A stretch of DNA of 64,000 nt from Deinococcales bacterium (GTDB lineage Bacteria > Deinococcota > Deinococci > Deinococcales > JAAFIG01), in contig JAYWGM010000056.1 in assembly GCA_043778225.1 (NCBI GenBank), positions 1 to 64,000 of the forward strand, written 5' to 3'. How positions within the stretch are numbered: the stretch's first letter is position 1; every line of letters starts with the position of its first letter. The translations under genes were made by a program, and so were the position numbers. Shown piece by piece: positions 1 through 64,000 of this stretch. The notes beneath the pieces are model-generated. The model did no database searches. It was not told the DNA's origin and worked only from the letters and a program-made list of their open reading frames with translations.

Positions 1-36
1 AAGGTTAAAAGGTTAAAAGGTTAAAAGGTTAAAGGT
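1..36. repeat. Tandem octamer repeat (GGTTAAAA)x4, truncated by window start
   Basis: aaGGTTAAAAGGTTAAAAGGTTAAAAGGTTAAAGGT read directly; same unit family recurs at 11721-11798. Confidence 0.9.
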
Positions 37-57
37 GGGTGGGTGCTTTCTTTGGGC

Positions 58-106
58 TTGACAAATTTGTGGCTCGAGAGTATATCTATTAACGATACAT
101 CGTTGA
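58..106 (+). promoter_or_regulatory. Promoter and probable PadR auto-operator
   Basis: TTGACA (58-63), 17 nt, TATATC (81-86); palindrome AACGAT-AC-ATCGTT (91-104) just upstream of the AAGGAG RBS. Confidence 0.55.
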
Positions 107-116
107 AAGGAGTAGT

Positions 117-494
117 ATGCCCCCGAAGCCCACCGAAGGACCACCACTCACACCCGCCGCCTTTCATATTCTGCTGTCGCTGGCTGAAAACGAGCAACAT
201 GGGTACGGCATTATTAAAACCGTTCTCGAGCGCTCAAATGGCGAAGTCAATTTAGGACCCGGTACGCTGTATGGGAACCTCAAGCGCTTTATAGACCTCG
301 CTTGGATTGAAGAACTCGAGGCTCGCCCAGCCAAAGATTTGGATGACGAACGGCGCAGGTATTACCGCCTGACCAAACACGGTGTCCGGATTGCCGAACT
401 CGAGGCAGAACGCCTAGAAAGCCTAGTGCGCTTGGCTCGAGCCGCTAAATTGTTGCCCAACAGCGTTATGACCATCAAACGGGAGGTTGCATGA
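117..494 (+). CDS. PadR family transcriptional regulator
   Basis: HGYGI...LGPGTLYGNLKR...RRRYYRLT motifs; AAGGAG RBS. Confidence 0.92.
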   Translation: MPPKPTEGPPLTPAAFHILLSLAENEQHGYGIIKTVLERSNGEVNLGPGTLYGNLKRFIDLAWIEELEARPAKDLDDERRRYYRLTKHGVRIAELEAERLESLVRLARAAKLLPNSVMTIKREVA

Positions 495-1291
495 AACTCG
501 AGACTTGGATGTACAAGCAAGCCCTAGAACTGTACCCAAAGGTGTACCGCGAACAATTTGGGCAGCCCATGCTCGAGACATACACGGATGGTTTGAGAGC
601 CGCAAAACTCGAGGGCGAAGTCTGGGCGTTTCATCGCCATACGACTGTTGATATGGTTAAAGGAATTTTTAAGGCAACCAAAGAGATTGAAAAACCAGAT
701 GTATTGGCTCGAGTAGCAGCGGTTTTGGCTTTTATCTATGCTTGCTATTGTTTGGTTATAAACCCACTTTTTGGCGCAAATCCACAATTTAGGTTAAAAC
801 TGAGTTTTGAGGTTATTGCACCTGTGATTCATATTATTGGGTTTATGCTTGCATTTCGTCGCCCATTTTCGGAATGGATTTACTTTGCTTTGATGTCTGT
901 GCTTGGAGCAATACGGATTTTGCTCGACTTCTATTTGGGGACTTATGACTGGTCTTTTCAAAGATTCCAGCTACCCGACCTTGTTTATCAACTTTTTGTA
1001 GTTCGTGGCTGGCTAAGCTGGGGGATGTTTTTGACACTGCCACTTTTTATTTTATTGCGCTCCAAAGAGCAAAAACGTTTAAGTAAACTATTTTGGTTTT
1101 TTCTGATGAACGCATTTGTTTGGCTTGGTTATTTGTTCGTACCAGCAAGACAAGTTCCTCGTTCGGAATTCCATATTCATGATGTTTTATTTTGGACAGC
1201 AAGTGTTACAGGAGCAATCTACTTTTTGATGTTTGCCCTAAAATTCTGGCAACGAACTCGTCCTGAACCTCGAGTTATCAAAACAACTTAA
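491..1291 (+). CDS. Membrane protein of the PadR-associated type
   Basis: N-terminal LYPxxYRxxFGxxM motif typical of PadR partner genes; about 6 hydrophobic segments; ATGA overlap with padR. Confidence 0.7.
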   Translation: MKLETWMYKQALELYPKVYREQFGQPMLETYTDGLRAAKLEGEVWAFHRHTTVDMVKGIFKATKEIEKPDVLARVAAVLAFIYACYCLVINPLFGANPQFRLKLSFEVIAPVIHIIGFMLAFRRPFSEWIYFALMSVLGAIRILLDFYLGTYDWSFQRFQLPDLVYQLFVVRGWLSWGMFLTLPLFILLRSKEQKRLSKLFWFFLMNAFVWLGYLFVPARQVPRSEFHIHDVLFWTASVTGAIYFLMFALKFWQRTRPEPRVIKTT

Positions 1292-1304
1292 ATTTGTATT
1301 CTCG

Positions 1305-1343
1305 AGAAAACTGTCAACTTATGGGTTGACAGTTTTCTTTTTT
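1305..1343 (+). terminator. Intrinsic terminator whose 3' arm also supplies the -35 box of the hicAB promoter
   Basis: AGAAAACTGTCAAC/GTTGACAGTTTTCT 14-bp stem plus T-run; TTGACA 1326-31 and TACAAT 1348-53. Confidence 0.8.
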
Positions 1344-1365
1344 CTTGTACAATCATGGTGTCAAT

Positions 1366-1572
1366 ATGAAAGTCCGAATCCTCAAGCAACTCCTAAAAGA
1401 CGCGGGATTCTCATTCAAGCGCCAAGGTAAAGGCGACCACGAAATTTGGGGCAATGAGGAAGGAATTTCTTTTCCAGTAGATGGCAGTGATGGTATGGAA
1501 ATCCCAATGGGGACATTACGGACGTATCTGAAATTGGCTGGAATTAAACTCGAGCAAAAATCAAAGAATTAA
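1366..1572 (+). CDS. hicA: HicA family toxin
   Basis: LKDAGF..KRQGKGDHEIW...EIPMGTLRTYLKLAG. Confidence 0.88.
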   Translation: MKVRILKQLLKDAGFSFKRQGKGDHEIWGNEEGISFPVDGSDGMEIPMGTLRTYLKLAGIKLEQKSKN

Positions 1573-1582
1573 CGAGGAAATC

Positions 1583-2077
1583 ATGAAAAAGTATTTGGCG
1601 GTTACAGCAAAAGTTATCGGAGCAGAAAATTATGTGGCTTGGTTCGCGGATGAAATTTTAGGCTTTGCAACCGCTAAGACTCGAAGTGAGGTGATTGCAA
1701 AATTGCCTGATTTATTAGCAGGTGCTTTTCTTGGAACATCAAAACGGGTTGAACCGCGCATAACATTACTCGAGGAAATAGACCCAGAAATACTTGAAGG
1801 CTCAGAACTTATAGAAACTTGTTGGGTAGAAGCTCCTCCAATCAATCCAATGGCGCAAGCCATTTTTGAGGCGATGTGCAAAAATAATATCAATTCAAAT
1901 CAATTGGCAAAACGTATGGGGATTAGCCGAGCCGCCATTTCTAAGCTAACAGACCCGACCAGAACCGCGCCGTATCAACTTGATACCTTAGAGCGAATCG
2001 CTGCCGCACTTGACATGGAACTCGAGCTTCCTAAGTTTTTGCCAAGAACATCATCTCCAAGTTTTGCCACCACGTAA
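1583..2077 (+). CDS. hicB: HicB-like antitoxin with C-terminal XRE HTH
   Basis: Follows hicA; C-terminal QLAKRMGISRAAISKL...LDTLERIAAAL HTH. Confidence 0.75.
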   Translation: MKKYLAVTAKVIGAENYVAWFADEILGFATAKTRSEVIAKLPDLLAGAFLGTSKRVEPRITLLEEIDPEILEGSELIETCWVEAPPINPMAQAIFEAMCKNNINSNQLAKRMGISRAAISKLTDPTRTAPYQLDTLERIAAALDMELELPKFLPRTSSPSFATT

Positions 2078-2120
2078 AGATTGTCAATCCCGAACCCTCG
2101 GACGTATGCTCCTTATTCTT

Positions 2121-3665
2121 GTGGAAGGTCTTTTTATCGCTAAACAACTCGAGGAAATAGGTGCGCGGCTTCCCGCCCGTAACCTAGGTTGGGTTTTCCC
2201 CAACGAAACCACCGCCGCCGTACTGCTCGAGGATGCAAACCGTAAAATTCTAAATCTGGTTCTCGAGTATAAAGCCCCAAGCCCAACGCTTTACATCAGC
2301 CCATCCAAACTCGAGGGTGATGCCCGAAATGCCTTTCAACGGGCGCTCGAGGGTAAAGTTAAAGGCGATTTACTCAGTGTGCAGCAATTAAAACTTGACC
2401 GAGTAATCATGCTCGAGTTTGGTCTTGGGACTGGTTTTGTGGGTTCGGAGGCTGCCAGATTACTGTTTGAATTAACGGGGCGCAATGCCAATTTACTGAT
2501 TCTTGAGGCAATAGGGGAGAGCCAGTTTTCTGGCAAAATCCAAATCGCGGCTCGAGAAATTACCAATGCCCGTAATCGTTTCCGTACCATTCGTTCTGGT
2601 GGTTTGTACAGTCCGCCACCGCCGTATCAAAAACTCGACCCGCGAATCAGTACCGACCAAGAACTTAGAGCGGCACTCGAGGGAAAACCAATTTCTGCAT
2701 GGAGTAAAGTTGTCGATGGACTCGGCACGACGCTTTTGCGTGAACTCGAGCATCGGTTTGACCAAACTGGCGATGTGGTGCTGGCGCTGCGCGATTTGGT
2801 GGCAAACCCGAGTTTATCATCCGAAGAATCCTTGTCCGACCAAGCCCGAGACCGCACAAGGCTCGAGCGACTGACCGAATTGCGTAAAACCTTGCGTGAA
2901 CCGCTCGAGAAACGCCTAAAATTGCTCGAGAAACAGTCTGAGGACTTGCGCCGAGCCGAAGAAAATGCACTGGCTGCGCTCGAGTGGCGTGAGTCTGCCG
3001 AGACGTTGCTGGCATACAGCCGTGATGTACCAAGTGGTGCAAATTCCGTGACGCTGCCTAGTTTGTATGGCGAAGGCACAGTCAGTATTGCCCTCGAGCC
3101 AGATTTAAGTGCTGCCCAAAATGCCAATAAACTCTTTGCCAAAGCCAAACGCCGCGAGGAAGTCTTAGAAAAACTCCTGACTCGAGAACCAGAACGGGCT
3201 GCTCAAAGGTTGCAAATCGCCACATTGCTGGCAGAAGTCCAAACGGCAACTGACACGCGCTTACGGAGCTTACTTGGGGTTCACAGCCCAAATCCCGAAG
3301 CGCCCCCAACTGTTGGAATGCGCTACCGAACCTCGAACGGTCTCGAGGTGTTGGTTGGGCGCAACTCCAAGGAAAACGAGCTTCTGACCCACCGAATTGC
3401 CAAAAGCGCCGATATTTGGTTTCACGTGCAGGGTTATCCGGGGTCGCACGTGATTCTGCGTGGGGCAAACAAAGAAATCCCGTTTGCTGATATTCTCGAG
3501 GCTGCCAGTATTGCCGCGTGGTTTTCTAAAGCCCGTGGCAGCACCAGCATTGCCGTGGATTACTTATTTGCCAAGCACGTCTGGCGACCTAAGGGCGCGA
3601 GGGCTGGGGCGGTACATTTTTCGCATCAGAAAACCGTAGTTGTTGAACCTGTATTGCCATCGTAG
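2121..3665 (+). CDS. rqcH: Rqc2/NFACT (fibronectin-binding protein A-like) ribosome quality control protein
   Basis: DRVI.LEF, ELTGRNANL, VGRNSKENELL, WFHVQGYPGSHV motifs; GTG start inferred at 2121. Confidence 0.88.
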   Translation: MEGLFIAKQLEEIGARLPARNLGWVFPNETTAAVLLEDANRKILNLVLEYKAPSPTLYISPSKLEGDARNAFQRALEGKVKGDLLSVQQLKLDRVIMLEFGLGTGFVGSEAARLLFELTGRNANLLILEAIGESQFSGKIQIAAREITNARNRFRTIRSGGLYSPPPPYQKLDPRISTDQELRAALEGKPISAWSKVVDGLGTTLLRELEHRFDQTGDVVLALRDLVANPSLSSEESLSDQARDRTRLERLTELRKTLREPLEKRLKLLEKQSEDLRRAEENALAALEWRESAETLLAYSRDVPSGANSVTLPSLYGEGTVSIALEPDLSAAQNANKLFAKAKRREEVLEKLLTREPERAAQRLQIATLLAEVQTATDTRLRSLLGVHSPNPEAPPTVGMRYRTSNGLEVLVGRNSKENELLTHRIAKSADIWFHVQGYPGSHVILRGANKEIPFADILEAASIAAWFSKARGSTSIAVDYLFAKHVWRPKGARAGAVHFSHQKTVVVEPVLPS

Positions 3666-3674
3666 ACTCGAGAT

Positions 3675-4124
3675 GTGAATGCAAAGTATGTCCATACGAA
3701 TTTAGTAGCTGCCAATTGGCGTGTTCTTGCCAATTTTTACGAAACAGTTTTTGGTTGTGTGCCAGTGCCGCCAGAACGGGATTACGCAGGGGTGCAATTT
3801 GATGCACTTGCCAATCTAAATGGTGCAAGGCAACGCGGTATGCACTTGCGTTTGCCGGGCTTTACCCAAGATGCGCCAACCTTAGAAATTTTCCAGTACG
3901 AACCGAGTCTCGAGAAACCCGAAACCAAAGTCAATCGGCAAGGCTTTGGGCATATTGCTTTTGCTGTAGACGATGTGCAAGCTGCCTTAGAACTTGTCCT
4001 CGAGCATGGTGGCGGTCAAGTTGGTGAGCTTGTGACCCTGACTCGAGCCGACGGGCAGCAAGTTATATTGGTTTATGCCACTGACCCAGAAGGAAATGTG
4101 ATTGAATTACAACACTGGTCGTGA
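3675..4124 (+). CDS. VOC/glyoxalase family protein
   Basis: HTNL, HIAFAVDD, DPEGNVIEL; leaderless TAGACT-N6-GTG. Confidence 0.88.
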   Translation: MNAKYVHTNLVAANWRVLANFYETVFGCVPVPPERDYAGVQFDALANLNGARQRGMHLRLPGFTQDAPTLEIFQYEPSLEKPETKVNRQGFGHIAFAVDDVQAALELVLEHGGGQVGELVTLTRADGQQVILVYATDPEGNVIELQHWS

Positions 4125-4143
4125 TTTCTGCTACACTCAAAGT

Positions 4144-4398
4144 ATGATTCTTCGTAGTTTTTCAATTCGTGGTTACATTGATGCGGCGTTGCAGTTAGCA
4201 CATTATGAAACTGATGAAAACGGGATGGTTGTGGCAGAAGTACCAAATGCACCGGGATTTTTTTCAGAAGGTAAGAGTGTCGAAGAAGCGCGTCGTGAAC
4301 TGGCTGATGCAATAGAGGGAAATATAGTTTTGGCTTTGCAATTAAATCGTGAAATTCCTGTGCTTCCGGGCGTTCATATTGAGGAGCAGGTTGCCTAA
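4144..4398 (+). CDS. hicB: HicB family antitoxin
   Basis: VAEVPNAPGFFSEGKSVEEARRELADA; leaderless TACACT-N6-ATG. Confidence 0.85.
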   Translation: MILRSFSIRGYIDAALQLAHYETDENGMVVAEVPNAPGFFSEGKSVEEARRELADAIEGNIVLALQLNREIPVLPGVHIEEQVA

Positions 4399-4615
4399 GG
4401 TTTCGCCACTTAAAAGCCTCGAGATTATTCAAAAGTTGCGAACTTTGGGTTATGAAGGACCATTTGCGGGTGGGCGACATATGCACATGGTTCATCCAGA
4501 TAAGCACTTTCCAATAATCCCAATTCCAATGCACCCAGGCGATATTGGGGTTGGGTTAATTCGTAAAATTATCCGAGATGTTGGAATTACGCCGCTTCAA
4601 TGGCTAGATTTATAG
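4391..4615 (+). CDS. hicA: HicA family toxin (hicBA order)
   Basis: GGRHMHM...IPMH..DIGVGLIRKIIRDVG; TTG start after GAGGAG. Confidence 0.85.
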   Translation: MPKVSPLKSLEIIQKLRTLGYEGPFAGGRHMHMVHPDKHFPIIPIPMHPGDIGVGLIRKIIRDVGITPLQWLDL

Positions 4616-4616
4616 T

Positions 4617-5588
4617 TTAGTAACTCCAAGTCAGCGCCGCCGCACTCCACGCTAAGCCGCCACCAAAGCCAACCAGCACAATTTTATCACCGCGTTTAAT
4701 CAGCCCATTGTCCAGCCCATGCTCGAGCGCCAAGGGTATGGTTGCCGCACTGTTGTTGGCATGGCGCTCAATGCTGACCACAAATTTACTTGGCTCGAGC
4801 TTTAAGCGCTCGCTGGCAGCCTCGATAATTCGGGCATTGGCTTGGTGCGGCACGATTCGGTCGACTTCTGAAAGTCTCCAACCTGCATTTTTGACCACCT
4901 GTAAAATCGCTTCGGGCATGATGCGCGTGGCAAACTTAAAAACCTCGCGCCCATTTTGCACCACAAAAGGCTCGAGCGGTTCGCCAGTCGGTAGGCGTTT
5001 ACCCAGTGCGCCCGAGTGTAAAAACTTTGCGCCACTTCCGTCTGCGCCCCAATAAAATCCAGCAAAGCCGTAACCATCTGGTACGGTCTCGAGAATGGCT
5101 GCCCCAGCGCCGTCGCCAAACAGTACCGCCGTGTTGCGGTCATACCAATTGACAATTTTAGAAAAAGTTTCTGCGCCAATCACCAGCACCTTTTGGCTCG
5201 TTCCAGCCACAATTTGCGCTCTTGCAACATTGAGCGCATACACCCAGCCAGCGCAGGCAACCATAATGTCAAAGGCGGCAGCTTTTAAGCCAAACTGAGT
5301 TTGCACCAGTGCGGCGGTGCTTGGGAAATAAGCATCTGGCGTGGCGGTTGCCACAATCACCAAGTCTATGCCCTCGAGTACACCCGCGCCGTGTTTTTTG
5401 ACCAGATTTTCGACGGCACGAATTGCCAGATGACTGGTGAATTCGTCGTCGGCAGCAATGTGCCTCGATTTGATACCGGTGCGGCTTTGAATCCATTCAT
5501 CGGTGGTTTCCAAAGTCAGTTCAAGGTCAGTGTTGAGGAGTATCTTTTCGGGTAGGTACGTGCCAATTGCGGTCATGCCGACATTCAT
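4617..5588 (-). CDS. fabH: 3-oxoacyl-ACP synthase III
   Basis: ACAG (Cys), PHQAN, LFGDGAGA, GFGGGL motifs. Confidence 0.95.
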   Translation of the reverse strand: MNVGMTAIGTYLPEKILLNTDLELTLETTDEWIQSRTGIKSRHIAADDEFTSHLAIRAVENLVKKHGAGVLEGIDLVIVATATPDAYFPSTAALVQTQFGLKAAAFDIMVACAGWVYALNVARAQIVAGTSQKVLVIGAETFSKIVNWYDRNTAVLFGDGAGAAILETVPDGYGFAGFYWGADGSGAKFLHSGALGKRLPTGEPLEPFVVQNGREVFKFATRIMPEAILQVVKNAGWRLSEVDRIVPHQANARIIEAASERLKLEPSKFVVSIERHANNSAATIPLALEHGLDNGLIKRGDKIVLVGFGGGLAWSAAALTWSY

Positions 5589-5655
5589 AACTCGAGCCTA
5601 ACACAGTCACGAACAAGCGCTTGTACGGTTTAGGCAATTTGGACTGTGTGTAATT

Positions 5656-6042
5656 TTAGTTTTGGCAGCAATGTTTGCATTTGCCATGAAACTCTATTTT
5701 AGAACTCGAGACTTCAAACCCCTGCAAGGCTTTGGCTGCCAATGGGGTTAAATCGGGTAAAGCTATCAGCACATCAAAGACCTGTCCACAGGTATCGCAA
5801 ACAAAATGGGCATGACTCTCGAGCCGAGCATCGTAGCGGGTTGGCATTCCTGGCTGCTGGATTTGCAGCAAATGACCCTCATCCACCAGTGCCTCGAGTG
5901 AACGATAAACTGTACCGAGCGAAATACTGGGTACAATACGGCGTACTGCATCATAAATATGGGCTGCGTCGGGGTGCTGGCTGCTGTGTTGCACCACCTC
6001 GAGAACAGCTTGGCGTTGACGAGTAAAGCGGACAATTGCCAT
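5656..6042 (-). CDS. Fur family transcriptional repressor (PerR-like)
   Basis: TRQRQAVL, HPDA, ISLGTVYRSL, HAHFVCDTCG, CKHC. Confidence 0.9.
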   Translation of the reverse strand: MAIVRFTRQRQAVLEVVQHSSQHPDAAHIYDAVRRIVPSISLGTVYRSLEALVDEGHLLQIQQPGMPTRYDARLESHAHFVCDTCGQVFDVLIALPDLTPLAAKALQGFEVSSSKIEFHGKCKHCCQN

Positions 6043-6118
6043 AACTGGGTCAGTATACGAGAAAAACCTTGTGGAATGTGAACAAATCTATCTCACTTGG
6101 GTAGGTTAAACTTGGCTT

Positions 6119-6802
6119 GTGGTTGAGTTTCATCGTGTTTCACTCGAGTATCCAAGAACCCAAACCCTTGCTTTGGAGGAGATTAACCTCTCGATTAAAA
6201 AAGGGGAATTTGTCTATTTGACAGGTCATAGCGGGGCTGGTAAAAGCAGTTTTTTGGGTTTAATTATTAAAAGCATTGTGCCGAGTAAAGGGCAAGTCTA
6301 TATTGGTGGCGAATCCTTAGCCAAGTATAAAGGTGGGCGCGTGGCATATCACAGGCGGCGGATTGGTATGGTGTTTCAAGACCATTCTCTGCTTGACCAC
6401 CTCAGTGTTTATCAAAACCTCGAGTTTGCGCTTCGTATTACCGATTCGCCTCAAAAAGATTGGAATGAAAGAATTACAAATATCTTACGCACAGTTGGTT
6501 TGGCGCATAAACATAAGGTTTATCCGATTCAACTCTCACAGGGTGAGCGCCAACGGGTCGCCATTGCTCGAGCCGTGATTACCAACCCAATGCTACTTTT
6601 AGCCGATGAGCCAACTGGCAATTTAGACCCCGATGTCTCTTGGGAAATCATGGAGTTGTTAAGCGAAATTAACTTAAAAGGCACAACCATTATTTTAGCC
6701 ACCCACTCGAGGGAAATTGTCGAGCAGCAGCGCCGCCGCACGTTGACGCTGCGTAAAGGCAAATTGGTGCGCGACGACCCCAACGGCGGGTATGCCCTAT
6801 GA
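6119..6802 (+). CDS. ftsE: Cell division ATP-binding protein FtsE
   Basis: GHSGAGKS, LSQGERQRV, LADEPTGNLD; adjacent to ftsX. Confidence 0.93.
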   Translation: MVEFHRVSLEYPRTQTLALEEINLSIKKGEFVYLTGHSGAGKSSFLGLIIKSIVPSKGQVYIGGESLAKYKGGRVAYHRRRIGMVFQDHSLLDHLSVYQNLEFALRITDSPQKDWNERITNILRTVGLAHKHKVYPIQLSQGERQRVAIARAVITNPMLLLADEPTGNLDPDVSWEIMELLSEINLKGTTIILATHSREIVEQQRRRTLTLRKGKLVRDDPNGGYAL

Positions 6803-6845
6803 GGCAAACACCATGAGGCAAACACCATGAGGCAAACTGCATGAG
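6799..6845 (+). repeat. Three tandem 14-bp units ATGAGGCAAAC(ACC/TGC) between ftsE and ftsX
   Basis: Units at 6799, 6813 and 6827, followed by ATGAG at 6841. Confidence 0.92.
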
Positions 6846-7725
6846 TTACCATTTACGCCAAGCATGGCTGGCTTTTCGTGCCAACATCACGGCTGGGGCA
6901 GCCACTTTATCGACCATGACTTTAACTTTAACGCTTTTGGCACTGGTGGCTTTAGTCACGATTAACCTCGAGACGATTGTGCGTGGACTCGAGAAAGATG
7001 TCCAGATTACAGCCTTTCTTGCCCCAGCCGAAAACGCCGCCCTTGGAAAAATTCAGGGCGAGGTGGTGCTGACCCAACTCTCGAAAATATCGGGCATCGA
7101 AGGCTCAGAATTTATCAGTAAAGCCCAAGCCTTTGAAAAACTCAAAGCCGAATATGCTTCGCTCGAGGGTGCAAGTAAGTTAATCGAAAATCCCTTAACC
7201 GACAGAATTGTTGTTCGGGTGGTCAATCCGCGTAACGTCGAAGAAATCGCCAACCAAATTAAAACCATTGTTGGGGTCAGTCAACTCGAGTACGGGGCAG
7301 ACTTTGTGAATACAGTTTTAGCCACCCTCGAGACGGTGCGAAATGTTGGCTATGCTTTGGTGCTGTTGCTGGTCTTAAATACGCTCTTAAATATCCTCAA
7401 TACCATTCGGGTGGCGATGTTTGCCCGCCGCGACGAAATCCAAGTGATGCGAATGATTGGCGCGACCCGAGGTTTTATCCGCGCTCCGTATGTACTTGAG
7501 GGCTTGGCGTTAGCGCTGCTGGCTTCGTTGCTGACAACCGCAATTGTTTTTCCGGCGTACTCGGCGATTTCGGGGCAAGTTTCGGAACTTGTGCCATTTG
7601 TGCCAATTATCAAAGACCCACTCTTGGTTTTACAAGTCTTAGGCTTGATTACTTTATTGGGAGTCACCTTGGGCTTACTGGGCAGTGTTTGGGCAGCCAA
7701 CCGCTACCTGCGCGAAGCCGAATAA
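6841..7725 (+). CDS. ftsX: Cell division permease FtsX
   Basis: NTIRVAMFARRDEIQVMRMIGATRGFIRAPYVLEG; 4 TM segments. Confidence 0.93.
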   Translation: MSYHLRQAWLAFRANITAGAATLSTMTLTLTLLALVALVTINLETIVRGLEKDVQITAFLAPAENAALGKIQGEVVLTQLSKISGIEGSEFISKAQAFEKLKAEYASLEGASKLIENPLTDRIVVRVVNPRNVEEIANQIKTIVGVSQLEYGADFVNTVLATLETVRNVGYALVLLLVLNTLLNILNTIRVAMFARRDEIQVMRMIGATRGFIRAPYVLEGLALALLASLLTTAIVFPAYSAISGQVSELVPFVPIIKDPLLVLQVLGLITLLGVTLGLLGSVWAANRYLREAE

Positions 7726-7744
7726 AATAGACTACACTCTTGTC

Positions 7745-8326
7745 ATGACTGCCATTCTCGAGAAACCTAAAGCCAACCTCGAGCCACACCGTTTTACGGT
7801 TGCCGAGTATCATCGTATTTACGAATCTGGAGTATTGCCAGCCCAACCGCGCAGTCAATTGATTCAAGGAGAAATTTATTTTATGGCAGCCATGAATAAA
7901 GCACATTTTGATGCTTTACGAATTTTGAATCGAATCTTGCTCAGAGCTTACGGTGGGTTGACTGAACTTTCTGGACAAGCACCAATCAGTGTTTGGGATA
8001 CTTCTGAACCAGAGCCTGATTTTGCGCTGCTGCGGGCTGATTATCCTGGTGGAATTCCTGAGGCTAGAGATGTGCTGTTGGTGATTGAAGTCAGTGACTC
8101 GAGTCTCAAATTTGATCGTGAAAAGAAAATGCCAGAGTATGCCCGTTCGGGCATTCCTGAAGCCTGGATACTTAATCTCGAGGAGCGCCAACTCGAGGTT
8201 TACCGTCAGCCAAGTGGGACAAAATATTTGCAATTGCAAATTTTGCTAGATGCCATGCCAGTCGCGCCGCTCTTTGCGCCAGAGGTTTTTTTAGACTGGT
8301 TTATAGCGCTCGAGGAGAAAAAATGA
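7745..8326 (+). CDS. Uma2 family (PDDEXK) putative endonuclease
   Basis: HRFTVAEYHR, SEPEPD, LVIEVSDSSLKFDR..K..EYARSGIPEAW; leaderless TACACT-N6-ATG. Confidence 0.9.
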   Translation: MTAILEKPKANLEPHRFTVAEYHRIYESGVLPAQPRSQLIQGEIYFMAAMNKAHFDALRILNRILLRAYGGLTELSGQAPISVWDTSEPEPDFALLRADYPGGIPEARDVLLVIEVSDSSLKFDREKKMPEYARSGIPEAWILNLEERQLEVYRQPSGTKYLQLQILLDAMPVAPLFAPEVFLDWFIALEEKK

Positions 8327-9660
8327 AAAAAATAGTTCTACCAATTTTCTTATCCCTGCTGGCGTTGGTTGGTGCATTGGCACAAACCAGCAGCCCACAA
8401 CTCGAGCAACTGCAACGCGATTTGCGCGAGCAGCAGCGTATTCGTAATCTGCAAAGCTCCAGAGCCAACAGCCTAGCCCGAGACGTAGCAGATTTAACCA
8501 CTCAAGAACGCGCCCTCAATGCTCGAGTCAAAGCCCTAAATTTGCGCCTGACCAAACTCGAGTCGGAGCGTGCCAGCACCCAAGTGCAACTTGCCAAAAC
8601 CGAAGATAAAAGCCAGAGTCTATCTTTAGAAATACAAATGCTCGAGGAAAAAATCAGTTATGGCAAAGCACAACTCTCCAAGCTGATCAGCACCCTCGAC
8701 CGTGAACGCAGTCGGCGCTATGTGCGGCTGATGGTGCGAGCCGAAAATGCTTTTGATTTGGCGGTCAAAGCCAAAGACTTAGATGTGATTCAAGATGTGA
8801 ATCTCAATGTGATTGATGAACTGAACACCAATTCGGCGCTGCTCTCGAGTAAAAATGTTGAGTACCTTGGGGTGATTGCCAAACTCAATCAGTACCAGCG
8901 AATGCTTGAGCGTAAAAAAATTGAAATCACCCAAAACCGCACAAAACTCAATGCCAGCATTATAGATTTACAAAAAACCCGAGCCGGACGTAAAGCCTTG
9001 CAATTGCAAGCCCTGCAAGGCGCTCAGGCTGCCAGTGCCAGTGCCTCGAGTATTTATTTCAATATGGTCTCCGAGCGCCAACGCCTGACCGAAATTCGCC
9101 GTCAACGGGCATTGGAAGCCCAGCGTTTACGTGAAGCCGCCGCCCAGCGCCAACGCGAAGAAAATGCTCGGATTGCCCGAATTCGTGACCAGAAAGCCCG
9201 AGAACGTGCCGCCGCCCTTGAAGAGCAGCGCCAGGCTCGAGTCGAAGTCCAGATTGCTCGAGTCGAGCCGATTGCTCTGCCAAGCAATGTCTCGAGCTTT
9301 ATTTTTCCGATGCCAGGTGGCAACATCGCTGCCGATTTTGGCTCCGAAGGCAACGATTACTTAACAATTCGCGGTGCAGCCGGTGGAGCAGTCACGTCAG
9401 CTGCCGATGGGACAGTTTCTCGAGTCACCAGCATTGGGGCAAATTATGGGTATTTTGTGGTGATTGCCCACACCAGCGATTTAACCAGCCTGATTACCTA
9501 TTATGGCAATTTGCAGTATCCAATTGTTGAAGTCGGACAAAATATCCGTGCTGGGCAAGTGATTGGTAATGTTGGGGGCGGGGCATTATTCGCCAACGAC
9601 GAACTGCATTTTTATGTGGCACGCAATGGCAACAATGTTGACCCTAGACCATATTTATAA
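8323..9660 (+). CDS. envC: EnvC-like murein hydrolase activator (coiled coil plus degenerate M23 domain)
   Basis: Signal peptide, long coiled coil, M23 fold lacking the HxxxD and YxH ligands (GNDYLTI, YYGNL); in the ftsEX locus. Confidence 0.8.
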   Translation: MKKIVLPIFLSLLALVGALAQTSSPQLEQLQRDLREQQRIRNLQSSRANSLARDVADLTTQERALNARVKALNLRLTKLESERASTQVQLAKTEDKSQSLSLEIQMLEEKISYGKAQLSKLISTLDRERSRRYVRLMVRAENAFDLAVKAKDLDVIQDVNLNVIDELNTNSALLSSKNVEYLGVIAKLNQYQRMLERKKIEITQNRTKLNASIIDLQKTRAGRKALQLQALQGAQAASASASSIYFNMVSERQRLTEIRRQRALEAQRLREAAAQRQREENARIARIRDQKARERAAALEEQRQARVEVQIARVEPIALPSNVSSFIFPMPGGNIAADFGSEGNDYLTIRGAAGGAVTSAADGTVSRVTSIGANYGYFVVIAHTSDLTSLITYYGNLQYPIVEVGQNIRAGQVIGNVGGGALFANDELHFYVARNGNNVDPRPYL

Positions 9661-10429
9661 TCGAATACGGTTCACTCACCCGTTTATGAAAAGAAACCAC
9701 TTGGCTGTACCCTGCTTCTCGAGCTAGGCAAAGGGCGCTTTCAAAATGTGAACCCACAGCATCTGGACTGTGGGCATCTGAACCCAGTACCAATGGAATG
9801 TTTCTGCGGCTGGCTTGGCGTAAAAACTCGAGTGGCGGATGTGGTGCGCCTAACTGTCCACGCAATCCAGAAGTATTAAAGTCCAAGGCTAAACCGTGTT
9901 GGCTAATCGCATCTAAGGCAGGTTGTACCATCTCGAGGTGTCGGTCTGGAGCGACTGTCCAACGTCTGGGTAAGTCCAAATGCCCGATTGAGTCGTATAA
10001 TCCAGATTGTGCCGCCGCAATCACCAACTGATAGTAGTTTTTCCAATAGGACGTTAAATCTTTTTGGTCTGGTGGGCTACCATATGCCATTTCACCAACC
10101 CGATGGACACTGCCAATGATGTAATCCCACTCAAAATTGGTCAATAAATCTCGGCTAAAGGCTTCGATACCCGGTATAAAATCCATTTCGAGACCACAGC
10201 GAACCTCGAGGTCGTTGTTGCACAAGAGTTGCGTACCTTTAATCATATCGCGGTATGCCAAAAGGCTATTTTTGGTCAGCCGAACTTGACTATCTCTATC
10301 GTTTGGCAGTGGCATATGTTCGGTAAAACAAATTCCGCGCAATCCGACATGAACTGCTTCTAAAGCGTATTCGAGTGGCGCACCTGTGGCATGATGGCAA
10401 AGCGGCGTGTGAATATGCGAATCGAACAT
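9644..10429 (-). CDS. Histidinol-phosphatase HisJ family (PHP domain)
   Basis: DSHIHTPLCHHA, FTEH, IGSVH, GHLD, GSDAH. Confidence 0.88.
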   Translation of the reverse strand: MFDSHIHTPLCHHATGAPLEYALEAVHVGLRGICFTEHMPLPNDRDSQVRLTKNSLLAYRDMIKGTQLLCNNDLEVRCGLEMDFIPGIEAFSRDLLTNFEWDYIIGSVHRVGEMAYGSPPDQKDLTSYWKNYYQLVIAAAQSGLYDSIGHLDLPRRWTVAPDRHLEMVQPALDAISQHGLALDFNTSGLRGQLGAPHPPLEFLRQASRRNIPLVLGSDAHSPDAVGSHFESALCLAREAGYSQVVSFHKRVSEPYSIINMV

Positions 10430-10704
10430 GGTGCTAGTCTAACCGATGTCACCTTGGGTTAAAGACCCTTGGATTAAGCCATTTGGCTGAGGATTTTTTG
10501 TAAGCCTAGATAAAGTTTAACAAAGTCTGCATGGCGCAATACAAGAAACCTGTATCAACAACATCTGTGTCTTGACCCCAAAAAGCGCATCATACTCAAA
10601 GTGCTTTGAAGTCCAAAGCAATTTTTTTGTCAGTCTAACTTCCCGAGGTTGTGGGCTGACGAACCCCGGTGGGCGCATTTCCCACTGCCAAAGAGGTTCT
10701 CATC

Positions 10705-11715
10705 ATGAATCAAACCCTCGAACGTCAACCCTTCAACCTTTCCAGCTATAAAAAAGCCTACCTCTTTAAGAACATCAGTGGCGCTCTACCGATTATTGCT
10801 CGAGATTACGACCGCGCTTTTCGCCCAGATGCGGCTTACATCGCCAGCCTGCCCGACATGACCGAAACGGTTGGCGGCATAGATGGCGCAAATGTGGCGA
10901 TTCAACAGGTCGGTATCAGTGGCTTTAAGCTGCCGCTTAAATTTCGGGCATCCAATGGCGAATTGCATACCCTCGAAGCCAAAGTCACGGGTACAGTTTC
11001 ACTCGAGGCGGATAAAAAAGGCATCAATATGAGCCGCATCATCCGCAATTTTTATCAGCAGCGCCAGCAAGTTTTTAGCCTCAATTCTTTAGAGGGTATT
11101 TTGCACGATTACCATCAGAACATTGGTGGTTTTCAGGCTCGAGTCAAAATCGGTTTTTCCTTTCCACAACTTGTGCCGTCCTTACGCAGTGGACTCGAGG
11201 GCTACCAGTTTTACACCGCCAGTTATGAAGCCAGCCTAGACCGCCATGGCAGAGTTCGGCGTTATATCGAACTCGATTTTGTCTACTCAAGCGCCTGCCC
11301 TTGCAGTGCCGAACTTGCCGAACACGCCCGCGATACCCGTGGCGCATATGCGATTCCGCACAGCCAGCGCAGCAAAGCCAGAGTCAAAGTTGAAGTTTCG
11401 CCCGATATGGAATTGGCACTAGAAGATTTAATTAACCACCTGCGAAAAGCCCTTGTGACCGAAACCCAAGTGATGGTCAAACGCGAGGACGAACAAGCCT
11501 TTGCCGAACTCAATGGCGCTCATGTCAAATTTGTCGAGGATGCCGCCAGATTGGTCTACCAAGAACTTGAAGAAGACCTGCGAATCCGCGATTTCCAAGT
11601 CGTTTGTAGCCACCTCGAGAGTCTGCACTCGCACGATGCTGTTTCGGTTATCGCCAAGGGCGTACCCGGCGGTATGAGCGCCGAATTTACTGACTTTGCA
11701 ACCTTGGTCTGTTGA
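10705..11715 (+). CDS. folE2: GTP cyclohydrolase IB (FolE2)
   Basis: [40 protein letters not shown]. Confidence 0.93.
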
Positions 11716-11720
11716 GAGCA

Positions 11721-11798
11721 AGGTTAAAAGGGAAAAAGGTCAAAGGGTAAAAAGGAGTGGAAATTTTTAACCTTTTTACCCTTTGACCTTTTTACCCT
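11721..11798. repeat. Inverted repeat built from RGGTNAAA octamers; probable bidirectional terminator or REP-like element
   Basis: Perfect 23-bp arms 11733-11755 and 11771-11793 between convergent genes. Confidence 0.8.
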
Positions 11799-11802
11799 GC
11801 CC

Positions 11803-13551
11803 TTAGTTGATGCTGCTCGAGGCTCGAGCCAGTTCAATTGGCACGGCGGGTGGCTCGATTCGCTCGAGAACCGTAAAGCCAAGGCGTTCGGCTTCTTCAA
11901 CAAAATAATTGATGTTTTCGGTTTTGGTGGTTTCGCCTAAACTGACCCGTTCAAAGGATTTATTGGCAGCAATAATCAGGGTTTCGGCAAGACAAGCTGG
12001 TACATTGCCTTTACCAAAGTCGAGTTTGCCATCTGCCCAGCCATTGGGGGCGGTCATGCCACCGGGCGGTTGGACGACCCCACCGGGAATCAGGCGCACA
12101 CCCGGTACAGTCAGCACACTTTCGTCAACATCGGCTGGGCGACCTTCGTCATAAATCCAAGCCCCGGGCTTGACATCCTTGGCAAAAACCACGGGGTTTG
12201 GGTCGGAAGTGGCGGTAAAAATCAGGTCGGCTTCTAAGCAATCGTGTGGCTCGAGGCTCGAGACAAACTTGGTTTTTGGATAGGCTTTCTCGAGCGTGGC
12301 GCGGCTTTTGTCAAGGCGGGTTAAATCGCGCCCAATTAAAATGACCTTGCCGACTTCGGGCGCAAGCATCCGCGCCATGCCAAAAGCGACCACCCCATTT
12401 GCGCCAACCACTGCCGCCGTCAGGTGCTTTAAGTCCTGCCCTTTGTTGCGCCAATGTTCCAAAATTTGCGGAATCGCGGCGCGGATGCTGCCAGCCGTGT
12501 ATGCCCCGCCATTGGTGACATGAATTTCTGGTACGGCGGCTTGAATCTCGAGTCCTTTTTTGCCAACTGTTCCCCAAAATGCACCCAGCCCGTAAACACT
12601 TGCGCCCAATTCTCGAGCCAAGCGTGCGCCTTGAATGGCACGCTTAACTGCCAGTTCGGGTTCGTTCTTAAAAACCTGTGGCAACAACGGACCAGTTAAT
12701 AAAATACAACGAATTTCCTTGCCATCGCTGGTGTACATTCCACGCAGTTCGCCAATTTTGAAGGGGCGAACTTGTTTACCAAGCCACTCGAGTTGTTTTT
12801 CAGAAATGATTTTATGGTCGTATAAGGGTTTTAGCCAAGCAAAGCGGTCAGACTTAAACATATACTGCGGCGCTAACGGGTGAATAATAAAAGCTGCAAT
12901 CACTTGGTCATCACGCTCGCCAGCCACATGATGGACTTCGCCAACTCGAGGCTCAGTTTGCTCGAGAATTCTGCCGATGTTTTCCTTAAAGCGCCACGCG
13001 GCGGCTACCAATAAACCCAGCACTGCCCAACGAGCGCCAAGTTCGGATGGCGAAAGTTGCATAATCAGCAGCAACGCCACCAAACCACTGAGCGTCCCAA
13101 CCGCCACATAGCGAGTCCAGCCCAGAACGGCGGCAAAAACAATCGCGGGAATGGCAGAAATCCAAAAAGGCATCTCGGCAAAAATCGCTAAACCCGCCAT
13201 CATCCCCAGTAAATAAACATTGCCTCGCCCACGCATTGGGTAATACTTGGGGAATAAAAACAACGGCGGATACTGATGCCCAACAAATCCCGCAAAAGCT
13301 GCGATAAAAGCCAGTTCGTTGCCTTCAAATGGAACAACCAGCGCCAGTACGACTGCACCTTTGAGGAAATCCAAGGCAAATGAAACAACCATTGTTTCGC
13401 CACCCAGTACCCGCAGCGCATTCTCAAAACCAATGTTATAAGCGTTGGCTCGCATTGGCTCGAGACCACGGTATTTGGCATACCAATAACCAAGCGGCAA
13501 AGCCCCAACAGCATAGGCAAGCAGCAGCGTCAAAAGAACATCTATTTGCAT
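11803..13551 (-). CDS. plsY: Glycerol-3-phosphate acyltransferase PlsY fused to an acyl-ACP-reductase-like NAD(P)-binding domain
   Basis: N-terminal NIGFENALR, DFLKG, GHQYP membrane domain; C-terminal AFIIHPL, GLGAF, VTNG..YT, VVGANG, ACLAET. Confidence 0.8.
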   Translation of the reverse strand: MQIDVLLTLLLAYAVGALPLGYWYAKYRGLEPMRANAYNIGFENALRVLGGETMVVSFALDFLKGAVVLALVVPFEGNELAFIAAFAGFVGHQYPPLFLFPKYYPMRGRGNVYLLGMMAGLAIFAEMPFWISAIPAIVFAAVLGWTRYVAVGTLSGLVALLLIMQLSPSELGARWAVLGLLVAAAWRFKENIGRILEQTEPRVGEVHHVAGERDDQVIAAFIIHPLAPQYMFKSDRFAWLKPLYDHKIISEKQLEWLGKQVRPFKIGELRGMYTSDGKEIRCILLTGPLLPQVFKNEPELAVKRAIQGARLARELGASVYGLGAFWGTVGKKGLEIQAAVPEIHVTNGGAYTAGSIRAAIPQILEHWRNKGQDLKHLTAAVVGANGVVAFGMARMLAPEVGKVILIGRDLTRLDKSRATLEKAYPKTKFVSSLEPHDCLEADLIFTATSDPNPVVFAKDVKPGAWIYDEGRPADVDESVLTVPGVRLIPGGVVQPPGGMTAPNGWADGKLDFGKGNVPACLAETLIIAANKSFERVSLGETTKTENINYFVEEAERLGFTVLERIEPPAVPIELARASSSIN

Positions 13552-13619
13552 GGTTTAATTATGCACCCTAAAAGCCATCCGTGCCAAGTTTTATATGCCG
13601 AAATACTCGATCACTCTAA

Positions 13620-15194
13620 TCAGGCTCGAACTTGATTTTTACCATTGCGTTTACCAACATAAAGCAGTTCATCGGCGGCGTTGAGCATTTTCTCAAAATT
13701 CTCGAGTTGCGTGTCGGCACAAACCCCAATGGTTAAAGTCACTTGTAAGCCCAAATGGACTTCATCCCAAGGGTAGGTTTCAAACCGCGTTCGCAAACGC
13801 TCACAAGCCCGAATGGCTGGCTCGAGGCTGGTGTGAATCACCAAAGCAAATTCTTCACCACCATAACGGGCGGCAATATCGCCAGTCCGTAGGCTGTCTT
13901 TGGCGAGTTTGGCGATAATTTTAAGCACTTGGTCGCCAACTGCATGACCATAGGTATCGTTGACTTGCTTAAAGGTGTCAATATCGAGCATTGCCACCGA
14001 CAATGGCTTATTTTCAGCTTTGGCTTCAAGAAACGATTTTTCGAGGTGCGTTTCTAAATAACGCCGATTGTGTAAGCCCGTTAGGGGGTCGCTGATGGCT
14101 TGCCACTCGAGTTGACTGACCAAATGCCCAAGTTCGACTCGCCGCATTCGCTCAAGTTCGGCTTCGGCTCGAGCGCGGTCGAGTTCGCGCTGGGTGCTGA
14201 TGGCGCTGAGTTGCCGCTCGGTGTCCAAGCGCCGCACTTCGCGTTCGATTTGATAAAAGGTTTTATGGTGTTTTAGCGCCAATTCAAATTGCTGATTCTG
14301 CTCATGGGCAGTACAAATACGTTGGTGAAATTGGGCTTCAAGGTCTTTCATGCTGTGGGTTTGGCAAAGCGCTAACCCAGACTCGAGGAAACCCAACGCT
14401 TTGTCGGGATTTTTTTGATGGAGGCAAAGTAAGCCCAAATTGAGACAGCAATAGGCAATGCCCTCAAAAACATCGTGTTCAAGAAAAACTTTTTTGGCAG
14501 TCAAGAGTAAATCCTCAGCCTCGCCAAATTGCTCGAGATGAATCAGGGCTTCGGCTAAATTGACTCGAATTTTTGTGGCGAGTTCAATCGCTTGGCTTTC
14601 TTGTGCCAACACCAGCGCTTGTCGTAAATTGACGGTTGCTTCAGTGTATCGCTCGAGTTTGATATAGGCATTACCAAGGTTATTGCGGGCTTCGGCAATG
14701 CGCCGAGAATCGCCAAGGTCGGTCGAACGTTGGATGGCTTCTAAACTGACCGATTCAGCTTCGGTCATGCGATCAAGCGAGTTATAAATATTACATAAAT
14801 TGATTAAATTAGAAACTTGCCCAGCCACGTCGTTGAGGTCTTTGTTGATTTGTAAAGCTGTTTGGGTGTATTCCAAGGCAGCTTGTAAGTTGCCAACGCT
14901 GGCAAAAGTAGCCGCTAAGACATTGGCAGCGTCGCGCTGTAAAGGTGCATCTTCAAATTCTCGAGCAATTTCAAGGGCTTGGGTTAGTTGACCAAGGGCT
15001 TCTATAAAATTTGACTGATTGCGTGCCAAAAATCCAAGGGTTCGCAAAGCATAACCACGTTGGGGTTCGTCTTGCTGGAGCGTGGCTAACTCGAGGGCTT
15101 GCTGGCTCAAGGCTTGACTGGTCTGCCAATCAGATAGACGACCCTCCCAAGCAGTTTGGTTGAGTTGTTGGACTGAAAGCTGGTTATTGTTCAT
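13620..15194 (-). CDS. TPR-repeat diguanylate cyclase
   Basis: TPR helices then DPLTGLHNRR, DIDTFKQVND.YGHAVGD, RYGGEEF. Confidence 0.92.
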   Translation of the reverse strand: MNNNQLSVQQLNQTAWEGRLSDWQTSQALSQQALELATLQQDEPQRGYALRTLGFLARNQSNFIEALGQLTQALEIAREFEDAPLQRDAANVLAATFASVGNLQAALEYTQTALQINKDLNDVAGQVSNLINLCNIYNSLDRMTEAESVSLEAIQRSTDLGDSRRIAEARNNLGNAYIKLERYTEATVNLRQALVLAQESQAIELATKIRVNLAEALIHLEQFGEAEDLLLTAKKVFLEHDVFEGIAYCCLNLGLLCLHQKNPDKALGFLESGLALCQTHSMKDLEAQFHQRICTAHEQNQQFELALKHHKTFYQIEREVRRLDTERQLSAISTQRELDRARAEAELERMRRVELGHLVSQLEWQAISDPLTGLHNRRYLETHLEKSFLEAKAENKPLSVAMLDIDTFKQVNDTYGHAVGDQVLKIIAKLAKDSLRTGDIAARYGGEEFALVIHTSLEPAIRACERLRTRFETYPWDEVHLGLQVTLTIGVCADTQLENFEKMLNAADELLYVGKRNGKNQVRA

Positions 15195-15444
15195 TATTTT
15201 TCTCGGCTCTGGCGCTATTTTAGTCGATTTTGGTTTTTTGTGACTGGTCAAATGAGCAACCTGCTTATGTACTTATTTTCAGGGTTAGAAATAAATTTCT
15301 GCTGTCTTAAAACGTAAAGATAATCTGTCTGGGATACAGAAGTTGCTTAGATATAGATGCCTTGCAAAACTTTGTAAGTTTATCAGACTTCTGACTGAAT
15401 TTGCTGTAAGAATTGTGTAACAGCATCAAACTATGATTGATAAC

Positions 15445-17223
15445 ATGAAAAGTCTGTTTCAACAATTACAAGTTCTGGCAATAGGTTGTATGCTTGTTTC
15501 TTGCAATGGCTTGACTCAAAATACGCCATCTACCGTTTCTGAGGCTGCCTATATCCTGACCGTCAAGTTTGGTCTGGCTGATACTGCCCAATCGCTCTTG
15601 AGTCGCTACGGTGGGCGAGTTTTATCACTCAGTCCAGAGGCTGGGTTTGCAATTTTGGCTGTTTCAAAAGCCCCAAGTGCCGACGATAGCTCAGTCACAA
15701 GCCTCGAGGTCAACCGCAAACTCGAGTCCACTGATGCGAAATTGAGTATTGACCAACCCAATCAAATTACACTGTCAGGGGCAAAAACAGGAATGTCTGT
15801 GGTCGGTATGAACGCTTGGGGTGCGTGGTCAAGTGGTTGGGGCGTATGGTCAAGCGCTTGGGGCGCATGGTCAAGCGGTACAAGTTTGCCGACTGCCCCC
15901 AGTCAGAATCCAGATGTGTCTTTTATGACTCGAGTTTCACGCGCTCACGCTATTGCTCGTAAATTTGGGGCTGGTGTAACTGTGGCGGTACTCGATACGG
16001 GCTTAGATATGACCCATTTAGGTCTTTTCGATAAACTTGTACCTCTCAATCGCCGATGGGACTTTGTGGATAACGACAACGACCCAAGTGAAGTCGTCGG
16101 AAATGGCTATGGTCATGGTACGGCGGTGGCTGGCTTGGTGCTACAAGTCGCGCCTAAGGCGACAATCATGCCATTGCGGGTTTTGGATAAAAACGGTCAG
16201 GGCGACCTTGATAATGTGATTACAGCTATAGATTTTGCAATAAAAAACGGTGCAAAAGTGATAAATATCTCACTTGGATCGACTGAATATGCAGAATCTC
16301 TGCGCCTGATGGTGCAGTATGCCAAGCAAAGTCAAGTCTATATCGTGGCTTCGGCGGGCAATCAAAAACGCCAAGACGAAGCTGATTATCCAGCCCGAAT
16401 GGCGGGTTGGACGGAGGGACAGGGGAGTCTATTTAGCGTCGGTAGCGTCAGCAGTAATGAAAATCTCTCGAGTTTTACCAATCGTGGCTCAGATGTGACT
16501 TTTTTTGCACCGGGCGAAAACTTAGTCTCTTTCGCCCCTAAGAACCGAATTCTAGCTGCTACTGGAACATCGTTTGCTGCACCTCTGGTTTCTGGTGCTT
16601 TGGCATTGGCATACAGCGAAGTCTCGAGTGTCACGACTCGAGCGAACCTAGGCAGTTATTTAATTCAAAGCCTAGAACAGCAAAGCCTCTGGTGGAAACA
16701 GTACAAAACCAGTTCGCCTTGGGTTCACAGCAATGGGCGCTTGGATGTTGAACGCTTTCTACTGACGCTTCCTGCTTTTAGTTCATTTACGCCACGTTCT
16801 GGGGCACTTGATTTGGTGGTCAATGGTGGATTCGAGAATAATTCCTTGAGTGGTTGGACAGTTGGATCGAACGCAAGAATCGAAACCGATACTGGAACAG
16901 GTGGAATTTTTTCTGGCAAAGCCAGCCTGATGTTTAGCAGCACCGGAAAAATTTATCAGCGCTTAAACAATCTACAACCCAACACGACTTATACACTCAA
17001 GGCGTGGGGGCGGGTTTTTTACACTGGTGACCGGGCAACCATCGGAGTTCGCAACAACGGTTCAACGGCTGTTGCTCGAGACATTACAGCTGTTGGGGCT
17101 TTTGAACAAGTTTCAATGACTTTTAAGACTGGTTTAATCAACACCAGTGCCGAAATCTACTTTGAAAAAACCATGGGTAATGGCTCGGCTGCCGCAGACT
17201 TGTTTATGGTTACAAAAAACTAA
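15445..17223 (+). CDS. S8 subtilase lipoprotein with C-terminal carbohydrate-binding-like domain
   Basis: Lipobox LVSC; DTG, HGT, GTSFAAP catalytic motifs; NGGFE...W C-terminal module. Confidence 0.9.
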   Translation: MKSLFQQLQVLAIGCMLVSCNGLTQNTPSTVSEAAYILTVKFGLADTAQSLLSRYGGRVLSLSPEAGFAILAVSKAPSADDSSVTSLEVNRKLESTDAKLSIDQPNQITLSGAKTGMSVVGMNAWGAWSSGWGVWSSAWGAWSSGTSLPTAPSQNPDVSFMTRVSRAHAIARKFGAGVTVAVLDTGLDMTHLGLFDKLVPLNRRWDFVDNDNDPSEVVGNGYGHGTAVAGLVLQVAPKATIMPLRVLDKNGQGDLDNVITAIDFAIKNGAKVINISLGSTEYAESLRLMVQYAKQSQVYIVASAGNQKRQDEADYPARMAGWTEGQGSLFSVGSVSSNENLSSFTNRGSDVTFFAPGENLVSFAPKNRILAATGTSFAAPLVSGALALAYSEVSSVTTRANLGSYLIQSLEQQSLWWKQYKTSSPWVHSNGRLDVERFLLTLPAFSSFTPRSGALDLVVNGGFENNSLSGWTVGSNARIETDTGTGGIFSGKASLMFSSTGKIYQRLNNLQPNTTYTLKAWGRVFYTGDRATIGVRNNGSTAVARDITAVGAFEQVSMTFKTGLINTSAEIYFEKTMGNGSAAADLFMVTKN

Positions 17224-17234
17224 GATTTAATTTT

Positions 17235-17340
17235 CTCGAGCCACAAAAATCGGTTCTCGAGTTACAAAATCGGTTCGGTTCTCGAGTTACAAATCCCATT
17301 CGGTTCTCGAGTTACAAAATCGGTTCGGTTCTCGAGGTAC
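17235..17340. repeat. Tandem ~25-bp array, each unit carrying CTCGAG
   Basis: CTCGAG at 17235, 17256, 17281, 17306 and 17331; unit CGGTTCTCGAGTTACAAAATCGGTT. Confidence 0.92.
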
Positions 17341-17349
17341 AATGTCGGT

Positions 17350-18120
17350 ATGAAATTCTTGGTGCTGGCATTTTTTTTATTTGGCTCGAGTGGACTGGCG
17401 CAAGGGAGCGACGCAGTTCCGCCGGGGCTGCTGGCGGCATTTTTGGCGGGTTTAATTTCGTTTTTGTCGCCATGTGTTTTGCCGCTTGTGCCTAGTTATT
17501 TGGCGGTGTTGGGTGGTGGCACTGGCAAAAAACCAGTTGTTGGAGCGTTACTTTTTATTTTGGGCTTTACGCTTGTTTTTATTTCTTTTGGGGCTGGAGC
17601 AAGTGCTTTGGGCAGCCTGATGCGCCAAAATAAAGATGTTTTGGGGCAAATTGGTGGGGCTTTAATTTTGGTTTTTGGCATTATTTTTTTAATCAAAGAC
17701 CGTGTTCCGTTTTTGAATCAAGAGTACCGTGCCGACCTTGGCAATGCCTCGAGATTTGGTCTGGTGGCACTTGGGGCAGCTTTTGGGGCTGGCTGGACAC
17801 CGTGCATTGGTCCAATTTTGGGCGTAATTTTAAGTATTGCTGGCTCGAGTGGCAATTTGGGGACTGGGGTCGGTTTATTGTTTGTCTACTCCTTGGGGTT
17901 GGCTGTTCCGTTTCTATTGGCGGCTTTGGCATGGGATAAAATTGGCTCTAGGTTTAAGAAAATGGGACGTTGGGTTGGCTGGGTCGAAAAAATAAGTGGC
18001 GTATTGTTAATTATTGCTGGATTGCTGCTGCTGACTGGAAACTATGCCGAAATAGGGCGGCAACTCCAAGCCTTTACCCCACAATGGCTTTTGGACTTTG
18101 AACGCAATTTCTTAAAATGA
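17350..18120 (+). CDS. ccdA: Cytochrome c biogenesis protein CcdA
   Basis: SFLSPCVLPLVP and GWTPCIGPIL; leaderless TACAAT-N6-ATG. Confidence 0.92.
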   Translation: MKFLVLAFFLFGSSGLAQGSDAVPPGLLAAFLAGLISFLSPCVLPLVPSYLAVLGGGTGKKPVVGALLFILGFTLVFISFGAGASALGSLMRQNKDVLGQIGGALILVFGIIFLIKDRVPFLNQEYRADLGNASRFGLVALGAAFGAGWTPCIGPILGVILSIAGSSGNLGTGVGLLFVYSLGLAVPFLLAALAWDKIGSRFKKMGRWVGWVEKISGVLLIIAGLLLLTGNYAEIGRQLQAFTPQWLLDFERNFLK

Positions 18121-18251
18121 TGTTGAAAATCTAACATCGCCCAAGCAATTCACAGCTTGCCTTCAGCTTAGGCTCAAATTAAAGTGTTTATCTTGAATCA
18201 CTGGCTGCAAGGTGCAAATCTAGCCCAGAATTTAGTTTGATGGAGATTCAC

Positions 18252-18977
18252 ATGAACCTTAAAAAAATTTGTACCCTTGGACTCGTGGCTTTTGGCATTT
18301 CGAGTGTTGCTCTTGCCGACGGATTCAGTGCCACACTCGATGCGCCAATTATTCCGACCAGTAACTTTTCGGTGCGGCTTGGCTTAAATTACAGCCTCGA
18401 GGTCAGCCCAAATTTGTTTGTTGGTGCAAGCCTAAACCCAACCATCACCCCCAGTGCCGCCAATGTTTTTTCTTTGAATGCTCGGATTGGTGCGAAGTAT
18501 GTGATCTTGCTTTATAAAGATTTCTCGAGTCTAGTCAATGGTTATGTTGGGGCTGGAATTGCCGCTTCAGTTGTGCCAACGCCATTTAACATCGGAGCAG
18601 ATGTCAATGCTGGTGTGTACGGATTTACGGCTTTGGGTGGTGGCTTTAAGCTGTACGGTGGAGCAGATGGTAAACTTGGTTATAACTTTACAATCGGCGC
18701 AATTGACTATGCCGCCATTGGTTACGTTGGTGTTTTTGTCGAACCATTGACCAGTCTTGAGTTGCGTTTGCAAGGCTCGGCGGGTGTGGTTGGAATTGGT
18801 AGTGCTGGTGCTGGTTTTTTTGCGGCTGGTAGCAGTTTGTATTACACCATCGTGCCACAATTTAAGGTTGGCATAACCGCTAACTACAATTCAAATGGCG
18901 CATTTGTCTTTGGGCTTGGTGCGTTGTTTGCCGAAAAACCTGGTACACTTGGCATTGCTGGTAACTACTTACCATAG
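18252..18977 (+). CDS. Secreted protein, probable outer-membrane beta-barrel
   Basis: Signal peptide (VALA-D); alternating Gly/aromatic amphipathic strands. Confidence 0.6.
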   Translation: MNLKKICTLGLVAFGISSVALADGFSATLDAPIIPTSNFSVRLGLNYSLEVSPNLFVGASLNPTITPSAANVFSLNARIGAKYVILLYKDFSSLVNGYVGAGIAASVVPTPFNIGADVNAGVYGFTALGGGFKLYGGADGKLGYNFTIGAIDYAAIGYVGVFVEPLTSLELRLQGSAGVVGIGSAGAGFFAAGSSLYYTIVPQFKVGITANYNSNGAFVFGLGALFAEKPGTLGIAGNYLP

Positions 18978-18990
18978 TTTTATGCTCGAG

Positions 18991-19018
18991 AAAGCGACAG
19001 CTTTAAGCTGTCGCTTTT
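18991..19018. terminator. Intrinsic terminator
   Basis: AAAGCGACAGCT-TTA-AGCTGTCGCTTT then T residues. Confidence 0.8.
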
Positions 19019-19063
19019 ACTTTGAGTTGGTTTTAAAACCGACAAAATTGTAGACTGATACCC

Positions 19064-20728
19064 ATGACCAATCCTCACGACTGGAATTCCTTAGCCCCAC
19101 ATTTTGAGGTGCTCGAGACTGCGCCGCTGAGCCTGTCCACGGCTCGAACATGGCTGCAAAGCTGGAGCGACTTGGATTCTAGCATCAGCGAGGTTACTTC
19201 TCGGGCTTACCGCGCTCGAATGGAAGACACGACCAATCAACTAGCCGAAGCCACTTATATGAACCTGATTGAAAATGTGATTCCAAAAGTCGAAACTGCC
19301 AAAAATGCGCTCGAGAAGCGCTTTGCCGCCCTGGAGGGCAACAACGACCCAGAAACCCTTGAGTTTTATAAGCGCATCAAAGCCAGCTTAGCTATTTTTG
19401 CTGAAAAGAACATCGCTTTGGGGGTAGCGGTCAGTAAGCTCGAGGTTCAATACGACAAACTGATGGGCGACTTAAACATCAGCATCAATGGCGAAGAACT
19501 GACCATTTATGCTGCCAGTGCCAAGTTACTCGAGCCAAACCGCGCCTTGCGTCAAGAGGTTTACCAAGCCTTGATTGCCGCTTGGCAAAAAATCCGACCA
19601 CAACTCGAGACGATGTTTTTAGAATTGCTTAGACTGCGGCGGCAAATGGCAAAAAACGCTGGTTTAGAAAACTATCGAGAATTTACTTGGCAAGCCAAAG
19701 CCCGTTTTGATTACACCCCAGCCGATTGCTTTTTATTTCACAACAGCATTCTCGAGCAGGTCGTGCCGTTGGCGCAAAAGGCTTTTGCTAAACGCCGCGA
19801 AACCATGCAGTTAGCAACACTGCGCCCTTGGGATGCGGCAGTCAATCCAAGCGGACTCGAGCCATTACGTCCTTTTTCCAACGCGACTGAACTCGAGACT
19901 CAAATTCAAGCGATATTCTCGAGTTTATCGCCCGATTTTGGACAGATGTTTAGCACCATGCGCCAGAACAACCTTGATTTAGACAGCCGCAAAGGCAAAG
20001 GTCCGGGTGGCTATTGCGATTTTTTTACGCAAAGCGGTCAAGCCTATATTTTTATGAATGCGGTTGGTACACAAGATGATATTCAAACCATGCTCCATGA
20101 AGGTGGTCATGCGTTCCACGCTTTAGAAAGTTACCAAGCCCAAAAACTGGTTTGGAATTATCATGGACCGATGGAATTTTGTGAAGTTGCCAGTATGGGT
20201 ATGGAAATGCTGGCGATGCCGTATTTAGACCAAAGTCTGGGCGGAATGTACACCACTGCTCAAGCCAAACGTGCCACAAGCGAGCATTTATTTGATGCTG
20301 TACTGGTATTTTTGCCTTACATGGCGTGTGTGGATGCTTTCCAGCACTGGTTATATGTGGATGCCCCCGATGATGTGAGTATTCACACAATCAATGCAAA
20401 ATGGGCTGAACTCTACCAAACATTTTTACCGCATCTTGATTTTCGTGGCATCGAAGATGGTATGGCGTTTCGTTGGCAACGTCAAAGCCATATTTTTACT
20501 GCACCGTTTTATTATATCGAGTATGGCATTGCCCAAGTCGGGGCGATTCAAGTCTGGCAAAACGCGCTCGAGAACCAACCACAAGCAATCCAAAAATACC
20601 GCCAAGCCCTGCGTTTAGGTGGCACAAAGGGGTTGCGCGAATTGTTTGCTGCGGCTGGCTTAGAATTGAATTTTGACTCGAGCCACATCGCAGGTCTGAT
20701 GAAAATTGTTGAAGCAGCGCTCGATTAG
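19064..20728 (+). CDS. M3 family oligoendopeptidase F
   Basis: [25 protein letters not shown]. Confidence 0.92.
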
Positions 20729-21717
20729 TAAGCTGGAACTCGAGTTGGTTTTCTAAATTCAATATCCTCGGGTTCGCCACCAGCTTCTCGCATTTGTAAA
20801 TTTGGGTTCTGAGCGCGTAAAAATTCGATAATCCCCCAGACCAAATCATCTGGTGTGCTGGCAGCACTGGTAATCCCCACAGCTTTGACACCCTCGAGCC
20901 AATCGGCTTTTATATCGGCGGCACTGTCCACACGGTATGCCTCGGGAGTCAGTTCTTCTGCCAACTCAACCAAGCGCATTCCGTTAGAAGATGTCAGACT
21001 CGAGACCACTAAGAACAAATCCACCTGTGGGGCAATAACTTTGACGGCAGCTTGACGGTTCTTGGTGGCATAGCAAAGGTCGCTTCTCGAGGGGATGGTT
21101 AGGTTTGGGAAGCGTCTTTTGAGAATATCCACGGTTTTATCGGTGTCGTCCACGCTTAGGGTGGTTTGGGTTAGCACAATGCACTTATCAGGGTCTGGTA
21201 CTAGCACGGTATGTGGGTCTTGCATTTTAGAATCGGCTTTGCGGTTGCCAACAACGTTGACCAGAATTGTGTCTTCTGGAGCTTCGCCAAAAGTTCCAAT
21301 GATTTCTTGGTGCTGGCTCGAGTCGCCGATTAAGAGAATGCTGTATCCCATACTTGCATAACGCTTAGATTCAGAATGCACTTTAGTCACCAGTGGACAA
21401 GTCGCATCCAAAGTTGTCAGACCGCGTTTATTGGCTTCCTCGCGCACTTTGGGCGAAATCCCATGAGCGCTAAAAACCACAGTTTGCCCTTGCCCCTGCA
21501 TCCCCTCGAGTTCGCTAAGACTTTCCACAAAACGCACACTGTGTTCTGCCTCGAGACGCTGCACCACCGTTTGATTATGGACAATCGCGTGATAGGCGAC
21601 AATATCGCCCTCACCGCTTATTTTGTTCTGTTCGGCAGCTTCTTTCAAGGCATCTATTGCCATGACCACACCGGCACAGTACCCACGCGGACGAGCCAGA
21701 ATTACAGTCTCTATCAT
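20725..21717 (-). CDS. ispH: 4-hydroxy-3-methylbut-2-enyl diphosphate reductase
   Basis: [34 protein letters not shown]; leaderless start 21717. Confidence 0.95.
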
Positions 21718-21721
21718 GGGT

Positions 21722-22876
21722 TTAGGATAACGCGCCAACTGGGGGCAAGGTGTCTCGAGCCACATTCGCCAAAAATGCTTGAACTTGGGCGGTCAAACGC
21801 GCTGTCTCGAGCAAAAACGCATCATGACCATGAGGGCTGCTGAGTTCCCAGTATTGACCGTTTTGGACAGTTTCGGCAATTTCTCGAGCCTCGGCTGGCA
21901 AGTACAGCAAATCGCTCGAGATGCCAATACTTAACAATGGCACAGCAATCTGCTCGAGTTGGCTAGGGGAGATGTCGAATTTATCCATCGCTTTGGTAAT
22001 AGAAATATAGCAGTTGGCATCAAAGCGCTCGAGTAAACGCTCGCCTTGATGCTCGAGGTACGTTTCCATCGCAAAGCGGCTTGGCTCGGTTGGACTGGCA
22101 CGGCGACCTTGGGTGAGACCAAAAGATTCTGGACTGCGAAAAAACAGGGTTGTGATGGCTCGAGCTAACGCTAAGCCCTGTGGTTGGCGGCTGTATTTAC
22201 CCGCCTTAAAATCTGGGTCGTTTTGAATCGCCATTCGCGCCAAATGGTTAAACGTAATGCCCCAAGCACTATGGCGGGCTGGCGCACCAATAATCACGGC
22301 TGCCCCAATCCGTTCTGGGAAAGCCCGTACCCATTCGAGCGCCTGCATTCCGCCCATGCTGCCGCCAATCACGGCTTCGATGCGTTGCACTCCAAGATGC
22401 TCGAGCAGTGCGGCTTGAACTTTTACCATGTCTGGAATAGTGATGTCCGGGAACTGATTGCCATAAGTGCGGTTGGTATTAGGATTGACACTGCTTGCCC
22501 CAGTGCTGCCATAGCAACCGCCCAGCACATTGGCACAAACAATAAAATTCTGGTCGGTGTCGAGCATTCGCCCAGCCCCCAAGGCTTCGGACCACCATGA
22601 AGCCACGCTGCTCGAGCCAGTTAGGGCATGGCAAACCAGTACAGCGTTGTCTTTGCTGGCGTTGAGTTGCCCATAGGTGCTGTAAGCCACCCGCACCATT
22701 TTCAGTTCGCCGCCTAACTCGAGTTTAAGCGGTTCATGTACAAAAAGCGTGGTGTGGCGCACATCGAGGTCAGAAGGTTTTGGCTCAGGGAACAAAACCC
22801 GAACTTCAAAGTCGCCAAGTCGTTCAATTTCAAAATTTTGTTCTGGCTTAAAAGAAACGGTCATGATGCTATCCAT
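21722..22876 (-). CDS. metX: Homoserine O-acetyltransferase
   Basis: CHALTG, GGSMGG, HGHDAFL; start could be 22864. Confidence 0.93.
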
Positions 22877-23124
22877 TCGCTACGAAAATCAAAGGCACAA
22901 TACTCCAGAATCAGGTTTTCGATTTCCGACTGCAAGGCTTTTTTAAGGCTTTGATTTGAACTCAGTGCCAAGGCGCGTTGCAGGTTCTCGAGTTGCTGAT
23001 GCCAGGCTTGGTTTTCTACAGCGCACTCGAGTTTGCCACGTGGAAAACGCCGCTGCTCGAGACCAGTTAAATTTTGAGTCAGCCGACGGCGTGAACCACA
23101 AGTTGGACAATCATCCTCGAGCAT
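22861..23124 (-). CDS. Hypothetical protein with CPTC motif and coiled-coil tail
   Basis: ATG 2 nt after the metY stop; ORF fills the metY-metX gap exactly. Confidence 0.5.
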   Translation of the reverse strand: MLEDDCPTCGSRRRLTQNLTGLEQRRFPRGKLECAVENQAWHQQLENLQRALALSSNQSLKKALQSEIENLILEYCAFDFRSEWIAS

Positions 23125-23126
23125 TT

Positions 23127-24533
<1,407 letters not shown>

Positions 24534-24547
24534 TTAAAACCCATTCT

Positions 24548-24758
24548 CTTATCTCTGCCGCACTGCGCGGCTGGAATTAGCACCGAAAGGGTTTTAGAAT
24601 TTTAGAACCAACTATACAAATTCACTCACCGTTTTCGGTGAGTAAACATTCGCATGGTTGGGGTTTTAGACATAAATTCTTTTTTTCCTAGGTTGCTGCG
24701 ACGCTGGGTCGTGCTTTGCACGGTTTTCGAGCCAGTCTCTTGCGTCGCTCTGGATAAG
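24548..24758 (-). ncRNA. SAM-I (S-box) riboswitch with long insertions
   Basis: Minus strand CTTATCCAGAG...CTGG...GCAACC...GGTGCTAATTCCAG...GATAAG upstream of metY-metX. Confidence 0.9.
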
Positions 24759-24858
24759 TTGGTGGCACGCCTTAGGCGCACAGGTATAAACCTGACAAGA
24801 ACTGTAAGATATTTGTGACTATTTTGTCAAGTCACTCGAGCGACTGGTGGCGGTTGTG

Positions 24859-25221
24859 TCACTCGAGCGATTTGCGTTCGCGCCGTGCTTCACGACGCAC
24901 TTTTGGGTCTAAGCCAATCATCAAGAAAAAATTCTCGAGTGCATTTTCTTTGCCTTTGACATCGGCATGGGCATCTTCGGCAGTACCGTTGACAAACGGC
25001 AAGGCTTTGTACAACTCGAGGGCTTTGACAACCACATCCTCGGCTGCTCCTGTTTCGGCAAGTTCAGCGAGTGTGCCATAAATTTCACGGCGAGACTCAG
25101 CGTGATGCGTAAAAACTTCTGGGTTTGGAGTTTCGGGCGCTCTGAGTAAATCCTGTTTGGCAATGCGGCGATAATGCTTTAAGCCACGTAAGATTTCTTC
25201 ACTCGAGTACGTTACATTCAT
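24859..25221 (-). CDS. Hypothetical protein (helical, 120 aa)
   Basis: GGAGG RBS, natural amino-acid composition, strong upstream promoter. Confidence 0.75.
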   Translation of the reverse strand: MNVTYSSEEILRGLKHYRRIAKQDLLRAPETPNPEVFTHHAESRREIYGTLAELAETGAAEDVVVKALELYKALPFVNGTAEDAHADVKGKENALENFFLMIGLDPKVRREARRERKSLE

Positions 25222-25243
25222 GCTGAACCTCCAGAGATAAGAA

Positions 25244-25267
25244 ACACAAAAACCGCCCCGAGGCGGC
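25244..25267 (-). terminator. Terminator-like hairpin within a 5' leader
   Basis: Minus strand GCCGCC-TCGG-GGCGGT-TTTTGTGTTT. Confidence 0.65.
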
Positions 25268-25310
25268 AACGAAAAGAAAGAGTTCGGAAGTTGGAATCCA
25301 CGATGCCCAG

Positions 25311-25340
25311 AGTATAGTTTTTGTATGTGAAGCGTGTCAA
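25311..25340 (-). promoter_or_regulatory. Sigma70-type promoter
   Basis: TTGACA-N18-TATACT on the minus strand. Confidence 0.75.
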
Positions 25341-25374
25341 CAAAAGTACAAGTGTAGCCGTGTTACTTTGAGTC

Positions 25375-26241
25375 ATGACCGAAGTTCAAAAAGGTTTTTT
25401 AGCTGCCCTGACCGCCAGTGCAATTTGGGGCGGAATGTATGTGGTCTCGAGAATTGTCCTCGAGGTCATACCCCCACTGCCTTTGGTGGCGCTGCGAATG
25501 CTGATTTCAGCCCTGACGATTTTTGCGCTTTATGCCATTTTGCGCCGCGATTGGCGCATCCCTAAAAGTGCTTGGACTCGAGTGGCAGTCATGGGTTTGG
25601 TTGGTTATGCGGTCAGTATTACGGCACAGTTTATTGGTACAAAGCTGGCAGGTGCAGCTTTAGGAAGTTTAATCACGACGGCTTCACCACTTTTTACAGT
25701 GGCAATTGCCGCTCTTTTTGGACTCGAGAAAGTTGCTTCAAGGGCTTGGCTTGGGTTGGGGCTAGGGATGGTGGCGGTTTATTTACTTTCTGGAGTTGGC
25801 GGCGGCAGCGACATCACTGGGGCATTGTGGCTGATTTTAGCCGCCCTGACTTGGGGGATTCTGGGGGTGGTCGGTGGGCAAACGGTGGTAAAACTCGATG
25901 CTTTTGCGGTCACGGCTTGGGCAAGCCTGATTGGGTTTTTTGCCACGCTTGCCCTGATTCCACTCGAGACCAGCCCGATTCGCTGGGAAGCGATTAACTT
26001 ACCGGTCGTGCTTGGGATCTTGTACCTTGGCATTGTTTCGACGGCGGTGGCTTTTGCGCTTTGGGTCTACGGGGTCTCGAGGGCTGGCAGTGTGCTGTCT
26101 GGGATTGCTTTTTTTGCCCAGCCGGTGGTTGGTTCGCTACTGGGGGCGTTGCTGCTTAGCGAACAACTTGGCTCGAGCTTTGCAATTGCGGCGGGTTTGC
26201 TTTTTTTAGGGGCGTGGTTGGCGCGACCTGTCTCGAGATGA
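25375..26241 (+). CDS. EamA/DMT family transporter
   Basis: IWGG, two 5-TM repeats, LYLGIVSTAVAF. Confidence 0.9.
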   Translation: MTEVQKGFLAALTASAIWGGMYVVSRIVLEVIPPLPLVALRMLISALTIFALYAILRRDWRIPKSAWTRVAVMGLVGYAVSITAQFIGTKLAGAALGSLITTASPLFTVAIAALFGLEKVASRAWLGLGLGMVAVYLLSGVGGGSDITGALWLILAALTWGILGVVGGQTVVKLDAFAVTAWASLIGFFATLALIPLETSPIRWEAINLPVVLGILYLGIVSTAVAFALWVYGVSRAGSVLSGIAFFAQPVVGSLLGALLLSEQLGSSFAIAAGLLFLGAWLARPVSR

Positions 26242-26331
26242 GGTACGGTTATGACCTGCATGTTTCGATCAGGTTTAAGCGGATAATCTAAAAGCTGGAA
26301 AAGGTACTTGAACCTAAAAGTATTTTTGCGA

Positions 26332-27831
26332 TTATGGTGTCCTCAAATAACCTTTAATTTGCTCAAAACCTTTCCACAAACACGCCGCTCCTGATGCAAC
26401 CATATTTTGTGGCGCAAAAAAACCACTGTCGCTAGGAACGGCTGATGTTGGATTCTCGAGGGTTGAAAGCAGAATTTGATTGAGTCTTTTACCATGATAT
26501 TCACGGTTTGATTTGATGTTATCAACAATAATTTCTGAATACTCGTGCAGTATTAAAACAACGCAGATTTCTGGGCGCAGGTTCAATAGGTCTACGGCAA
26601 TTCCAGAAACTAGAAAATCGGCTTTACCCGTTTTGAGCATCTCGAGAATAACCGAAAGCTGTGGGTCTTTCTTCATAATTCGGTACGGGATTCGAGGTTC
26701 TTCATACTCTTCGGATTTGTCTAACACTTCCTCGAGCAATTCGCAAAAAATCCGTTTATCTATTTGCCACTCTTCTTTATTCTCTGGCAAAAGTAATTCT
26801 TGAAGCGTACATTCGCTTTGAAACATACCGGCAGGGGCAACATGAACTGAATTCGGTTGAGCTGCTACACCTTCTGCTGAGCGTGTGCCAAGGGTGCAAC
26901 GGTATTGCCGGTCGGCATCTCTATAGACAAATAGCATGGCACAACCAATCGTCGCGGCTCTGCCTACGCCTTGCAAGATTTGAAGCTGCTGATTCTGGTC
27001 AGTTCCCATTGCTATTTCTATGCGTCTTCGCTGCGGTAATTTTTTGGCGACTCGAGCAAATAAATCTGCTTCACTGCCGCCTTGACTATCAGCTACTAAT
27101 TGGCTCATCAATTCCCAGCCTAAAGACTCGGAGGTGTCTAAACCTGTAAAGTAATCTGAAACATACAAGTTCATTTTCGGCGGAGTGTCCGAGTCAAGAT
27201 TTTTCAGCGCAAAAGTGCATTTACTAACACCGTTGTCGAGATGATTGCTCCCGTTTTGGCGCAAGGTTTTTGAACTAGCGTAAAACCTATAGTCGTAATT
27301 TGGTAGGTGATCTTGAGCTTTATACGTTAAGTCCATCACAATCTGATTTTGAAAAAATTCTACACCCTTATCTTCAAAAGTATTGTCCGTAAATGAACAC
27401 GGATATATTTTTCCATGTGCAGTCAGAAACGTCACTCGATTGTGATAATACCAGACTAAAAACCGAAGCACCAAACCAGATGCTCGAATTTGGGTGACTT
27501 TCTCGAGTTGGACTTGGCGTTCTTGGATGGTAGCACTATTGACCTGCTTAAACTGCTCAAAGGTGTTGGCAGCCACCAGAGCTAGGCTACTACCTGTCCA
27601 AATTTTATATCGCTCGAGTAATCCAGAAATTTCTGCTTGATTTAACTCGAGCTTTTCAAGCTGCGCCCGTCTGTTTTTTTTGATACTGCCATCGGCATAC
27701 GTACCGCCATTTGGTTTTTTAACCAAGTTTGTGATTTCCCTGTCACTTTTGCCTTGACTTGACATCTCAAGGATTTCAAAAAAATGAGGCTCTAATTTCT
27801 CGAGAATTACAAATCGCTCTAAGTCGTCCAT
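26332..27831 (-). CDS. N-terminal LuxR-like HTH plus C-terminal NUDIX-like domain protein
   Basis: EILEMSSQGKSDREI (HTH-like); RS..VA..P..VHVAPAGMFQ...CELLEEVL (Nudix-like); AAGGAG RBS before ATG 27831. Confidence 0.55.
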   Translation of the reverse strand: MDDLERFVILEKLEPHFFEILEMSSQGKSDREITNLVKKPNGGTYADGSIKKNRRAQLEKLELNQAEISGLLERYKIWTGSSLALVAANTFEQFKQVNSATIQERQVQLEKVTQIRASGLVLRFLVWYYHNRVTFLTAHGKIYPCSFTDNTFEDKGVEFFQNQIVMDLTYKAQDHLPNYDYRFYASSKTLRQNGSNHLDNGVSKCTFALKNLDSDTPPKMNLYVSDYFTGLDTSESLGWELMSQLVADSQGGSEADLFARVAKKLPQRRRIEIAMGTDQNQQLQILQGVGRAATIGCAMLFVYRDADRQYRCTLGTRSAEGVAAQPNSVHVAPAGMFQSECTLQELLLPENKEEWQIDKRIFCELLEEVLDKSEEYEEPRIPYRIMKKDPQLSVILEMLKTGKADFLVSGIAVDLLNLRPEICVVLILHEYSEIIVDNIKSNREYHGKRLNQILLSTLENPTSAVPSDSGFFAPQNMVASGAACLWKGFEQIKGYLRTP

Positions 27832-27979
27832 AAGAATCTCCTTTTGGGTAGTTCCCACCTACCCCTGTGGGTCTGGCTTTAGTTTTGTATATCGTAAATA
27901 ATCTTCCTCAGAAGCGCTTCTTGCACCACAAAAATTCAAAGTTCGTCAGCCATTACTCTTCTCATAGTCGAGGTTTTGT

Positions 27980-28249
27980 ATGAAACAGAATTCCGCTACA
28001 CAGTACCAAATTTCGTTGCCAGAAAAGTTCTCTAAGACCCAGTTGAAGTTCATGACCCCCGTCGGAACTTTGGGTTTTTCAAAACCTAAATCCGAATCTC
28101 AACAAGTAGCAAAATTACAAGTGAATTGGACAGCAGTATTGGTCGTAGTTGTGATTGTTTTAGGGGCATTACTTTTACAATCAAAACCAAAACCACAAGA
28201 TAATTGGCTCAAGCCTGTGGAGGGTAGTCAAACCTGTAGTGCGTGCTAA
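27980..28249 (+). CDS. Small protein with a hydrophobic segment and C-terminal CSAC; possible pre-peptide (alternative GTG start 28121)
   Basis: GAGG RBS; WTAVLVVVVIVLGALLLQS then a short polar tail. Confidence 0.55.
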   Translation: MKQNSATQYQISLPEKFSKTQLKFMTPVGTLGFSKPKSESQQVAKLQVNWTAVLVVVVIVLGALLLQSKPKPQDNWLKPVEGSQTCSAC

Positions 28250-28253
28250 GTGC

Positions 28254-28289
28254 TAAAGTTGTGGCTGTGAGGGGGCAGCCACAACTTTA
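28254..28289. other. Perfect 14-bp hairpin ending on the A of the next start codon
   Basis: TAAAGTTGTGGCTG-TGAGGGGG-CAGCCACAACTTTA. Confidence 0.85.
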
Positions 28290-29929
28290 TGGAAAATATT
28301 TCAGTGCTTATAAGGTTGATTCAAACTGCCCTACAAAACAGTGCTTTTTCACCAGCCTTACTGATTCGAGTTGAGAATTTGCATTTACAGGTCAATCAAT
28401 GGCGCGATTTTTATAGCAGCATCAGCCCAATAAATGGAGTATCCCCTTTTGTACTTCGGCTTCGCTTACTTTGCAACGTTCAAGCTGCCATCTATCCCGC
28501 ACTCGAGGAATTTATCAGTGACCCAGAGGTGCAAAAATACCTTAACCAAGCAGAGCTACGCATTTTGTTGGCTCGAGGGTTTTGTACTGTCAATAAATAC
28601 CATAAAGCTGCGGTGTATCTCCAAGATATTGTTGTCCCAGATAATCCACGCTATCAGTTTTGGTATTGGAGCGCAAAGGCACTCATTTGGGTGAGTCAAA
28701 AAAATGAAAATTGTTTTGTGGCTTTTGAAAATGCAAAAACTGTTGTGACTTTGCATGAATATGGGGTGGTTTGCCTGAACCAAGGCGCAGCTTATGAAGC
28801 CACAGGAAGACTTGTAGAAGCCGAAAACATTTGGCACGAAGCGCTCAAGCATTTAGAATTACCAAGTTTTGCGCTTGCACTTACGCATTATAACCTCGGT
28901 GAGATGTTACTGGTGAGTCTAAACCCAGAAGCACAACATCAATTTGACTTAGCCTTAAAAATCTCGAGCCACAAAGTTGCCTTACAACTGCGTTCGACTG
29001 CATTGTGTGGACTTGGCGACTGGCAACGCTTACACGGGCATCTGCCTCAAGCCAAAGAGTTTTATCGTCGCGCATTGCTTGCAGCGCAAAAACAAAACAT
29101 CGTTAAAGACCAAATCAATGCTTTTGCAAAACTTAGTTACTTGTGCTTATTGACCAAAGATTTAGAAACTGCCCTCGAGTACCTAAAAAATGCCACTGCC
29201 CTAATTCCAGATGTCCATTCGGATACGTGGGTCTACACCATAGAAGCGCTGGTGCATTTGCGGCGGACAGATTTAGTGGCTGCCGCAAATGCACTGACTC
29301 AAGCCATTTCGCTTGGCAATATCGCCACCCAACGGGCTAGGGTTATTCGGGCGGAACTCGAGCGACAAAAAGGCAATCCTACCCAAGCCCTACTCGAACT
29401 CGAGAACTTAGATTTAACCAATGCTGGGGCTAGAGAAACCGTTTTGGTTTTACCCGAACTTTGGGCTTGGGCAAAAACGCAGGGAATGGATTCGCCAGAA
29501 CCAATTACCGAACAAAAACGGGTTTTTAAGGTTCAAGCCCTCGACCAATTCGAGGTTTGGATGAACCAGAAAAAAATCCATCTGACCGAGCGAAGCGCCG
29601 AGCTATTGGTGTACTTGCTGCACTACAAAACCCGAAGTGCTGGCGATTTAATTTCTGAACTGTACTACGAAGAATTAACAGCAGAAATTGATTTAACGCA
29701 GCGCTTAAAATTAGTGCAGCAATGCCAAAAGAATTTTAACCATCATTTAAGGCGCTTACGCGAGGTACTGCAATGGAAAGACGTGGTCAGACTCGAGAAA
29801 CGCCAGTACCATATCAATCTCGAGGATGCTATTTGGGATTTGGATTGGTTAGAACAAAGTGATCTCAAAACACGCTTCTTGCCAGCCATTCAACGGCGTT
29901 GGATACAGGACATTGCCGAACCTTTTTAA
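28289..29929 (+). CDS. TPR-repeat protein with C-terminal winged-helix (OmpR/SARP-like) domain
   Basis: TPR motifs (LNQGAAY, HYNLG, LCGLGD); C-terminal VQALDQFEV...AELLVYLL...HLRRLREVL. Confidence 0.7.
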   Translation: MENISVLIRLIQTALQNSAFSPALLIRVENLHLQVNQWRDFYSSISPINGVSPFVLRLRLLCNVQAAIYPALEEFISDPEVQKYLNQAELRILLARGFCTVNKYHKAAVYLQDIVVPDNPRYQFWYWSAKALIWVSQKNENCFVAFENAKTVVTLHEYGVVCLNQGAAYEATGRLVEAENIWHEALKHLELPSFALALTHYNLGEMLLVSLNPEAQHQFDLALKISSHKVALQLRSTALCGLGDWQRLHGHLPQAKEFYRRALLAAQKQNIVKDQINAFAKLSYLCLLTKDLETALEYLKNATALIPDVHSDTWVYTIEALVHLRRTDLVAAANALTQAISLGNIATQRARVIRAELERQKGNPTQALLELENLDLTNAGARETVLVLPELWAWAKTQGMDSPEPITEQKRVFKVQALDQFEVWMNQKKIHLTERSAELLVYLLHYKTRSAGDLISELYYEELTAEIDLTQRLKLVQQCQKNFNHHLRRLREVLQWKDVVRLEKRQYHINLEDAIWDLDWLEQSDLKTRFLPAIQRRWIQDIAEPF

Positions 29930-30011
29930 CTTAGGTATAACTTTTGTGCCACTGGGATTTTAGGGGCTTTGTTAGGCTTGGTCTCGAGCCATAGGGCAAC
30001 CGAGGTGAAGT

Positions 30012-31370
30012 ATGGCTTGGATGGTCGTGAATTGGTCGGAATTCATGACCGTCCAAATGGGAGGCAGTGTGTTGAATCTCGAGATACGCCCAAACACCAT
30101 TTACTTAAACCAGCAACCGTTGCTACTGACCCAGCCATGGCTCGAGCTTCTACAACTGGCAGCCCTGCACACCCTCGAGTCACCCCCAGACCTAACCCCG
30201 CTTGATGTCCAACAACTCCCCAGTTGGCGTGCTAAATCTGTTGAAGTGATTAAATCCAGCCTGTCTCGAGAACACAAAAAATGGGTCAGACTATACGGCG
30301 TATCGTTTCTAACTGGACAACTCGGTAAAGCCTTTAGGCTAAATCCAGAATTAACCCCAGTGCTGACTGAATCTGTTGCGGCACTCCAAGAAAAACTGCG
30401 CCCAAAAAGCAATTTACTGGCAAAACTCGAGAACCCAGAAGCCGAAGTCCAAGCCAACCTGATGCTGGCAAAACTGAGTATCGAAAATGGTTTACTCGAG
30501 AAAGCCTTGGTTGCAATCCAAAACGCCCTCAATGCCAACGCCAGCCCAGTGTTAAAACAAGAAGCCTTATTTTATCAAGCTCGAGTCTACGAATTTAGAA
30601 GTGAATTTACCGTAGCGCACCAAAGCCTACAGCGCTTAAAAAAGTGCCTCGAATGGCACGAAAAAAACAATTCGCCCAGCCACCCTCGAGCCAAGGCATG
30701 GTTTCAGATTGGAACAGCCCGAATTTATTTGCGCCAAGCCCAGTGGCAAGAAGCCAAAAGCGCCTACTTAGCAGCCAAAAAATACCTCGAGCCACACCAT
30801 TACCGTGAATTGGGGATGGTTTTTAATGGGCTTGGCAGGGTTGCTCAGAACACCACCCATCTGGATGTTGCCCAAAAACACTACGAACAAGCGCTCGAGT
30901 TTTACCACCGTGCCGAGTGGACTTGGGCGGTTCAAGCCACGCTCAACGATTGCGGCGTGGTCTACAAGGAGCGTTGCAAGCTAATCTGGAAGCGCCAAAA
31001 TCACCAAGCCCAGAAGCACCTCGAGCAAGCCTTTAGGTACTTTACGCTCTGCCAGCAAAATTGCGAAGCTGCCCAGACGGGCGATGAAAGTGCGGTACTC
31101 GAGATTAACCTTGGCTGGTGCTACCGAATGTTTGAACAATTTGACCTTGCCCGCCAGTGGCTTGAGAAAGCCGTGCAGTTGGCAACAAAAGCCCGCAATT
31201 TATCGGATTTGGGCTGGGCGTATATGGAATACGCCGAACTCGAGTTGGTGACCAATGGCAAGCTGGCGGCGGCAGAAATGTACAGCCGTGCTTGTGGTGC
31301 GTTTGAAGATGGGCAGATTGATTCGGCTCGAGACTTGGCTAAATACAAACTTGAGGAGATGCTGAGGTGA
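30012..31370 (+). CDS. N-terminal winged-helix-like plus TPR-repeat protein (alternative start 30069 after GGAGG)
   Basis: TPR motifs (FNGLGRVA, HYEQALEFY, INLGWCY); N-terminal helix-turn-wing pattern. Confidence 0.65.
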   Translation: MAWMVVNWSEFMTVQMGGSVLNLEIRPNTIYLNQQPLLLTQPWLELLQLAALHTLESPPDLTPLDVQQLPSWRAKSVEVIKSSLSREHKKWVRLYGVSFLTGQLGKAFRLNPELTPVLTESVAALQEKLRPKSNLLAKLENPEAEVQANLMLAKLSIENGLLEKALVAIQNALNANASPVLKQEALFYQARVYEFRSEFTVAHQSLQRLKKCLEWHEKNNSPSHPRAKAWFQIGTARIYLRQAQWQEAKSAYLAAKKYLEPHHYRELGMVFNGLGRVAQNTTHLDVAQKHYEQALEFYHRAEWTWAVQATLNDCGVVYKERCKLIWKRQNHQAQKHLEQAFRYFTLCQQNCEAAQTGDESAVLEINLGWCYRMFEQFDLARQWLEKAVQLATKARNLSDLGWAYMEYAELELVTNGKLAAAEMYSRACGAFEDGQIDSARDLAKYKLEEMLR

Positions 31371-31450
31371 AGCTAACCGCCATACTCGAGATTGGCGATA
31401 GCACTGGCAAGCTTGAGCCAAAATAGTCACACTTTGCATTATCAGGAGGT

Positions 31451-31510
31451 TTATGTACTCGGACGGTTCACCCGCACCAGTGGAATATTTTCGTTGGCGT
31501 ATAAGTTCAC
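31451..31510 (-). pseudogene. DUF5615 (PIN-like toxin) remnant, internally deleted to 19 codons
   Basis: GTGA overlap with the DUF433 stop; reads MNLYANENIPLVRVNRPST*, resembling the family's N-terminus joined to its C-terminus. Confidence 0.7.
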
Positions 31511-31833
31511 GCTGCCTCGTTGAGAATAATGTCTTGTTCAATTTGTTCTTTGTGCATGGCTGCAAATGCCCAAGTGTTGGTCAAATCCTCGGCTCGCAAA
31601 CTTGGGTAATCGCGCAACAAATCTGCTTCGGACGCACCAGCCCGACGCAGGGCAACCAGCAACCAAACAGGAACTCGAGTCCGAACCACACAAACCTCAC
31701 CGCCGTTGATATTTGGGCGTTCTTCGATGCCAGCGTAAGCACCTTGCCAGTCTTTTGTGACCCATTGCAGCACAAGGGCTTTCTCGGCAGGACTGAGCCT
31801 AAAAATTAGGTTTTGCATTTCTTGTAACGACAT
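31507..31833 (-). CDS. DUF433 domain protein (putative antitoxin)
   Basis: GIEERPNINGGEVCVVRTRVPVW...LLRDYPSL; leaderless TACCCT-N7-ATG. Confidence 0.88.
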   Translation of the reverse strand: MSLQEMQNLIFRLSPAEKALVLQWVTKDWQGAYAGIEERPNINGGEVCVVRTRVPVWLLVALRRAGASEADLLRDYPSLRAEDLTNTWAFAAMHKEQIEQDIILNEAA

Positions 31834-32053
31834 GACTAGGAGGGTAAACGCCTTGGCTTTGAATGTCAAGAAGTGGCGTTTTTTTAAGAGGAAGTAAGGC
31901 AGTTGGTCAGTGGTACACCATCTCGAGGAGATGCTGAGATGAATGTTACCACCTGAGGCAAGCAAAAATCAGAGGTTTTATAAAGTTGTTACTGAATAAA
32001 AGTGCAATCTGTGCGTATTGTGGGAAAATACCGAGGAATCGAAAGGGGAGTAT

Positions 32054-35000
32054 ATGAACAAATGGTTTATTGGCATTGGTTTAAGTCTGGCATTGGTGGC
32101 GTGTCCAGCCGTACCAACGATTGAGAGTGTCAAAATAAAATCTGCGTTCAATACAGTTGCGGCTACCGAAACTACCAATTTGGCTATTGAAGTAAAGGGT
32201 TCAGGTGCTTTTGATGCTCGAGTAGACTGGAGTATCGTTCCAAGTCTTGGAAGTGTTACCGCCCAAAGCGAAACCCAAGCCATATACACTGCACCACTTG
32301 TCTCGAGTGACACCAACATCGTTATTCGTGCCACCTCAAAACTCGATCCAAGTAAATTCGGTGAAACTACCATTCAAATAAAAGCACCAACAATTACTAG
32401 CCTTACTGCAACACCAAGCAAAACAACCCTCGAGAGTGAAGAAACCACTTCTATCAGTGCAAAACTCGAGGGAACAGGTGCATTCAATACAGATGTACTC
32501 TGGTCAGTTGTGTCTGGTGGAGGTAGTTTATCAAGTGGCACAGGTAATCCAGTTAATTACACATCCCCAAAAGTTGGAGTAGATACAGATGTGGTACTGC
32601 AAGCCACTGCCGTAGGTGACAACAGCAAAAAACAGAATGTATCGCTAAAAGTTTTAACAGCTAAAATTATAACTGGAATCACCTTAGAGGCAACCCCACG
32701 CTCAATCCCATCAGCAACAGGAACAAGCAATATCACAGCAACAGTCAATGGTACAGGCGCAATTCTAAATGCGGTGACATGGGAAATCGTTAGTGGTGGC
32801 GGAAACCTCATTAACCCGACAGATACCAATGTAACCTACACAGCACCCACTGTTTCGGTAGATACCATCGTGACCATCAAAGCCACCAGCAAAGCTAACC
32901 CCAGCCAGAGTGCCACAATTACCCTGAGTGTGGTCATTCCGCCAGTGGTTTCTGGTATCAACTTGACCGCAACACCAAACAGTATTGTTGCCACTACAGG
33001 CGTGAGTACCATCAGTTCGACAATTATTGGCTCTGGTTCGATTCAAAATGCAGTGACATGGGAAATCGTTAGCGGTGGCGGAACACTCAGCAATGCCACA
33101 GATACCAGCGTGACTTTTACTGCTCCAAATGTGACCGTAGAAACCATTGTTACCATTAGAGCCACCAGCAAAACTGACTCGAGTAAAACAGCCACAACCA
33201 CCATTACAGTCACAATCCCAACGGTGGTCTCCGGTATTACCCTAAGTGCAACAGCCCGTACCATTGCATCCGGAACGGGTAGCAGCACCATCAGTGCAGT
33301 AATAACGGGTTCTGGCACATTCCAGAACGCAGTGACATGGGAGATTGCCAGTGGTGGCGGAACACTTAGCAATTCTACAGATACCAGCGTGACCTACACT
33401 GCACCCAGCATTGTTCAAGACACCATTGCGACCTTAAAAGCCACCAGTAAAACCGACTTGAGCAAAACCGACACGATAAGTTTAATTGTGATCGCACCAA
33501 CTGTAGTAAATAGTGTCCAAGTGACTTCTACCCCAAGCATTATTAAGTCAAATGCCACAACAACCCTGAGTGCCGTTATCAGTGGCACAGGCAACCCAAA
33601 TCCAAATGCCAAATGGGAAATTGTAAGTGGTGGTGGGGCGCTCAGTTCAGTATCAGGTGCAAGTGTGACCTATGCGCCAGCCGTGGTGACTACAGACACT
33701 AACGTGGTAATTAAAGCCACCTCGAGCGACGATGCCAGCAAGTCCGCCAGCAAAACCGTGGTGGTTGAACCTATTCCAACAATTACTGGGATTAGTGTTT
33801 CGATGCCATTTACCACCGTTCAAGCAAATGGCAGTATTGCTTTAGGTGCGAGTATCACTGGTTATGGGAATCCTGATTTAAGTGTCAAATGGAGTGTTGT
33901 AGGCAATCAAGGCACGTTGACCAATACAACAGGTGCCGCTACAACCTTGAACGCCCCAAATGTAACCGCTCAAACCAAAATTCAAATCAAAGCTGAAAGT
34001 GTCCAGGACTCGAGTAAATCCACCTTGACAGAAATAACAATCAATCCCAAACCACCCATCGAAGTGATTACAACCCCAGCCAGTGTTAGTGTTAATGCTA
34101 CCCAAGCAGTAGCGATAAGCGCAGTCGTGAATTACGCTCAAAATGCAAGCGTGGCTTGGACAAGTTCGATAGGAATACTTACACCAAATGGTAACTCTGC
34201 GATATGGAAAGCCCCAAATGTTTTGGTGGATACAACAGCCACCATTACAGCCACTTCTATAGAGGACTCGAGCAAAAAAACAACCATCAGTGTCAACATT
34301 AAAGCGGCTGTCATTGAGGTTTATGCACTACCATTGCATCCAGCTTACAACGATGCGGGTTTTAACTTTGGAACTGGGGTGAGTCCAGCCAGTATTGCTG
34401 TAGCGTATGGTATTCATTTTCACTTGGCGGCTCGAGCCAATGGCGAAAGTATAGGTGGTACATGGGCTGTTGGAAACGCTGGAATTGTTCAACTAATGTC
34501 TACAAACACAACCAATGGCTCGGCAAACGTAGCACGATTTGTTGGTAGAGGTATTGGTCAAAGTAGCACCGTTACATTTACAGCACCAGGTGGTCAACAA
34601 CGACAAATTCAAGCCAATATTGGAGCAATAGAACCCAAGCGACTACCAACCGCCTGTGCCAATGGCGATGGTGGTTATGTTGCCATTCGTCCAGATGGAC
34701 GATACGTTATCAGTGGTAACCTCAATGGTTTAGGACTGCCCAATATTTCGGGAGTGGTTTCCGAAACAATACTTGGTTCAGCTACATCCAGAACTTTGCG
34801 CGGTTGTATTACAGGCATCAACACCATTACCTTATTAACAACTGACCCAAGTGTTTCTTATACATCGGGGGAATTCAACTTAACAGGCAGTAACTTACAA
34901 GCCCTGACTGAAACGAGACACTGTCCTATTCTGAGCGTCCAACAAAAATACTATACAGGTCATTTGGTATGTCAAGATCGTACTGGTTTGGCATGGGGTG

Positions 35001-37222
35001 CAAATTACAATGGTCAATTTGGAGCAGATTTACCACTGGATGGTACAAAACGAGCCTTGCGTTCAAATGGCGGAAGTGGCTTTGCTTGGATTACAACCAC
35101 CGAACAATACTCGGTTGGGATGCAATGGAATGGTGCAGCTTGGGCAACAGGTAACTGGTTTCATAACTGGGCGGACAACGGCGGTACGGGCGATAGTCGA
35201 AACTGGGAATATGTACCTGTTCTTAATAGCATGGTTTCGTGTGATATAGACAATGAATTAACCGTTTGCATACCTCCAGAACGAACCCAACTGATTATTC
35301 ATGGAGTTGGCACAAGTGGCAACCGCACAGGAAAATTACACTACCGCCCCGAAGCCTTTGCAATTCCGACAGGAGAAATTGCCGTTGCGGTAGCCGTTGG
35401 TCAAGAAAGTATATTGCTGCTGACAGAAACTGGTGTTTACCGCCGTGGGGTACTGGGTATTTCACCAACCCAACCATCTTGCGGATGCTGGGAACGGGTC
35501 AGCAACATTACTGGAACACCTGTAGAAATAGCAGCTACAAAAGCGTGGTACATCATCAAAACCACAGATGGCGCATACCGAAATACCAACGGAAATTCGG
35601 GATTCATGCCAATGAATGCTGTAAACCCAGATGCAACTTTTGTGGTCGAACCACCTAGCGTTAATTTACTTCAACGTGTGATGAGTGTTGCCCAAATAAG
35701 TTTAGCGGGATTTAGCAACAACGAATTTTACGTTGCCTCGCAAGACTCGAGTGTTGAAACCGAAATTGGAAATTGGATCAATGGCAAAAGAGAACTGCGC
35801 CTTCACTGTACCAAATCAGGCGTGAGTACCAACGTGATTATCACCCATAAAATCTTCCCGAATATCACAAAAGCCATACCTGTAACCTGCACAGGCAATC
35901 AAAATCCACGAATTGTTCGTTTTTACGAACGCAATAACAACATAAACCCTAAGCCGTGGGACAGCCTAAAACTACAATGGCAAATTGAAGAACCCGAAGG
36001 TCAATCCATGACTTGTAAACTTGACTTGGATGGTAATGGAACTTGGGATCATACTCAAAGTAATTGCAATGACAGTCTGGATTACTCCCATGTTTGGAAC
36101 AACACACAATCAGGAGCGCAAAACATTAAATTGCGAGTTGAAGACACCTATGGCGGGGCAGCAGAAGTTTATCTGGGTTTCACAGTTCAATCCACCAATA
36201 AAGCCCCTGTAATCTCGAGTTTCACTGTTACCCCCTCGAGTGGTACAGCGCCAATAACCGTAACCTATAACTGGTCTGTCTCCGACCCAGACAACGACCC
36301 AACAACTTGTCAGTTAGATACCAATGGCGATGGCACATATGAGTATTCTTACCCCTGCTCGAGCCGTAATTCGCAAACGCACACGTTTAACAATAATGGC
36401 AGTTACACCTCGAGAATCCGCGTGACAGATGGGCGCGGCGGGGAATTCAGTGCTTCTCGAGTGGTGAGTTTATCAGAGGCTATAGTCCCTCAGCCATTAA
36501 ACGTGATTTTTGATGCGTCTGGTTTATCTGGACTTATTTCAATAAATGTACAAACATCAGATCAATCTGCAACGTGCATACTTTTTATCGCAGTACCGTA
36601 CCAAAAAAGAATAGTTCCATGCAATACTTCTGATTACATAATTGAAGTTGACGCAAGATCGTATGACTTAGCGCTTAGTATTTATAATAGTACATCAAGT
36701 AAAATAGTGGTTAAGAACGTTAATGTCACAACCTCTCAGCAGGAAGAATTCTCGGCAACTCAAAATATGCCGCTTGTCAATCTAGGCGTTCCAGAGAATA
36801 TAGACTTAAACAAACTTTCAATCTGCTTATCGAAAAGCTTTTTTCTTGAACTTATAGAATCTTTGCTCTTAGTTCAAGAAATAAAAACAGGACGTTCGTA
36901 TGATTTTCAAAATTACTCTTCACAAATCTTAGCTGCGGCAGCAGAAAGTCCATCTGCGCTTGATCAAGCCTATTTGGATATTATCAAAGAAATAGGCTTC
37001 GATTTTGCTGTTTCAGAAACCAAACTCAAAATCCTTGATTTACGAACTGGTGCCGCTAAATTAGCCGCCGGAAAGCTATTGAATTATAATACATTCACTA
37101 AATGGGGAAGAAACGCATTTAGATCAGTCGGTCCAACGCTACGTGTGGGTGCTGGTAAAATTTTTATTGGAATTACGGTAGTAAAAGTTTCATTTGAAGC
37201 TGGAAGATGCTACGCATCTTAA
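32054..37222 (+). CDS. Giant surface lipoprotein: 8 Ig-like repeats, RCC1-like region, 2 PKD-like domains, divergent C-terminus
   Basis: Lipobox LVAC; 93-aa repeats VTWEIVSGGG (279-bp period at 32771, 33050, 33329); AWGANYNGQFG; DLDGNG and DTNGDG motifs. Confidence 0.85.
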   Translation: MNKWFIGIGLSLALVACPAVPTIESVKIKSAFNTVAATETTNLAIEVKGSGAFDARVDWSIVPSLGSVTAQSETQAIYTAPLVSSDTNIVIRATSKLDPSKFGETTIQIKAPTITSLTATPSKTTLESEETTSISAKLEGTGAFNTDVLWSVVSGGGSLSSGTGNPVNYTSPKVGVDTDVVLQATAVGDNSKKQNVSLKVLTAKIITGITLEATPRSIPSATGTSNITATVNGTGAILNAVTWEIVSGGGNLINPTDTNVTYTAPTVSVDTIVTIKATSKANPSQSATITLSVVIPPVVSGINLTATPNSIVATTGVSTISSTIIGSGSIQNAVTWEIVSGGGTLSNATDTSVTFTAPNVTVETIVTIRATSKTDSSKTATTTITVTIPTVVSGITLSATARTIASGTGSSTISAVITGSGTFQNAVTWEIASGGGTLSNSTDTSVTYTAPSIVQDTIATLKATSKTDLSKTDTISLIVIAPTVVNSVQVTSTPSIIKSNATTTLSAVISGTGNPNPNAKWEIVSGGGALSSVSGASVTYAPAVVTTDTNVVIKATSSDDASKSASKTVVVEPIPTITGISVSMPFTTVQANGSIALGASITGYGNPDLSVKWSVVGNQGTLTNTTGAATTLNAPNVTAQTKIQIKAESVQDSSKSTLTEITINPKPPIEVITTPASVSVNATQAVAISAVVNYAQNASVAWTSSIGILTPNGNSAIWKAPNVLVDTTATITATSIEDSSKKTTISVNIKAAVIEVYALPLHPAYNDAGFNFGTGVSPASIAVAYGIHFHLAARANGESIGGTWAVGNAGIVQLMSTNTTNGSANVARFVGRGIGQSSTVTFTAPGGQQRQIQANIGAIEPKRLPTACANGDGGYVAIRPDGRYVISGNLNGLGLPNISGVVSETILGSATSRTLRGCITGINTITLLTTDPSVSYTSGEFNLTGSNLQALTETRHCPILSVQQKYYTGHLVCQDRTGLAWGANYNGQFGADLPLDGTKRALRSNGGSGFAWITTTEQYSVGMQWNGAAWATGNWFHNWADNGGTGDSRNWEYVPVLNSMVSCDIDNELTVCIPPERTQLIIHGVGTSGNRTGKLHYRPEAFAIPTGEIAVAVAVGQESILLLTETGVYRRGVLGISPTQPSCGCWERVSNITGTPVEIAATKAWYIIKTTDGAYRNTNGNSGFMPMNAVNPDATFVVEPPSVNLLQRVMSVAQISLAGFSNNEFYVASQDSSVETEIGNWINGKRELRLHCTKSGVSTNVIITHKIFPNITKAIPVTCTGNQNPRIVRFYERNNNINPKPWDSLKLQWQIEEPEGQSMTCKLDLDGNGTWDHTQSNCNDSLDYSHVWNNTQSGAQNIKLRVEDTYGGAAEVYLGFTVQSTNKAPVISSFTVTPSSGTAPITVTYNWSVSDPDNDPTTCQLDTNGDGTYEYSYPCSSRNSQTHTFNNNGSYTSRIRVTDGRGGEFSASRVVSLSEAIVPQPLNVIFDASGLSGLISINVQTSDQSATCILFIAVPYQKRIVPCNTSDYIIEVDARSYDLALSIYNSTSSKIVVKNVNVTTSQQEEFSATQNMPLVNLGVPENIDLNKLSICLSKSFFLELIESLLLVQEIKTGRSYDFQNYSSQILAAAAESPSALDQAYLDIIKEIGFDFAVSETKLKILDLRTGAAKLAAGKLLNYNTFTKWGRNAFRSVGPTLRVGAGKIFIGITVVKVSFEAGRCYAS

Positions 37223-37356
37223 ATCAAATACTTTGAGCCAATGCTTGAGAGGCGTAGGGCGTTTAAAATTCGCCCTTTTACATTCCCACTAGCACGCATC
37301 CCTCGAGACTGCCAAACCGCCTAGGCTTATGCACTCGGCTCAACGGAGATTAAAAA

Positions 37357-37647
37357 ATGGCAAATTCTAAAAAATTAAGCGAGCCAGACCAAATAGACAC
37401 AAATTCCACCCGAGACACTGCAACACAAGAACCCTTTGTAGAACTAGAAACAGACCCCAGAATTGCGGAAATAAGAAGTAAAATTTTGGATACCAAAGAA
37501 AACCTTGAGGCTTTTCTCGAACAATATCCAAATACGACTCTGTTGTTGATGCACCTCGAGAAAGTCCGAGTGGCTTTTAAGGTTCCGCCTTATCTGCAAA
37601 TTTTCGAGGATGGCACAGTAGTAGATACACGTGGTTCACAGAATTAA
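37357..37647 (+). CDS. Hypothetical protein
   Basis: GGAG RBS, ATG, acidic 96 aa. Confidence 0.55.
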   Translation: MANSKKLSEPDQIDTNSTRDTATQEPFVELETDPRIAEIRSKILDTKENLEAFLEQYPNTTLLLMHLEKVRVAFKVPPYLQIFEDGTVVDTRGSQN

Positions 37648-37713
37648 ACTATCGGCTCGAGTTTCTACATGGCTTTGGCTCGAGCCACGGCGGTTACGTT
37701 GTATACTGGTTTC

Positions 37714-38124
37714 ATGGCTCGAGACACTTTTCACCAAGCAGTACGAATTGCCCTCGAGAAAGCTGGTTGGCTCATCACTCATGACCCTTTTTCTTTTGAA
37801 TTTGGTGATACTAACTTTGAAATTGACCTTGGTGCAGAATCCCTTATCGCGGCTGAACGTGAAGCGGAGTTAATCGCCGTTGAGATTAAAAGTTTTTTGT
37901 CTAAGTCTGCGTTATTTGATTTTCACTTAGCGCTTGGGCAGTTCTTGAATTATCGGTTTGCCCTCGAGCAAACCGACCCCAAACGCAAATTGTTTTTGGC
38001 GATTCCCGAAGATGCTTACTTCGATTTTTTCCAACGTCCTTTTGTGCAAAAAATCCTTACACATCACAGTGTTGCGTTAATTGTCTACAATGCTCAGTCA
38101 GAGGTGATTTTGCTATGGCTATAA
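37714..38124 (+). CDS. xisH: XisH family protein
   Basis: MARDTFHQAVRIALEKAGWLITHDP, IDLGAE, AVEIKSF, ALGQFLNY; leaderless TATACT-N6-ATG. Confidence 0.93.
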   Translation: MARDTFHQAVRIALEKAGWLITHDPFSFEFGDTNFEIDLGAESLIAAEREAELIAVEIKSFLSKSALFDFHLALGQFLNYRFALEQTDPKRKLFLAIPEDAYFDFFQRPFVQKILTHHSVALIVYNAQSEVILLWL

Positions 38125-38450
38125 ATTTACAAGCGGCTATCCATGCTGTTTTTGATAATCTCAAAGGGCGCAATGTGCAATTGTCTAATGGTATTGAACG
38201 CCAATTTCTGCTCGATGATATAAACGGGCATTATCAGCTTTTGCATATTGGCTGGGATGGCTTAAAACCAGTTCGTAATATTTTGGTTCATATGGATATT
38301 AAATCAGATTTAATTTGGGTTCAGTGTGATTACACTGAGTATCAAATTGTGGATTTATTACTCGAGCAGGGCTTAACACAGCAGCAAATCGTGCTGGCTT
38401 TTCATGCACCTTATAAGCGTCAGTACACGGGTTTTGCACTTGGTCAATGA
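38115..38450 (+). CDS. xisI: XisI family protein
   Basis: HYQLLHIGW, HMDIK..LIWVQCDYTE, IVLAFHAPYKRQYTGFA. Confidence 0.93.
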   Translation: MAINLQAAIHAVFDNLKGRNVQLSNGIERQFLLDDINGHYQLLHIGWDGLKPVRNILVHMDIKSDLIWVQCDYTEYQIVDLLLEQGLTQQQIVLAFHAPYKRQYTGFALGQ

Positions 38451-38452
38451 CA

Positions 38453-38602
38453 TTATTTGTTCTCGCGCAGGTGTAAAAGGAGTTTATCAAGGTCAAGGCT
38501 TTGACTTTTAAGAACACGTAGCGGAGGTCGTTGCAAGCCTGCAAATCCTTTCTTTTCGGATGTTTGGGGTTGTACTTTTGGGGTTTTGAGGGTCGTGTTC
38601 AT
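38453..38602 (-). CDS. Small leaderless protein (49 aa), antitoxin-like
   Basis: TACACT-N7-ATG; MNTTLKTPKVQPQTSEKKGFAGLQRPPLRVLKSQSLDLDKLLLHLRENK*. Confidence 0.5.
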   Translation of the reverse strand: MNTTLKTPKVQPQTSEKKGFAGLQRPPLRVLKSQSLDLDKLLLHLRENK

Positions 38603-38731
38603 GGTACAAAGTGTAGTCTTTTTTGGTCATTTGCTCAAGTATCAGCACTTATGCACTTCTCGAGTTCTGTACGGCTTTGGCTCATGCGTATGGCTCGAGT
38701 TTGTTCTACTTCGATTATTTGGCGACATCAG

Positions 38732-39133
38732 TTAGCCAGATTCAGCAAATAAACTTGACTGTGGCTCTTGGGGTTGCGTGGCTCGAGGTGGGCTGCTGCG
38801 TTTTTTGGCTGGCTCGAGCAGCAACGTTTTGGTCGGTTTTGAAACCCTCGTTCGAAGTGGCGGCACTTGTATCACGACCTCTGGTACTAGGGTCGTTTCA
38901 AGACTGGTCTCGAGCAATGCCTTGGCTTTGGCGCGGCGAGCTTCAGGTGGCAGATGCCCCGCCCGCCAACCACGGTTACAAGCATGACACCAATAGGCTT
39001 GGTCGCCATCACGGGTGTCTTTGAGCATCAGGGCAGCCATGCAGATGGGACACCCAAGATTGAAGCCATGTCCCGAGACTCGCTCGACTGAATTGGTTTT
39101 GAAGCTGATTGGTTTAGAAGTAAGACGACCCAT
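38732..39133 (-). CDS. Hypothetical zinc-ribbon protein
   Basis: CPIC...CHAC; TATAAT 9 nt upstream of ATG. Confidence 0.65.
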   Translation of the reverse strand: MGRLTSKPISFKTNSVERVSGHGFNLGCPICMAALMLKDTRDGDQAYWCHACNRGWRAGHLPPEARRAKAKALLETSLETTLVPEVVIQVPPLRTRVSKPTKTLLLEPAKKRSSPPRATQPQEPQSSLFAESG

Positions 39134-39190
39134 AGTGATATGATTATAACGTATAAAGGGGTATAAATTTCAAGAGGAGCGTATAGCTGC

Positions 39191-41773
39191 TTAAACACCA
39201 TCTTTAGCAAGGTCATTGAATCTAACGTGCTGCGAATGAAATTGCAACTCGACCGTGCCAACCGGACCATTGCGCTGCTTGCCAATAATAATTTCGGCAA
39301 TGCCTTGTTTTTCTGAGTCCTTGTGGTAATACTCGTCGCGGTAAATAAAAGAAACAAGGTCAGCGTCCTGCTCAATTGCTCCAGATTCACGTAAATCAGA
39401 CAGCATCGGACGATGATTGGGGCGCGATTCGACCTGACGGCTTAACTGACTCAGTACCACCACCGGAATGTTCAGTTCTCGAGCCAAGGATTTTAGCCCA
39501 CGTGAAATGGTCGAGATTTCCTGCTGCCGATTTTCGCCGCCGCCTTTGGATGTGCCACTGCCAGACATCAGTTGCATATAGTCAATGACGATTAAATGTA
39601 AATCTTTTTCTGCCATTAAGCGCCTCGATTTACTTCGTAATTCGGTAACAGTTAAATCCGAAGCATCATCTATAAAAAGCGGCGCTTCGGACAACTTGCC
39701 AGCCGCATTGACCAAGCGTTCAAAGTCTTTTTCGTTCAGCGCACCCTGCCTCACCCGATTCATGTCAACTCGAGCTTCGGCGCACATCATTCGCAGCACC
39801 AATTGTGAAGCGGGCATCTCGAGACTAAAAACCGCCACGGCTTTGTTGTAGCGCACGCTGATATTTTGGGCGATAGAGAGTGCAAAAGCCGTGTTGTGAA
39901 CACAAATATCTTGGGCGATAAAGTTAGAGCCATCTGGAACAGTTAGGTCGTAGACTTGTTGAGGCTCGAGCGGGACAATAGAAACAATTTCATCCCAGTA
40001 CAAATCTGGACTCGAGAGAAATGCGAGTCGCTCATCATTGAGGATTTGATTGTAACGTGCCAGCCTTGAACGCGGTAAGTTGCGTTTTGTATGAGGGTTA
40101 AACCCAGTAGCTTGATTAACTTCGCCACTTTGGATGCACAATTGGGTTAAAGATAGGTTTGCTCGAGCCGCAGCAGCTTTGACAAAAGCCCATGCTTCTT
40201 TTGGAACATGACCGAGATTGCTAAGACCTTTTGACAGTGTAAATTCTCTGGTAGCTTTCTCACCTAGCCAACCAATTTGATTTTGATAGATTTGTATAGA
40301 TTCAGGGTCAGTTATTTCGACCCGCCAGCTACGAGGTGTTTTTTGCCAGAATTTGGCTATAATTCCAAACCGAGTTAATGCGTGTTGAACATCTCGAGCA
40401 AGGAACTCTGAAGCAACTGTAAATTCAATTCGAGCCTGTTTACCCATGGCATAAATCGTTCCATCACAAGAAAAGAGAATTCTTAAAAATTCGCCGAGCT
40501 GCAATTGATTAAATCGCCAAACCACATTGGGGAATCTTTTCTTGAGTGCTGATTTACCCCACAAGCTTAAAGCACGCAGCCAGTCAGTGACAGGATTATT
40601 TGCATTTTTTCGATTACCTCGAGTCCATGTATGAGAAATACGAAAATCAATACCATCTCGGTGCATTTCAACACTCGGGAATTGTTGCTCGAGTATACTC
40701 TTGAAGTCTTGTATAAGTTCGGGGTCTGTATTTGTCCAACGTGGAGATGTTTGAGTCAATCCACCTTCAGCGATAAAGTAAGCCATCAGACGAATAAGTT
40801 CGAATGGTGTACTCGAGTCGTCTCCAAAACTCGGTACGGCTCGAGGAATAGCGATTTTGTCTCCAACCGTTAAATCATGAAGCGGAGTCCAGCCTTGCAC
40901 GGTTAAAAACGGATGATGACCTGTCACTTCAACTTCGCGTCCTAATTTTGTGGTGACCCTAAAAATAGGTTTAATTCCACTGTCTATCCAAGCCGAAATT
41001 CTGGTCGGTCGGACTGTGCCATTGTCTGAGATTCCATAAACACAGCTTCTTTTCTCGAGAATGAATTGCTCGAGTGGAATGCGTTCTCCAGTGTGTGGGT
41101 CATCTATGAGCGTATGTGCCGTTAAGCACTTGCCCATACTTGGACGCGCTGCAATGACATTCAAAGACCCCGGTTGTAAGCCCGTTGTCATTTCGTCTAA
41201 GTCCCTGAAACCTGTTGCCACACCAGTTATAAAGTCGCTGTCACTCGAGATTTTAGAAATGTACTCAAAGGTTTCGTTGACCAGCGTATTCATGTTTTGA
41301 AAAGGTTGCTGACTTTTTTTCTGCGCCACTTCAAAGACCAGTTTTTCGGCTCTGTCCATCAGTTCTTCGGCAGGTGCAGCTTCGTCGTAAGCCATCTGCA
41401 TAATTTTGCTCGAGGCGTTAATTAAGCCGCGCAGATTGCTTTTTTCGACCACAATATCAGCATAGAATTTGGCATAAACACTGGTCGGCACACCATCGGA
41501 TAAACCCACCAAATACGCCACGCCGCCGACTTCCTCGAGTTGGTCCTTGGTGCGGAGTTCTTCGATGAGTGTGACTGAATCGGCTGGGTTGCCTCGAGAA
41601 ATCAGGTTTTCGATGGCGGCAAAGATTTTACGGTTGGCTTCTTTGTAAAATTGGTCGGGTTTGAGCGTACCTTCTAAGCTGTGATAAGCATCGTTGTCGA
41701 GTAAAATACTTCCCAGTACGCTGGCTTCTGCGTCTAGGTTATGCGGTGGGATACGTCCGTGGAGTTCTTCCAT
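39191..41773 (-). CDS. dnaB: Replicative DNA helicase DnaB (intein-containing)
   Basis: PPHNLDAE, ARPSMGK|TAF, FSLEM, IDYMQLM, LSDLRESGAIEQDAD, KQRNGP. Confidence 0.97.
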   Translation of the reverse strand: MEELHGRIPPHNLDAEASVLGSILLDNDAYHSLEGTLKPDQFYKEANRKIFAAIENLISRGNPADSVTLIEELRTKDQLEEVGGVAYLVGLSDGVPTSVYAKFYADIVVEKSNLRGLINASSKIMQMAYDEAAPAEELMDRAEKLVFEVAQKKSQQPFQNMNTLVNETFEYISKISSDSDFITGVATGFRDLDEMTTGLQPGSLNVIAARPSMGKCLTAHTLIDDPHTGERIPLEQFILEKRSCVYGISDNGTVRPTRISAWIDSGIKPIFRVTTKLGREVEVTGHHPFLTVQGWTPLHDLTVGDKIAIPRAVPSFGDDSSTPFELIRLMAYFIAEGGLTQTSPRWTNTDPELIQDFKSILEQQFPSVEMHRDGIDFRISHTWTRGNRKNANNPVTDWLRALSLWGKSALKKRFPNVVWRFNQLQLGEFLRILFSCDGTIYAMGKQARIEFTVASEFLARDVQHALTRFGIIAKFWQKTPRSWRVEITDPESIQIYQNQIGWLGEKATREFTLSKGLSNLGHVPKEAWAFVKAAAARANLSLTQLCIQSGEVNQATGFNPHTKRNLPRSRLARYNQILNDERLAFLSSPDLYWDEIVSIVPLEPQQVYDLTVPDGSNFIAQDICVHNTAFALSIAQNISVRYNKAVAVFSLEMPASQLVLRMMCAEARVDMNRVRQGALNEKDFERLVNAAGKLSEAPLFIDDASDLTVTELRSKSRRLMAEKDLHLIVIDYMQLMSGSGTSKGGGENRQQEISTISRGLKSLARELNIPVVVLSQLSRQVESRPNHRPMLSDLRESGAIEQDADLVSFIYRDEYYHKDSEKQGIAEIIIGKQRNGPVGTVELQFHSQHVRFNDLAKDGV
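39893..41128 (-). mobile_element. Intein (412 aa) with LAGLIDADG homing endonuclease in the DnaB Walker A motif
   Basis: GK|CLTAHT...TGHHPF...YFIAEGG...FLRILFSCDG...VYDLTV...NFIA..ICVHN|T. Confidence 0.95.
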
Positions 41774-41776
41774 AAT

Positions 41777-42229
41777 TTATAGAGGACGTGCCATGACCAC
41801 AACCCAAGCGCCGTTGTACTGGGCTGCACCGACTTCGGTGTAATTGGCGTTGGTCATTGCCCAACAGTGAACTTTTGAATTTTTCCACCACGAAACGGCT
41901 TTAGAACTGCCGCCATTGCCCAAAAAAATAATTTCCGACATTCTCGAGTATCGGTAGCCAGCCCGAACAACTCGAGTCTGTGGTCCAACGCCTTGAAAAT
42001 AATGAGAGACAAAGCGTTTTGAACCCATGTTGAGGGCGTGTTGTCGGGCGGCTTTGGCAAGTGTGTTGTTCCAACGCATTGCACCGATTCTTGTGCCACC
42101 CGCGCCATTACAGCGTGTGCCAGAAGTCCTCAAGGCATTGATTTGCGCCACCACTCGAGCTTCTAAGCTACTTTGGGCAGTCGCAAGACTCGAAATTAGG
42201 ACAATTGAAATAAGGATAAGCAGACGCAT
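41777..42229 (-). CDS. CAP/SCP domain secreted protein
   Basis: INALR, LAKAARQHALNM, WKNSKVHC; signal peptide. Confidence 0.88.
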   Translation of the reverse strand: MRLLILISIVLISSLATAQSSLEARVVAQINALRTSGTRCNGAGGTRIGAMRWNNTLAKAARQHALNMGSKRFVSHYFQGVGPQTRVVRAGYRYSRMSEIIFLGNGGSSKAVSWWKNSKVHCWAMTNANYTEVGAAQYNGAWVVVMARPL

Positions 42230-42277
42230 GGCTCGAGATGATAACCTAATTTTTGGCTCGAGTCATGCGCCTTGGTT

Positions 42278-42688
42278 TTAGGGCTTAATTTTGAAAAAAG
42301 AATTACCATCTACGCTGTGAGTATCGCTGCCAAGTATCCGCCACATCACCACATATGTGCCAGTTTTAAGTTTGGGCTTGAGGCTAATTTGCACATTTTT
42401 GGTTGTGCCTTTGGCTTGGGTACTCGAGTCGGCTCGAGCGGTGGCATCGTTTTTTAGGGCGATTTTACTGTTGACAAATGTCCGCAGTGCGCCGTTGCTG
42501 AGTTCGCCAGTGTAGGCATAGACCTTGAAGGTACTAAACGAGGCTTCGATGGCTTCGTTAAACGTAATCTCGATGGTTTTTGGAGCGCTGACCGTCGTGC
42601 CTTTACCGGGGACAATTTTGACCACTTTAGAGTGGGCGACGGCAAGGCTTAGGAGCAAAAACAGGGTCACGGCAACAATTTTTTTCAT
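42278..42688 (-). CDS. copC: Copper resistance protein CopC
   Basis: Signal peptide then mature His1; FNEAI, YVVMWRILGSDTHSVDG. Confidence 0.88.
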   Translation of the reverse strand: MKKIVAVTLFLLLSLAVAHSKVVKIVPGKGTTVSAPKTIEITFNEAIEASFSTFKVYAYTGELSNGALRTFVNSKIALKNDATARADSSTQAKGTTKNVQISLKPKLKTGTYVVMWRILGSDTHSVDGNSFFKIKP

Positions 42689-42697
42689 GGGTTTCCT

Positions 42698-42843
42698 TTA
42701 TTCGGTGTGGCACGACCTTGACTATTTTTGGTGCGGCAAAACGCTGTCTATTTCGGTGCGGCACGACCTTGACTATTTTGGTGCGGCACGACCTTGACTA
42801 TTTTGGTGCGGCAAAACGCTGTCTATTTCGGTGCGGCAAAACG
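42698..42843. repeat. Six ~25-bp tandem copies of the 3' end (with stop codon) of the peroxidase gene
   Basis: Minus-strand core GCCGCACCRAAATAG with alternating ACAGCGTTTT / TCAAGGTCGT linkers. Confidence 0.9.
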
Positions 42844-43806
42844 AGGGTCTTTAATAAATTCGTAATCGGTCAGGGCTTTTAAGAATTCGATTAAATCCTG
42901 CATTTCGGCTTTGCTTAAACCCATCGGACGCATCAGTGCGTCCACATTGGGGTTGTCTTCGCCACCTTTGTTGTAATGCTCAAGGGTCTTCTCGAGGGTT
43001 GGGATGCTGCCATTGTGCATATACGGTGCGGTCAGGGCAACATTACGCAATGTTGGCACTTTGAACTTCCCAGCGTCCTCTTGGCGGTTGGTGATTCGGG
43101 CTAAACCAAGGTCGGGATTGGTTTTGCTTAAACCTGTGTTGTGCAGTGTTTCGGTCGTGAAATTAAAACCATTGTGGCAATGAAAACAATCGCCTGTTTC
43201 GCCAAAAAAGAGTTCCATGCCACGAATCGCGGCTGAGGTCATGGCTTTTTCGTTGCCAGCACGGTACTTATCGTAAGCGCTGCGGTTGGTGATAAGCGTG
43301 CGCTCAAAACTGGCTATTGCTTTGGTGATGTTAAGCATCGTTACGCCATCTGCAAAAACCTTCTTAAAAGCAGTGGCATAAGCTGGAATTTGTTTGAGGC
43401 GTTGTACCAGCACACTGGGTTCAATCCCCATTTCGTCATGAGCCGTAATCGGACCCATGGCTTGTAACTCGAGGCTGGGGCTGCCACCTTCCCAAAAGTA
43501 ACTTTTGCGCCATGCCACATTGCCAAGACTTGGCGCGTTACGGCTGCCTTTTTGCCCTCGAATGCCCGTTGAAACCGCGTTACCGGCGTTGGAAAAAGCA
43601 AAGGCTTGAACATGGCAAATCGAGCAAGAGAGCGTATTATCAGCAGACAAGCGTTGGTCATAAAAAAGTTTGCGTCCCAACTGAATTTTATCTGGAGTCT
43701 GAGGATTGTTCTCGGGAATCCGAACAGCAGGAAAGTACGACTGGGCTAAAACAGTGCAGCCCAAAAAAAACAGTAAAAATAAAACTCGAGATGGCAGGAT
43801 TTTCAT
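42823..43806 (-). CDS. Di-heme cytochrome c peroxidase/MauG family enzyme (MbnH-like)
   Basis: CSICH and CFHCH heme motifs, RNAPSL, FKVPTLRNV..TAPYMHNG; adjacent to an MbnP-like gene. Confidence 0.88.
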   Translation of the reverse strand: MKILPSRVLFLLFFLGCTVLAQSYFPAVRIPENNPQTPDKIQLGRKLFYDQRLSADNTLSCSICHVQAFAFSNAGNAVSTGIRGQKGSRNAPSLGNVAWRKSYFWEGGSPSLELQAMGPITAHDEMGIEPSVLVQRLKQIPAYATAFKKVFADGVTMLNITKAIASFERTLITNRSAYDKYRAGNEKAMTSAAIRGMELFFGETGDCFHCHNGFNFTTETLHNTGLSKTNPDLGLARITNRQEDAGKFKVPTLRNVALTAPYMHNGSIPTLEKTLEHYNKGGEDNPNVDALMRPMGLSKAEMQDLIEFLKALTDYEFIKDPRFAAPK

Positions 43807-43828
43807 AGTACCCCAACGTATGGCTGTC

Positions 43829-44668
43829 TTACTGCGCGATTGTCCAAGCACCAAGTAAATTCAAATAGGCTTGCCCGATGTTTGCCCCGCCGTGCATGAC
43901 TCGTAGCGCGGCTTGGCTTAAATCCCAGTTTGCAGCCCCGTTTGGTCCTTTACTAAAGACTTTCTCGAGGTCAAGGTTGATGGTGCTGCTGTTTTTACCG
44001 TTCACAGCAATTTTAATTTTATTGGCAACCAAATCAAACTGATTGATATTTAAGCGCCAATTGTCTGTTCCCATGTGCAGTAACCATGGCTGACTCTTGC
44101 CTGCTACAGTTGTTTTTCCCTCGAGCCGAAAGAAAATATAGCCCGGATTCCATGCCCAGAACATCCCACTCTCGAGTCCGAGCGGCATTGGGATGGTACT
44201 GGCATCACGGTGATTGAGGTCTTTAGGTACACCAATTTCAAAGCGAATGCCTTTGTACTCGGCGGCTGGGGCAGAAATGCTAAAAATGGTTTCGCCCGTG
44301 GTGGTCTTGGCATTGAACATTTGTCCACCCTCGAGCATTTTTCCTGCCATGCTGGTGTTGGCGGTTGCACCACTGTGGTTTATCATCCCGCCAGCATTCA
44401 AACCCTCAAACGAAGTCAGGCTTAAACCCGCCACCGCTTGGCTCGAGCCATCGGCTTTGACCAGTTGGACATTGGAAACATAAAATTTAAGTAAGTCCAC
44501 ACTGTACTCTGCGCCGCCAGACGTTCTGTAGGTTTTGCCTAACTCGAGCGGTGCATTGCCCATTCGTAAATTGACTTTTAATTCGTGTTTAACCATTGCG
44601 TTCTGAGCGCTCGAGAGACCGAGTAAGGCAATCGAAACCAAAGTTGTGCCGAGTAATAATTTTTTCAT
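43829..44668 (-). CDS. MbnP family copper-binding protein
   Basis: LKFYVSNV, F.IGVP..LNH, MFWAWNPGYIF (WxW motif); signal peptide. Confidence 0.85.
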   Translation of the reverse strand: MKKLLLGTTLVSIALLGLSSAQNAMVKHELKVNLRMGNAPLELGKTYRTSGGAEYSVDLLKFYVSNVQLVKADGSSQAVAGLSLTSFEGLNAGGMINHSGATANTSMAGKMLEGGQMFNAKTTTGETIFSISAPAAEYKGIRFEIGVPKDLNHRDASTIPMPLGLESGMFWAWNPGYIFFRLEGKTTVAGKSQPWLLHMGTDNWRLNINQFDLVANKIKIAVNGKNSSTINLDLEKVFSKGPNGAANWDLSQAALRVMHGGANIGQAYLNLLGAWTIAQ

Positions 44669-45102
44669 AAGATTTCCTTTTTGAACCTTTGAAGATAAAG
44701 CGTGCAAATAAACACGCCAACCATCATCAGGCTCGAGATAACACACCAAAAGCACCATGCCAGAATCACAAAGGCTTCTAAGTAAGTAAAGTAGAGGTAA
44801 CTCAGTACCCCAAGGCTCGAGATTGCCAATAAGATTTTTGGTGCTACCGTCTCGAGCGGGCGTTCTTGTAAAATCGCATAGGTGGCTGTGCCAAGGAGTA
44901 GCAAAAACACCGCAATGCCATAAGCCGAAACTGGGATGCCAAGAATTTTAGAGTATTCACTGGCTTGGACTTTATCGCAACCTGCAATTGGACAGACCAG
45001 ACTCGAGTATCCAAGGCTGTGCAGCAGTAAGTACAGCGCCACCAATGCACCCAACAATGCAAACACAGCACTGAACATCAGGGGTGCGAGTGGATTTTTC
45101 AT
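44665..45102 (-). CDS. Vitamin K epoxide reductase (VKOR) family protein
   Basis: CPIAGCDKVQASEYS..LGIPV, WCFWC. Confidence 0.9.
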   Translation of the reverse strand: MKNPLAPLMFSAVFALLGALVALYLLLHSLGYSSLVCPIAGCDKVQASEYSKILGIPVSAYGIAVFLLLLGTATYAILQERPLETVAPKILLAISSLGVLSYLYFTYLEAFVILAWCFWCVISSLMMVGVFICTLYLQRFKKEIL

Positions 45103-45809
45103 TTTGTACCGACTTTTTCTAGAATCGCTTTGAAGGCTTCGATGGGCAGCGCCCCAGCCACCAAATAACCGTTGACCACAAAAGAAGGCGTGGAATTCAA
45201 ACCAACTTTGCGTCCCATGTTTACATCGGCGGCAATTGCATCTTTGGCATTGTCTGACTTTAGGCACTCGAGAAAACTGGTTTTGTTCAATCCAGCAAAT
45301 TCAGCAAATTGCTGGCTGGCAGTTTCACTCGAGGAATTGCTCCATTGGCTCTGCCCACGAAACAAAATGGCTTTGTAATTCTCAAAACGCCCGCTTTGGT
45401 TGGCACACGCCGCTGCTTGTGCTGCCAGTGGTGCGTTGGCGTGTTGCGCCAACGGAAAATCGCGGTAGGCAAACCGCACCAAACCAGTGTCTATAAAATC
45501 GGTTTTGAACTGACTTTCTGTTTGGGTGGCAAACGTAGCACAAGCTGGACACTGATAATCCGAGAATTCAACAATCGTATTTTTGGCGTTGCTCGAGCCA
45601 CTGATAAAACGTGCGCCTTCGAGGGCATTGACGGCAACTTTACGCAACTCGAGATTCTGAGTTGTGCCGTTATTGGTATACGAAATGTTCAGGGTTTCGC
45701 CGTCATCGCTTGGGGCTTGTGGACGTGTGACAAAGAAAATAATCCCAATGCCAAGCAGCGCCACGCCCACCAAAGCAACCAAAAAGGTATTGCGTTGTTG
45801 AGAATTCAT
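45099..45809 (-). CDS. DsbA family thiol-disulfide oxidoreductase
   Basis: EFSDYQCPAC, RDFPL, STPSF; N-terminal TM anchor; GGAGG RBS. Confidence 0.9.
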   Translation of the reverse strand: MNSQQRNTFLVALVGVALLGIGIIFFVTRPQAPSDDGETLNISYTNNGTTQNLELRKVAVNALEGARFISGSSNAKNTIVEFSDYQCPACATFATQTESQFKTDFIDTGLVRFAYRDFPLAQHANAPLAAQAAACANQSGRFENYKAILFRGQSQWSNSSSETASQQFAEFAGLNKTSFLECLKSDNAKDAIAADVNMGRKVGLNSTPSFVVNGYLVAGALPIEAFKAILEKVGTK

Positions 45810-45844
45810 AATGTCCTCCAGCGTTAATTCAAATAACTTGGTAT

Positions 45845-46189
45845 TCAAATTAACGCTGGCGGCGCTCGAGCCAATCTGGTCAGTGGTACTCGAGCCACAA
45901 TCTGGAACTCGAGGTTTAAGTTGTGCAAAATAAGCTGTGATGCTCGAGGTAGACTGTTTTCTAAAGTTAAAACTGCAAAAGTGCTTGAACCACAAAAATC
46001 ACAGTGTTTTGGGTGGGCATGGGCGGCTGACCATTGTGGGGTTTCATCACTCGAGGCGTGAGTGTGCAGTCCGAGTTGTAGCACTCGAGATTCAAAGCCC
46101 GGTGCAAGATGGTGTGTACTGAACCAAAGCATCAAGATTGCCAGTAAACTGGCTCGAGCTAAATAGAAAACTCGTTTTTGCCGACGCAT
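45845..46189 (-). CDS. DUF2946-like leader protein with CxxC and RAPP motif
   Basis: Hydrophobic N-terminus, HAHPKHCDFC, C-terminal LARAPPA; leaderless TATACT-N6-ATG. Confidence 0.75.
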   Translation of the reverse strand: MRRQKRVFYLARASLLAILMLWFSTHHLAPGFESRVLQLGLHTHASSDETPQWSAAHAHPKHCDFCGSSTFAVLTLENSLPRASQLILHNLNLEFQIVARVPLTRLARAPPALI

Positions 46190-46222
46190 AGAAAAAGTAT
46201 AAGCCCTAAAGTGAAGGACAGA

Positions 46223-47005
46223 TTATGAAATTTTTCGGGTCTTGGTAAATAACCGAGCGGTGTTGCTGACAAAATCGGTGTCGTAGACTTGGGCTTCTTG
46301 GTTTTTGGTGTCCAGCACTTCGCGGGCATCAAAGACAAAACACGTACCTTCATAATCAGCTTCAGCATTTTCGATGTTCTGGAAATAATTTAAGATTCCA
46401 CCCTCGAGTTGTAAAATCTCAAAGCCACGCATGGCTTGCCAAGCGGTTGTTTTTTCGCAGCGAATGCCACCCGTACAGTACATCGCTACGGTTTTATTTT
46501 GGGTTTGCCATTCGGGCAAATGAGTCTCGAGATAGCTTGCGAAATCCCTGAAATTATCGATATTTGGGTTAATTGCGCCCTTAAAATGTCCGAGTTCAAA
46601 TTCAAAACTGTTGCGGTTATCAATTAGAATCACATCGTCGCGCTGCAATAATTCACGCCAAATGATTGGCGAGACATCTGTTCCCTTAAAGTTTTGGGTA
46701 TCTATGCCAGCCACCCCAAGTGGCACGATTTCGGGTTTAACTTTAACTTTGAGGCGCTTAAAGACTTGTTGGCTACAAGTGGTGCGTTTATAAAAAAGTT
46801 TTGCAAATCTCGAGTCTGTTTCTAGGGCATCGCGCACGATTTGAAGCGCTTGGCTTGAGCCACAGAGCATTCCATTGATGCCTTCGGTCGCCAATAAAAT
46901 CGTACCCAGAACTTCTGCTTCTAAACAGACTTGCTCGAGGTGGTCTCGAGTCTCGTTTGGGTTCTCGAGCTTGATAAAGCGGTAAAACGCATCATGGAAC
47001 AACAT
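46223..47005 (-). CDS. trhO: Rhodanese-domain tRNA uridine(34) hydroxylase
   Basis: GTILLATEGING, RLKVKVKPEIV, YCTGGIRCEK, LEGGILNY, CFVFD. Confidence 0.88.
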   Translation of the reverse strand: MLFHDAFYRFIKLENPNETRDHLEQVCLEAEVLGTILLATEGINGMLCGSSQALQIVRDALETDSRFAKLFYKRTTCSQQVFKRLKVKVKPEIVPLGVAGIDTQNFKGTDVSPIIWRELLQRDDVILIDNRNSFEFELGHFKGAINPNIDNFRDFASYLETHLPEWQTQNKTVAMYCTGGIRCEKTTAWQAMRGFEILQLEGGILNYFQNIENAEADYEGTCFVFDAREVLDTKNQEAQVYDTDFVSNTARLFTKTRKIS

Positions 47006-47069
47006 CAGTCTATCTTACAATGTTCCCCAGAACAAACGCCCTGATGATTGTGGTGTTAAATGTAAATCT

Positions 47070-49325
47070 ATGCTGAGCGTTTGTTTAATCGGTCTACCTC
47101 AGTTTTTTTATGCCGAACAAGCCCTGAATGTCAAGGGTAAGCCAGCTACATTGTTGGCGTTGATTGCGGCACATCATCCGACTGGTTTAAGTCGCGCCCA
47201 AGCCGAGCGCTATTTATGGGGGCGCGAAGCTGCTCAGAATTTACGTCAAGCAATTTATAGTTTGCGTCAATTGCCTTTTGCGAACGATTGGCTGCTGGTT
47301 TCAGATAAGTTGCTTTTGCAAAATATAACCTTGATTAGCTCAGAAACAGACCTTGAATTGATGCAGGGTATGGAAAGTTTACTCAGCGATGAAGGACTTG
47401 AGTGGCTGAGTATCCAACGCGAAAAAAAGCGTTTAGAACGCCGCAGTCACCTCCTACAAACTGCCCTACAAAGCCAAGGTCAAGCTCAGATTCAACTGCT
47501 TGAGGAGTTATTGCAACTTGACCCACTGCATGAAAGTGCAGTTCAGTTATTGATTTCGGCTTATTTGCAAAATCGGGCTCGAGTCAAAGCGATTGAGGTA
47601 TTTGAGCGTTTCAAAACAGTTTTACGAACCGAACTGAATGGCTCACCACTGGCAGCTACAGTCGCCCTGCTCGAGACGGGTAGATTGGCTATCCCAGACT
47701 TTGAGCGTTTTAAGCGAGCTTATGCCGTGGTTGGTGTTTTGGATACAGCTTTAATCGCTAAACTACTTGAACGTGACGAATTAGAAGTGGCTGAGGTTTT
47801 GACTGGCTTTGAATTGCCCAACTTGGAAAAAGTACGCTCCGAAACCCCACAGGCGATTTGGCAACTGTTGAACCGCCGTGCTGCACTAGCCTTAGCCGAT
47901 TCAGCAGAAAGAGCCGCTAGGCACTGGCTTGAGGCAGGGGAGACCACTCAAGCAGCCACGGCTTGGCTGGATTTTGCCGAGCAGCGTTTTGGTACAGATT
48001 TAGGTCAGTCTTTGGCGCTGAGTCAAAAAGTGCTTGGACTCGAGACCAACATCACTTTGCAGCTTCGGTCATATTTGCTTCAACAGCGTATCTTTGAAAT
48101 TCAAGCCAATTGGCAGGCTTTAGAGGCTTTGGTTGGTCAATTATTTACCTTGGCGCGGACAAGTCAAGACGACAATGTTGAATTTGCTGCCTATCAAGTA
48201 CAGGCTTCTTGGCTGCTGCGAACAGGTCAAGCCCAAACTGCCCTAGAAGTAAGTTTAGATGCGACTCGAGCCGCCAAACGCTTAAACGACCCTGTAAAAC
48301 TCGAGCAGGTAAGTTTACTGCAAGGCACTGCTTATTTGCAGCTTGGGAATTTCCCAGAAGCCAAAAAACTGCTCGGTTCATTGGTTCAGGCTACAGCCCC
48401 AACAACCCGTTTATCGGCTTGCTCCAATTTGGGGGCTATCGAGGGGTTCAGTAACAATTTAGAAAGCGCCCTTGATTATTTTGAACAAGCCTTGCAACTG
48501 GCGCGGCAAACCCAAAACTTAGCGATTTCGGCACGGGTGGTACAAAACATCGCCACGACTGCCGAAAAACTCGAGCGCTTTGAACGTGCCAAGACTGGTT
48601 GGCGCGAAGCCATTGGGATTGCTGAGCAAATATCCGATTCACACAGCTTGGGTGTGGCATATGCCAATTTAGCCCTGACCCACTTTAAGGCTGGGCAAGT
48701 CGGTTTAGCCATGAACACTGCCCTCGAGACCCTAGAAATTCAACCACTCAGTCCAGCCGCTCGGTTTACTGCCCTGAACACCCAAGCGGCGGTGTGGCGC
48801 TATCTCGCCGATGAACAAGCAGCCCTAGGGTTGTACCAATCGGCTTTAGAACTTGCCCAAAGTCAAGAAAATGCCCGTTGGATTGCCGATACCGAGTGTA
48901 ACTTGGCATTTATGGCGTGGTTAGCCAACCCAGCCCTCGAGCCAGCGTTTTTAGCCAGCTTAGAAGCCCCCGCCACCGCCAATGTGATTGAAGAAATGAA
49001 ACTCGAGTACGGGCTGTACAGCCATAACCCAATTCAGATTCGGGCGTTGTTGCCCAAACCCCTCGAGCGTCCGAGGCGGCGTTTAATCCACGCCATTGTT
49101 GAAGTGCGCCTAGCCATCCTCGAGCAAACAAGCACCGATGCAGATTTAGAAGCCCTGCTGAAGGCTGAGCCATTCCTAGAAACCCGTTTTGGTTGGTTGG
49201 TGCTTGCCCAATGGCTCGAGCAGCAAGGTCTGGATAGCCGTCAAGCCAAGGGTGCAGCCCGCCGAGTTTTTGCACAGCAATGCCAAGGTTTACCGCGTTC
49301 CATAACTGCATTGACGCTCGATTGA
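47070..49325 (+). CDS. SARP-like activator: winged helix plus BTAD plus TPR array
   Basis: SRAQAERYLW...NLRQAIYSLR; LLQLDPLHESAVQLLI; multiple TPRs. Confidence 0.82.
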   Translation: MLSVCLIGLPQFFYAEQALNVKGKPATLLALIAAHHPTGLSRAQAERYLWGREAAQNLRQAIYSLRQLPFANDWLLVSDKLLLQNITLISSETDLELMQGMESLLSDEGLEWLSIQREKKRLERRSHLLQTALQSQGQAQIQLLEELLQLDPLHESAVQLLISAYLQNRARVKAIEVFERFKTVLRTELNGSPLAATVALLETGRLAIPDFERFKRAYAVVGVLDTALIAKLLERDELEVAEVLTGFELPNLEKVRSETPQAIWQLLNRRAALALADSAERAARHWLEAGETTQAATAWLDFAEQRFGTDLGQSLALSQKVLGLETNITLQLRSYLLQQRIFEIQANWQALEALVGQLFTLARTSQDDNVEFAAYQVQASWLLRTGQAQTALEVSLDATRAAKRLNDPVKLEQVSLLQGTAYLQLGNFPEAKKLLGSLVQATAPTTRLSACSNLGAIEGFSNNLESALDYFEQALQLARQTQNLAISARVVQNIATTAEKLERFERAKTGWREAIGIAEQISDSHSLGVAYANLALTHFKAGQVGLAMNTALETLEIQPLSPAARFTALNTQAAVWRYLADEQAALGLYQSALELAQSQENARWIADTECNLAFMAWLANPALEPAFLASLEAPATANVIEEMKLEYGLYSHNPIQIRALLPKPLERPRRRLIHAIVEVRLAILEQTSTDADLEALLKAEPFLETRFGWLVLAQWLEQQGLDSRQAKGAARRVFAQQCQGLPRSITALTLD

Positions 49326-49343
49326 CGCGACCCATTGCACAAT
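49310..49343 (+). promoter_or_regulatory. Candidate SARP-type activator box and -10 element
   Basis: ATTGACGC at 49310 and 49321 (11-bp period), then CACAAT-N6-ATG. Confidence 0.55.
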
Positions 49344-49349
49344 AACCCC

Positions 49350-49532
49350 ATGTACACCCGCGACGAAAGTACCTATATTTTGCGTCTTTGGTCAGATGGC
49401 GGAACGTACCGCGTGCAACTCGAGGATTTACGCAACCACGAAAAACAATTGTTTTTGGATGTGCGTGAATTCGAGGTTTTTCTCGAGGAGCGCGTGGCTT
49501 GGCAAGTCAAAAAGGAAAAGGTGGAGATATGA
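49350..49532 (+). CDS. Small protein with a YILRLW motif
   Basis: TYILRLW...VQLEDLR..EKQLF; ATGA overlap with the next gene. Confidence 0.7.
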   Translation: MYTRDESTYILRLWSDGGTYRVQLEDLRNHEKQLFLDVREFEVFLEERVAWQVKKEKVEI

Positions 49533-50719
49533 AAAAAGAACTTTGTGGCGTGGTGATTGGTGTGGGACTGACTCTGGGCGCTCTGGCTTTGGCGCAAAGT
49601 GTGCAACGCACCCTGAATGTGCTGGTCAATGGGCAAGTAAACGCAGACAAAGCGATTGTGGTGAACAACACCAGTTATGTACCAGCTCGGGTGTTGCGAA
49701 ATTTTGGTGTGACAGTCACGGCACAAGGCAATAATTTACTCCTGAATGGCATGGGTGGCTCGAGTCCGAGCGGTGCTGCAAGTAATCCTGTCTCGAGCAA
49801 TGCTGGTGCGGCTGGCACAACCCAGTTGGCTGGCTCGAGTGGACAACTGAACACCGCCTACACCATTGGTAAGAATACGCCAATAAACTTTAACTTGACT
49901 GCGGCAAGCTATAGCCTCGAGCCAGTCAGTATTCAAAATGAAGTTTACTCGGCAAATCAAAACCAGAAACTCTTGGTGCTGCGTTTTGTGGTGCAGAACC
50001 CCGCGCCAAGGGACTTGCTAGTCAGTTGGCGTAGCCTGAACATCACGGCGGTGGATGATAAAGATGTCAATCATAAATTCGAGGCGTATTGGGCGCGAAC
50101 AGGTGAGGTTGCCGATTATGCCGCCAATCTCAAACCCTCACAGCGCGTGGATTTGACCACGGCTTGGGCAGTTCCAGCCAATGTACGAATTGTGAAGTTA
50201 CTCATCGAAGGCGAAGCCAATGCGCCTATTTTGCGTTACGACCTGAGTGGTAAAATTGCGCCTTTGGCAGCACCATACAGCACCGACGGTTTTACTGCCC
50301 TGCCAGAAGTTGCAGCCCAAATCGGACAGAGTTATATCCTTAAAAATTTCTCGGCTCGAGTCGAACAAATTGCCTTCAGCAACGCCCAAATCGAAGGGCG
50401 TACCCCAGAAGCGGGTAAACGGTTTTTGGTTGCCACCATCAGCCTTAAAAACCTCAGTAAAAACCAAGGCTTACGGGTAGACCGCAACACCATTTTGGCG
50501 GGATTGCTCGATGCCGATGGCGGAACTCGAGGCAACGACAATTATTTGGTGCGACCATCCAACGGCGAGTTTTTTGAAGCCCCCGAAGTGCGCCCCAGTG
50601 CAGAGGTACGTTTTAATGCCTATTACGAAGTCGAGAACAGCTTGGGCTTAAAAACTTTCACCCTGCGCGAAGGCGAAAGCGGACGGGTATTTGCCTATAA
50701 CCTAAGCGACTTGCGTTAA
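49529..50719 (+). CDS. Secreted protein with two DUF4352-like beta-sandwich domains
   Basis: Signal peptide (ALA-Q); N-terminal SYVPARVL module; duplicated K.LV....V.N....L pattern. Confidence 0.65.
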   Translation: MKKELCGVVIGVGLTLGALALAQSVQRTLNVLVNGQVNADKAIVVNNTSYVPARVLRNFGVTVTAQGNNLLLNGMGGSSPSGAASNPVSSNAGAAGTTQLAGSSGQLNTAYTIGKNTPINFNLTAASYSLEPVSIQNEVYSANQNQKLLVLRFVVQNPAPRDLLVSWRSLNITAVDDKDVNHKFEAYWARTGEVADYAANLKPSQRVDLTTAWAVPANVRIVKLLIEGEANAPILRYDLSGKIAPLAAPYSTDGFTALPEVAAQIGQSYILKNFSARVEQIAFSNAQIEGRTPEAGKRFLVATISLKNLSKNQGLRVDRNTILAGLLDADGGTRGNDNYLVRPSNGEFFEAPEVRPSAEVRFNAYYEVENSLGLKTFTLREGESGRVFAYNLSDLR

Positions 50720-50776
50720 TTGAAATGATGCTGTTCTCGGGTTTTACGGCTCGAGGTGCTGGGTTTTGGAGGAACA

Positions 50777-53434
50777 ATGAAAATTTTACTGATGCTGACT
50801 TGGTTTCTTTTTGGTGGTTTGGCTTATGCCCAAAACCTCTGCCAAACTTGGGCAGTTCCTAGCACCCAAGTCGCACCCTTTTCGGGTTTGGTCTTCTCGA
50901 GCAACGCCAAAATCAAAGCCGTAGAAGCCTTTATCAACAACACTTGGCAACTCTTACCCAGCCAGAACATTGCACCCGATAAACTCGAGTGGCTTGTACC
51001 AATGGCAGACCCAGACCGTGGTGGACAAATCAAAGTACGGGCATTGGTCTCGAGCCAAACCAACCCTACCCAAGCCCAAGTGCAAATCTGCCCCGAAAAA
51101 AGCCTGACGGTGGCTGCCCTACCCGCAGTCGGTGCAACAAATTCGCTTTCTAAAATCCAAGCGGTGTGGCAAAAAAACCTCCAAACCCTCAAAACTAGTT
51201 TGGGCGCATTTGGCGAATACACCCTGCCCGAAACCATCGAAAATGGTGTTCTCGAGCAATTTCCAGTGCCTGTGCAACCGATCATTCTGCTCGAGTTGCT
51301 ACTGAGAAGTAAAAATAATCTTCAGGCTTTAGCCGAGGGCAGCGCCCCAGTCTTGGGTGGTTTAAGTCGTGAGCAAAAAACCTTGTTTGCTCGTGTGCTG
51401 CAAGCCCTGCCAGTCTCGAGTCCAGCCCCGCTTAAACTCAGTCCGCCCAGACCGCTTTTTACCATTTCAAACAATAAAAAATCCTTGCCAGAGCTTGAGC
51501 ATATTTTGTTCAAAAAGTCTCAGAATTTATCATCGTTGGTTGGTTGTACCGAAAGCACCATGATCGCTTCGCAGCTTCGGGATTGTTTGAACTGGCAGCA
51601 AGAAATCAGCAGTTGGAACGATGCCGAAAGCGCCTATAAAAATGATGCCTACAAAGTTTTAGGAGCAATGTCATTGGCTGGAATGGTGATTCCACCACTC
51701 GAGGTGGCTGCAACGGTTGCGGGCTTGGCGGTTTATTTGCATCAACTGACCATCGAGGCAATGGATGGCTTATTCCCCTCGAGTTTAGAACCCTTAAAAG
51801 TTAATATGCCACCACGGGCTTTATTTGAAGATGTTGAAAATGCGCCATCAGGACTACTGCCGTTGCGCTGGCAAGACGAAGTAGAAGTGGTTGCCAAAAC
51901 CAAAGGCTATAAACTTAATGCCCTAGCGATTGGTGATGGTTTACTCAACAGTATTGGGTATACCAAGGTTATCATTGGGGCAAGCAAATCAGCCCGAATT
52001 TTTGGTCGAGAACTTGGTAAGACTGAATTAGCACAAGATATTGGCGATATTGGTGCTGAAGCAATCAAAGCAGTGCTTGCCGAAGCTGGCTTAAACCAGA
52101 GTATCCAAGATGCCTTACCGGGTTTTGATACCCCCGCTAGAACCATCACCGCTGCTTTAATACGACCAGAATCGCTGGATGTTTTTGTCCAACCCGCCGA
52201 TGGGACGTTTGTGGTCAGACCTCAAGAATCTGGTGTGGATTACTTTGGTTTACGTGACCGTGACCGCCGCAATTTTAGTTTGACCTTTGAGTCCGAAGAA
52301 AAAAATAATTACTTTCCAAACGGTTTGGTGGCTCGAGCCAAACTTGATTTAAGCGTACCCAAACTGGCTTTGCGTTTTACGTCTCGAGATAAAGTCAAGC
52401 CCGGTGAAACTGTGAATATCGGTGTGACCATCGAGAATGCCTACTTAAAACGCGCTATATTTGACCAACCAAGAATTGGTGATATTAAGGCATTAAACGG
52501 TGATGGAACATCTTTTACCTATACAGCCCCAAAAGATGTTGTCATACCGAAAGGACAGACAAGCATCGTGGTTCAACTGACTTTCCGTCATAGCACACGC
52601 CGCGATATTACAGGTACGTTGCTGATGCGAATCGAAGCTACCCCAAGAATTGTGCTTTCGCCCGGTGGTGGCTGTTTGACCAGCGAGGGTAAGCGCCAAC
52701 TGAAAGCCCAAGTCTTTGATTTGCAAAATCCCAAACTCACATGGCAGGTGCTTTCTGGGACAGGTTCAATTTCGCAGTCTGGCTTGTACACAGCCATCAA
52801 AAATCCTCCTGTCCAGGAAGTGGTTATCGAAGCCAAAGCCACTGGCACGGCGGGTGAAACAGTACGCACAGTCACGCAAACCTTGCGTCTTACGGTGGGC
52901 AAATGCACTTGCTTTGCCGAATTTAGTACACCGGACGGACGATTTACGGGCAGAACCATGTATTTTGACAAAAGTGGCAGCACCTTGCGTATTGCTGGTC
53001 CGATTGTGATGTTCACCCCACAAAGTGTGGTCAATCAAAGTATCACCAATGCAGTACAACAATCGATTATTTTTGGTGCAACCTTGCAAGGTGGACAGGT
53101 CAGTTCAGAAAGTATTGTGGTGTTTAATAATCTTAAATACAACTGGAATGGCGCTCAGTTGCTGCGCTCAATGGTTGCCGATTCTCGAGACGGCGCAGAT
53201 GTGCGGTACACCATCAGCAAACAAACCCCAGACCGACTCGAGGGCAGTCTAAGCGGTAATTGGGTATCAAAAGATTTTGACCGCGTAGAAAAATGGCGTG
53301 AAAATCGGGTTGGCGGGACAGTTGAAGTCTGGGGTAAGGTTTTTGCACGACTTGACTTTATTGCTGTTCGCGGTGCATTGGTGGCTGGAGGAATAACTGT
53401 TGGTACAAAGGATGTTGGTAAATGTCTCAAGTAG
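50777..53434 (+). CDS. Large secreted protein with an Ig-like domain
   Basis: Signal peptide (AYA-Q), GGAGG RBS, LTWQVLSGTGSISQSGLYTA motif, internal hydrophobic hairpin. Confidence 0.7.
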   Translation: MKILLMLTWFLFGGLAYAQNLCQTWAVPSTQVAPFSGLVFSSNAKIKAVEAFINNTWQLLPSQNIAPDKLEWLVPMADPDRGGQIKVRALVSSQTNPTQAQVQICPEKSLTVAALPAVGATNSLSKIQAVWQKNLQTLKTSLGAFGEYTLPETIENGVLEQFPVPVQPIILLELLLRSKNNLQALAEGSAPVLGGLSREQKTLFARVLQALPVSSPAPLKLSPPRPLFTISNNKKSLPELEHILFKKSQNLSSLVGCTESTMIASQLRDCLNWQQEISSWNDAESAYKNDAYKVLGAMSLAGMVIPPLEVAATVAGLAVYLHQLTIEAMDGLFPSSLEPLKVNMPPRALFEDVENAPSGLLPLRWQDEVEVVAKTKGYKLNALAIGDGLLNSIGYTKVIIGASKSARIFGRELGKTELAQDIGDIGAEAIKAVLAEAGLNQSIQDALPGFDTPARTITAALIRPESLDVFVQPADGTFVVRPQESGVDYFGLRDRDRRNFSLTFESEEKNNYFPNGLVARAKLDLSVPKLALRFTSRDKVKPGETVNIGVTIENAYLKRAIFDQPRIGDIKALNGDGTSFTYTAPKDVVIPKGQTSIVVQLTFRHSTRRDITGTLLMRIEATPRIVLSPGGGCLTSEGKRQLKAQVFDLQNPKLTWQVLSGTGSISQSGLYTAIKNPPVQEVVIEAKATGTAGETVRTVTQTLRLTVGKCTCFAEFSTPDGRFTGRTMYFDKSGSTLRIAGPIVMFTPQSVVNQSITNAVQQSIIFGATLQGGQVSSESIVVFNNLKYNWNGAQLLRSMVADSRDGADVRYTISKQTPDRLEGSLSGNWVSKDFDRVEKWRENRVGGTVEVWGKVFARLDFIAVRGALVAGGITVGTKDVGKCLK

Positions 53435-53895
53435 CTCGTACCTTGTTGTTTGTTTGTGTTTGCCTTGGTGCGGCAATGGCTGCACCTCTACTCGGCTCGA
53501 GCAGCGATTTTTCAAATACGGCTTTTTGTAAAACCTATCAGTGCCAGCGCATCGCCCAAGATGTGGTTGTTTCTGGTTTAATCGAAGACAGGTACAAGCT
53601 AAACGCCGACCCTAGCCGTGGCATTTTGCCTGTGCTGGTGGTTTACACGCAAAACAACCGACTCAAGGGGGTCAGTTTTGAATATGGTACGAATATTCAA
53701 AACTGGCTTGCCGATGGTGACAGCCTTAATCAAATGCTGCGAGATTTAGCCCTCGAGGTGCTAGGAGTGCGTTGGGATGCTACACAAATCCTTAATCCAA
53801 AACAAGTAATCCACGCCAGAAAGCGGCTTTTGGGGGATGTTGAATTAATTCCCGCAAGGGCTCAGGTTGCAAATTCAAAGCCTCTAAATCCGTAA
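53422..53895 (+). CDS. Secreted hypothetical protein (3' end overlaps the convergent NUDIX gene)
   Basis: Signal peptide (AMA-A), FCKTYQC. Confidence 0.55.
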   Translation: MSQVARTLLFVCVCLGAAMAAPLLGSSSDFSNTAFCKTYQCQRIAQDVVVSGLIEDRYKLNADPSRGILPVLVVYTQNNRLKGVSFEYGTNIQNWLADGDSLNQMLRDLALEVLGVRWDATQILNPKQVIHARKRLLGDVELIPARAQVANSKPLNP

Positions 53896-54223
53896 TATCC
53901 GCCCAGAAGAACTCGAGATGCGCCTCTCTCGAGTTCACATTTGTGTCGGCTAGGCTCGCTTCAAACAAATGATTGATTTCAAAATGCACAGTGTCACCCA
54001 GTTTCAAAGTTGCCTCTACTGCCCCAAGGTAACGCCCAATGGTCGCAGTGCAACCCAGTTCTTCCAACAGTTCTCGAGCAATTGCAATTGGCACAGACTC
54101 ACCGATTTCGACGTGACCACCAGGTAGAAAAGTGTGATTCGCACCAATGGCTCGAGCCAGTAAGACTTTATTTCCCAGCCTAATAACTGCCCGCCCCAGA
54201 AGATGAAAACGCTGATTTACCAC
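53792..54223 (-). CDS. NUDIX hydrolase
   Basis: LPGGHVEIGESVPIAIARELLEELG Nudix box. Confidence 0.9.
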   Translation of the reverse strand: MVNQRFHLLGRAVIRLGNKVLLARAIGANHTFLPGGHVEIGESVPIAIARELLEELGCTATIGRYLGAVEATLKLGDTVHFEINHLFEASLADTNVNSREAHLEFFWADITDLEALNLQPEPLRELIQHPPKAAFWRGLLVLD

Positions 54224-54609
54224 AAAACCTTAACATCAATCGAATCTTCAAAAGCCTGGTCAGCACTTATTAAAATTAATCCTTCAACCTTGGCTTGTGC
54301 ATAAATTGCTCGATCAAAAGGGTCACCCTGCGGTAATTGCACACTTGAAGTTTCAAGTCCATGCTGTAAAGAAAACGGTAAGTCTCGAGCGCCAATTTTT
54401 TGTAAATGCGAATCAAATTGCGGAAGAATATGAACCGCTTCTGGCATCTTTCCGATACGGTATTTCATGGCGATTTCCCAAGCCGTAATACTCGAAACAA
54501 GTAATTCAGCATCAGGATTATCGAGAACGCGACGAACCACCGATGATAATTTTTTTGGTTCACGAATGACCCAAATAAAAACATGGGTATCCAAAAGGTA
54601 TGATTTCAT
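54217..54609 (-). CDS. vapC: VapC family PIN toxin
   Basis: LLDTHVFIW, SSITAWEIAMK, DPFDR..AQA, ISAD. Confidence 0.92.
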   Translation of the reverse strand: MKSYLLDTHVFIWVIREPKKLSSVVRRVLDNPDAELLVSSITAWEIAMKYRIGKMPEAVHILPQFDSHLQKIGARDLPFSLQHGLETSSVQLPQGDPFDRAIYAQAKVEGLILISADQAFEDSIDVKVLW

Positions 54610-54839
54610 TTGAACATCTCAAAATCCATTTGCTCCATGCAGCGCTGGTCAAAATCTGGTTCAAGTGGAAAGTCTAAGAAACCCAATTCACGTTTTCTTG
54701 GTTTGTTCTCGAGCGGTAAGAATCGAATTAAGGGTTTTCCGCGCCTGGCTAAAATAATCTGTTCGCCGTTCAAAGCACGGTCTATCAGTTGTGAGAGCTG
54801 CGTTTTGGCTTCGTAGACATTGACTGTTATGGTTTCCAT
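54606..54839 (-). CDS. Phd/YefM family antitoxin
   Basis: VNVYEAKTQLSQLI...GE.IILARRGKP. Confidence 0.92.
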   Translation of the reverse strand: METITVNVYEAKTQLSQLIDRALNGEQIILARRGKPLIRFLPLENKPRKRELGFLDFPLEPDFDQRCMEQMDFEMFK

Positions 54840-54870
54840 AGTAGACCAAGTTTAGCATAGTAGACCAAGT
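54837..54870. promoter_or_regulatory. 15-bp direct repeat over the TA promoter and start; probable operator
   Basis: CATAGTAGACCAAGT at 54837 and 54856. Confidence 0.6.
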
Positions 54871-54964
54871 AATTCCTATCCTAAAGCAAATAAAGCTGCC
54901 TGTACTGTCTTTTGGCTTCAGGTATCGCCCTAAATTCCTTAAACTCGAGAATAAACGACCCTTG

Positions 54965-54988
54965 TTATTGAGAATCAATTATCAGTAA
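54965..54988. promoter_or_regulatory. Fur-family (probably Zur) operator palindrome
   Basis: TTATTGAGAAT-CA-ATTATCAGTAA overlapping the -10 TAAGAT of the COG0523 gene. Confidence 0.75.
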
Positions 54989-54998
54989 GATGCGCCAG

Positions 54999-56192
54999 AT
55001 GAATACTGCTCCTTTACCCGTAATCGTGTTATCTGGCTTTCTTGGCAGTGGCAAAACCACGCTCCTCAATCATATTTTGGCAAACCGTGAAGGCAAACGG
55101 GTGGCAGTGATTGTCAATGATATGTCCGAAGTCAACATAGACGCGCAAATTGTGCAAAACGAAGCCCATTTATCCAGAACCGAAGAAAAGCTAATCGAAA
55201 TGAGTAACGGCTGTATCTGCTGCACCCTGCGCGAAGACCTGCTACTCGAGGTTGGAAAACTGGCTAAGGAAGGGCGTTTTGATTATGTGATTATCGAATC
55301 CACGGGTATTTCCGAGCCGCTACCGGTTGCCGAAACCTTTACTTTTGAAGATGAAAACGGACAGAGCCTAAACAGCATTGCGCGGCTTGATACGATGGTC
55401 ACAGTCGTGGATGGGTACAACTGGCTGCGCGACTGGGATGCTGCCCAGAGCCTACGCGAACGCGGCGAAACGGCAGGCGAAGGCGATGAGCGCACCGTTA
55501 CTGATTTACTGGTCGAGCAAGTTGAATTTGCCAATGTGCTGCTCTTAAACAAAACCGATTTGTGTACGGTTGAAGAAATCTCGAGACTCGAGGGGATACT
55601 GCATCATCTCAATCCAGTGGCTAAAATTATTCACTCGAGCTTTGGCAAAGTTGCCTTAGATAAGGTGCTGGGAACTGGTTTATTTGATTTTGACCAAGCC
55701 AGTCAAAATGCAGGTTGGTTGCGTGAAGCAAGGGGCGAACACACCCCAGAAACCGAGGAGTATGGCATCTCGAGTTTTGTGTACCGTTCGCGTAAACCAT
55801 TTCACCCCGAACGTTTTCATAAAGCCTTGCAAGGAAATTTTGTAGGCGTGGTACGTTCCAAAGGGCATTTTTGGCTGGCTTCACGCATGGAATACGCGGG
55901 TTCATGGGCGCAAGCTGGGCGCGTAGCACGGTTTGATATGGCGGGTTTTTGGTGGGCAGCCGTGGATAAATCGCAACGCTCCGACGATCCAGAATTCTTG
56001 GGGTATCTCGAGGATATTTGGGCAGAACTTTATGGCGACCGCCGCCAAGAAATTGTCTTTATTGGCGTAAAAATGGACAAAGCCCTGATTGAAAACCAGT
56101 TAAATGCTGCGCTGCTGACCGATTCGGAAATGCTCGAGCCTGAAAAATGGGAATTTTACGCTGACCCATTTCCAATTTGGGGCAACGAATGA
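54999..56192 (+). CDS. COG0523 (CobW/ZigA-like) zinc metallochaperone GTPase
   Basis: [29 protein letters not shown], CobW C-terminal RSKG.FW...QEIVFIG. Confidence 0.93.
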
Positions 56193-57034
56193 AACGATGG
56201 CTATACTTACTGGCAATAGTGTTGTGTTTTGCCAGCGCCCAAAATAAACCCAAAACCGTGCTGGTCAGTTTTCTGCCACTTCTCGAGAGTGCCGAGCGAA
56301 TTGCTGGGAATCGGCTCGAGGTGCGGATGTTGCTACCGGCTGGTGCAAGTCCGCATACTTTCGACCCAACGCCAAAGGATGTTTTAACGGTGCGTAATGC
56401 CGATTTACTGCTGGCTAATGGCTACGGCATTGATGCGTGGTTCGAGCGTTTATGGCGGGCGGGTGGGCAGCAAGCCCGTTTGATTAAACTGGCAGAGAAA
56501 GCCGAATTTCTTAGAATTGGAGAACCCGGACGGATAGATGCCCATGTCTGGCTCGATGCCAGCATCATGGCGAGTATGGCTCGAGAAATCGGTCAAGCCT
56601 ACGCACTTTTTGACCCACCAAATGCCAATTTGTACCGTCTGGCAGCCGAACTCGAGCAGCAACGTTTACTGGCACTGCACCAAGAAATAAAATTGTCGCT
56701 CGAGCCAATTAAAAATGCTGGGCTGGTGGTTTTTCATAATGCTTGGAATTATTTTGTGCGGGCGTATGGGCTGCGGGTTGCCGCAGTTGTGCGGGTTCAA
56801 GCCGAACGCGACCCGAGTGCTAAGGAAATTGCCGAGATTGTGCGCCTGATGCGCCGTGAGAATATCAAAGCGATTTTTGTTGAACCGCAATTATCAGACC
56901 GCGTGGCTCGAGTGGTCGCCGCCGAGGTTGGTGCAAAGGTTTTTGTACTTGACCCCGAAGGCTCGAGTTTAGCTAAGGATTACACGGGTTTGATGCGTTA
57001 CAACGCAGCCGCTCTACTCAAAGCCTTGCGTTAA
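56189..57034 (+). CDS. Metal ABC transporter substrate-binding protein (ZnuA-like)
   Basis: [28 protein letters not shown]. Confidence 0.9.
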
Positions 57035-57054
57035 AAATTTGGCTTGCAAAATGC

Positions 57055-57078
57055 TTATTGATAATGTATTCTCAATAA
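57055..57078. promoter_or_regulatory. Second Zur-like operator palindrome overlapping a promoter
   Basis: TTATTGATAAT-GT-ATTCTCAATAA; TTGCAA(57044)-N17-TATTCT(57067). Confidence 0.78.
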
Positions 57079-57108
57079 GCAAAACTGATAGCCCAAGGAG
57101 AACCACCC

Positions 57109-58269
57109 ATGAAAAAGACTGTTTTATTCGCCCTGCTGTGTGCAGGCATTTCCGTAACTGTGGCACAAGAAGCCGAAACCATCAGCGCCCGCTTGGTCTA
57201 CAGCGACGCAAAAACCAATACCTTGAATGTCATGAACGTTGCTGACCGCAAGAAAATTGCTTCGTTCAGCACCCCAGGGAAAATTACTTATGTCCAAGCC
57301 AGTGGCAGCAAGCAACACTTAATCGCGGCGCACCGTGCCGATAACCGCATCACGGTACTGAATTCTGGTCTAAGCACCGAAGACCATGGCGACCATAAAG
57401 ACCTCAAAGAAGCCGCACCGTATATCACTGCGACCATGAACGTTGGTAAACAACCAACCCATTATTTTGTTCACGATAAAACAATCGCCTTTTTTAACGA
57501 TGGCGACGGCACAGTCTCTATTCTCGATGAGGATAAACTGGGTTTAAGCATGGATTTTGAACAAATCAAAACGGCTCAACCCGACCACGGCGCTCTGGTT
57601 GTTCTCGAGAATCAGGTGCTGGTTGGCTACTTGCGCCTCGGGCGGATAGATGTCTTCGAGCGCAAAACAGGTAAGCTCCAACAGACCCTCGAGGGATGCC
57701 CAGCCTTGCACGGCGAAGCCATGCACTCGAGCGGAATGTACTGGGGTTGCGGCGATGGTGTGATGCTGGTCAAAAGAGACGGTGAAAAATTTAGCGCCAC
57801 CAAAATTGCTAATCCTGCTGGCACACCCGCCAATACCCGAGTTGGCACACTGGCAGAATCGAGCAAGCACAATTTTGTGATTGGTAACTTTGGTAAAGGT
57901 ATTGCTTTTGTAGACCCAACCAAAGCTGTTCTCGAGATCATGGCATTACCGGCTAACCCAGTCAAAATGGAATTCCTCGAGAATGGTGTCCTGATTGTGC
58001 TGACCGTCGATGGGAATTTACACAGTCTTGATGTAACTAAACGCAGCGTGATTGCCAGTGTCAATGTCACCCCAGCCGTGCGAACCACAGGCGAGGGCAT
58101 TGTCCGACCATCGTTTGCGATCATGCAAGACCGTGTTTTTGTGACCAACCCAGAACAAGGCATTATTGTTGAAGTCAACACCAGCAAAATGTCGGTGGCA
58201 CGACGCATCGCCGTTGGTGGCACACCAGCCAGCATTGCAATCAGCATGGCACAGGGCGTGAAGCACTAA
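57109..58269 (+). CDS. AztD-like periplasmic beta-propeller zinc-binding protein
   Basis: Signal peptide, EDHGDH, PTHY..H, FFNDGDG, DHG, CPALHGEA. Confidence 0.78.
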   Translation: MKKTVLFALLCAGISVTVAQEAETISARLVYSDAKTNTLNVMNVADRKKIASFSTPGKITYVQASGSKQHLIAAHRADNRITVLNSGLSTEDHGDHKDLKEAAPYITATMNVGKQPTHYFVHDKTIAFFNDGDGTVSILDEDKLGLSMDFEQIKTAQPDHGALVVLENQVLVGYLRLGRIDVFERKTGKLQQTLEGCPALHGEAMHSSGMYWGCGDGVMLVKRDGEKFSATKIANPAGTPANTRVGTLAESSKHNFVIGNFGKGIAFVDPTKAVLEIMALPANPVKMEFLENGVLIVLTVDGNLHSLDVTKRSVIASVNVTPAVRTTGEGIVRPSFAIMQDRVFVTNPEQGIIVEVNTSKMSVARRIAVGGTPASIAISMAQGVKH

Positions 58270-58282
58270 GAATTATTTGGTG

Positions 58283-58310
58283 AAAACCCTGCTTTTGGCA
58301 GGGTTTTTTC
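58283..58310 (+). terminator. Intrinsic terminator
   Basis: AAAACCCTGC-TTTTG-GCAGGGTTTTTT. Confidence 0.82.
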
Positions 58311-58327
58311 ACGTCTCGAGGTTCACC

Positions 58328-58828
58328 ATGAATGCAACTCAAAATCCAATGACGGTACAAATGTGGCTCTGGGGTTTAGATGCCATGCGCGGTGATTTGG
58401 TGGCTCGAGGATTTATCAAAACCACTCGCCCGAGCAATTCGGAATCAAGTATTTATGTGCAAGAAAACTTGTCGCTGCACGGACATGGTATTTGGCTCGA
58501 GACCGAAACCGAAATTCTGGTGTACCGTCGCCCAAGTAAAAACTGGTATGCCTTACCCAAAACTGCCAAGGTTTGTATTGAACACTTTACCCAAAATAGT
58601 CTAGCTTGGTGCGATTTTGCCCGACCCAGACAACTGAGCCATCGTCTGGCTTTAGCCATTGTTAAACCTATTATTCTCGAGTACGAAGACTGGTTATTTG
58701 CGCGGCATGGCGATATTCGTCTTTCACAACTCAAATCCATTCCCAATCAGAAGGTTCGTCGGGCAGTTGCTGCATGGCGCGACTTTACTGGCGTACAATC
58801 AAAGCAGAGGAATCATGCAAATAACTAA
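58328..58828 (+). CDS. Hypothetical protein
   Basis: GAGG RBS; QMWLWGLD and LHGHG motifs; overlaps the slyD start. Confidence 0.6.
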   Translation: MNATQNPMTVQMWLWGLDAMRGDLVARGFIKTTRPSNSESSIYVQENLSLHGHGIWLETETEILVYRRPSKNWYALPKTAKVCIEHFTQNSLAWCDFARPRQLSHRLALAIVKPIILEYEDWLFARHGDIRLSQLKSIPNQKVRRAVAAWRDFTGVQSKQRNHANN

Positions 58829-59285
58829 AAATACCGTTGTGCAACTTGAATACGAAGCTAAACTCGAGGGTGTAGTCGTGGCGCACACCCATAAACCTAA
58901 ATTGCTTTTAATTGGTCATGAACGCGACCTTCCGCCCGGACTCGAGGAAGCGCTGCTTGGAAAAACCGCCCCGCTCGAGTTTAGCGCCAGTTTTGCTTAT
59001 CCACCTATGGACGAAAGCAAAGTTACCAAAGTTACTGCCTCGCAACTGCCGATAGAAAATCCTGTGGTTGGTTCAAAGTTCAGTGCCTCAGATGCCAACG
59101 GGCAAGCGCTTGAGGCTCGAGTGACCGCCCTTGATGGCGACAGCCTTACCGTGGACATGAACCACCCTCGGGCTGGAAAAACCCTCGAGTACAGCATTCA
59201 AATTTTAGCTACTCGAGTTGCAGAGGCTGGAGAACTCGAGCATGGACACGCCCATGGGGCTGGTGGGGTCGAACACAATCATTAA
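58815..59285 (+). CDS. slyD: FKBP-type peptidyl-prolyl isomerase SlyD
   Basis: MQITKNTVVQLEY, GLEEALLG, VDMNHPRAGKTL, His-rich tail ELEHGHAHG. Confidence 0.88.
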   Translation: MQITKNTVVQLEYEAKLEGVVVAHTHKPKLLLIGHERDLPPGLEEALLGKTAPLEFSASFAYPPMDESKVTKVTASQLPIENPVVGSKFSASDANGQALEARVTALDGDSLTVDMNHPRAGKTLEYSIQILATRVAEAGELEHGHAHGAGGVEHNH

Positions 59286-59326
59286 GATGAGTGAGGCTTC
59301 ATCTCTAAACTGTTATGCTCCTCAGC

Positions 59327-60163
59327 GTGGATTTTTTCTTACAAGCTGTGATTCTTGGACTGGTCGAGGGCATCACCGAGTTTTTGCCTATCTCGAGTAC
59401 CGGACATTTAATTGTTGCCGAGAGCTTACTTGGTTTTTCAGACCCCAATAAAACTTTTACTGTGGTGATTCAAATCGGTGCGATTCTGGCGGTGGTGCTG
59501 TATTATTTTAAGGATTTATTGGCTCGAGTCAGCGGTTTATTTGGCGGGCAAGCCACTGCCCAAAAATTCTGGCTAAATTTAATTATTGCCACCATTCCAG
59601 CCGCCGTGATTGGTTTGTTGCTCGAGGAGGCGCTGGGATTTCTTGATACGCCTTTGACAGTTGCCTTAGCGCTCATTATTGGTGGAATTATTTTGTATCT
59701 TCTCGAGACTGTTCGAGGTCAACAAAACACCGAGCCAGAATCACTTGAACCGATGATTGACAGCATCACCCCGCGTCAAGCCCTTTTGATTGGCGCATTT
59801 CAAGTGCTGGCGGTAGTTTTTCCGGGGACTTCAAGAAGTGGCGCAAGCATTGTTGGCGGTTGGCTGGTTGGCTTAAATCGTGTCACCGCCACCGCTTTTT
59901 CGTTTTATATGGGCATTCCAACCCTAGGTGCAGCCGGGCTTTACAAGCTCTATAAAGCCCGAGACGAACTTGGCAGTTTACCGGGCGGGTCAACTGCCTT
60001 AATTGTCGGTAGCGTGGTCAGCTTGGTGACAGCATTTTTAGCCGTCACTTGGCTTCTAAAATTTGTCTCGAGAAATAACTTTAAGGGCTTTGCAATTTAC
60101 CGCATTGTGGCTGGCGTGGTGATTTTAATTTTACTCGCCACCAATGTCATCCCCAACGGCTAA
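59327..60163 (+). CDS. uppP: Undecaprenyl-diphosphate phosphatase
   Basis: [27 protein letters not shown] start inferred from TATGCT-N7. Confidence 0.95.
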
Positions 60164-60714
60164 CCACCGAGAATATCGGCTTGTTTTTGCTCAAAGGTTT
60201 TTTCGGCTTTAGCAATAAATTCGTCGGTTATTTTTTGCACTTCGGCTTCGCCGCGTTTGACATCATCTTGGCTGGCGAGTTTATCTTTCTCGAGTTGCTT
60301 AACAGCTTTATTGGCATCCTGCCGAACGTTGCGAATCGCCACTTTGGCTTCTTCGGCGTATTTCTGGGCGGTTTTCACCAAGTCTTTACGGCGTTCTTCG
60401 GTCAAAGTCGGAATGGTAATATAGAGTGCATCGCCTTTGTTGGCTGGGTTTAAGCCGAGGTCGGAATCTCGAATGGCTTTTTCGATTCCATTTAAGCTGC
60501 TGCGGTCAAATGGCGTGACCACCAAGGTTCTCGAGTCTGGCACAGTAATATTTGCCATTTGGTTAATTGGCATTTCTGAGCCGTAATAATCCATCGTGAC
60601 TTTGACCAACATTCCGGGGTTGGCTCGACCTGTTCGTAGCACACTCAAGTGATGATCGAGCGATTCGATGGCTTTGCTCATGCGGTTGCGGGCATCGGAT
60701 AAAATTTCTTTCAT
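60160..60714 (-). CDS. frr: Ribosome recycling factor
   Basis: [31 protein letters not shown]. Confidence 0.97.
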
Positions 60715-60837
60715 AATCGCGCTATTCTACCCCGAGAAGGCATGAAACTCTAGCTGCTTGGACTTATCAAAAAACTCGAGGCTCGTACCATTGCCAAGCT
60801 GCAAGTTTTATTGCTGATTTGCTCGAGCAGGATGAGT

Positions 60838-62403
60838 TCAGCGCACCTCGAGCAGCACAAAACCGTAGGGTGAAAGTTTGACCTGATAATTATTTTTCAT
60901 GGCGGCAAGATTTTTACCGTGGGTCAACTCGCGCACTGTTCCACCAAGCTCGAGTAAGGTTTTTTTGGTGCTTAGGGTTGCCACTTGTGGGTCTGAATCC
61001 AGATTGATGACGACCGCGATTTTTTGGTCTTTGTAGGCTCGAGTAAAGGCAAACACGCGGTCATTGCCAGTGTTGATTGGTTCATAGCCACCAACCCGCA
61101 GGGCTGGGTTGGCTTGTCGAATCCGAATTAAATTTTTATAAAGTGTCCATAGGCTGCCCGCCTTTTGTTGGGCTGCGACATTGATATTTTCTTCGCTGCT
61201 GCTAAAAAGTTGCCAAGGCTGGACGCTCGAGAAACCAGCAAATGCTCCATTACTCCAACGCATCGGGGTGCGCTTGGCTTCGTCTCGAGAACTGGCGGCG
61301 TTGGGCATTCCGATTTCTTCGCCATAATAAATAAATGGCGTTCCGGGCAACGTTAAGAGCATTGCAGCAGCACTGCGGTAGCGTCCAGCATTAAAAAACT
61401 TCATTCGCTCGAGGTCGTGGTTGCTGGTAAAAATGGCATCCACGGCTTCTTTGGGGTAACTGCTTGCGACTCGAGCTAAGACTTGCTGCACTGCGCCGGG
61501 GTTAGCGCGGTTGGCGGTTTCGCGCACGGCTCTACCGAGGTCAAAATTAAAGCCCATTTTCTGACCTGTGCCATTTTGGAAATACTTGGCGACGGTTTCG
61601 GTGTTGGTCCAGATTTCTGAAACCACGGTTGCATCGGCTTTAATACCTTTGACAAACTGCGTAAAGTCGGTTTGCCAATCCATATCAGCTTGGGTGTCTG
61701 GTGTGTTGCCGTCGGTTTCCTCAAATAAATAGCGCGGTGCATCCACCCGAAAACCGTCCACCCCAAGCTCGAGCCAGTATTTGGCAGCCGCAAACATCGC
61801 CTCGCGCACATTGGCATTGCGCCAATTGAGGTCGGGCATTCCCTCCCAAAAAACGCCATAGTAATACTCGGTTTTGCTTGAGCTAACGGGATGCCATGCT
61901 GGGTTGCCGCCTACCCACGGTTGTTTCCAGCCTGGATTTTGGTCGCGCCAGTTGTACCAACTTTTTTTGTCGCCACCCGCTAAGGCATTTAAAAACCACG
62001 GATGAGACCGAGCCGTATGATTTGGCACATAATCTAAAATCACCCGAATGCCACGGGCTTTGGCGGCGGCTAAAAAGACCTTAAAATCCTCGAGTGTGCC
62101 AAAATCGGGGTTGATGCCTTGGTAATCGGTGATGTCATAACCATGATAACTTGGGCTTGGATGAATTGGATTGAGCCAAAGGGCGTTAATTCCCAAATCT
62201 TTGAGGTAATCGAGTCTCGAGGTTAAACCCGCCAAGTCGCCTTTTCCGTCGCCGTTGGAATCTTGGAATGAGCGTACAAAAACCTGATAAAAAACACTGT
62301 TGGCGTACCACGTCTCCGCCCGCGAACTCGGCGCTCGAGAACCAAGCAACTGAGCCGAGGCGATGCCAAAAAGCAACAAGGCGATCAAAGTTTTTTTGAA
62401 CAT
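60838..62403 (-). CDS. Secreted GH13 alpha-amylase family protein
   Basis: FQDSNGDGKGDL, DYVPNHT, DGFRVDA, SNHD, YYGEEIGM. Confidence 0.92.
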   Translation of the reverse strand: MFKKTLIALLLFGIASAQLLGSRAPSSRAETWYANSVFYQVFVRSFQDSNGDGKGDLAGLTSRLDYLKDLGINALWLNPIHPSPSYHGYDITDYQGINPDFGTLEDFKVFLAAAKARGIRVILDYVPNHTARSHPWFLNALAGGDKKSWYNWRDQNPGWKQPWVGGNPAWHPVSSSKTEYYYGVFWEGMPDLNWRNANVREAMFAAAKYWLELGVDGFRVDAPRYLFEETDGNTPDTQADMDWQTDFTQFVKGIKADATVVSEIWTNTETVAKYFQNGTGQKMGFNFDLGRAVRETANRANPGAVQQVLARVASSYPKEAVDAIFTSNHDLERMKFFNAGRYRSAAAMLLTLPGTPFIYYGEEIGMPNAASSRDEAKRTPMRWSNGAFAGFSSVQPWQLFSSSEENINVAAQQKAGSLWTLYKNLIRIRQANPALRVGGYEPINTGNDRVFAFTRAYKDQKIAVVINLDSDPQVATLSTKKTLLELGGTVRELTHGKNLAAMKNNYQVKLSPYGFVLLEVR

Positions 62404-62412
62404 AGAGCTAGT

Positions 62413-63162
62413 TTAACTCAAGTTCTCGACCAAATCACGTTTTTTAAGGGCGATATAGGCTTCCCAAACCTGTTCTCGAGCCAAACCTAAATTGAGATGC
62501 ACTTCCCAAAGGCTGACTGCCCCATTGAGAACATCGTAAACCTGAAACTCGAGGTCGGTGAGTTCAACATTTTTCTTGGCAAAAAGTCCAAGCAAACCTT
62601 TGGTTTTGGGCTCTTTCTTGCGTAATCGTAAGGCTTTTAAGCGCTCCGGGGTGCATGGAGATTTTTCTGAAGACAACAGCCGTTTTTGCATCAATTGCTT
62701 GATGATGCTGTTGAGCGTAGCTGTATTGAGTTCTGTATTGATCAATAAATCTTCAAAAGTAGTCCCGTTGGCATGGTTCAAGACTCGAGCCTCAAATTCG
62801 TTCAAATCAAGGCTGGTGTGTTTTTCGGCATAAAAATAGCCATCGAGTTTGGTTGGGACTTCAAACTTTTTTTCCTCGATTGTGCTGCCGCTTTGCAGTT
62901 TATTGCGGTCAGCTTCGGTAATGCTTTTCAGTGGGGCTGGAATCCCCTCGACAAAATCAAGGCTGTAATTGTGCCAAGTCAGGGCTTCTTGCACAGCTGG
63001 AAAACCAAATGTCCAGCCATGTTGGGCATGAACCAGTGTTCCGTACTCGAGGAATAAATTGATTTCTGTGCCATCGCGTTTTTGTAAACGCAAACGACCA
63101 GTTCGACGTTTGGCTTGCTCCTGTGCTAACTCGGTCATCAGGCTAGAATTTTGATTGTTCAT
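62413..63162 (-). CDS. DUF4388-like domain protein
   Basis: RRTGRLRL...LFLEYGTLVHAQ..G..A. Confidence 0.7.
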   Translation of the reverse strand: MNNQNSSLMTELAQEQAKRRTGRLRLQKRDGTEINLFLEYGTLVHAQHGWTFGFPAVQEALTWHNYSLDFVEGIPAPLKSITEADRNKLQSGSTIEEKKFEVPTKLDGYFYAEKHTSLDLNEFEARVLNHANGTTFEDLLINTELNTATLNSIIKQLMQKRLLSSEKSPCTPERLKALRLRKKEPKTKGLLGLFAKKNVELTDLEFQVYDVLNGAVSLWEVHLNLGLAREQVWEAYIALKKRDLVENLS

Positions 63163-63302
63163 GATTACTTAGGATTATAGCCTAAAGGTTGCGGTATTAA
63201 CGACTGGGGATTTGTCACTCGAGACCAAGCCAACGTTAAAATGATAAGCCATGGCAGTATTACTTTAGGAATGGTTTTCTGGACATATTTTTTATAGCTG
63301 CG

Positions 63303-63362
63303 GATTTGTACTGCAATACCGAACTGAAAGATTTGTACTGCAATACCGAACCGATTTTGTAC
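63303..63362. repeat. Direct repeat GATTTGTACTGCAATACCGAAC x2 plus a partial third copy
   Basis: Copies at 63303 and 63330 (27-bp period). Confidence 0.85.
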
Positions 63363-63475
63363 CTCGAGACACAAGTTTTAGGGCAAATTTTAAGCTAAAC
63401 TAGACAAGTCCCAAAATTAACTCGAGTGACCGCCGTATGCCGGAGGCTCGAAAATTTATTCTAGGAGCGTGGCAG

Positions 63476-64000
63476 ATGTTTCCAGCAAACTTCGAGTACA
63501 TTCGTTCTCACTCAACCGACGAGGCTTTTACCGCCCTGCAAGAACATGGCAGTGAGGCTCGAGTTCTGGCGGGTGGGCAGAGTTTAATTCCAGCCATGCG
63601 CTACCGATTGGCGCGTCCAGCCGTTTTGGTGGACATTAACCCGATTAAAGAATTGTCGTATTTGCACGAAAAAGATGGTTTTTTGCTGATTGGCGCAACC
63701 ACCCGAGATGCGGCGCTCGAGTTCAATCAAAATATCTTGGCACGCTACAGCCTGATAACGGCAGTCTCGAGGGTGGTTGCCGACCCGATTGTGCGCCAAA
63801 TGGGAACAGTCGTGGGCAGCATTTGCCACAACGACCCCTCGGGCGATTGGACTGCTACCGCGCTGGCATCTCGAGCCACGATGATTGTGCGTGGCGCAAA
63901 TGGTACTCGAGAAATATCCATAGATGATTTTTTGCTCGATTCATTCACCACCGCCATTGAAGAAGGTGAAATGGCAATCGAAGTGCGAATTCCAATTCCC
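63476..64000 (+). CDS. Xanthine/CO dehydrogenase family FAD-binding subunit (CoxM-like), truncated by window end
   Basis: MFPANFEY, VLAGGQSLIPAMRYRLARP..LVDIN, VRQMGTVVGSICHNDPSGD; AGGAG RBS. Confidence 0.9.
   Translation, partial: MFPANFEYIRSHSTDEAFTALQEHGSEARVLAGGQSLIPAMRYRLARPAVLVDINPIKELSYLHEKDGFLLIGATTRDAALEFNQNILARYSLITAVSRVVADPIVRQMGTVVGSICHNDPSGDWTATALASRATMIVRGANGTREISIDDFLLDSFTTAIEEGEMAIEVRIPIP

Follow-up and report, generated by a model that had tools for sequence, protein, structure and literature searches.

The window analysed here, a stretch of 64,000 bases from a Deinococcales genome (G000 below), carries 54 open reading frames (ORFs) of at least 100 amino acids and 394 copies of the six-base palindrome CTCGAG, the first starting at position 73 and the last occupying 63906–63911. 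By comparison, 100 dinucleotide-preserving shuffles yielded a mean of 7.5 copies (sd 2.8, maximum 14). The preliminary description of this DNA had reported 27 sites in the first 3 kb and 23 in 20730–23165, and both counts were reproduced exactly (Table 1). The sites at 3667 and 5591, which it placed in putative promoter spacers, both fall in short spacers. The site at 24508 indeed occupies the apex of a G+C-rich terminator-like hairpin (−16.5 kcal/mol, z −1.95), after which the minus strand continues into a run of T. ORFs contain 347 of the sites (198, 76 and 73 in the three codon phases) and the other 47 do not lie wholly within a called ORF, giving densities of 6.04 per kb in ORFs versus 7.22 per kb outside. 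The tandem repeat on the plus strand is located directly upstream of an ORF starting at 17350, and the MetY-like gene, whose motifs point to an O-acetylhomoserine sulfhydrylase-like protein, served for an orthologue test.

Table 1. Features of the window that bear on the distribution of CTCGAG.
Feature	Position	Strand	Remark
CTCGAG over the whole window, 394 sites	73..63911		Direct count; 32–57 per 8-kb bin, eight bins
Dense patch, 27 sites	73..2984		Direct count
Dense patch, 23 sites	20739..23162		Direct count
Site present only in G000 among 3 aligned sister-clade relatives	2979..2984	+	CTTCTT or GTCACT in the relatives
Site in 9-base spacer	3667..3672		Between two plus-strand ORFs (stop 3665, GTG 3675)
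Site upstream of ORF	5591..5596		3 bases from the start codon (ATG) of minus-strand ORF 4617–5588
Site pair, 7 bases apart (CTCGAG-N-CTCGAG)	11816..11828		Second pair at 12250–12262
25-base tandem repeat, about 4 copies	17233..17349	+	Five CTCGAG (17235–17336)
MetY-like gene, 7 sites	23127..24479	-	Used for orthologue test
Terminator-like hairpin	24492..24528	-	CTCGAG (24508–24513) at tip, then minus-strand T run
Longest site-free stretch, 1315 bases	34431..35745		GC 0.458; inside 1734-aa ORF 32018–37222
Site present only in G000	55769..55774	+	CAGCAG in five relatives, flanks otherwise conserved

The excess extends over the whole 4.03-Mb genome, which holds 24,877 copies (one per 162 bp, or 6,170 per Mb), 26.7 times the mononucleotide expectation. 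CTCGAG is the top hexamer, threefold ahead, and every one of the 107 contigs carries 4.0–10.6 copies per kb. The observed/expected ratio (O/E) of 1.16 under a maximal-order Markov model is not counter-evidence, since the conditioning 5-mers are themselves made of CTCGAG. In the uncultured family to which G000 belongs, all 19 genomes show 4.3–6.8 copies per kb at GC contents of 0.49–0.62, the trait being independent of GC. Density is similar in five genera of this family despite DNA differences of at least 30%, and amounts to 4.8–5.2 per kb in a sister clade within our comparison (G001, G003, G004 and G005). Among 151 genomes of the order, the sister families have fewer copies and one of them, f3, avoids the word; the range within Deinococcales thus runs from 0.01–0.27 per kb under avoidance up to 6.8 per kb. 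Literature searches returned no paper on over-representation of CTCGAG in the family of G000.

Codon usage had been judged insufficient to account for the sites, and the genome-wide comparison agrees. Density in G000 is 6.20 per kb in ORFs and 6.11 per kb outside, with 2531 copies in spacers against 79 expected (32-fold). Ten synonymous shuffles, which keep the protein sequence and the codon usage of each gene, gave 1673, 388 and 321 sites in codon phases 0, 1 and 2 (largest total 2460), compared with 13,221, 4514 and 4667 observed, an excess of 7.9-, 11.6- and 14.5-fold, respectively, and 9-fold overall. The excess therefore neither disappears under a codon-based null nor is limited to the Leu-Glu frame. 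The proteome bears its mark as well: Leu-Glu (LE) has an O/E of 2.32, against 0.96 for EL, and CTCGAG encodes 69% of the 19,147 LE dipeptides, while the MetY-like protein contains 8 LE and 77 orthologues from other taxa average 4.19. Together with the lineage-specific gains reported below, these values support the proposal that the word is kept or created even at the cost of amino-acid changes.

A by-product of codon usage, of a Leu-Glu-rich proteome or of base composition would fit the location of half of the sites in the Leu-Glu frame, and Thermus thermophilus pTT27 shows such a pattern, 42 of its 45 copies lying in that frame as a result of the favoured codons CTC and GAG. Run through the same script, however, this Thermus control showed that codon usage by itself produces no excess (42 versus 85 expected) and a spacer density of 0.22 per kb. 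An artefact of assembly or library is contradicted by the occurrence of the trait in 19 separate assemblies, the 18 other family genomes including a single 5.09-Mb contig (G013), and by independent contigs from two public runs (probably of the source samples), which match window positions 1–20000 with no differences in long pieces. Given the synonymous shuffle, the spacer excess and the presence of the trait in 19 of 19 family genomes, explanations of these kinds keep practically no probability. CTCGAG is a genuine highly iterated palindrome across the family, resembling HIP1 (GCGATCGC) as the preliminary description had held: it occurs throughout the genome, in spacers as well as in every reading frame, far past what codon usage provides.

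The enrichment is specific to the exact word. O/E in G000 drops from 26.7 for CTCGAG to 0.81 at one mismatch (the 18 such words pooled genome-wide, with mononucleotide expectation), 0.74 at two and 0.96 at three, and the flanks of the sites are near random. The earlier impression that one-mismatch variants are common was not upheld, as the window contains 18 CTCGAA, 19 TTCGAG and 22 CTCGAT against about 15.6 for any hexamer. Genome-wide, CTTGAG (1.40 of expectation) and TTCGAG (1.39) are the commonest words at one mismatch. Inner transversions are rarest (CACGAG 0.29, CTAGAG 0.16, CTAG being rare genome-wide) and outer changes range from 0.84 to 1.39, a frequency that the inner transitions CTTGAG and CCCGAG (1.18) match; in HIP1, one-base deviations are biased toward outer positions (Elhai 2015, PMC4390886). 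This all-or-none recognition, like that of type II restriction-modification enzymes, points to a protein that contacts duplex DNA as a symmetric dimer.

Local exceptions were also observed. Low-GC islands of G000 hold 0–6 copies per 4 kb, which points to a dependence on residence in the genome, and tRNA genes contain 6 copies in 5286 bases compared with 32.6 at genome density. CTCGAG is absent from imported low-GC DNA, and tRNA genes resist it, a deficit indicating that constraint can override accumulation of the word. A search for 16S in G000 by a primer-like motif found nothing.

Comparison with relatives provided evidence for both retention and gain. Aligned CTCGAG sites are conserved at 56–69% in seven genomes of the same genus, versus 20–35% for other hexamers, and any two genomes within the genus disagree at roughly half of the sites. 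With outgroup-supported ancestors, 84 of 105 sites were retained on the G000 branch (control words 0.53), and 12 polarised gains were recorded against 0.56 expected from 179 words of the same composition. In the sister clade, retention was 0.55–0.65 versus 0.43–0.52 and strictly polarised gains numbered 0–1, while presence/absence parsimony assigned 12 gains to G000 and nine to the sister-clade stem. Ancestors defined as the consensus of at least three relatives had been dropped in favour of the outgroup-supported ones because one sister clade dominates that consensus. Within the window, the site at 55769 would represent, by frame reading, a serine codon switch from AGC to TCG in ORF 54990–56192; the site at 2979 may be either a gain in G000 or a loss in the sister clade and, if a gain, would have replaced Leu-Leu by Leu-Glu in ORF 2010–3665.

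These gains have to be read against the state of the alignments. LE positions have repeatedly changed from TTAGAA-type codons to CTCGAG and back, and synonymous sites are near saturation between these genomes, so fixation bias and mutation bias cannot be told apart from the excess of gains. Near saturation, arrival rates tend to the stationary 27-fold enrichment; we therefore do not claim multi-base writing in one event, although gains from words at two to four mismatches ran at about 20 times the control rate and individual examples are striking. Nor do we distinguish a 'hot' G000 from a 'cold' sister clade (12 versus 0–1 gains), because parsimony gives 12 versus 9 and homoplasy makes the polarity unsafe. 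What the data show is a force directed at the exact DNA word irrespective of what it encodes; it preserves copies above background and makes new ones in this lineage, in every frame of genes and in spacers, at some expense to protein sequence.

A relic, written in the family ancestor and now only decaying, is very improbable. Pairwise conservation of about 0.5–0.6 is near what we estimate for neutral retention of ancestral sites along one branch, and the sister clade, with its lower density, slightly raised retention and scarcity of strictly polarised gains, would suit such decay. Against it stand the 12 polarised gains of G000, the nine that parsimony places on the sister-clade stem, and the similar density of five divergent genera, which pure decay cannot hold.

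CTCGAG is the site of XhoI and PaeR7I, and TCGA that of TaqI; genomes are generally known to avoid restriction sites rather than accumulate them. In Escherichia coli, Dcm/Vsr very-short-patch repair raises CCWGG and lowers CTWGG, an example of a palindromic word that methylation-linked repair can enrich, but the enrichment there is slight and that of CTCGAG is 27-fold. A related explanation assumes marking of the word by a methyltransferase specific for CTCGAG or TCGA, after which mismatch or very-short-patch repair resolves near-matches toward it, methylation-directed biased repair being the model of Elhai for HIP1 (PMC4390886). The all-or-none recognition is what a type II methyltransferase would show, G000 is rich in methylases (6 C5, 8 Eco57I-type, 6 N6_N4 and 4 D12 matches), and cyanobacterial HIP words accompany matching methylases (Elhai 2015, PMC4390886). 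A hot-spring methylome preprint likewise has CTCGAG and TCGA among its methylated motifs, with the taxon named for part of them; we draw nothing from it, as the available passages do not give the carrier taxon of its 'Group 2' methylated CTCGAG.

The coupling to methylation envisaged in the preliminary description nevertheless found no support at the sequence level, where neither a methylase orthogroup common to the six genomes compared, nor Vsr in G000, nor an XhoI-family nuclease in the 19 family genomes was detected. Searches of PF00145, PF07669, PF01555 and PF02086 returned no orthogroup common to G000 and one genome from each of five genera; this comparison is based on sequence rather than specificity, in genomes 87–94% complete, and covers other methylase folds in part. 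G010 (91% complete) has no PF00145 (C5) match and the single-contig G013 no PF01555 (N6_N4) match. TaqI_C-type methylases (candidate C65) occur in only 6 of the 19 family genomes and a small methylase, C80, in 3 of 31 genomes; both were dropped as sporadic, as were the C5, gamma, beta and D12 groups, and no family-wide candidate emerged in these searches for a CTCGAG or TCGA methyltransferase lacking its endonuclease. A scan for [DNS]PP[YFWH] yielded 48 ORFs, the 20 new ones comprising by Pfam a type ISP enzyme, HsdM, C80, a family-less 503-aa ORF and 16 unrelated proteins, and the NCBIfam names of the methylase candidates provided no specificity.

Signs of Dcm/Vsr-type repair were equally missing from the sequences searched. 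Vsr (PF03852) had no match in G000 among 18 candidates scored, C5 enzymes are not universal, and TTCGAG and CTTGAG, the deamination (T:G) substrates, are not depleted. XhoI-family nucleases (PF04555) matched 0 of 19 family genomes and 6 of 151 across the order; elsewhere in the order they occur with a PF01555 methylase partner, namely in five of the 23 f4 genomes and one of the 37 f2 genomes. The XhoI-linked methylase of the sister family is only 26% identical to its best relative in G000, in which no cognate pair of nuclease and methylase was found. A methylation step is possible but without support here, and we consider the repair explanation unlikely.

Similarly unlikely, in our judgement, is that the copies are kept, each by weak selection, as binding sites of an abundant dimeric protein that organises the chromosome through nucleoid compaction, segregation or looping. 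For HIP1, selection and a role in chromosome structure have been argued, with a periodic distribution of 10–90 kb along the chromosome (Xu, Lawrence and Durand 2018, PMC5861425). The palindromic form, the exact-word recognition, the equal density of genes and spacers and the conservation of sites above background would all suit such a protein, as would a footprint-like short-range repulsion between sites (pair correlation 0.47 at 7–18 bases and below 1 to about 65 bases). In contrast, each of about 25,000 sites would need a scaled advantage of about ln(27), or about 3.3, a value that selection on single sites would hardly attain, and about half of them differ between same-genus genomes. No periodicity of spacing, helical or other, was seen except 3 bases, and autocorrelation of the density per 1 kb in 27 contigs of at least 60 kb showed correlation at 1–2 kb only and no density period at 3–40 kb, by a method that differs from that of Xu et al. 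and on contigs too short for longer periods. Nor was a candidate protein found.

The reading we prefer, and hold tentatively, is that CTCGAG tags the lineage's own DNA in natural transformation, homologous recombination or both, and spreads by molecular drive. A reader protein would recognise the word on the lineage's own DNA, and DNA or alleles carrying it would be preferentially taken up or recombined; under such a preference the word would rise through molecular drive to an equilibrium with mutation and protein constraint, reached near 6 per kb. HIP1 itself has been proposed as an uptake sequence and raises transformation in Synechococcus, where the effect needed methylation. Genes for ComEC and DprA were found in G000, which is permissive for uptake, but matches also occur in 10–11 of 14 control genomes, so their presence says little.

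Own-DNA tags have long been known in the DUS of Neisseriaceae and the USS of Pasteurellaceae, asymmetric words of 9–12 bases at about 1 per kb with enriched near-matches. CTCGAG resembles them as a clade-specific, genome-wide word that affects proteins, is absent from foreign DNA and has weaker or variant forms in relatives; drive linked to transformation of the DUS/USS type would be an analogy. It differs in being a six-base palindrome at 6 per kb, enriched as the exact word only, without the graded near-matches of DUS and USS (0.81 and 0.74 at one and two mismatches). A tag needs no co-extensive methylase. Besides these differences from DUS and USS, several points speak against this reading: the HIP1 effect on transformation depends on methylation and no matching methylase was found here, Xu et al. 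favoured selection and chromosome structure for HIP1, the gains fit mutation bias as well as fixation bias, and a six-base word would set foreign DNA apart through density alone.

More generally, and with slightly less confidence, a methylation-independent system may read exact CTCGAG and drive it into the genome, either as an uptake or recombination tag or through a local word-writing enzyme. Its strength would be graded over most of Deinococcales, strongest here, weaker in three families and inverted in one, and it would constitute a second, independent origin of HIPs with a novel kind of reader protein.

Like HIP1 and the alternate HIPs of cyanobacteria, CTCGAG is a short G+C-containing palindrome that is over-represented genome-wide by more than an order of magnitude, lies in genes as well as in spacers, characterises a clade, is conserved between its genomes and is scarce in imported DNA. 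HIP1 is over-represented 15- to 300-fold at 300–2700 copies per Mb (Elhai 2015 Table 2, PMC4390886); CTCGAG, at 27-fold and 6,170 per Mb, is denser, has six bases instead of eight, and is a different word in another phylum. It also differs in that no co-extensive orphan methyltransferase was found in four Pfam families of six genomes from five genera, and no 3–40 kb periodicity in a simple test. The text of Elhai 2015 (PMC4390886) mentions neither CTCGAG nor Deinococcus.

With an independent and denser HIP from another phylum, what was a lone puzzle can now be approached by comparison. To our knowledge, HIP1 has lacked an explanation for some thirty years, and no case outside cyanobacteria was known. 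An explanation of HIPs must now work without enzymes of the DmtA/DmtC type, unless a methylase in this family has escaped recognition. The range from avoidance to 6.8 per kb within one order offers a natural gradient for phylogenetic profiling of the responsible gene. In these Deinococcales genomes, CTCGAG is a strong marker of native versus foreign DNA, and it biases codon, dipeptide and k-mer statistics, thereby affecting binning, gene calling and the detection of horizontal transfer in the family.

CTCGAG occurs 394 times in the window, against a mean of 7.5 and a maximum of 14 in 100 dinucleotide-preserving shuffles, with the outermost sites at 73 and 63906. The dense patches singled out in the preliminary description were exact on recount (27 sites in bases 1–3000 and 23 in 20730–23165), as was the placing of one site in a terminator loop, where CTCGAG forms the tip of a terminator-like hairpin. 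By our own ORF calls (54 of at least 100 aa), 347 sites lie within ORFs, with codon phases of 198/76/73, and 47 lie outside ORFs or cross ORF ends; ORFs carry 6.04 sites per kb and the remaining DNA 7.22.

Three further features of the window were recorded. A 25-base tandem repeat of about four copies (unit TCGGTTCTCGAGTTACAAAATCGGT), with CTCGAG in each copy, stands directly upstream of an ORF starting at 17350, and its units could be operator-like iterons. Short 8-base repeats of the AAGGTTAA type occur at two places, and contigs of two public runs link base 28–33 to 11756–11798 with different letters between, which suggests that a spacer element is repeated or that the population contains an alternative arrangement. 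One segment is 86% identical in DNA to G001, a genome of the same genus, other stretches shared with G001 being 72–81% identical; it is possibly a recombined or recently exchanged segment.

The window's own genome, G000 (4.03 Mb, 107 contigs, GC 0.487, 89% complete), carries 24,877 copies, or one in every 162 bases. Hexamers that overlap CTCGAG come next in abundance, and the top unrelated hexamer has 5,347 copies. Density is 4.0–10.6 per kb on every contig, and positions flanking the word approximate base composition. The enrichment is all-or-none, because observed/expected ratios are 26.7 (mononucleotide expectation) for perfect copies versus 0.81, 0.74 and 0.96 at one, two and three mismatches. 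The earlier impression that one-mismatch variants look common was thus not upheld, and window counts agree. Words with one and two mismatches fall short by roughly 3,000 and 30,000, comparable in order of magnitude to the surplus of perfect copies. Of the 64 hexamer palindromes, 34 fall below 0.1 of expectation, compared with 2.1% of hexamers that are not palindromic; GGCC, with 131 copies in 4 Mb, is at 0.01 of expectation, GATC stands at 0.13, and AAATTT, AGCGCT, CAATTG and TTGCAA are over-represented about twofold. Such extreme scarcity of palindromes other than CTCGAG suggests that many restriction systems have acted on this genome over a long time.

Low-GC islands (GC 0.32–0.44) are nearly free of the word, with 0–6 sites per 4 kb. 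The island on contig C40 carries a methylase gene (GC 0.32, zero CTCGAG) and a C5 methylase fragment. The tRNA genes, 68 by ARAGORN, contain 6 sites in 5,286 bases where genome density predicts 32.6; strong functional constraint can resist the force on CTCGAG. Four of the six site-bearing tRNA genes lie within 3 kb on contig C19, a cluster that may represent a tRNA array derived from a mobile element or phage. Neighbouring sites repel one another at short range, the pair correlation being 0.47 at 7–18 bases and below 1 to about 65 bases, then flat; the sole period in the spacing is 3 bases, and 1-kb-bin density in 27 contigs of at least 60 kb shows no autocorrelation at 3–40 kb. Pairs exactly 7 bases apart number 123, with any middle base, approximately the independent expectation; spacings of 8–14 are depleted 2–5-fold, and no pair has the 6-base spacing that would create the avoided GAGCTC.

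Locations of individual features (window positions unless a contig is named)
Location	Feature	Detail
1–33; 11720–11798	Short 8-base repeats	
3495	CTCGAG of G000 only, conserved flanks	CTCCAA -> CTCGAG
3667; 5591	CTCGAG in short spacers	Adjoining gene ends
11816–11828; 12250–12262	CTCGAG pairs	7-base spacing
17233–17349	25-base tandem repeat	
24508	CTCGAG at tip of terminator-like hairpin	
45993–53427	Segment shared with G001	G001:C450:100-7499
55769	CTCGAG of G000 only, conserved flanks	CAGCAG in five relatives
C19, about 9.9–12.8 kb	tRNA genes with CTCGAG	
C34:28000–33000	Low-GC island	
C40:7000–12000	Low-GC island	
C41:54000–60000	Low-GC island	
C44:58000–63000	Low-GC island	GC 0.32, zero CTCGAG
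C93:8000–15000	Low-GC island	
C89:21497–22123; 23686–24828	DprA gene; D12-class ORF	

The nearest named records are labelled 'MAG: Deinococcales bacterium' (MetY 83–84% identical in protein). We surveyed the order through 151 genomes, each from a different species, with families and genera coded and per-kb values based on rounded genome sizes. In the window's family (f1, five genera), all 18 genomes and G000 carry 4.3–6.8 CTCGAG per kb; sampled members range in GC from 0.49 to 0.62, and CTCGAG remains their commonest hexamer (observed/expected 12–23). Families f2, f4 and f5 (37, 23 and 36 genomes) have 0.1–3.4 per kb. Stretches of 6–80 kb from seven of their genomes have CTCGAG at 4–10 times the mononucleotide expectation, in excess of the synonymous shuffle for phases 1 and 2, and at about 2–2.6 per kb outside ORFs, by rough ORF calls. 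In view of this weaker excess across phases and spacers, f1 is the extreme of an order-wide gradient and not an isolated case; kin are non-independent, and no statistical claim is made across genomes. Family f2 prefers G before and C after the word, and GAGCTC is near zero in f1 and several f2 genomes. The 36 genomes of f3 hold 0.01–0.27 per kb, avoiding CTCGAG although none of them matches an XhoI-family nuclease.

The preliminary description had attributed the excess to a methylation-coupled system. G000 has 6 PF00145, 8 PF07669, 6 PF01555 and 4 PF02086 methyltransferase matches, and Vsr was not found in it. The same four families were inventoried in one genome per genus (G006, G012, G013, G010 and G011; 87–94% complete). 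All-versus-all comparison gave no group with members in all six genomes, a result to be read with the facts that specificity is unreadable from sequence, that non-orthologous enzymes could share one, that the genomes are incomplete and that methylase folds beyond the four families were covered in part. The best cross-genome pairs (59–80% identity) each join two genomes only, G010 has no C5 match and G013 no N6_N4 match. Of the 19 f1 genomes, 6 have TaqI_C-type enzymes, the architecture of M.TaqI and M.PaeR7I, and a small N6_N4-like enzyme is present in 3 of 31 genomes. XhoI-family nucleases occur in 6 of the 151 genomes (f4 5/23, f2 1/37) and in none of the 19 of f1; their convergent neighbour is a 340-aa PF01555 methylase whose closest relative in G000 is 26% identical. 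Methylation coupling thus found no backing in these searches, and methylation-directed repair by undetected enzymes appears unlikely. A second account, in which sites are selected for a chromosome-organising protein, we likewise regard with considerable doubt: with about 25,000 sites, selection on each is less plausible than a drive in which uptake, recombination or repair is biased.

Seven same-genus genomes (72–81% DNA identity) were projected onto the window. Aligned sites were identical in a relative in 56–69% of cases, versus 20–35% for all other hexamers. Pooling seven non-independent comparisons, 912 aligned sites divided as 572/77/107/109/40/7/0 at zero to six differing bases; the one-mismatch state accounts for 8%, versus about 34% for other hexamers. 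With G001, G003, G004 and G005 as sister clade and G002, G006 and G007 as outgroups, an ancestral hexamer was accepted only if common to a sister-clade member and an outgroup. The G000 branch retained 84 of 105 ancestral sites (0.80; 0.53 for 179 same-composition words) and gained 12 where these control words predict 0.56, from one, two, three and four mismatches in 4, 3, 4 and 1 cases. An alternative tie-break gave 86 of 107 retained and 10 gains; presence/absence parsimony assigned G000 12 gains with 19 losses and the sister-clade stem 9 gains with 25 losses. CTCGAG is therefore kept and made now, and that the sites are merely a relic is highly improbable given these gains. The tabulated site with CAGCAG in relatives appears, by our own reading of the frame, to be a serine codon switch. 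Neither the writing of several bases in one step nor a mutational force, as opposed to fixation bias, is claimed, since synonymous saturation and repeated Leu-Glu switching confound both. The sister clade has 4.8–5.2 sites per kb versus 5.9–6.4 in G000, G006 and G007, with retention only slightly raised and 0–1 strictly polarised gains; its drive may be weaker, an inference that homoplasy makes unsafe.

Among 3,531 ORFs of at least 100 aa, by our own calls, G000 has 22,402 sites (phases 0/1/2: 13,221/4,514/4,667), whereas synonymous-codon shuffling, which keeps protein and codon usage, gave 2,382 (1,673/388/321; maximum of ten shuffles 2,460) and codon-order shuffling 1,035. ORFs carry 6.20 sites per kb and the DNA outside them 6.11; spacers hold 2,531 sites, with 79 expected from their composition and 50–70 in first-order Markov simulations. 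Codon usage alone is insufficient, as first proposed, since all phases exceed the shuffle and spacers are equally dense; coding cannot account for the excess, and codon usage or artefact as its source has a negligible probability. Applied to 50 kb of the Thermus thermophilus HB8 plasmid pTT27, with its own annotation, the same script found 45 sites, of which 42 fall in the Leu-Glu phase, with 85 predicted by codon usage and 0.22 per kb in unannotated DNA; this is the pattern that codon usage alone yields. The suggested amino-acid cost was also upheld. Leu-Glu dipeptides stand at 2.32 times the amino-acid-frequency expectation (Glu-Leu 0.96), and CTCGAG encodes 69% of 19,147 Leu-Glu pairs. Of the 7 sites in the MetY-like gene of the window, 6 encode Leu-Glu, and at three of these 6 most of 77 other-taxon orthologues have Phe-Glu, Val-Glu or Phe-X. 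The protein has 8 Leu-Glu pairs versus a mean of 4.19 (sd 1.37) among those orthologues. The G000 proteome is bent toward the word.

In the literature searched, which left subscription journals outside its scope, no report of CTCGAG as a highly iterated palindrome was found, and, among the matches listed, no study related by title and abstract to its over-representation in genomes. The papers listed on highly iterated palindromes were all cyanobacterial by title or abstract; a search for the HIP1 palindrome outside cyanobacteria gave Synechococcus work only. Among the matches listed, those joining CTCGAG with Deinococc were mostly cloning-type by title, plus two methylome studies. Elhai's paper (PMC4390886) has neither CTCGAG nor Deinococcus in its main text.

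A continuing, word-specific, all-or-none force acts on duplex DNA in this genome independently of coding. Its action extends across the clade and varies with how long DNA has resided in the genome. That the palindrome is recognised exactly suggests a symmetric dimeric protein as precise as a restriction-modification enzyme. As the methylation-repair model, among the drives, gained no support from our searches, we tentatively commit to CTCGAG as a self-DNA tag that serves natural transformation or recombination, a reading that is possible although short of probable, guided by the natural competence for which the phylum is known and by recent HIP1 work. Against it, known uptake sequences are longer and asymmetric, while CTCGAG is a 6-base palindrome, and near-matches to known uptake sequences are enriched too. 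In the HIP1 work that favours the tag reading, HIP1 sites are reported to increase transformation in Synechococcus PCC 7002, and HIP1, whose abundance is reported to correlate with type IV secretion proteins, has been proposed to act as an uptake sequence; the transformation effect required methylation, which counts against a tag reading of CTCGAG. G000 has ComEC and also DprA, whose gene is located about 1.5 kb upstream of an ORF of 380 aa resembling D12-class methyltransferases; this ORF has no NCBIfam match, and no orthologue of it was found in five other genera. As a self-DNA tag, CTCGAG would be read during natural transformation or recombination.
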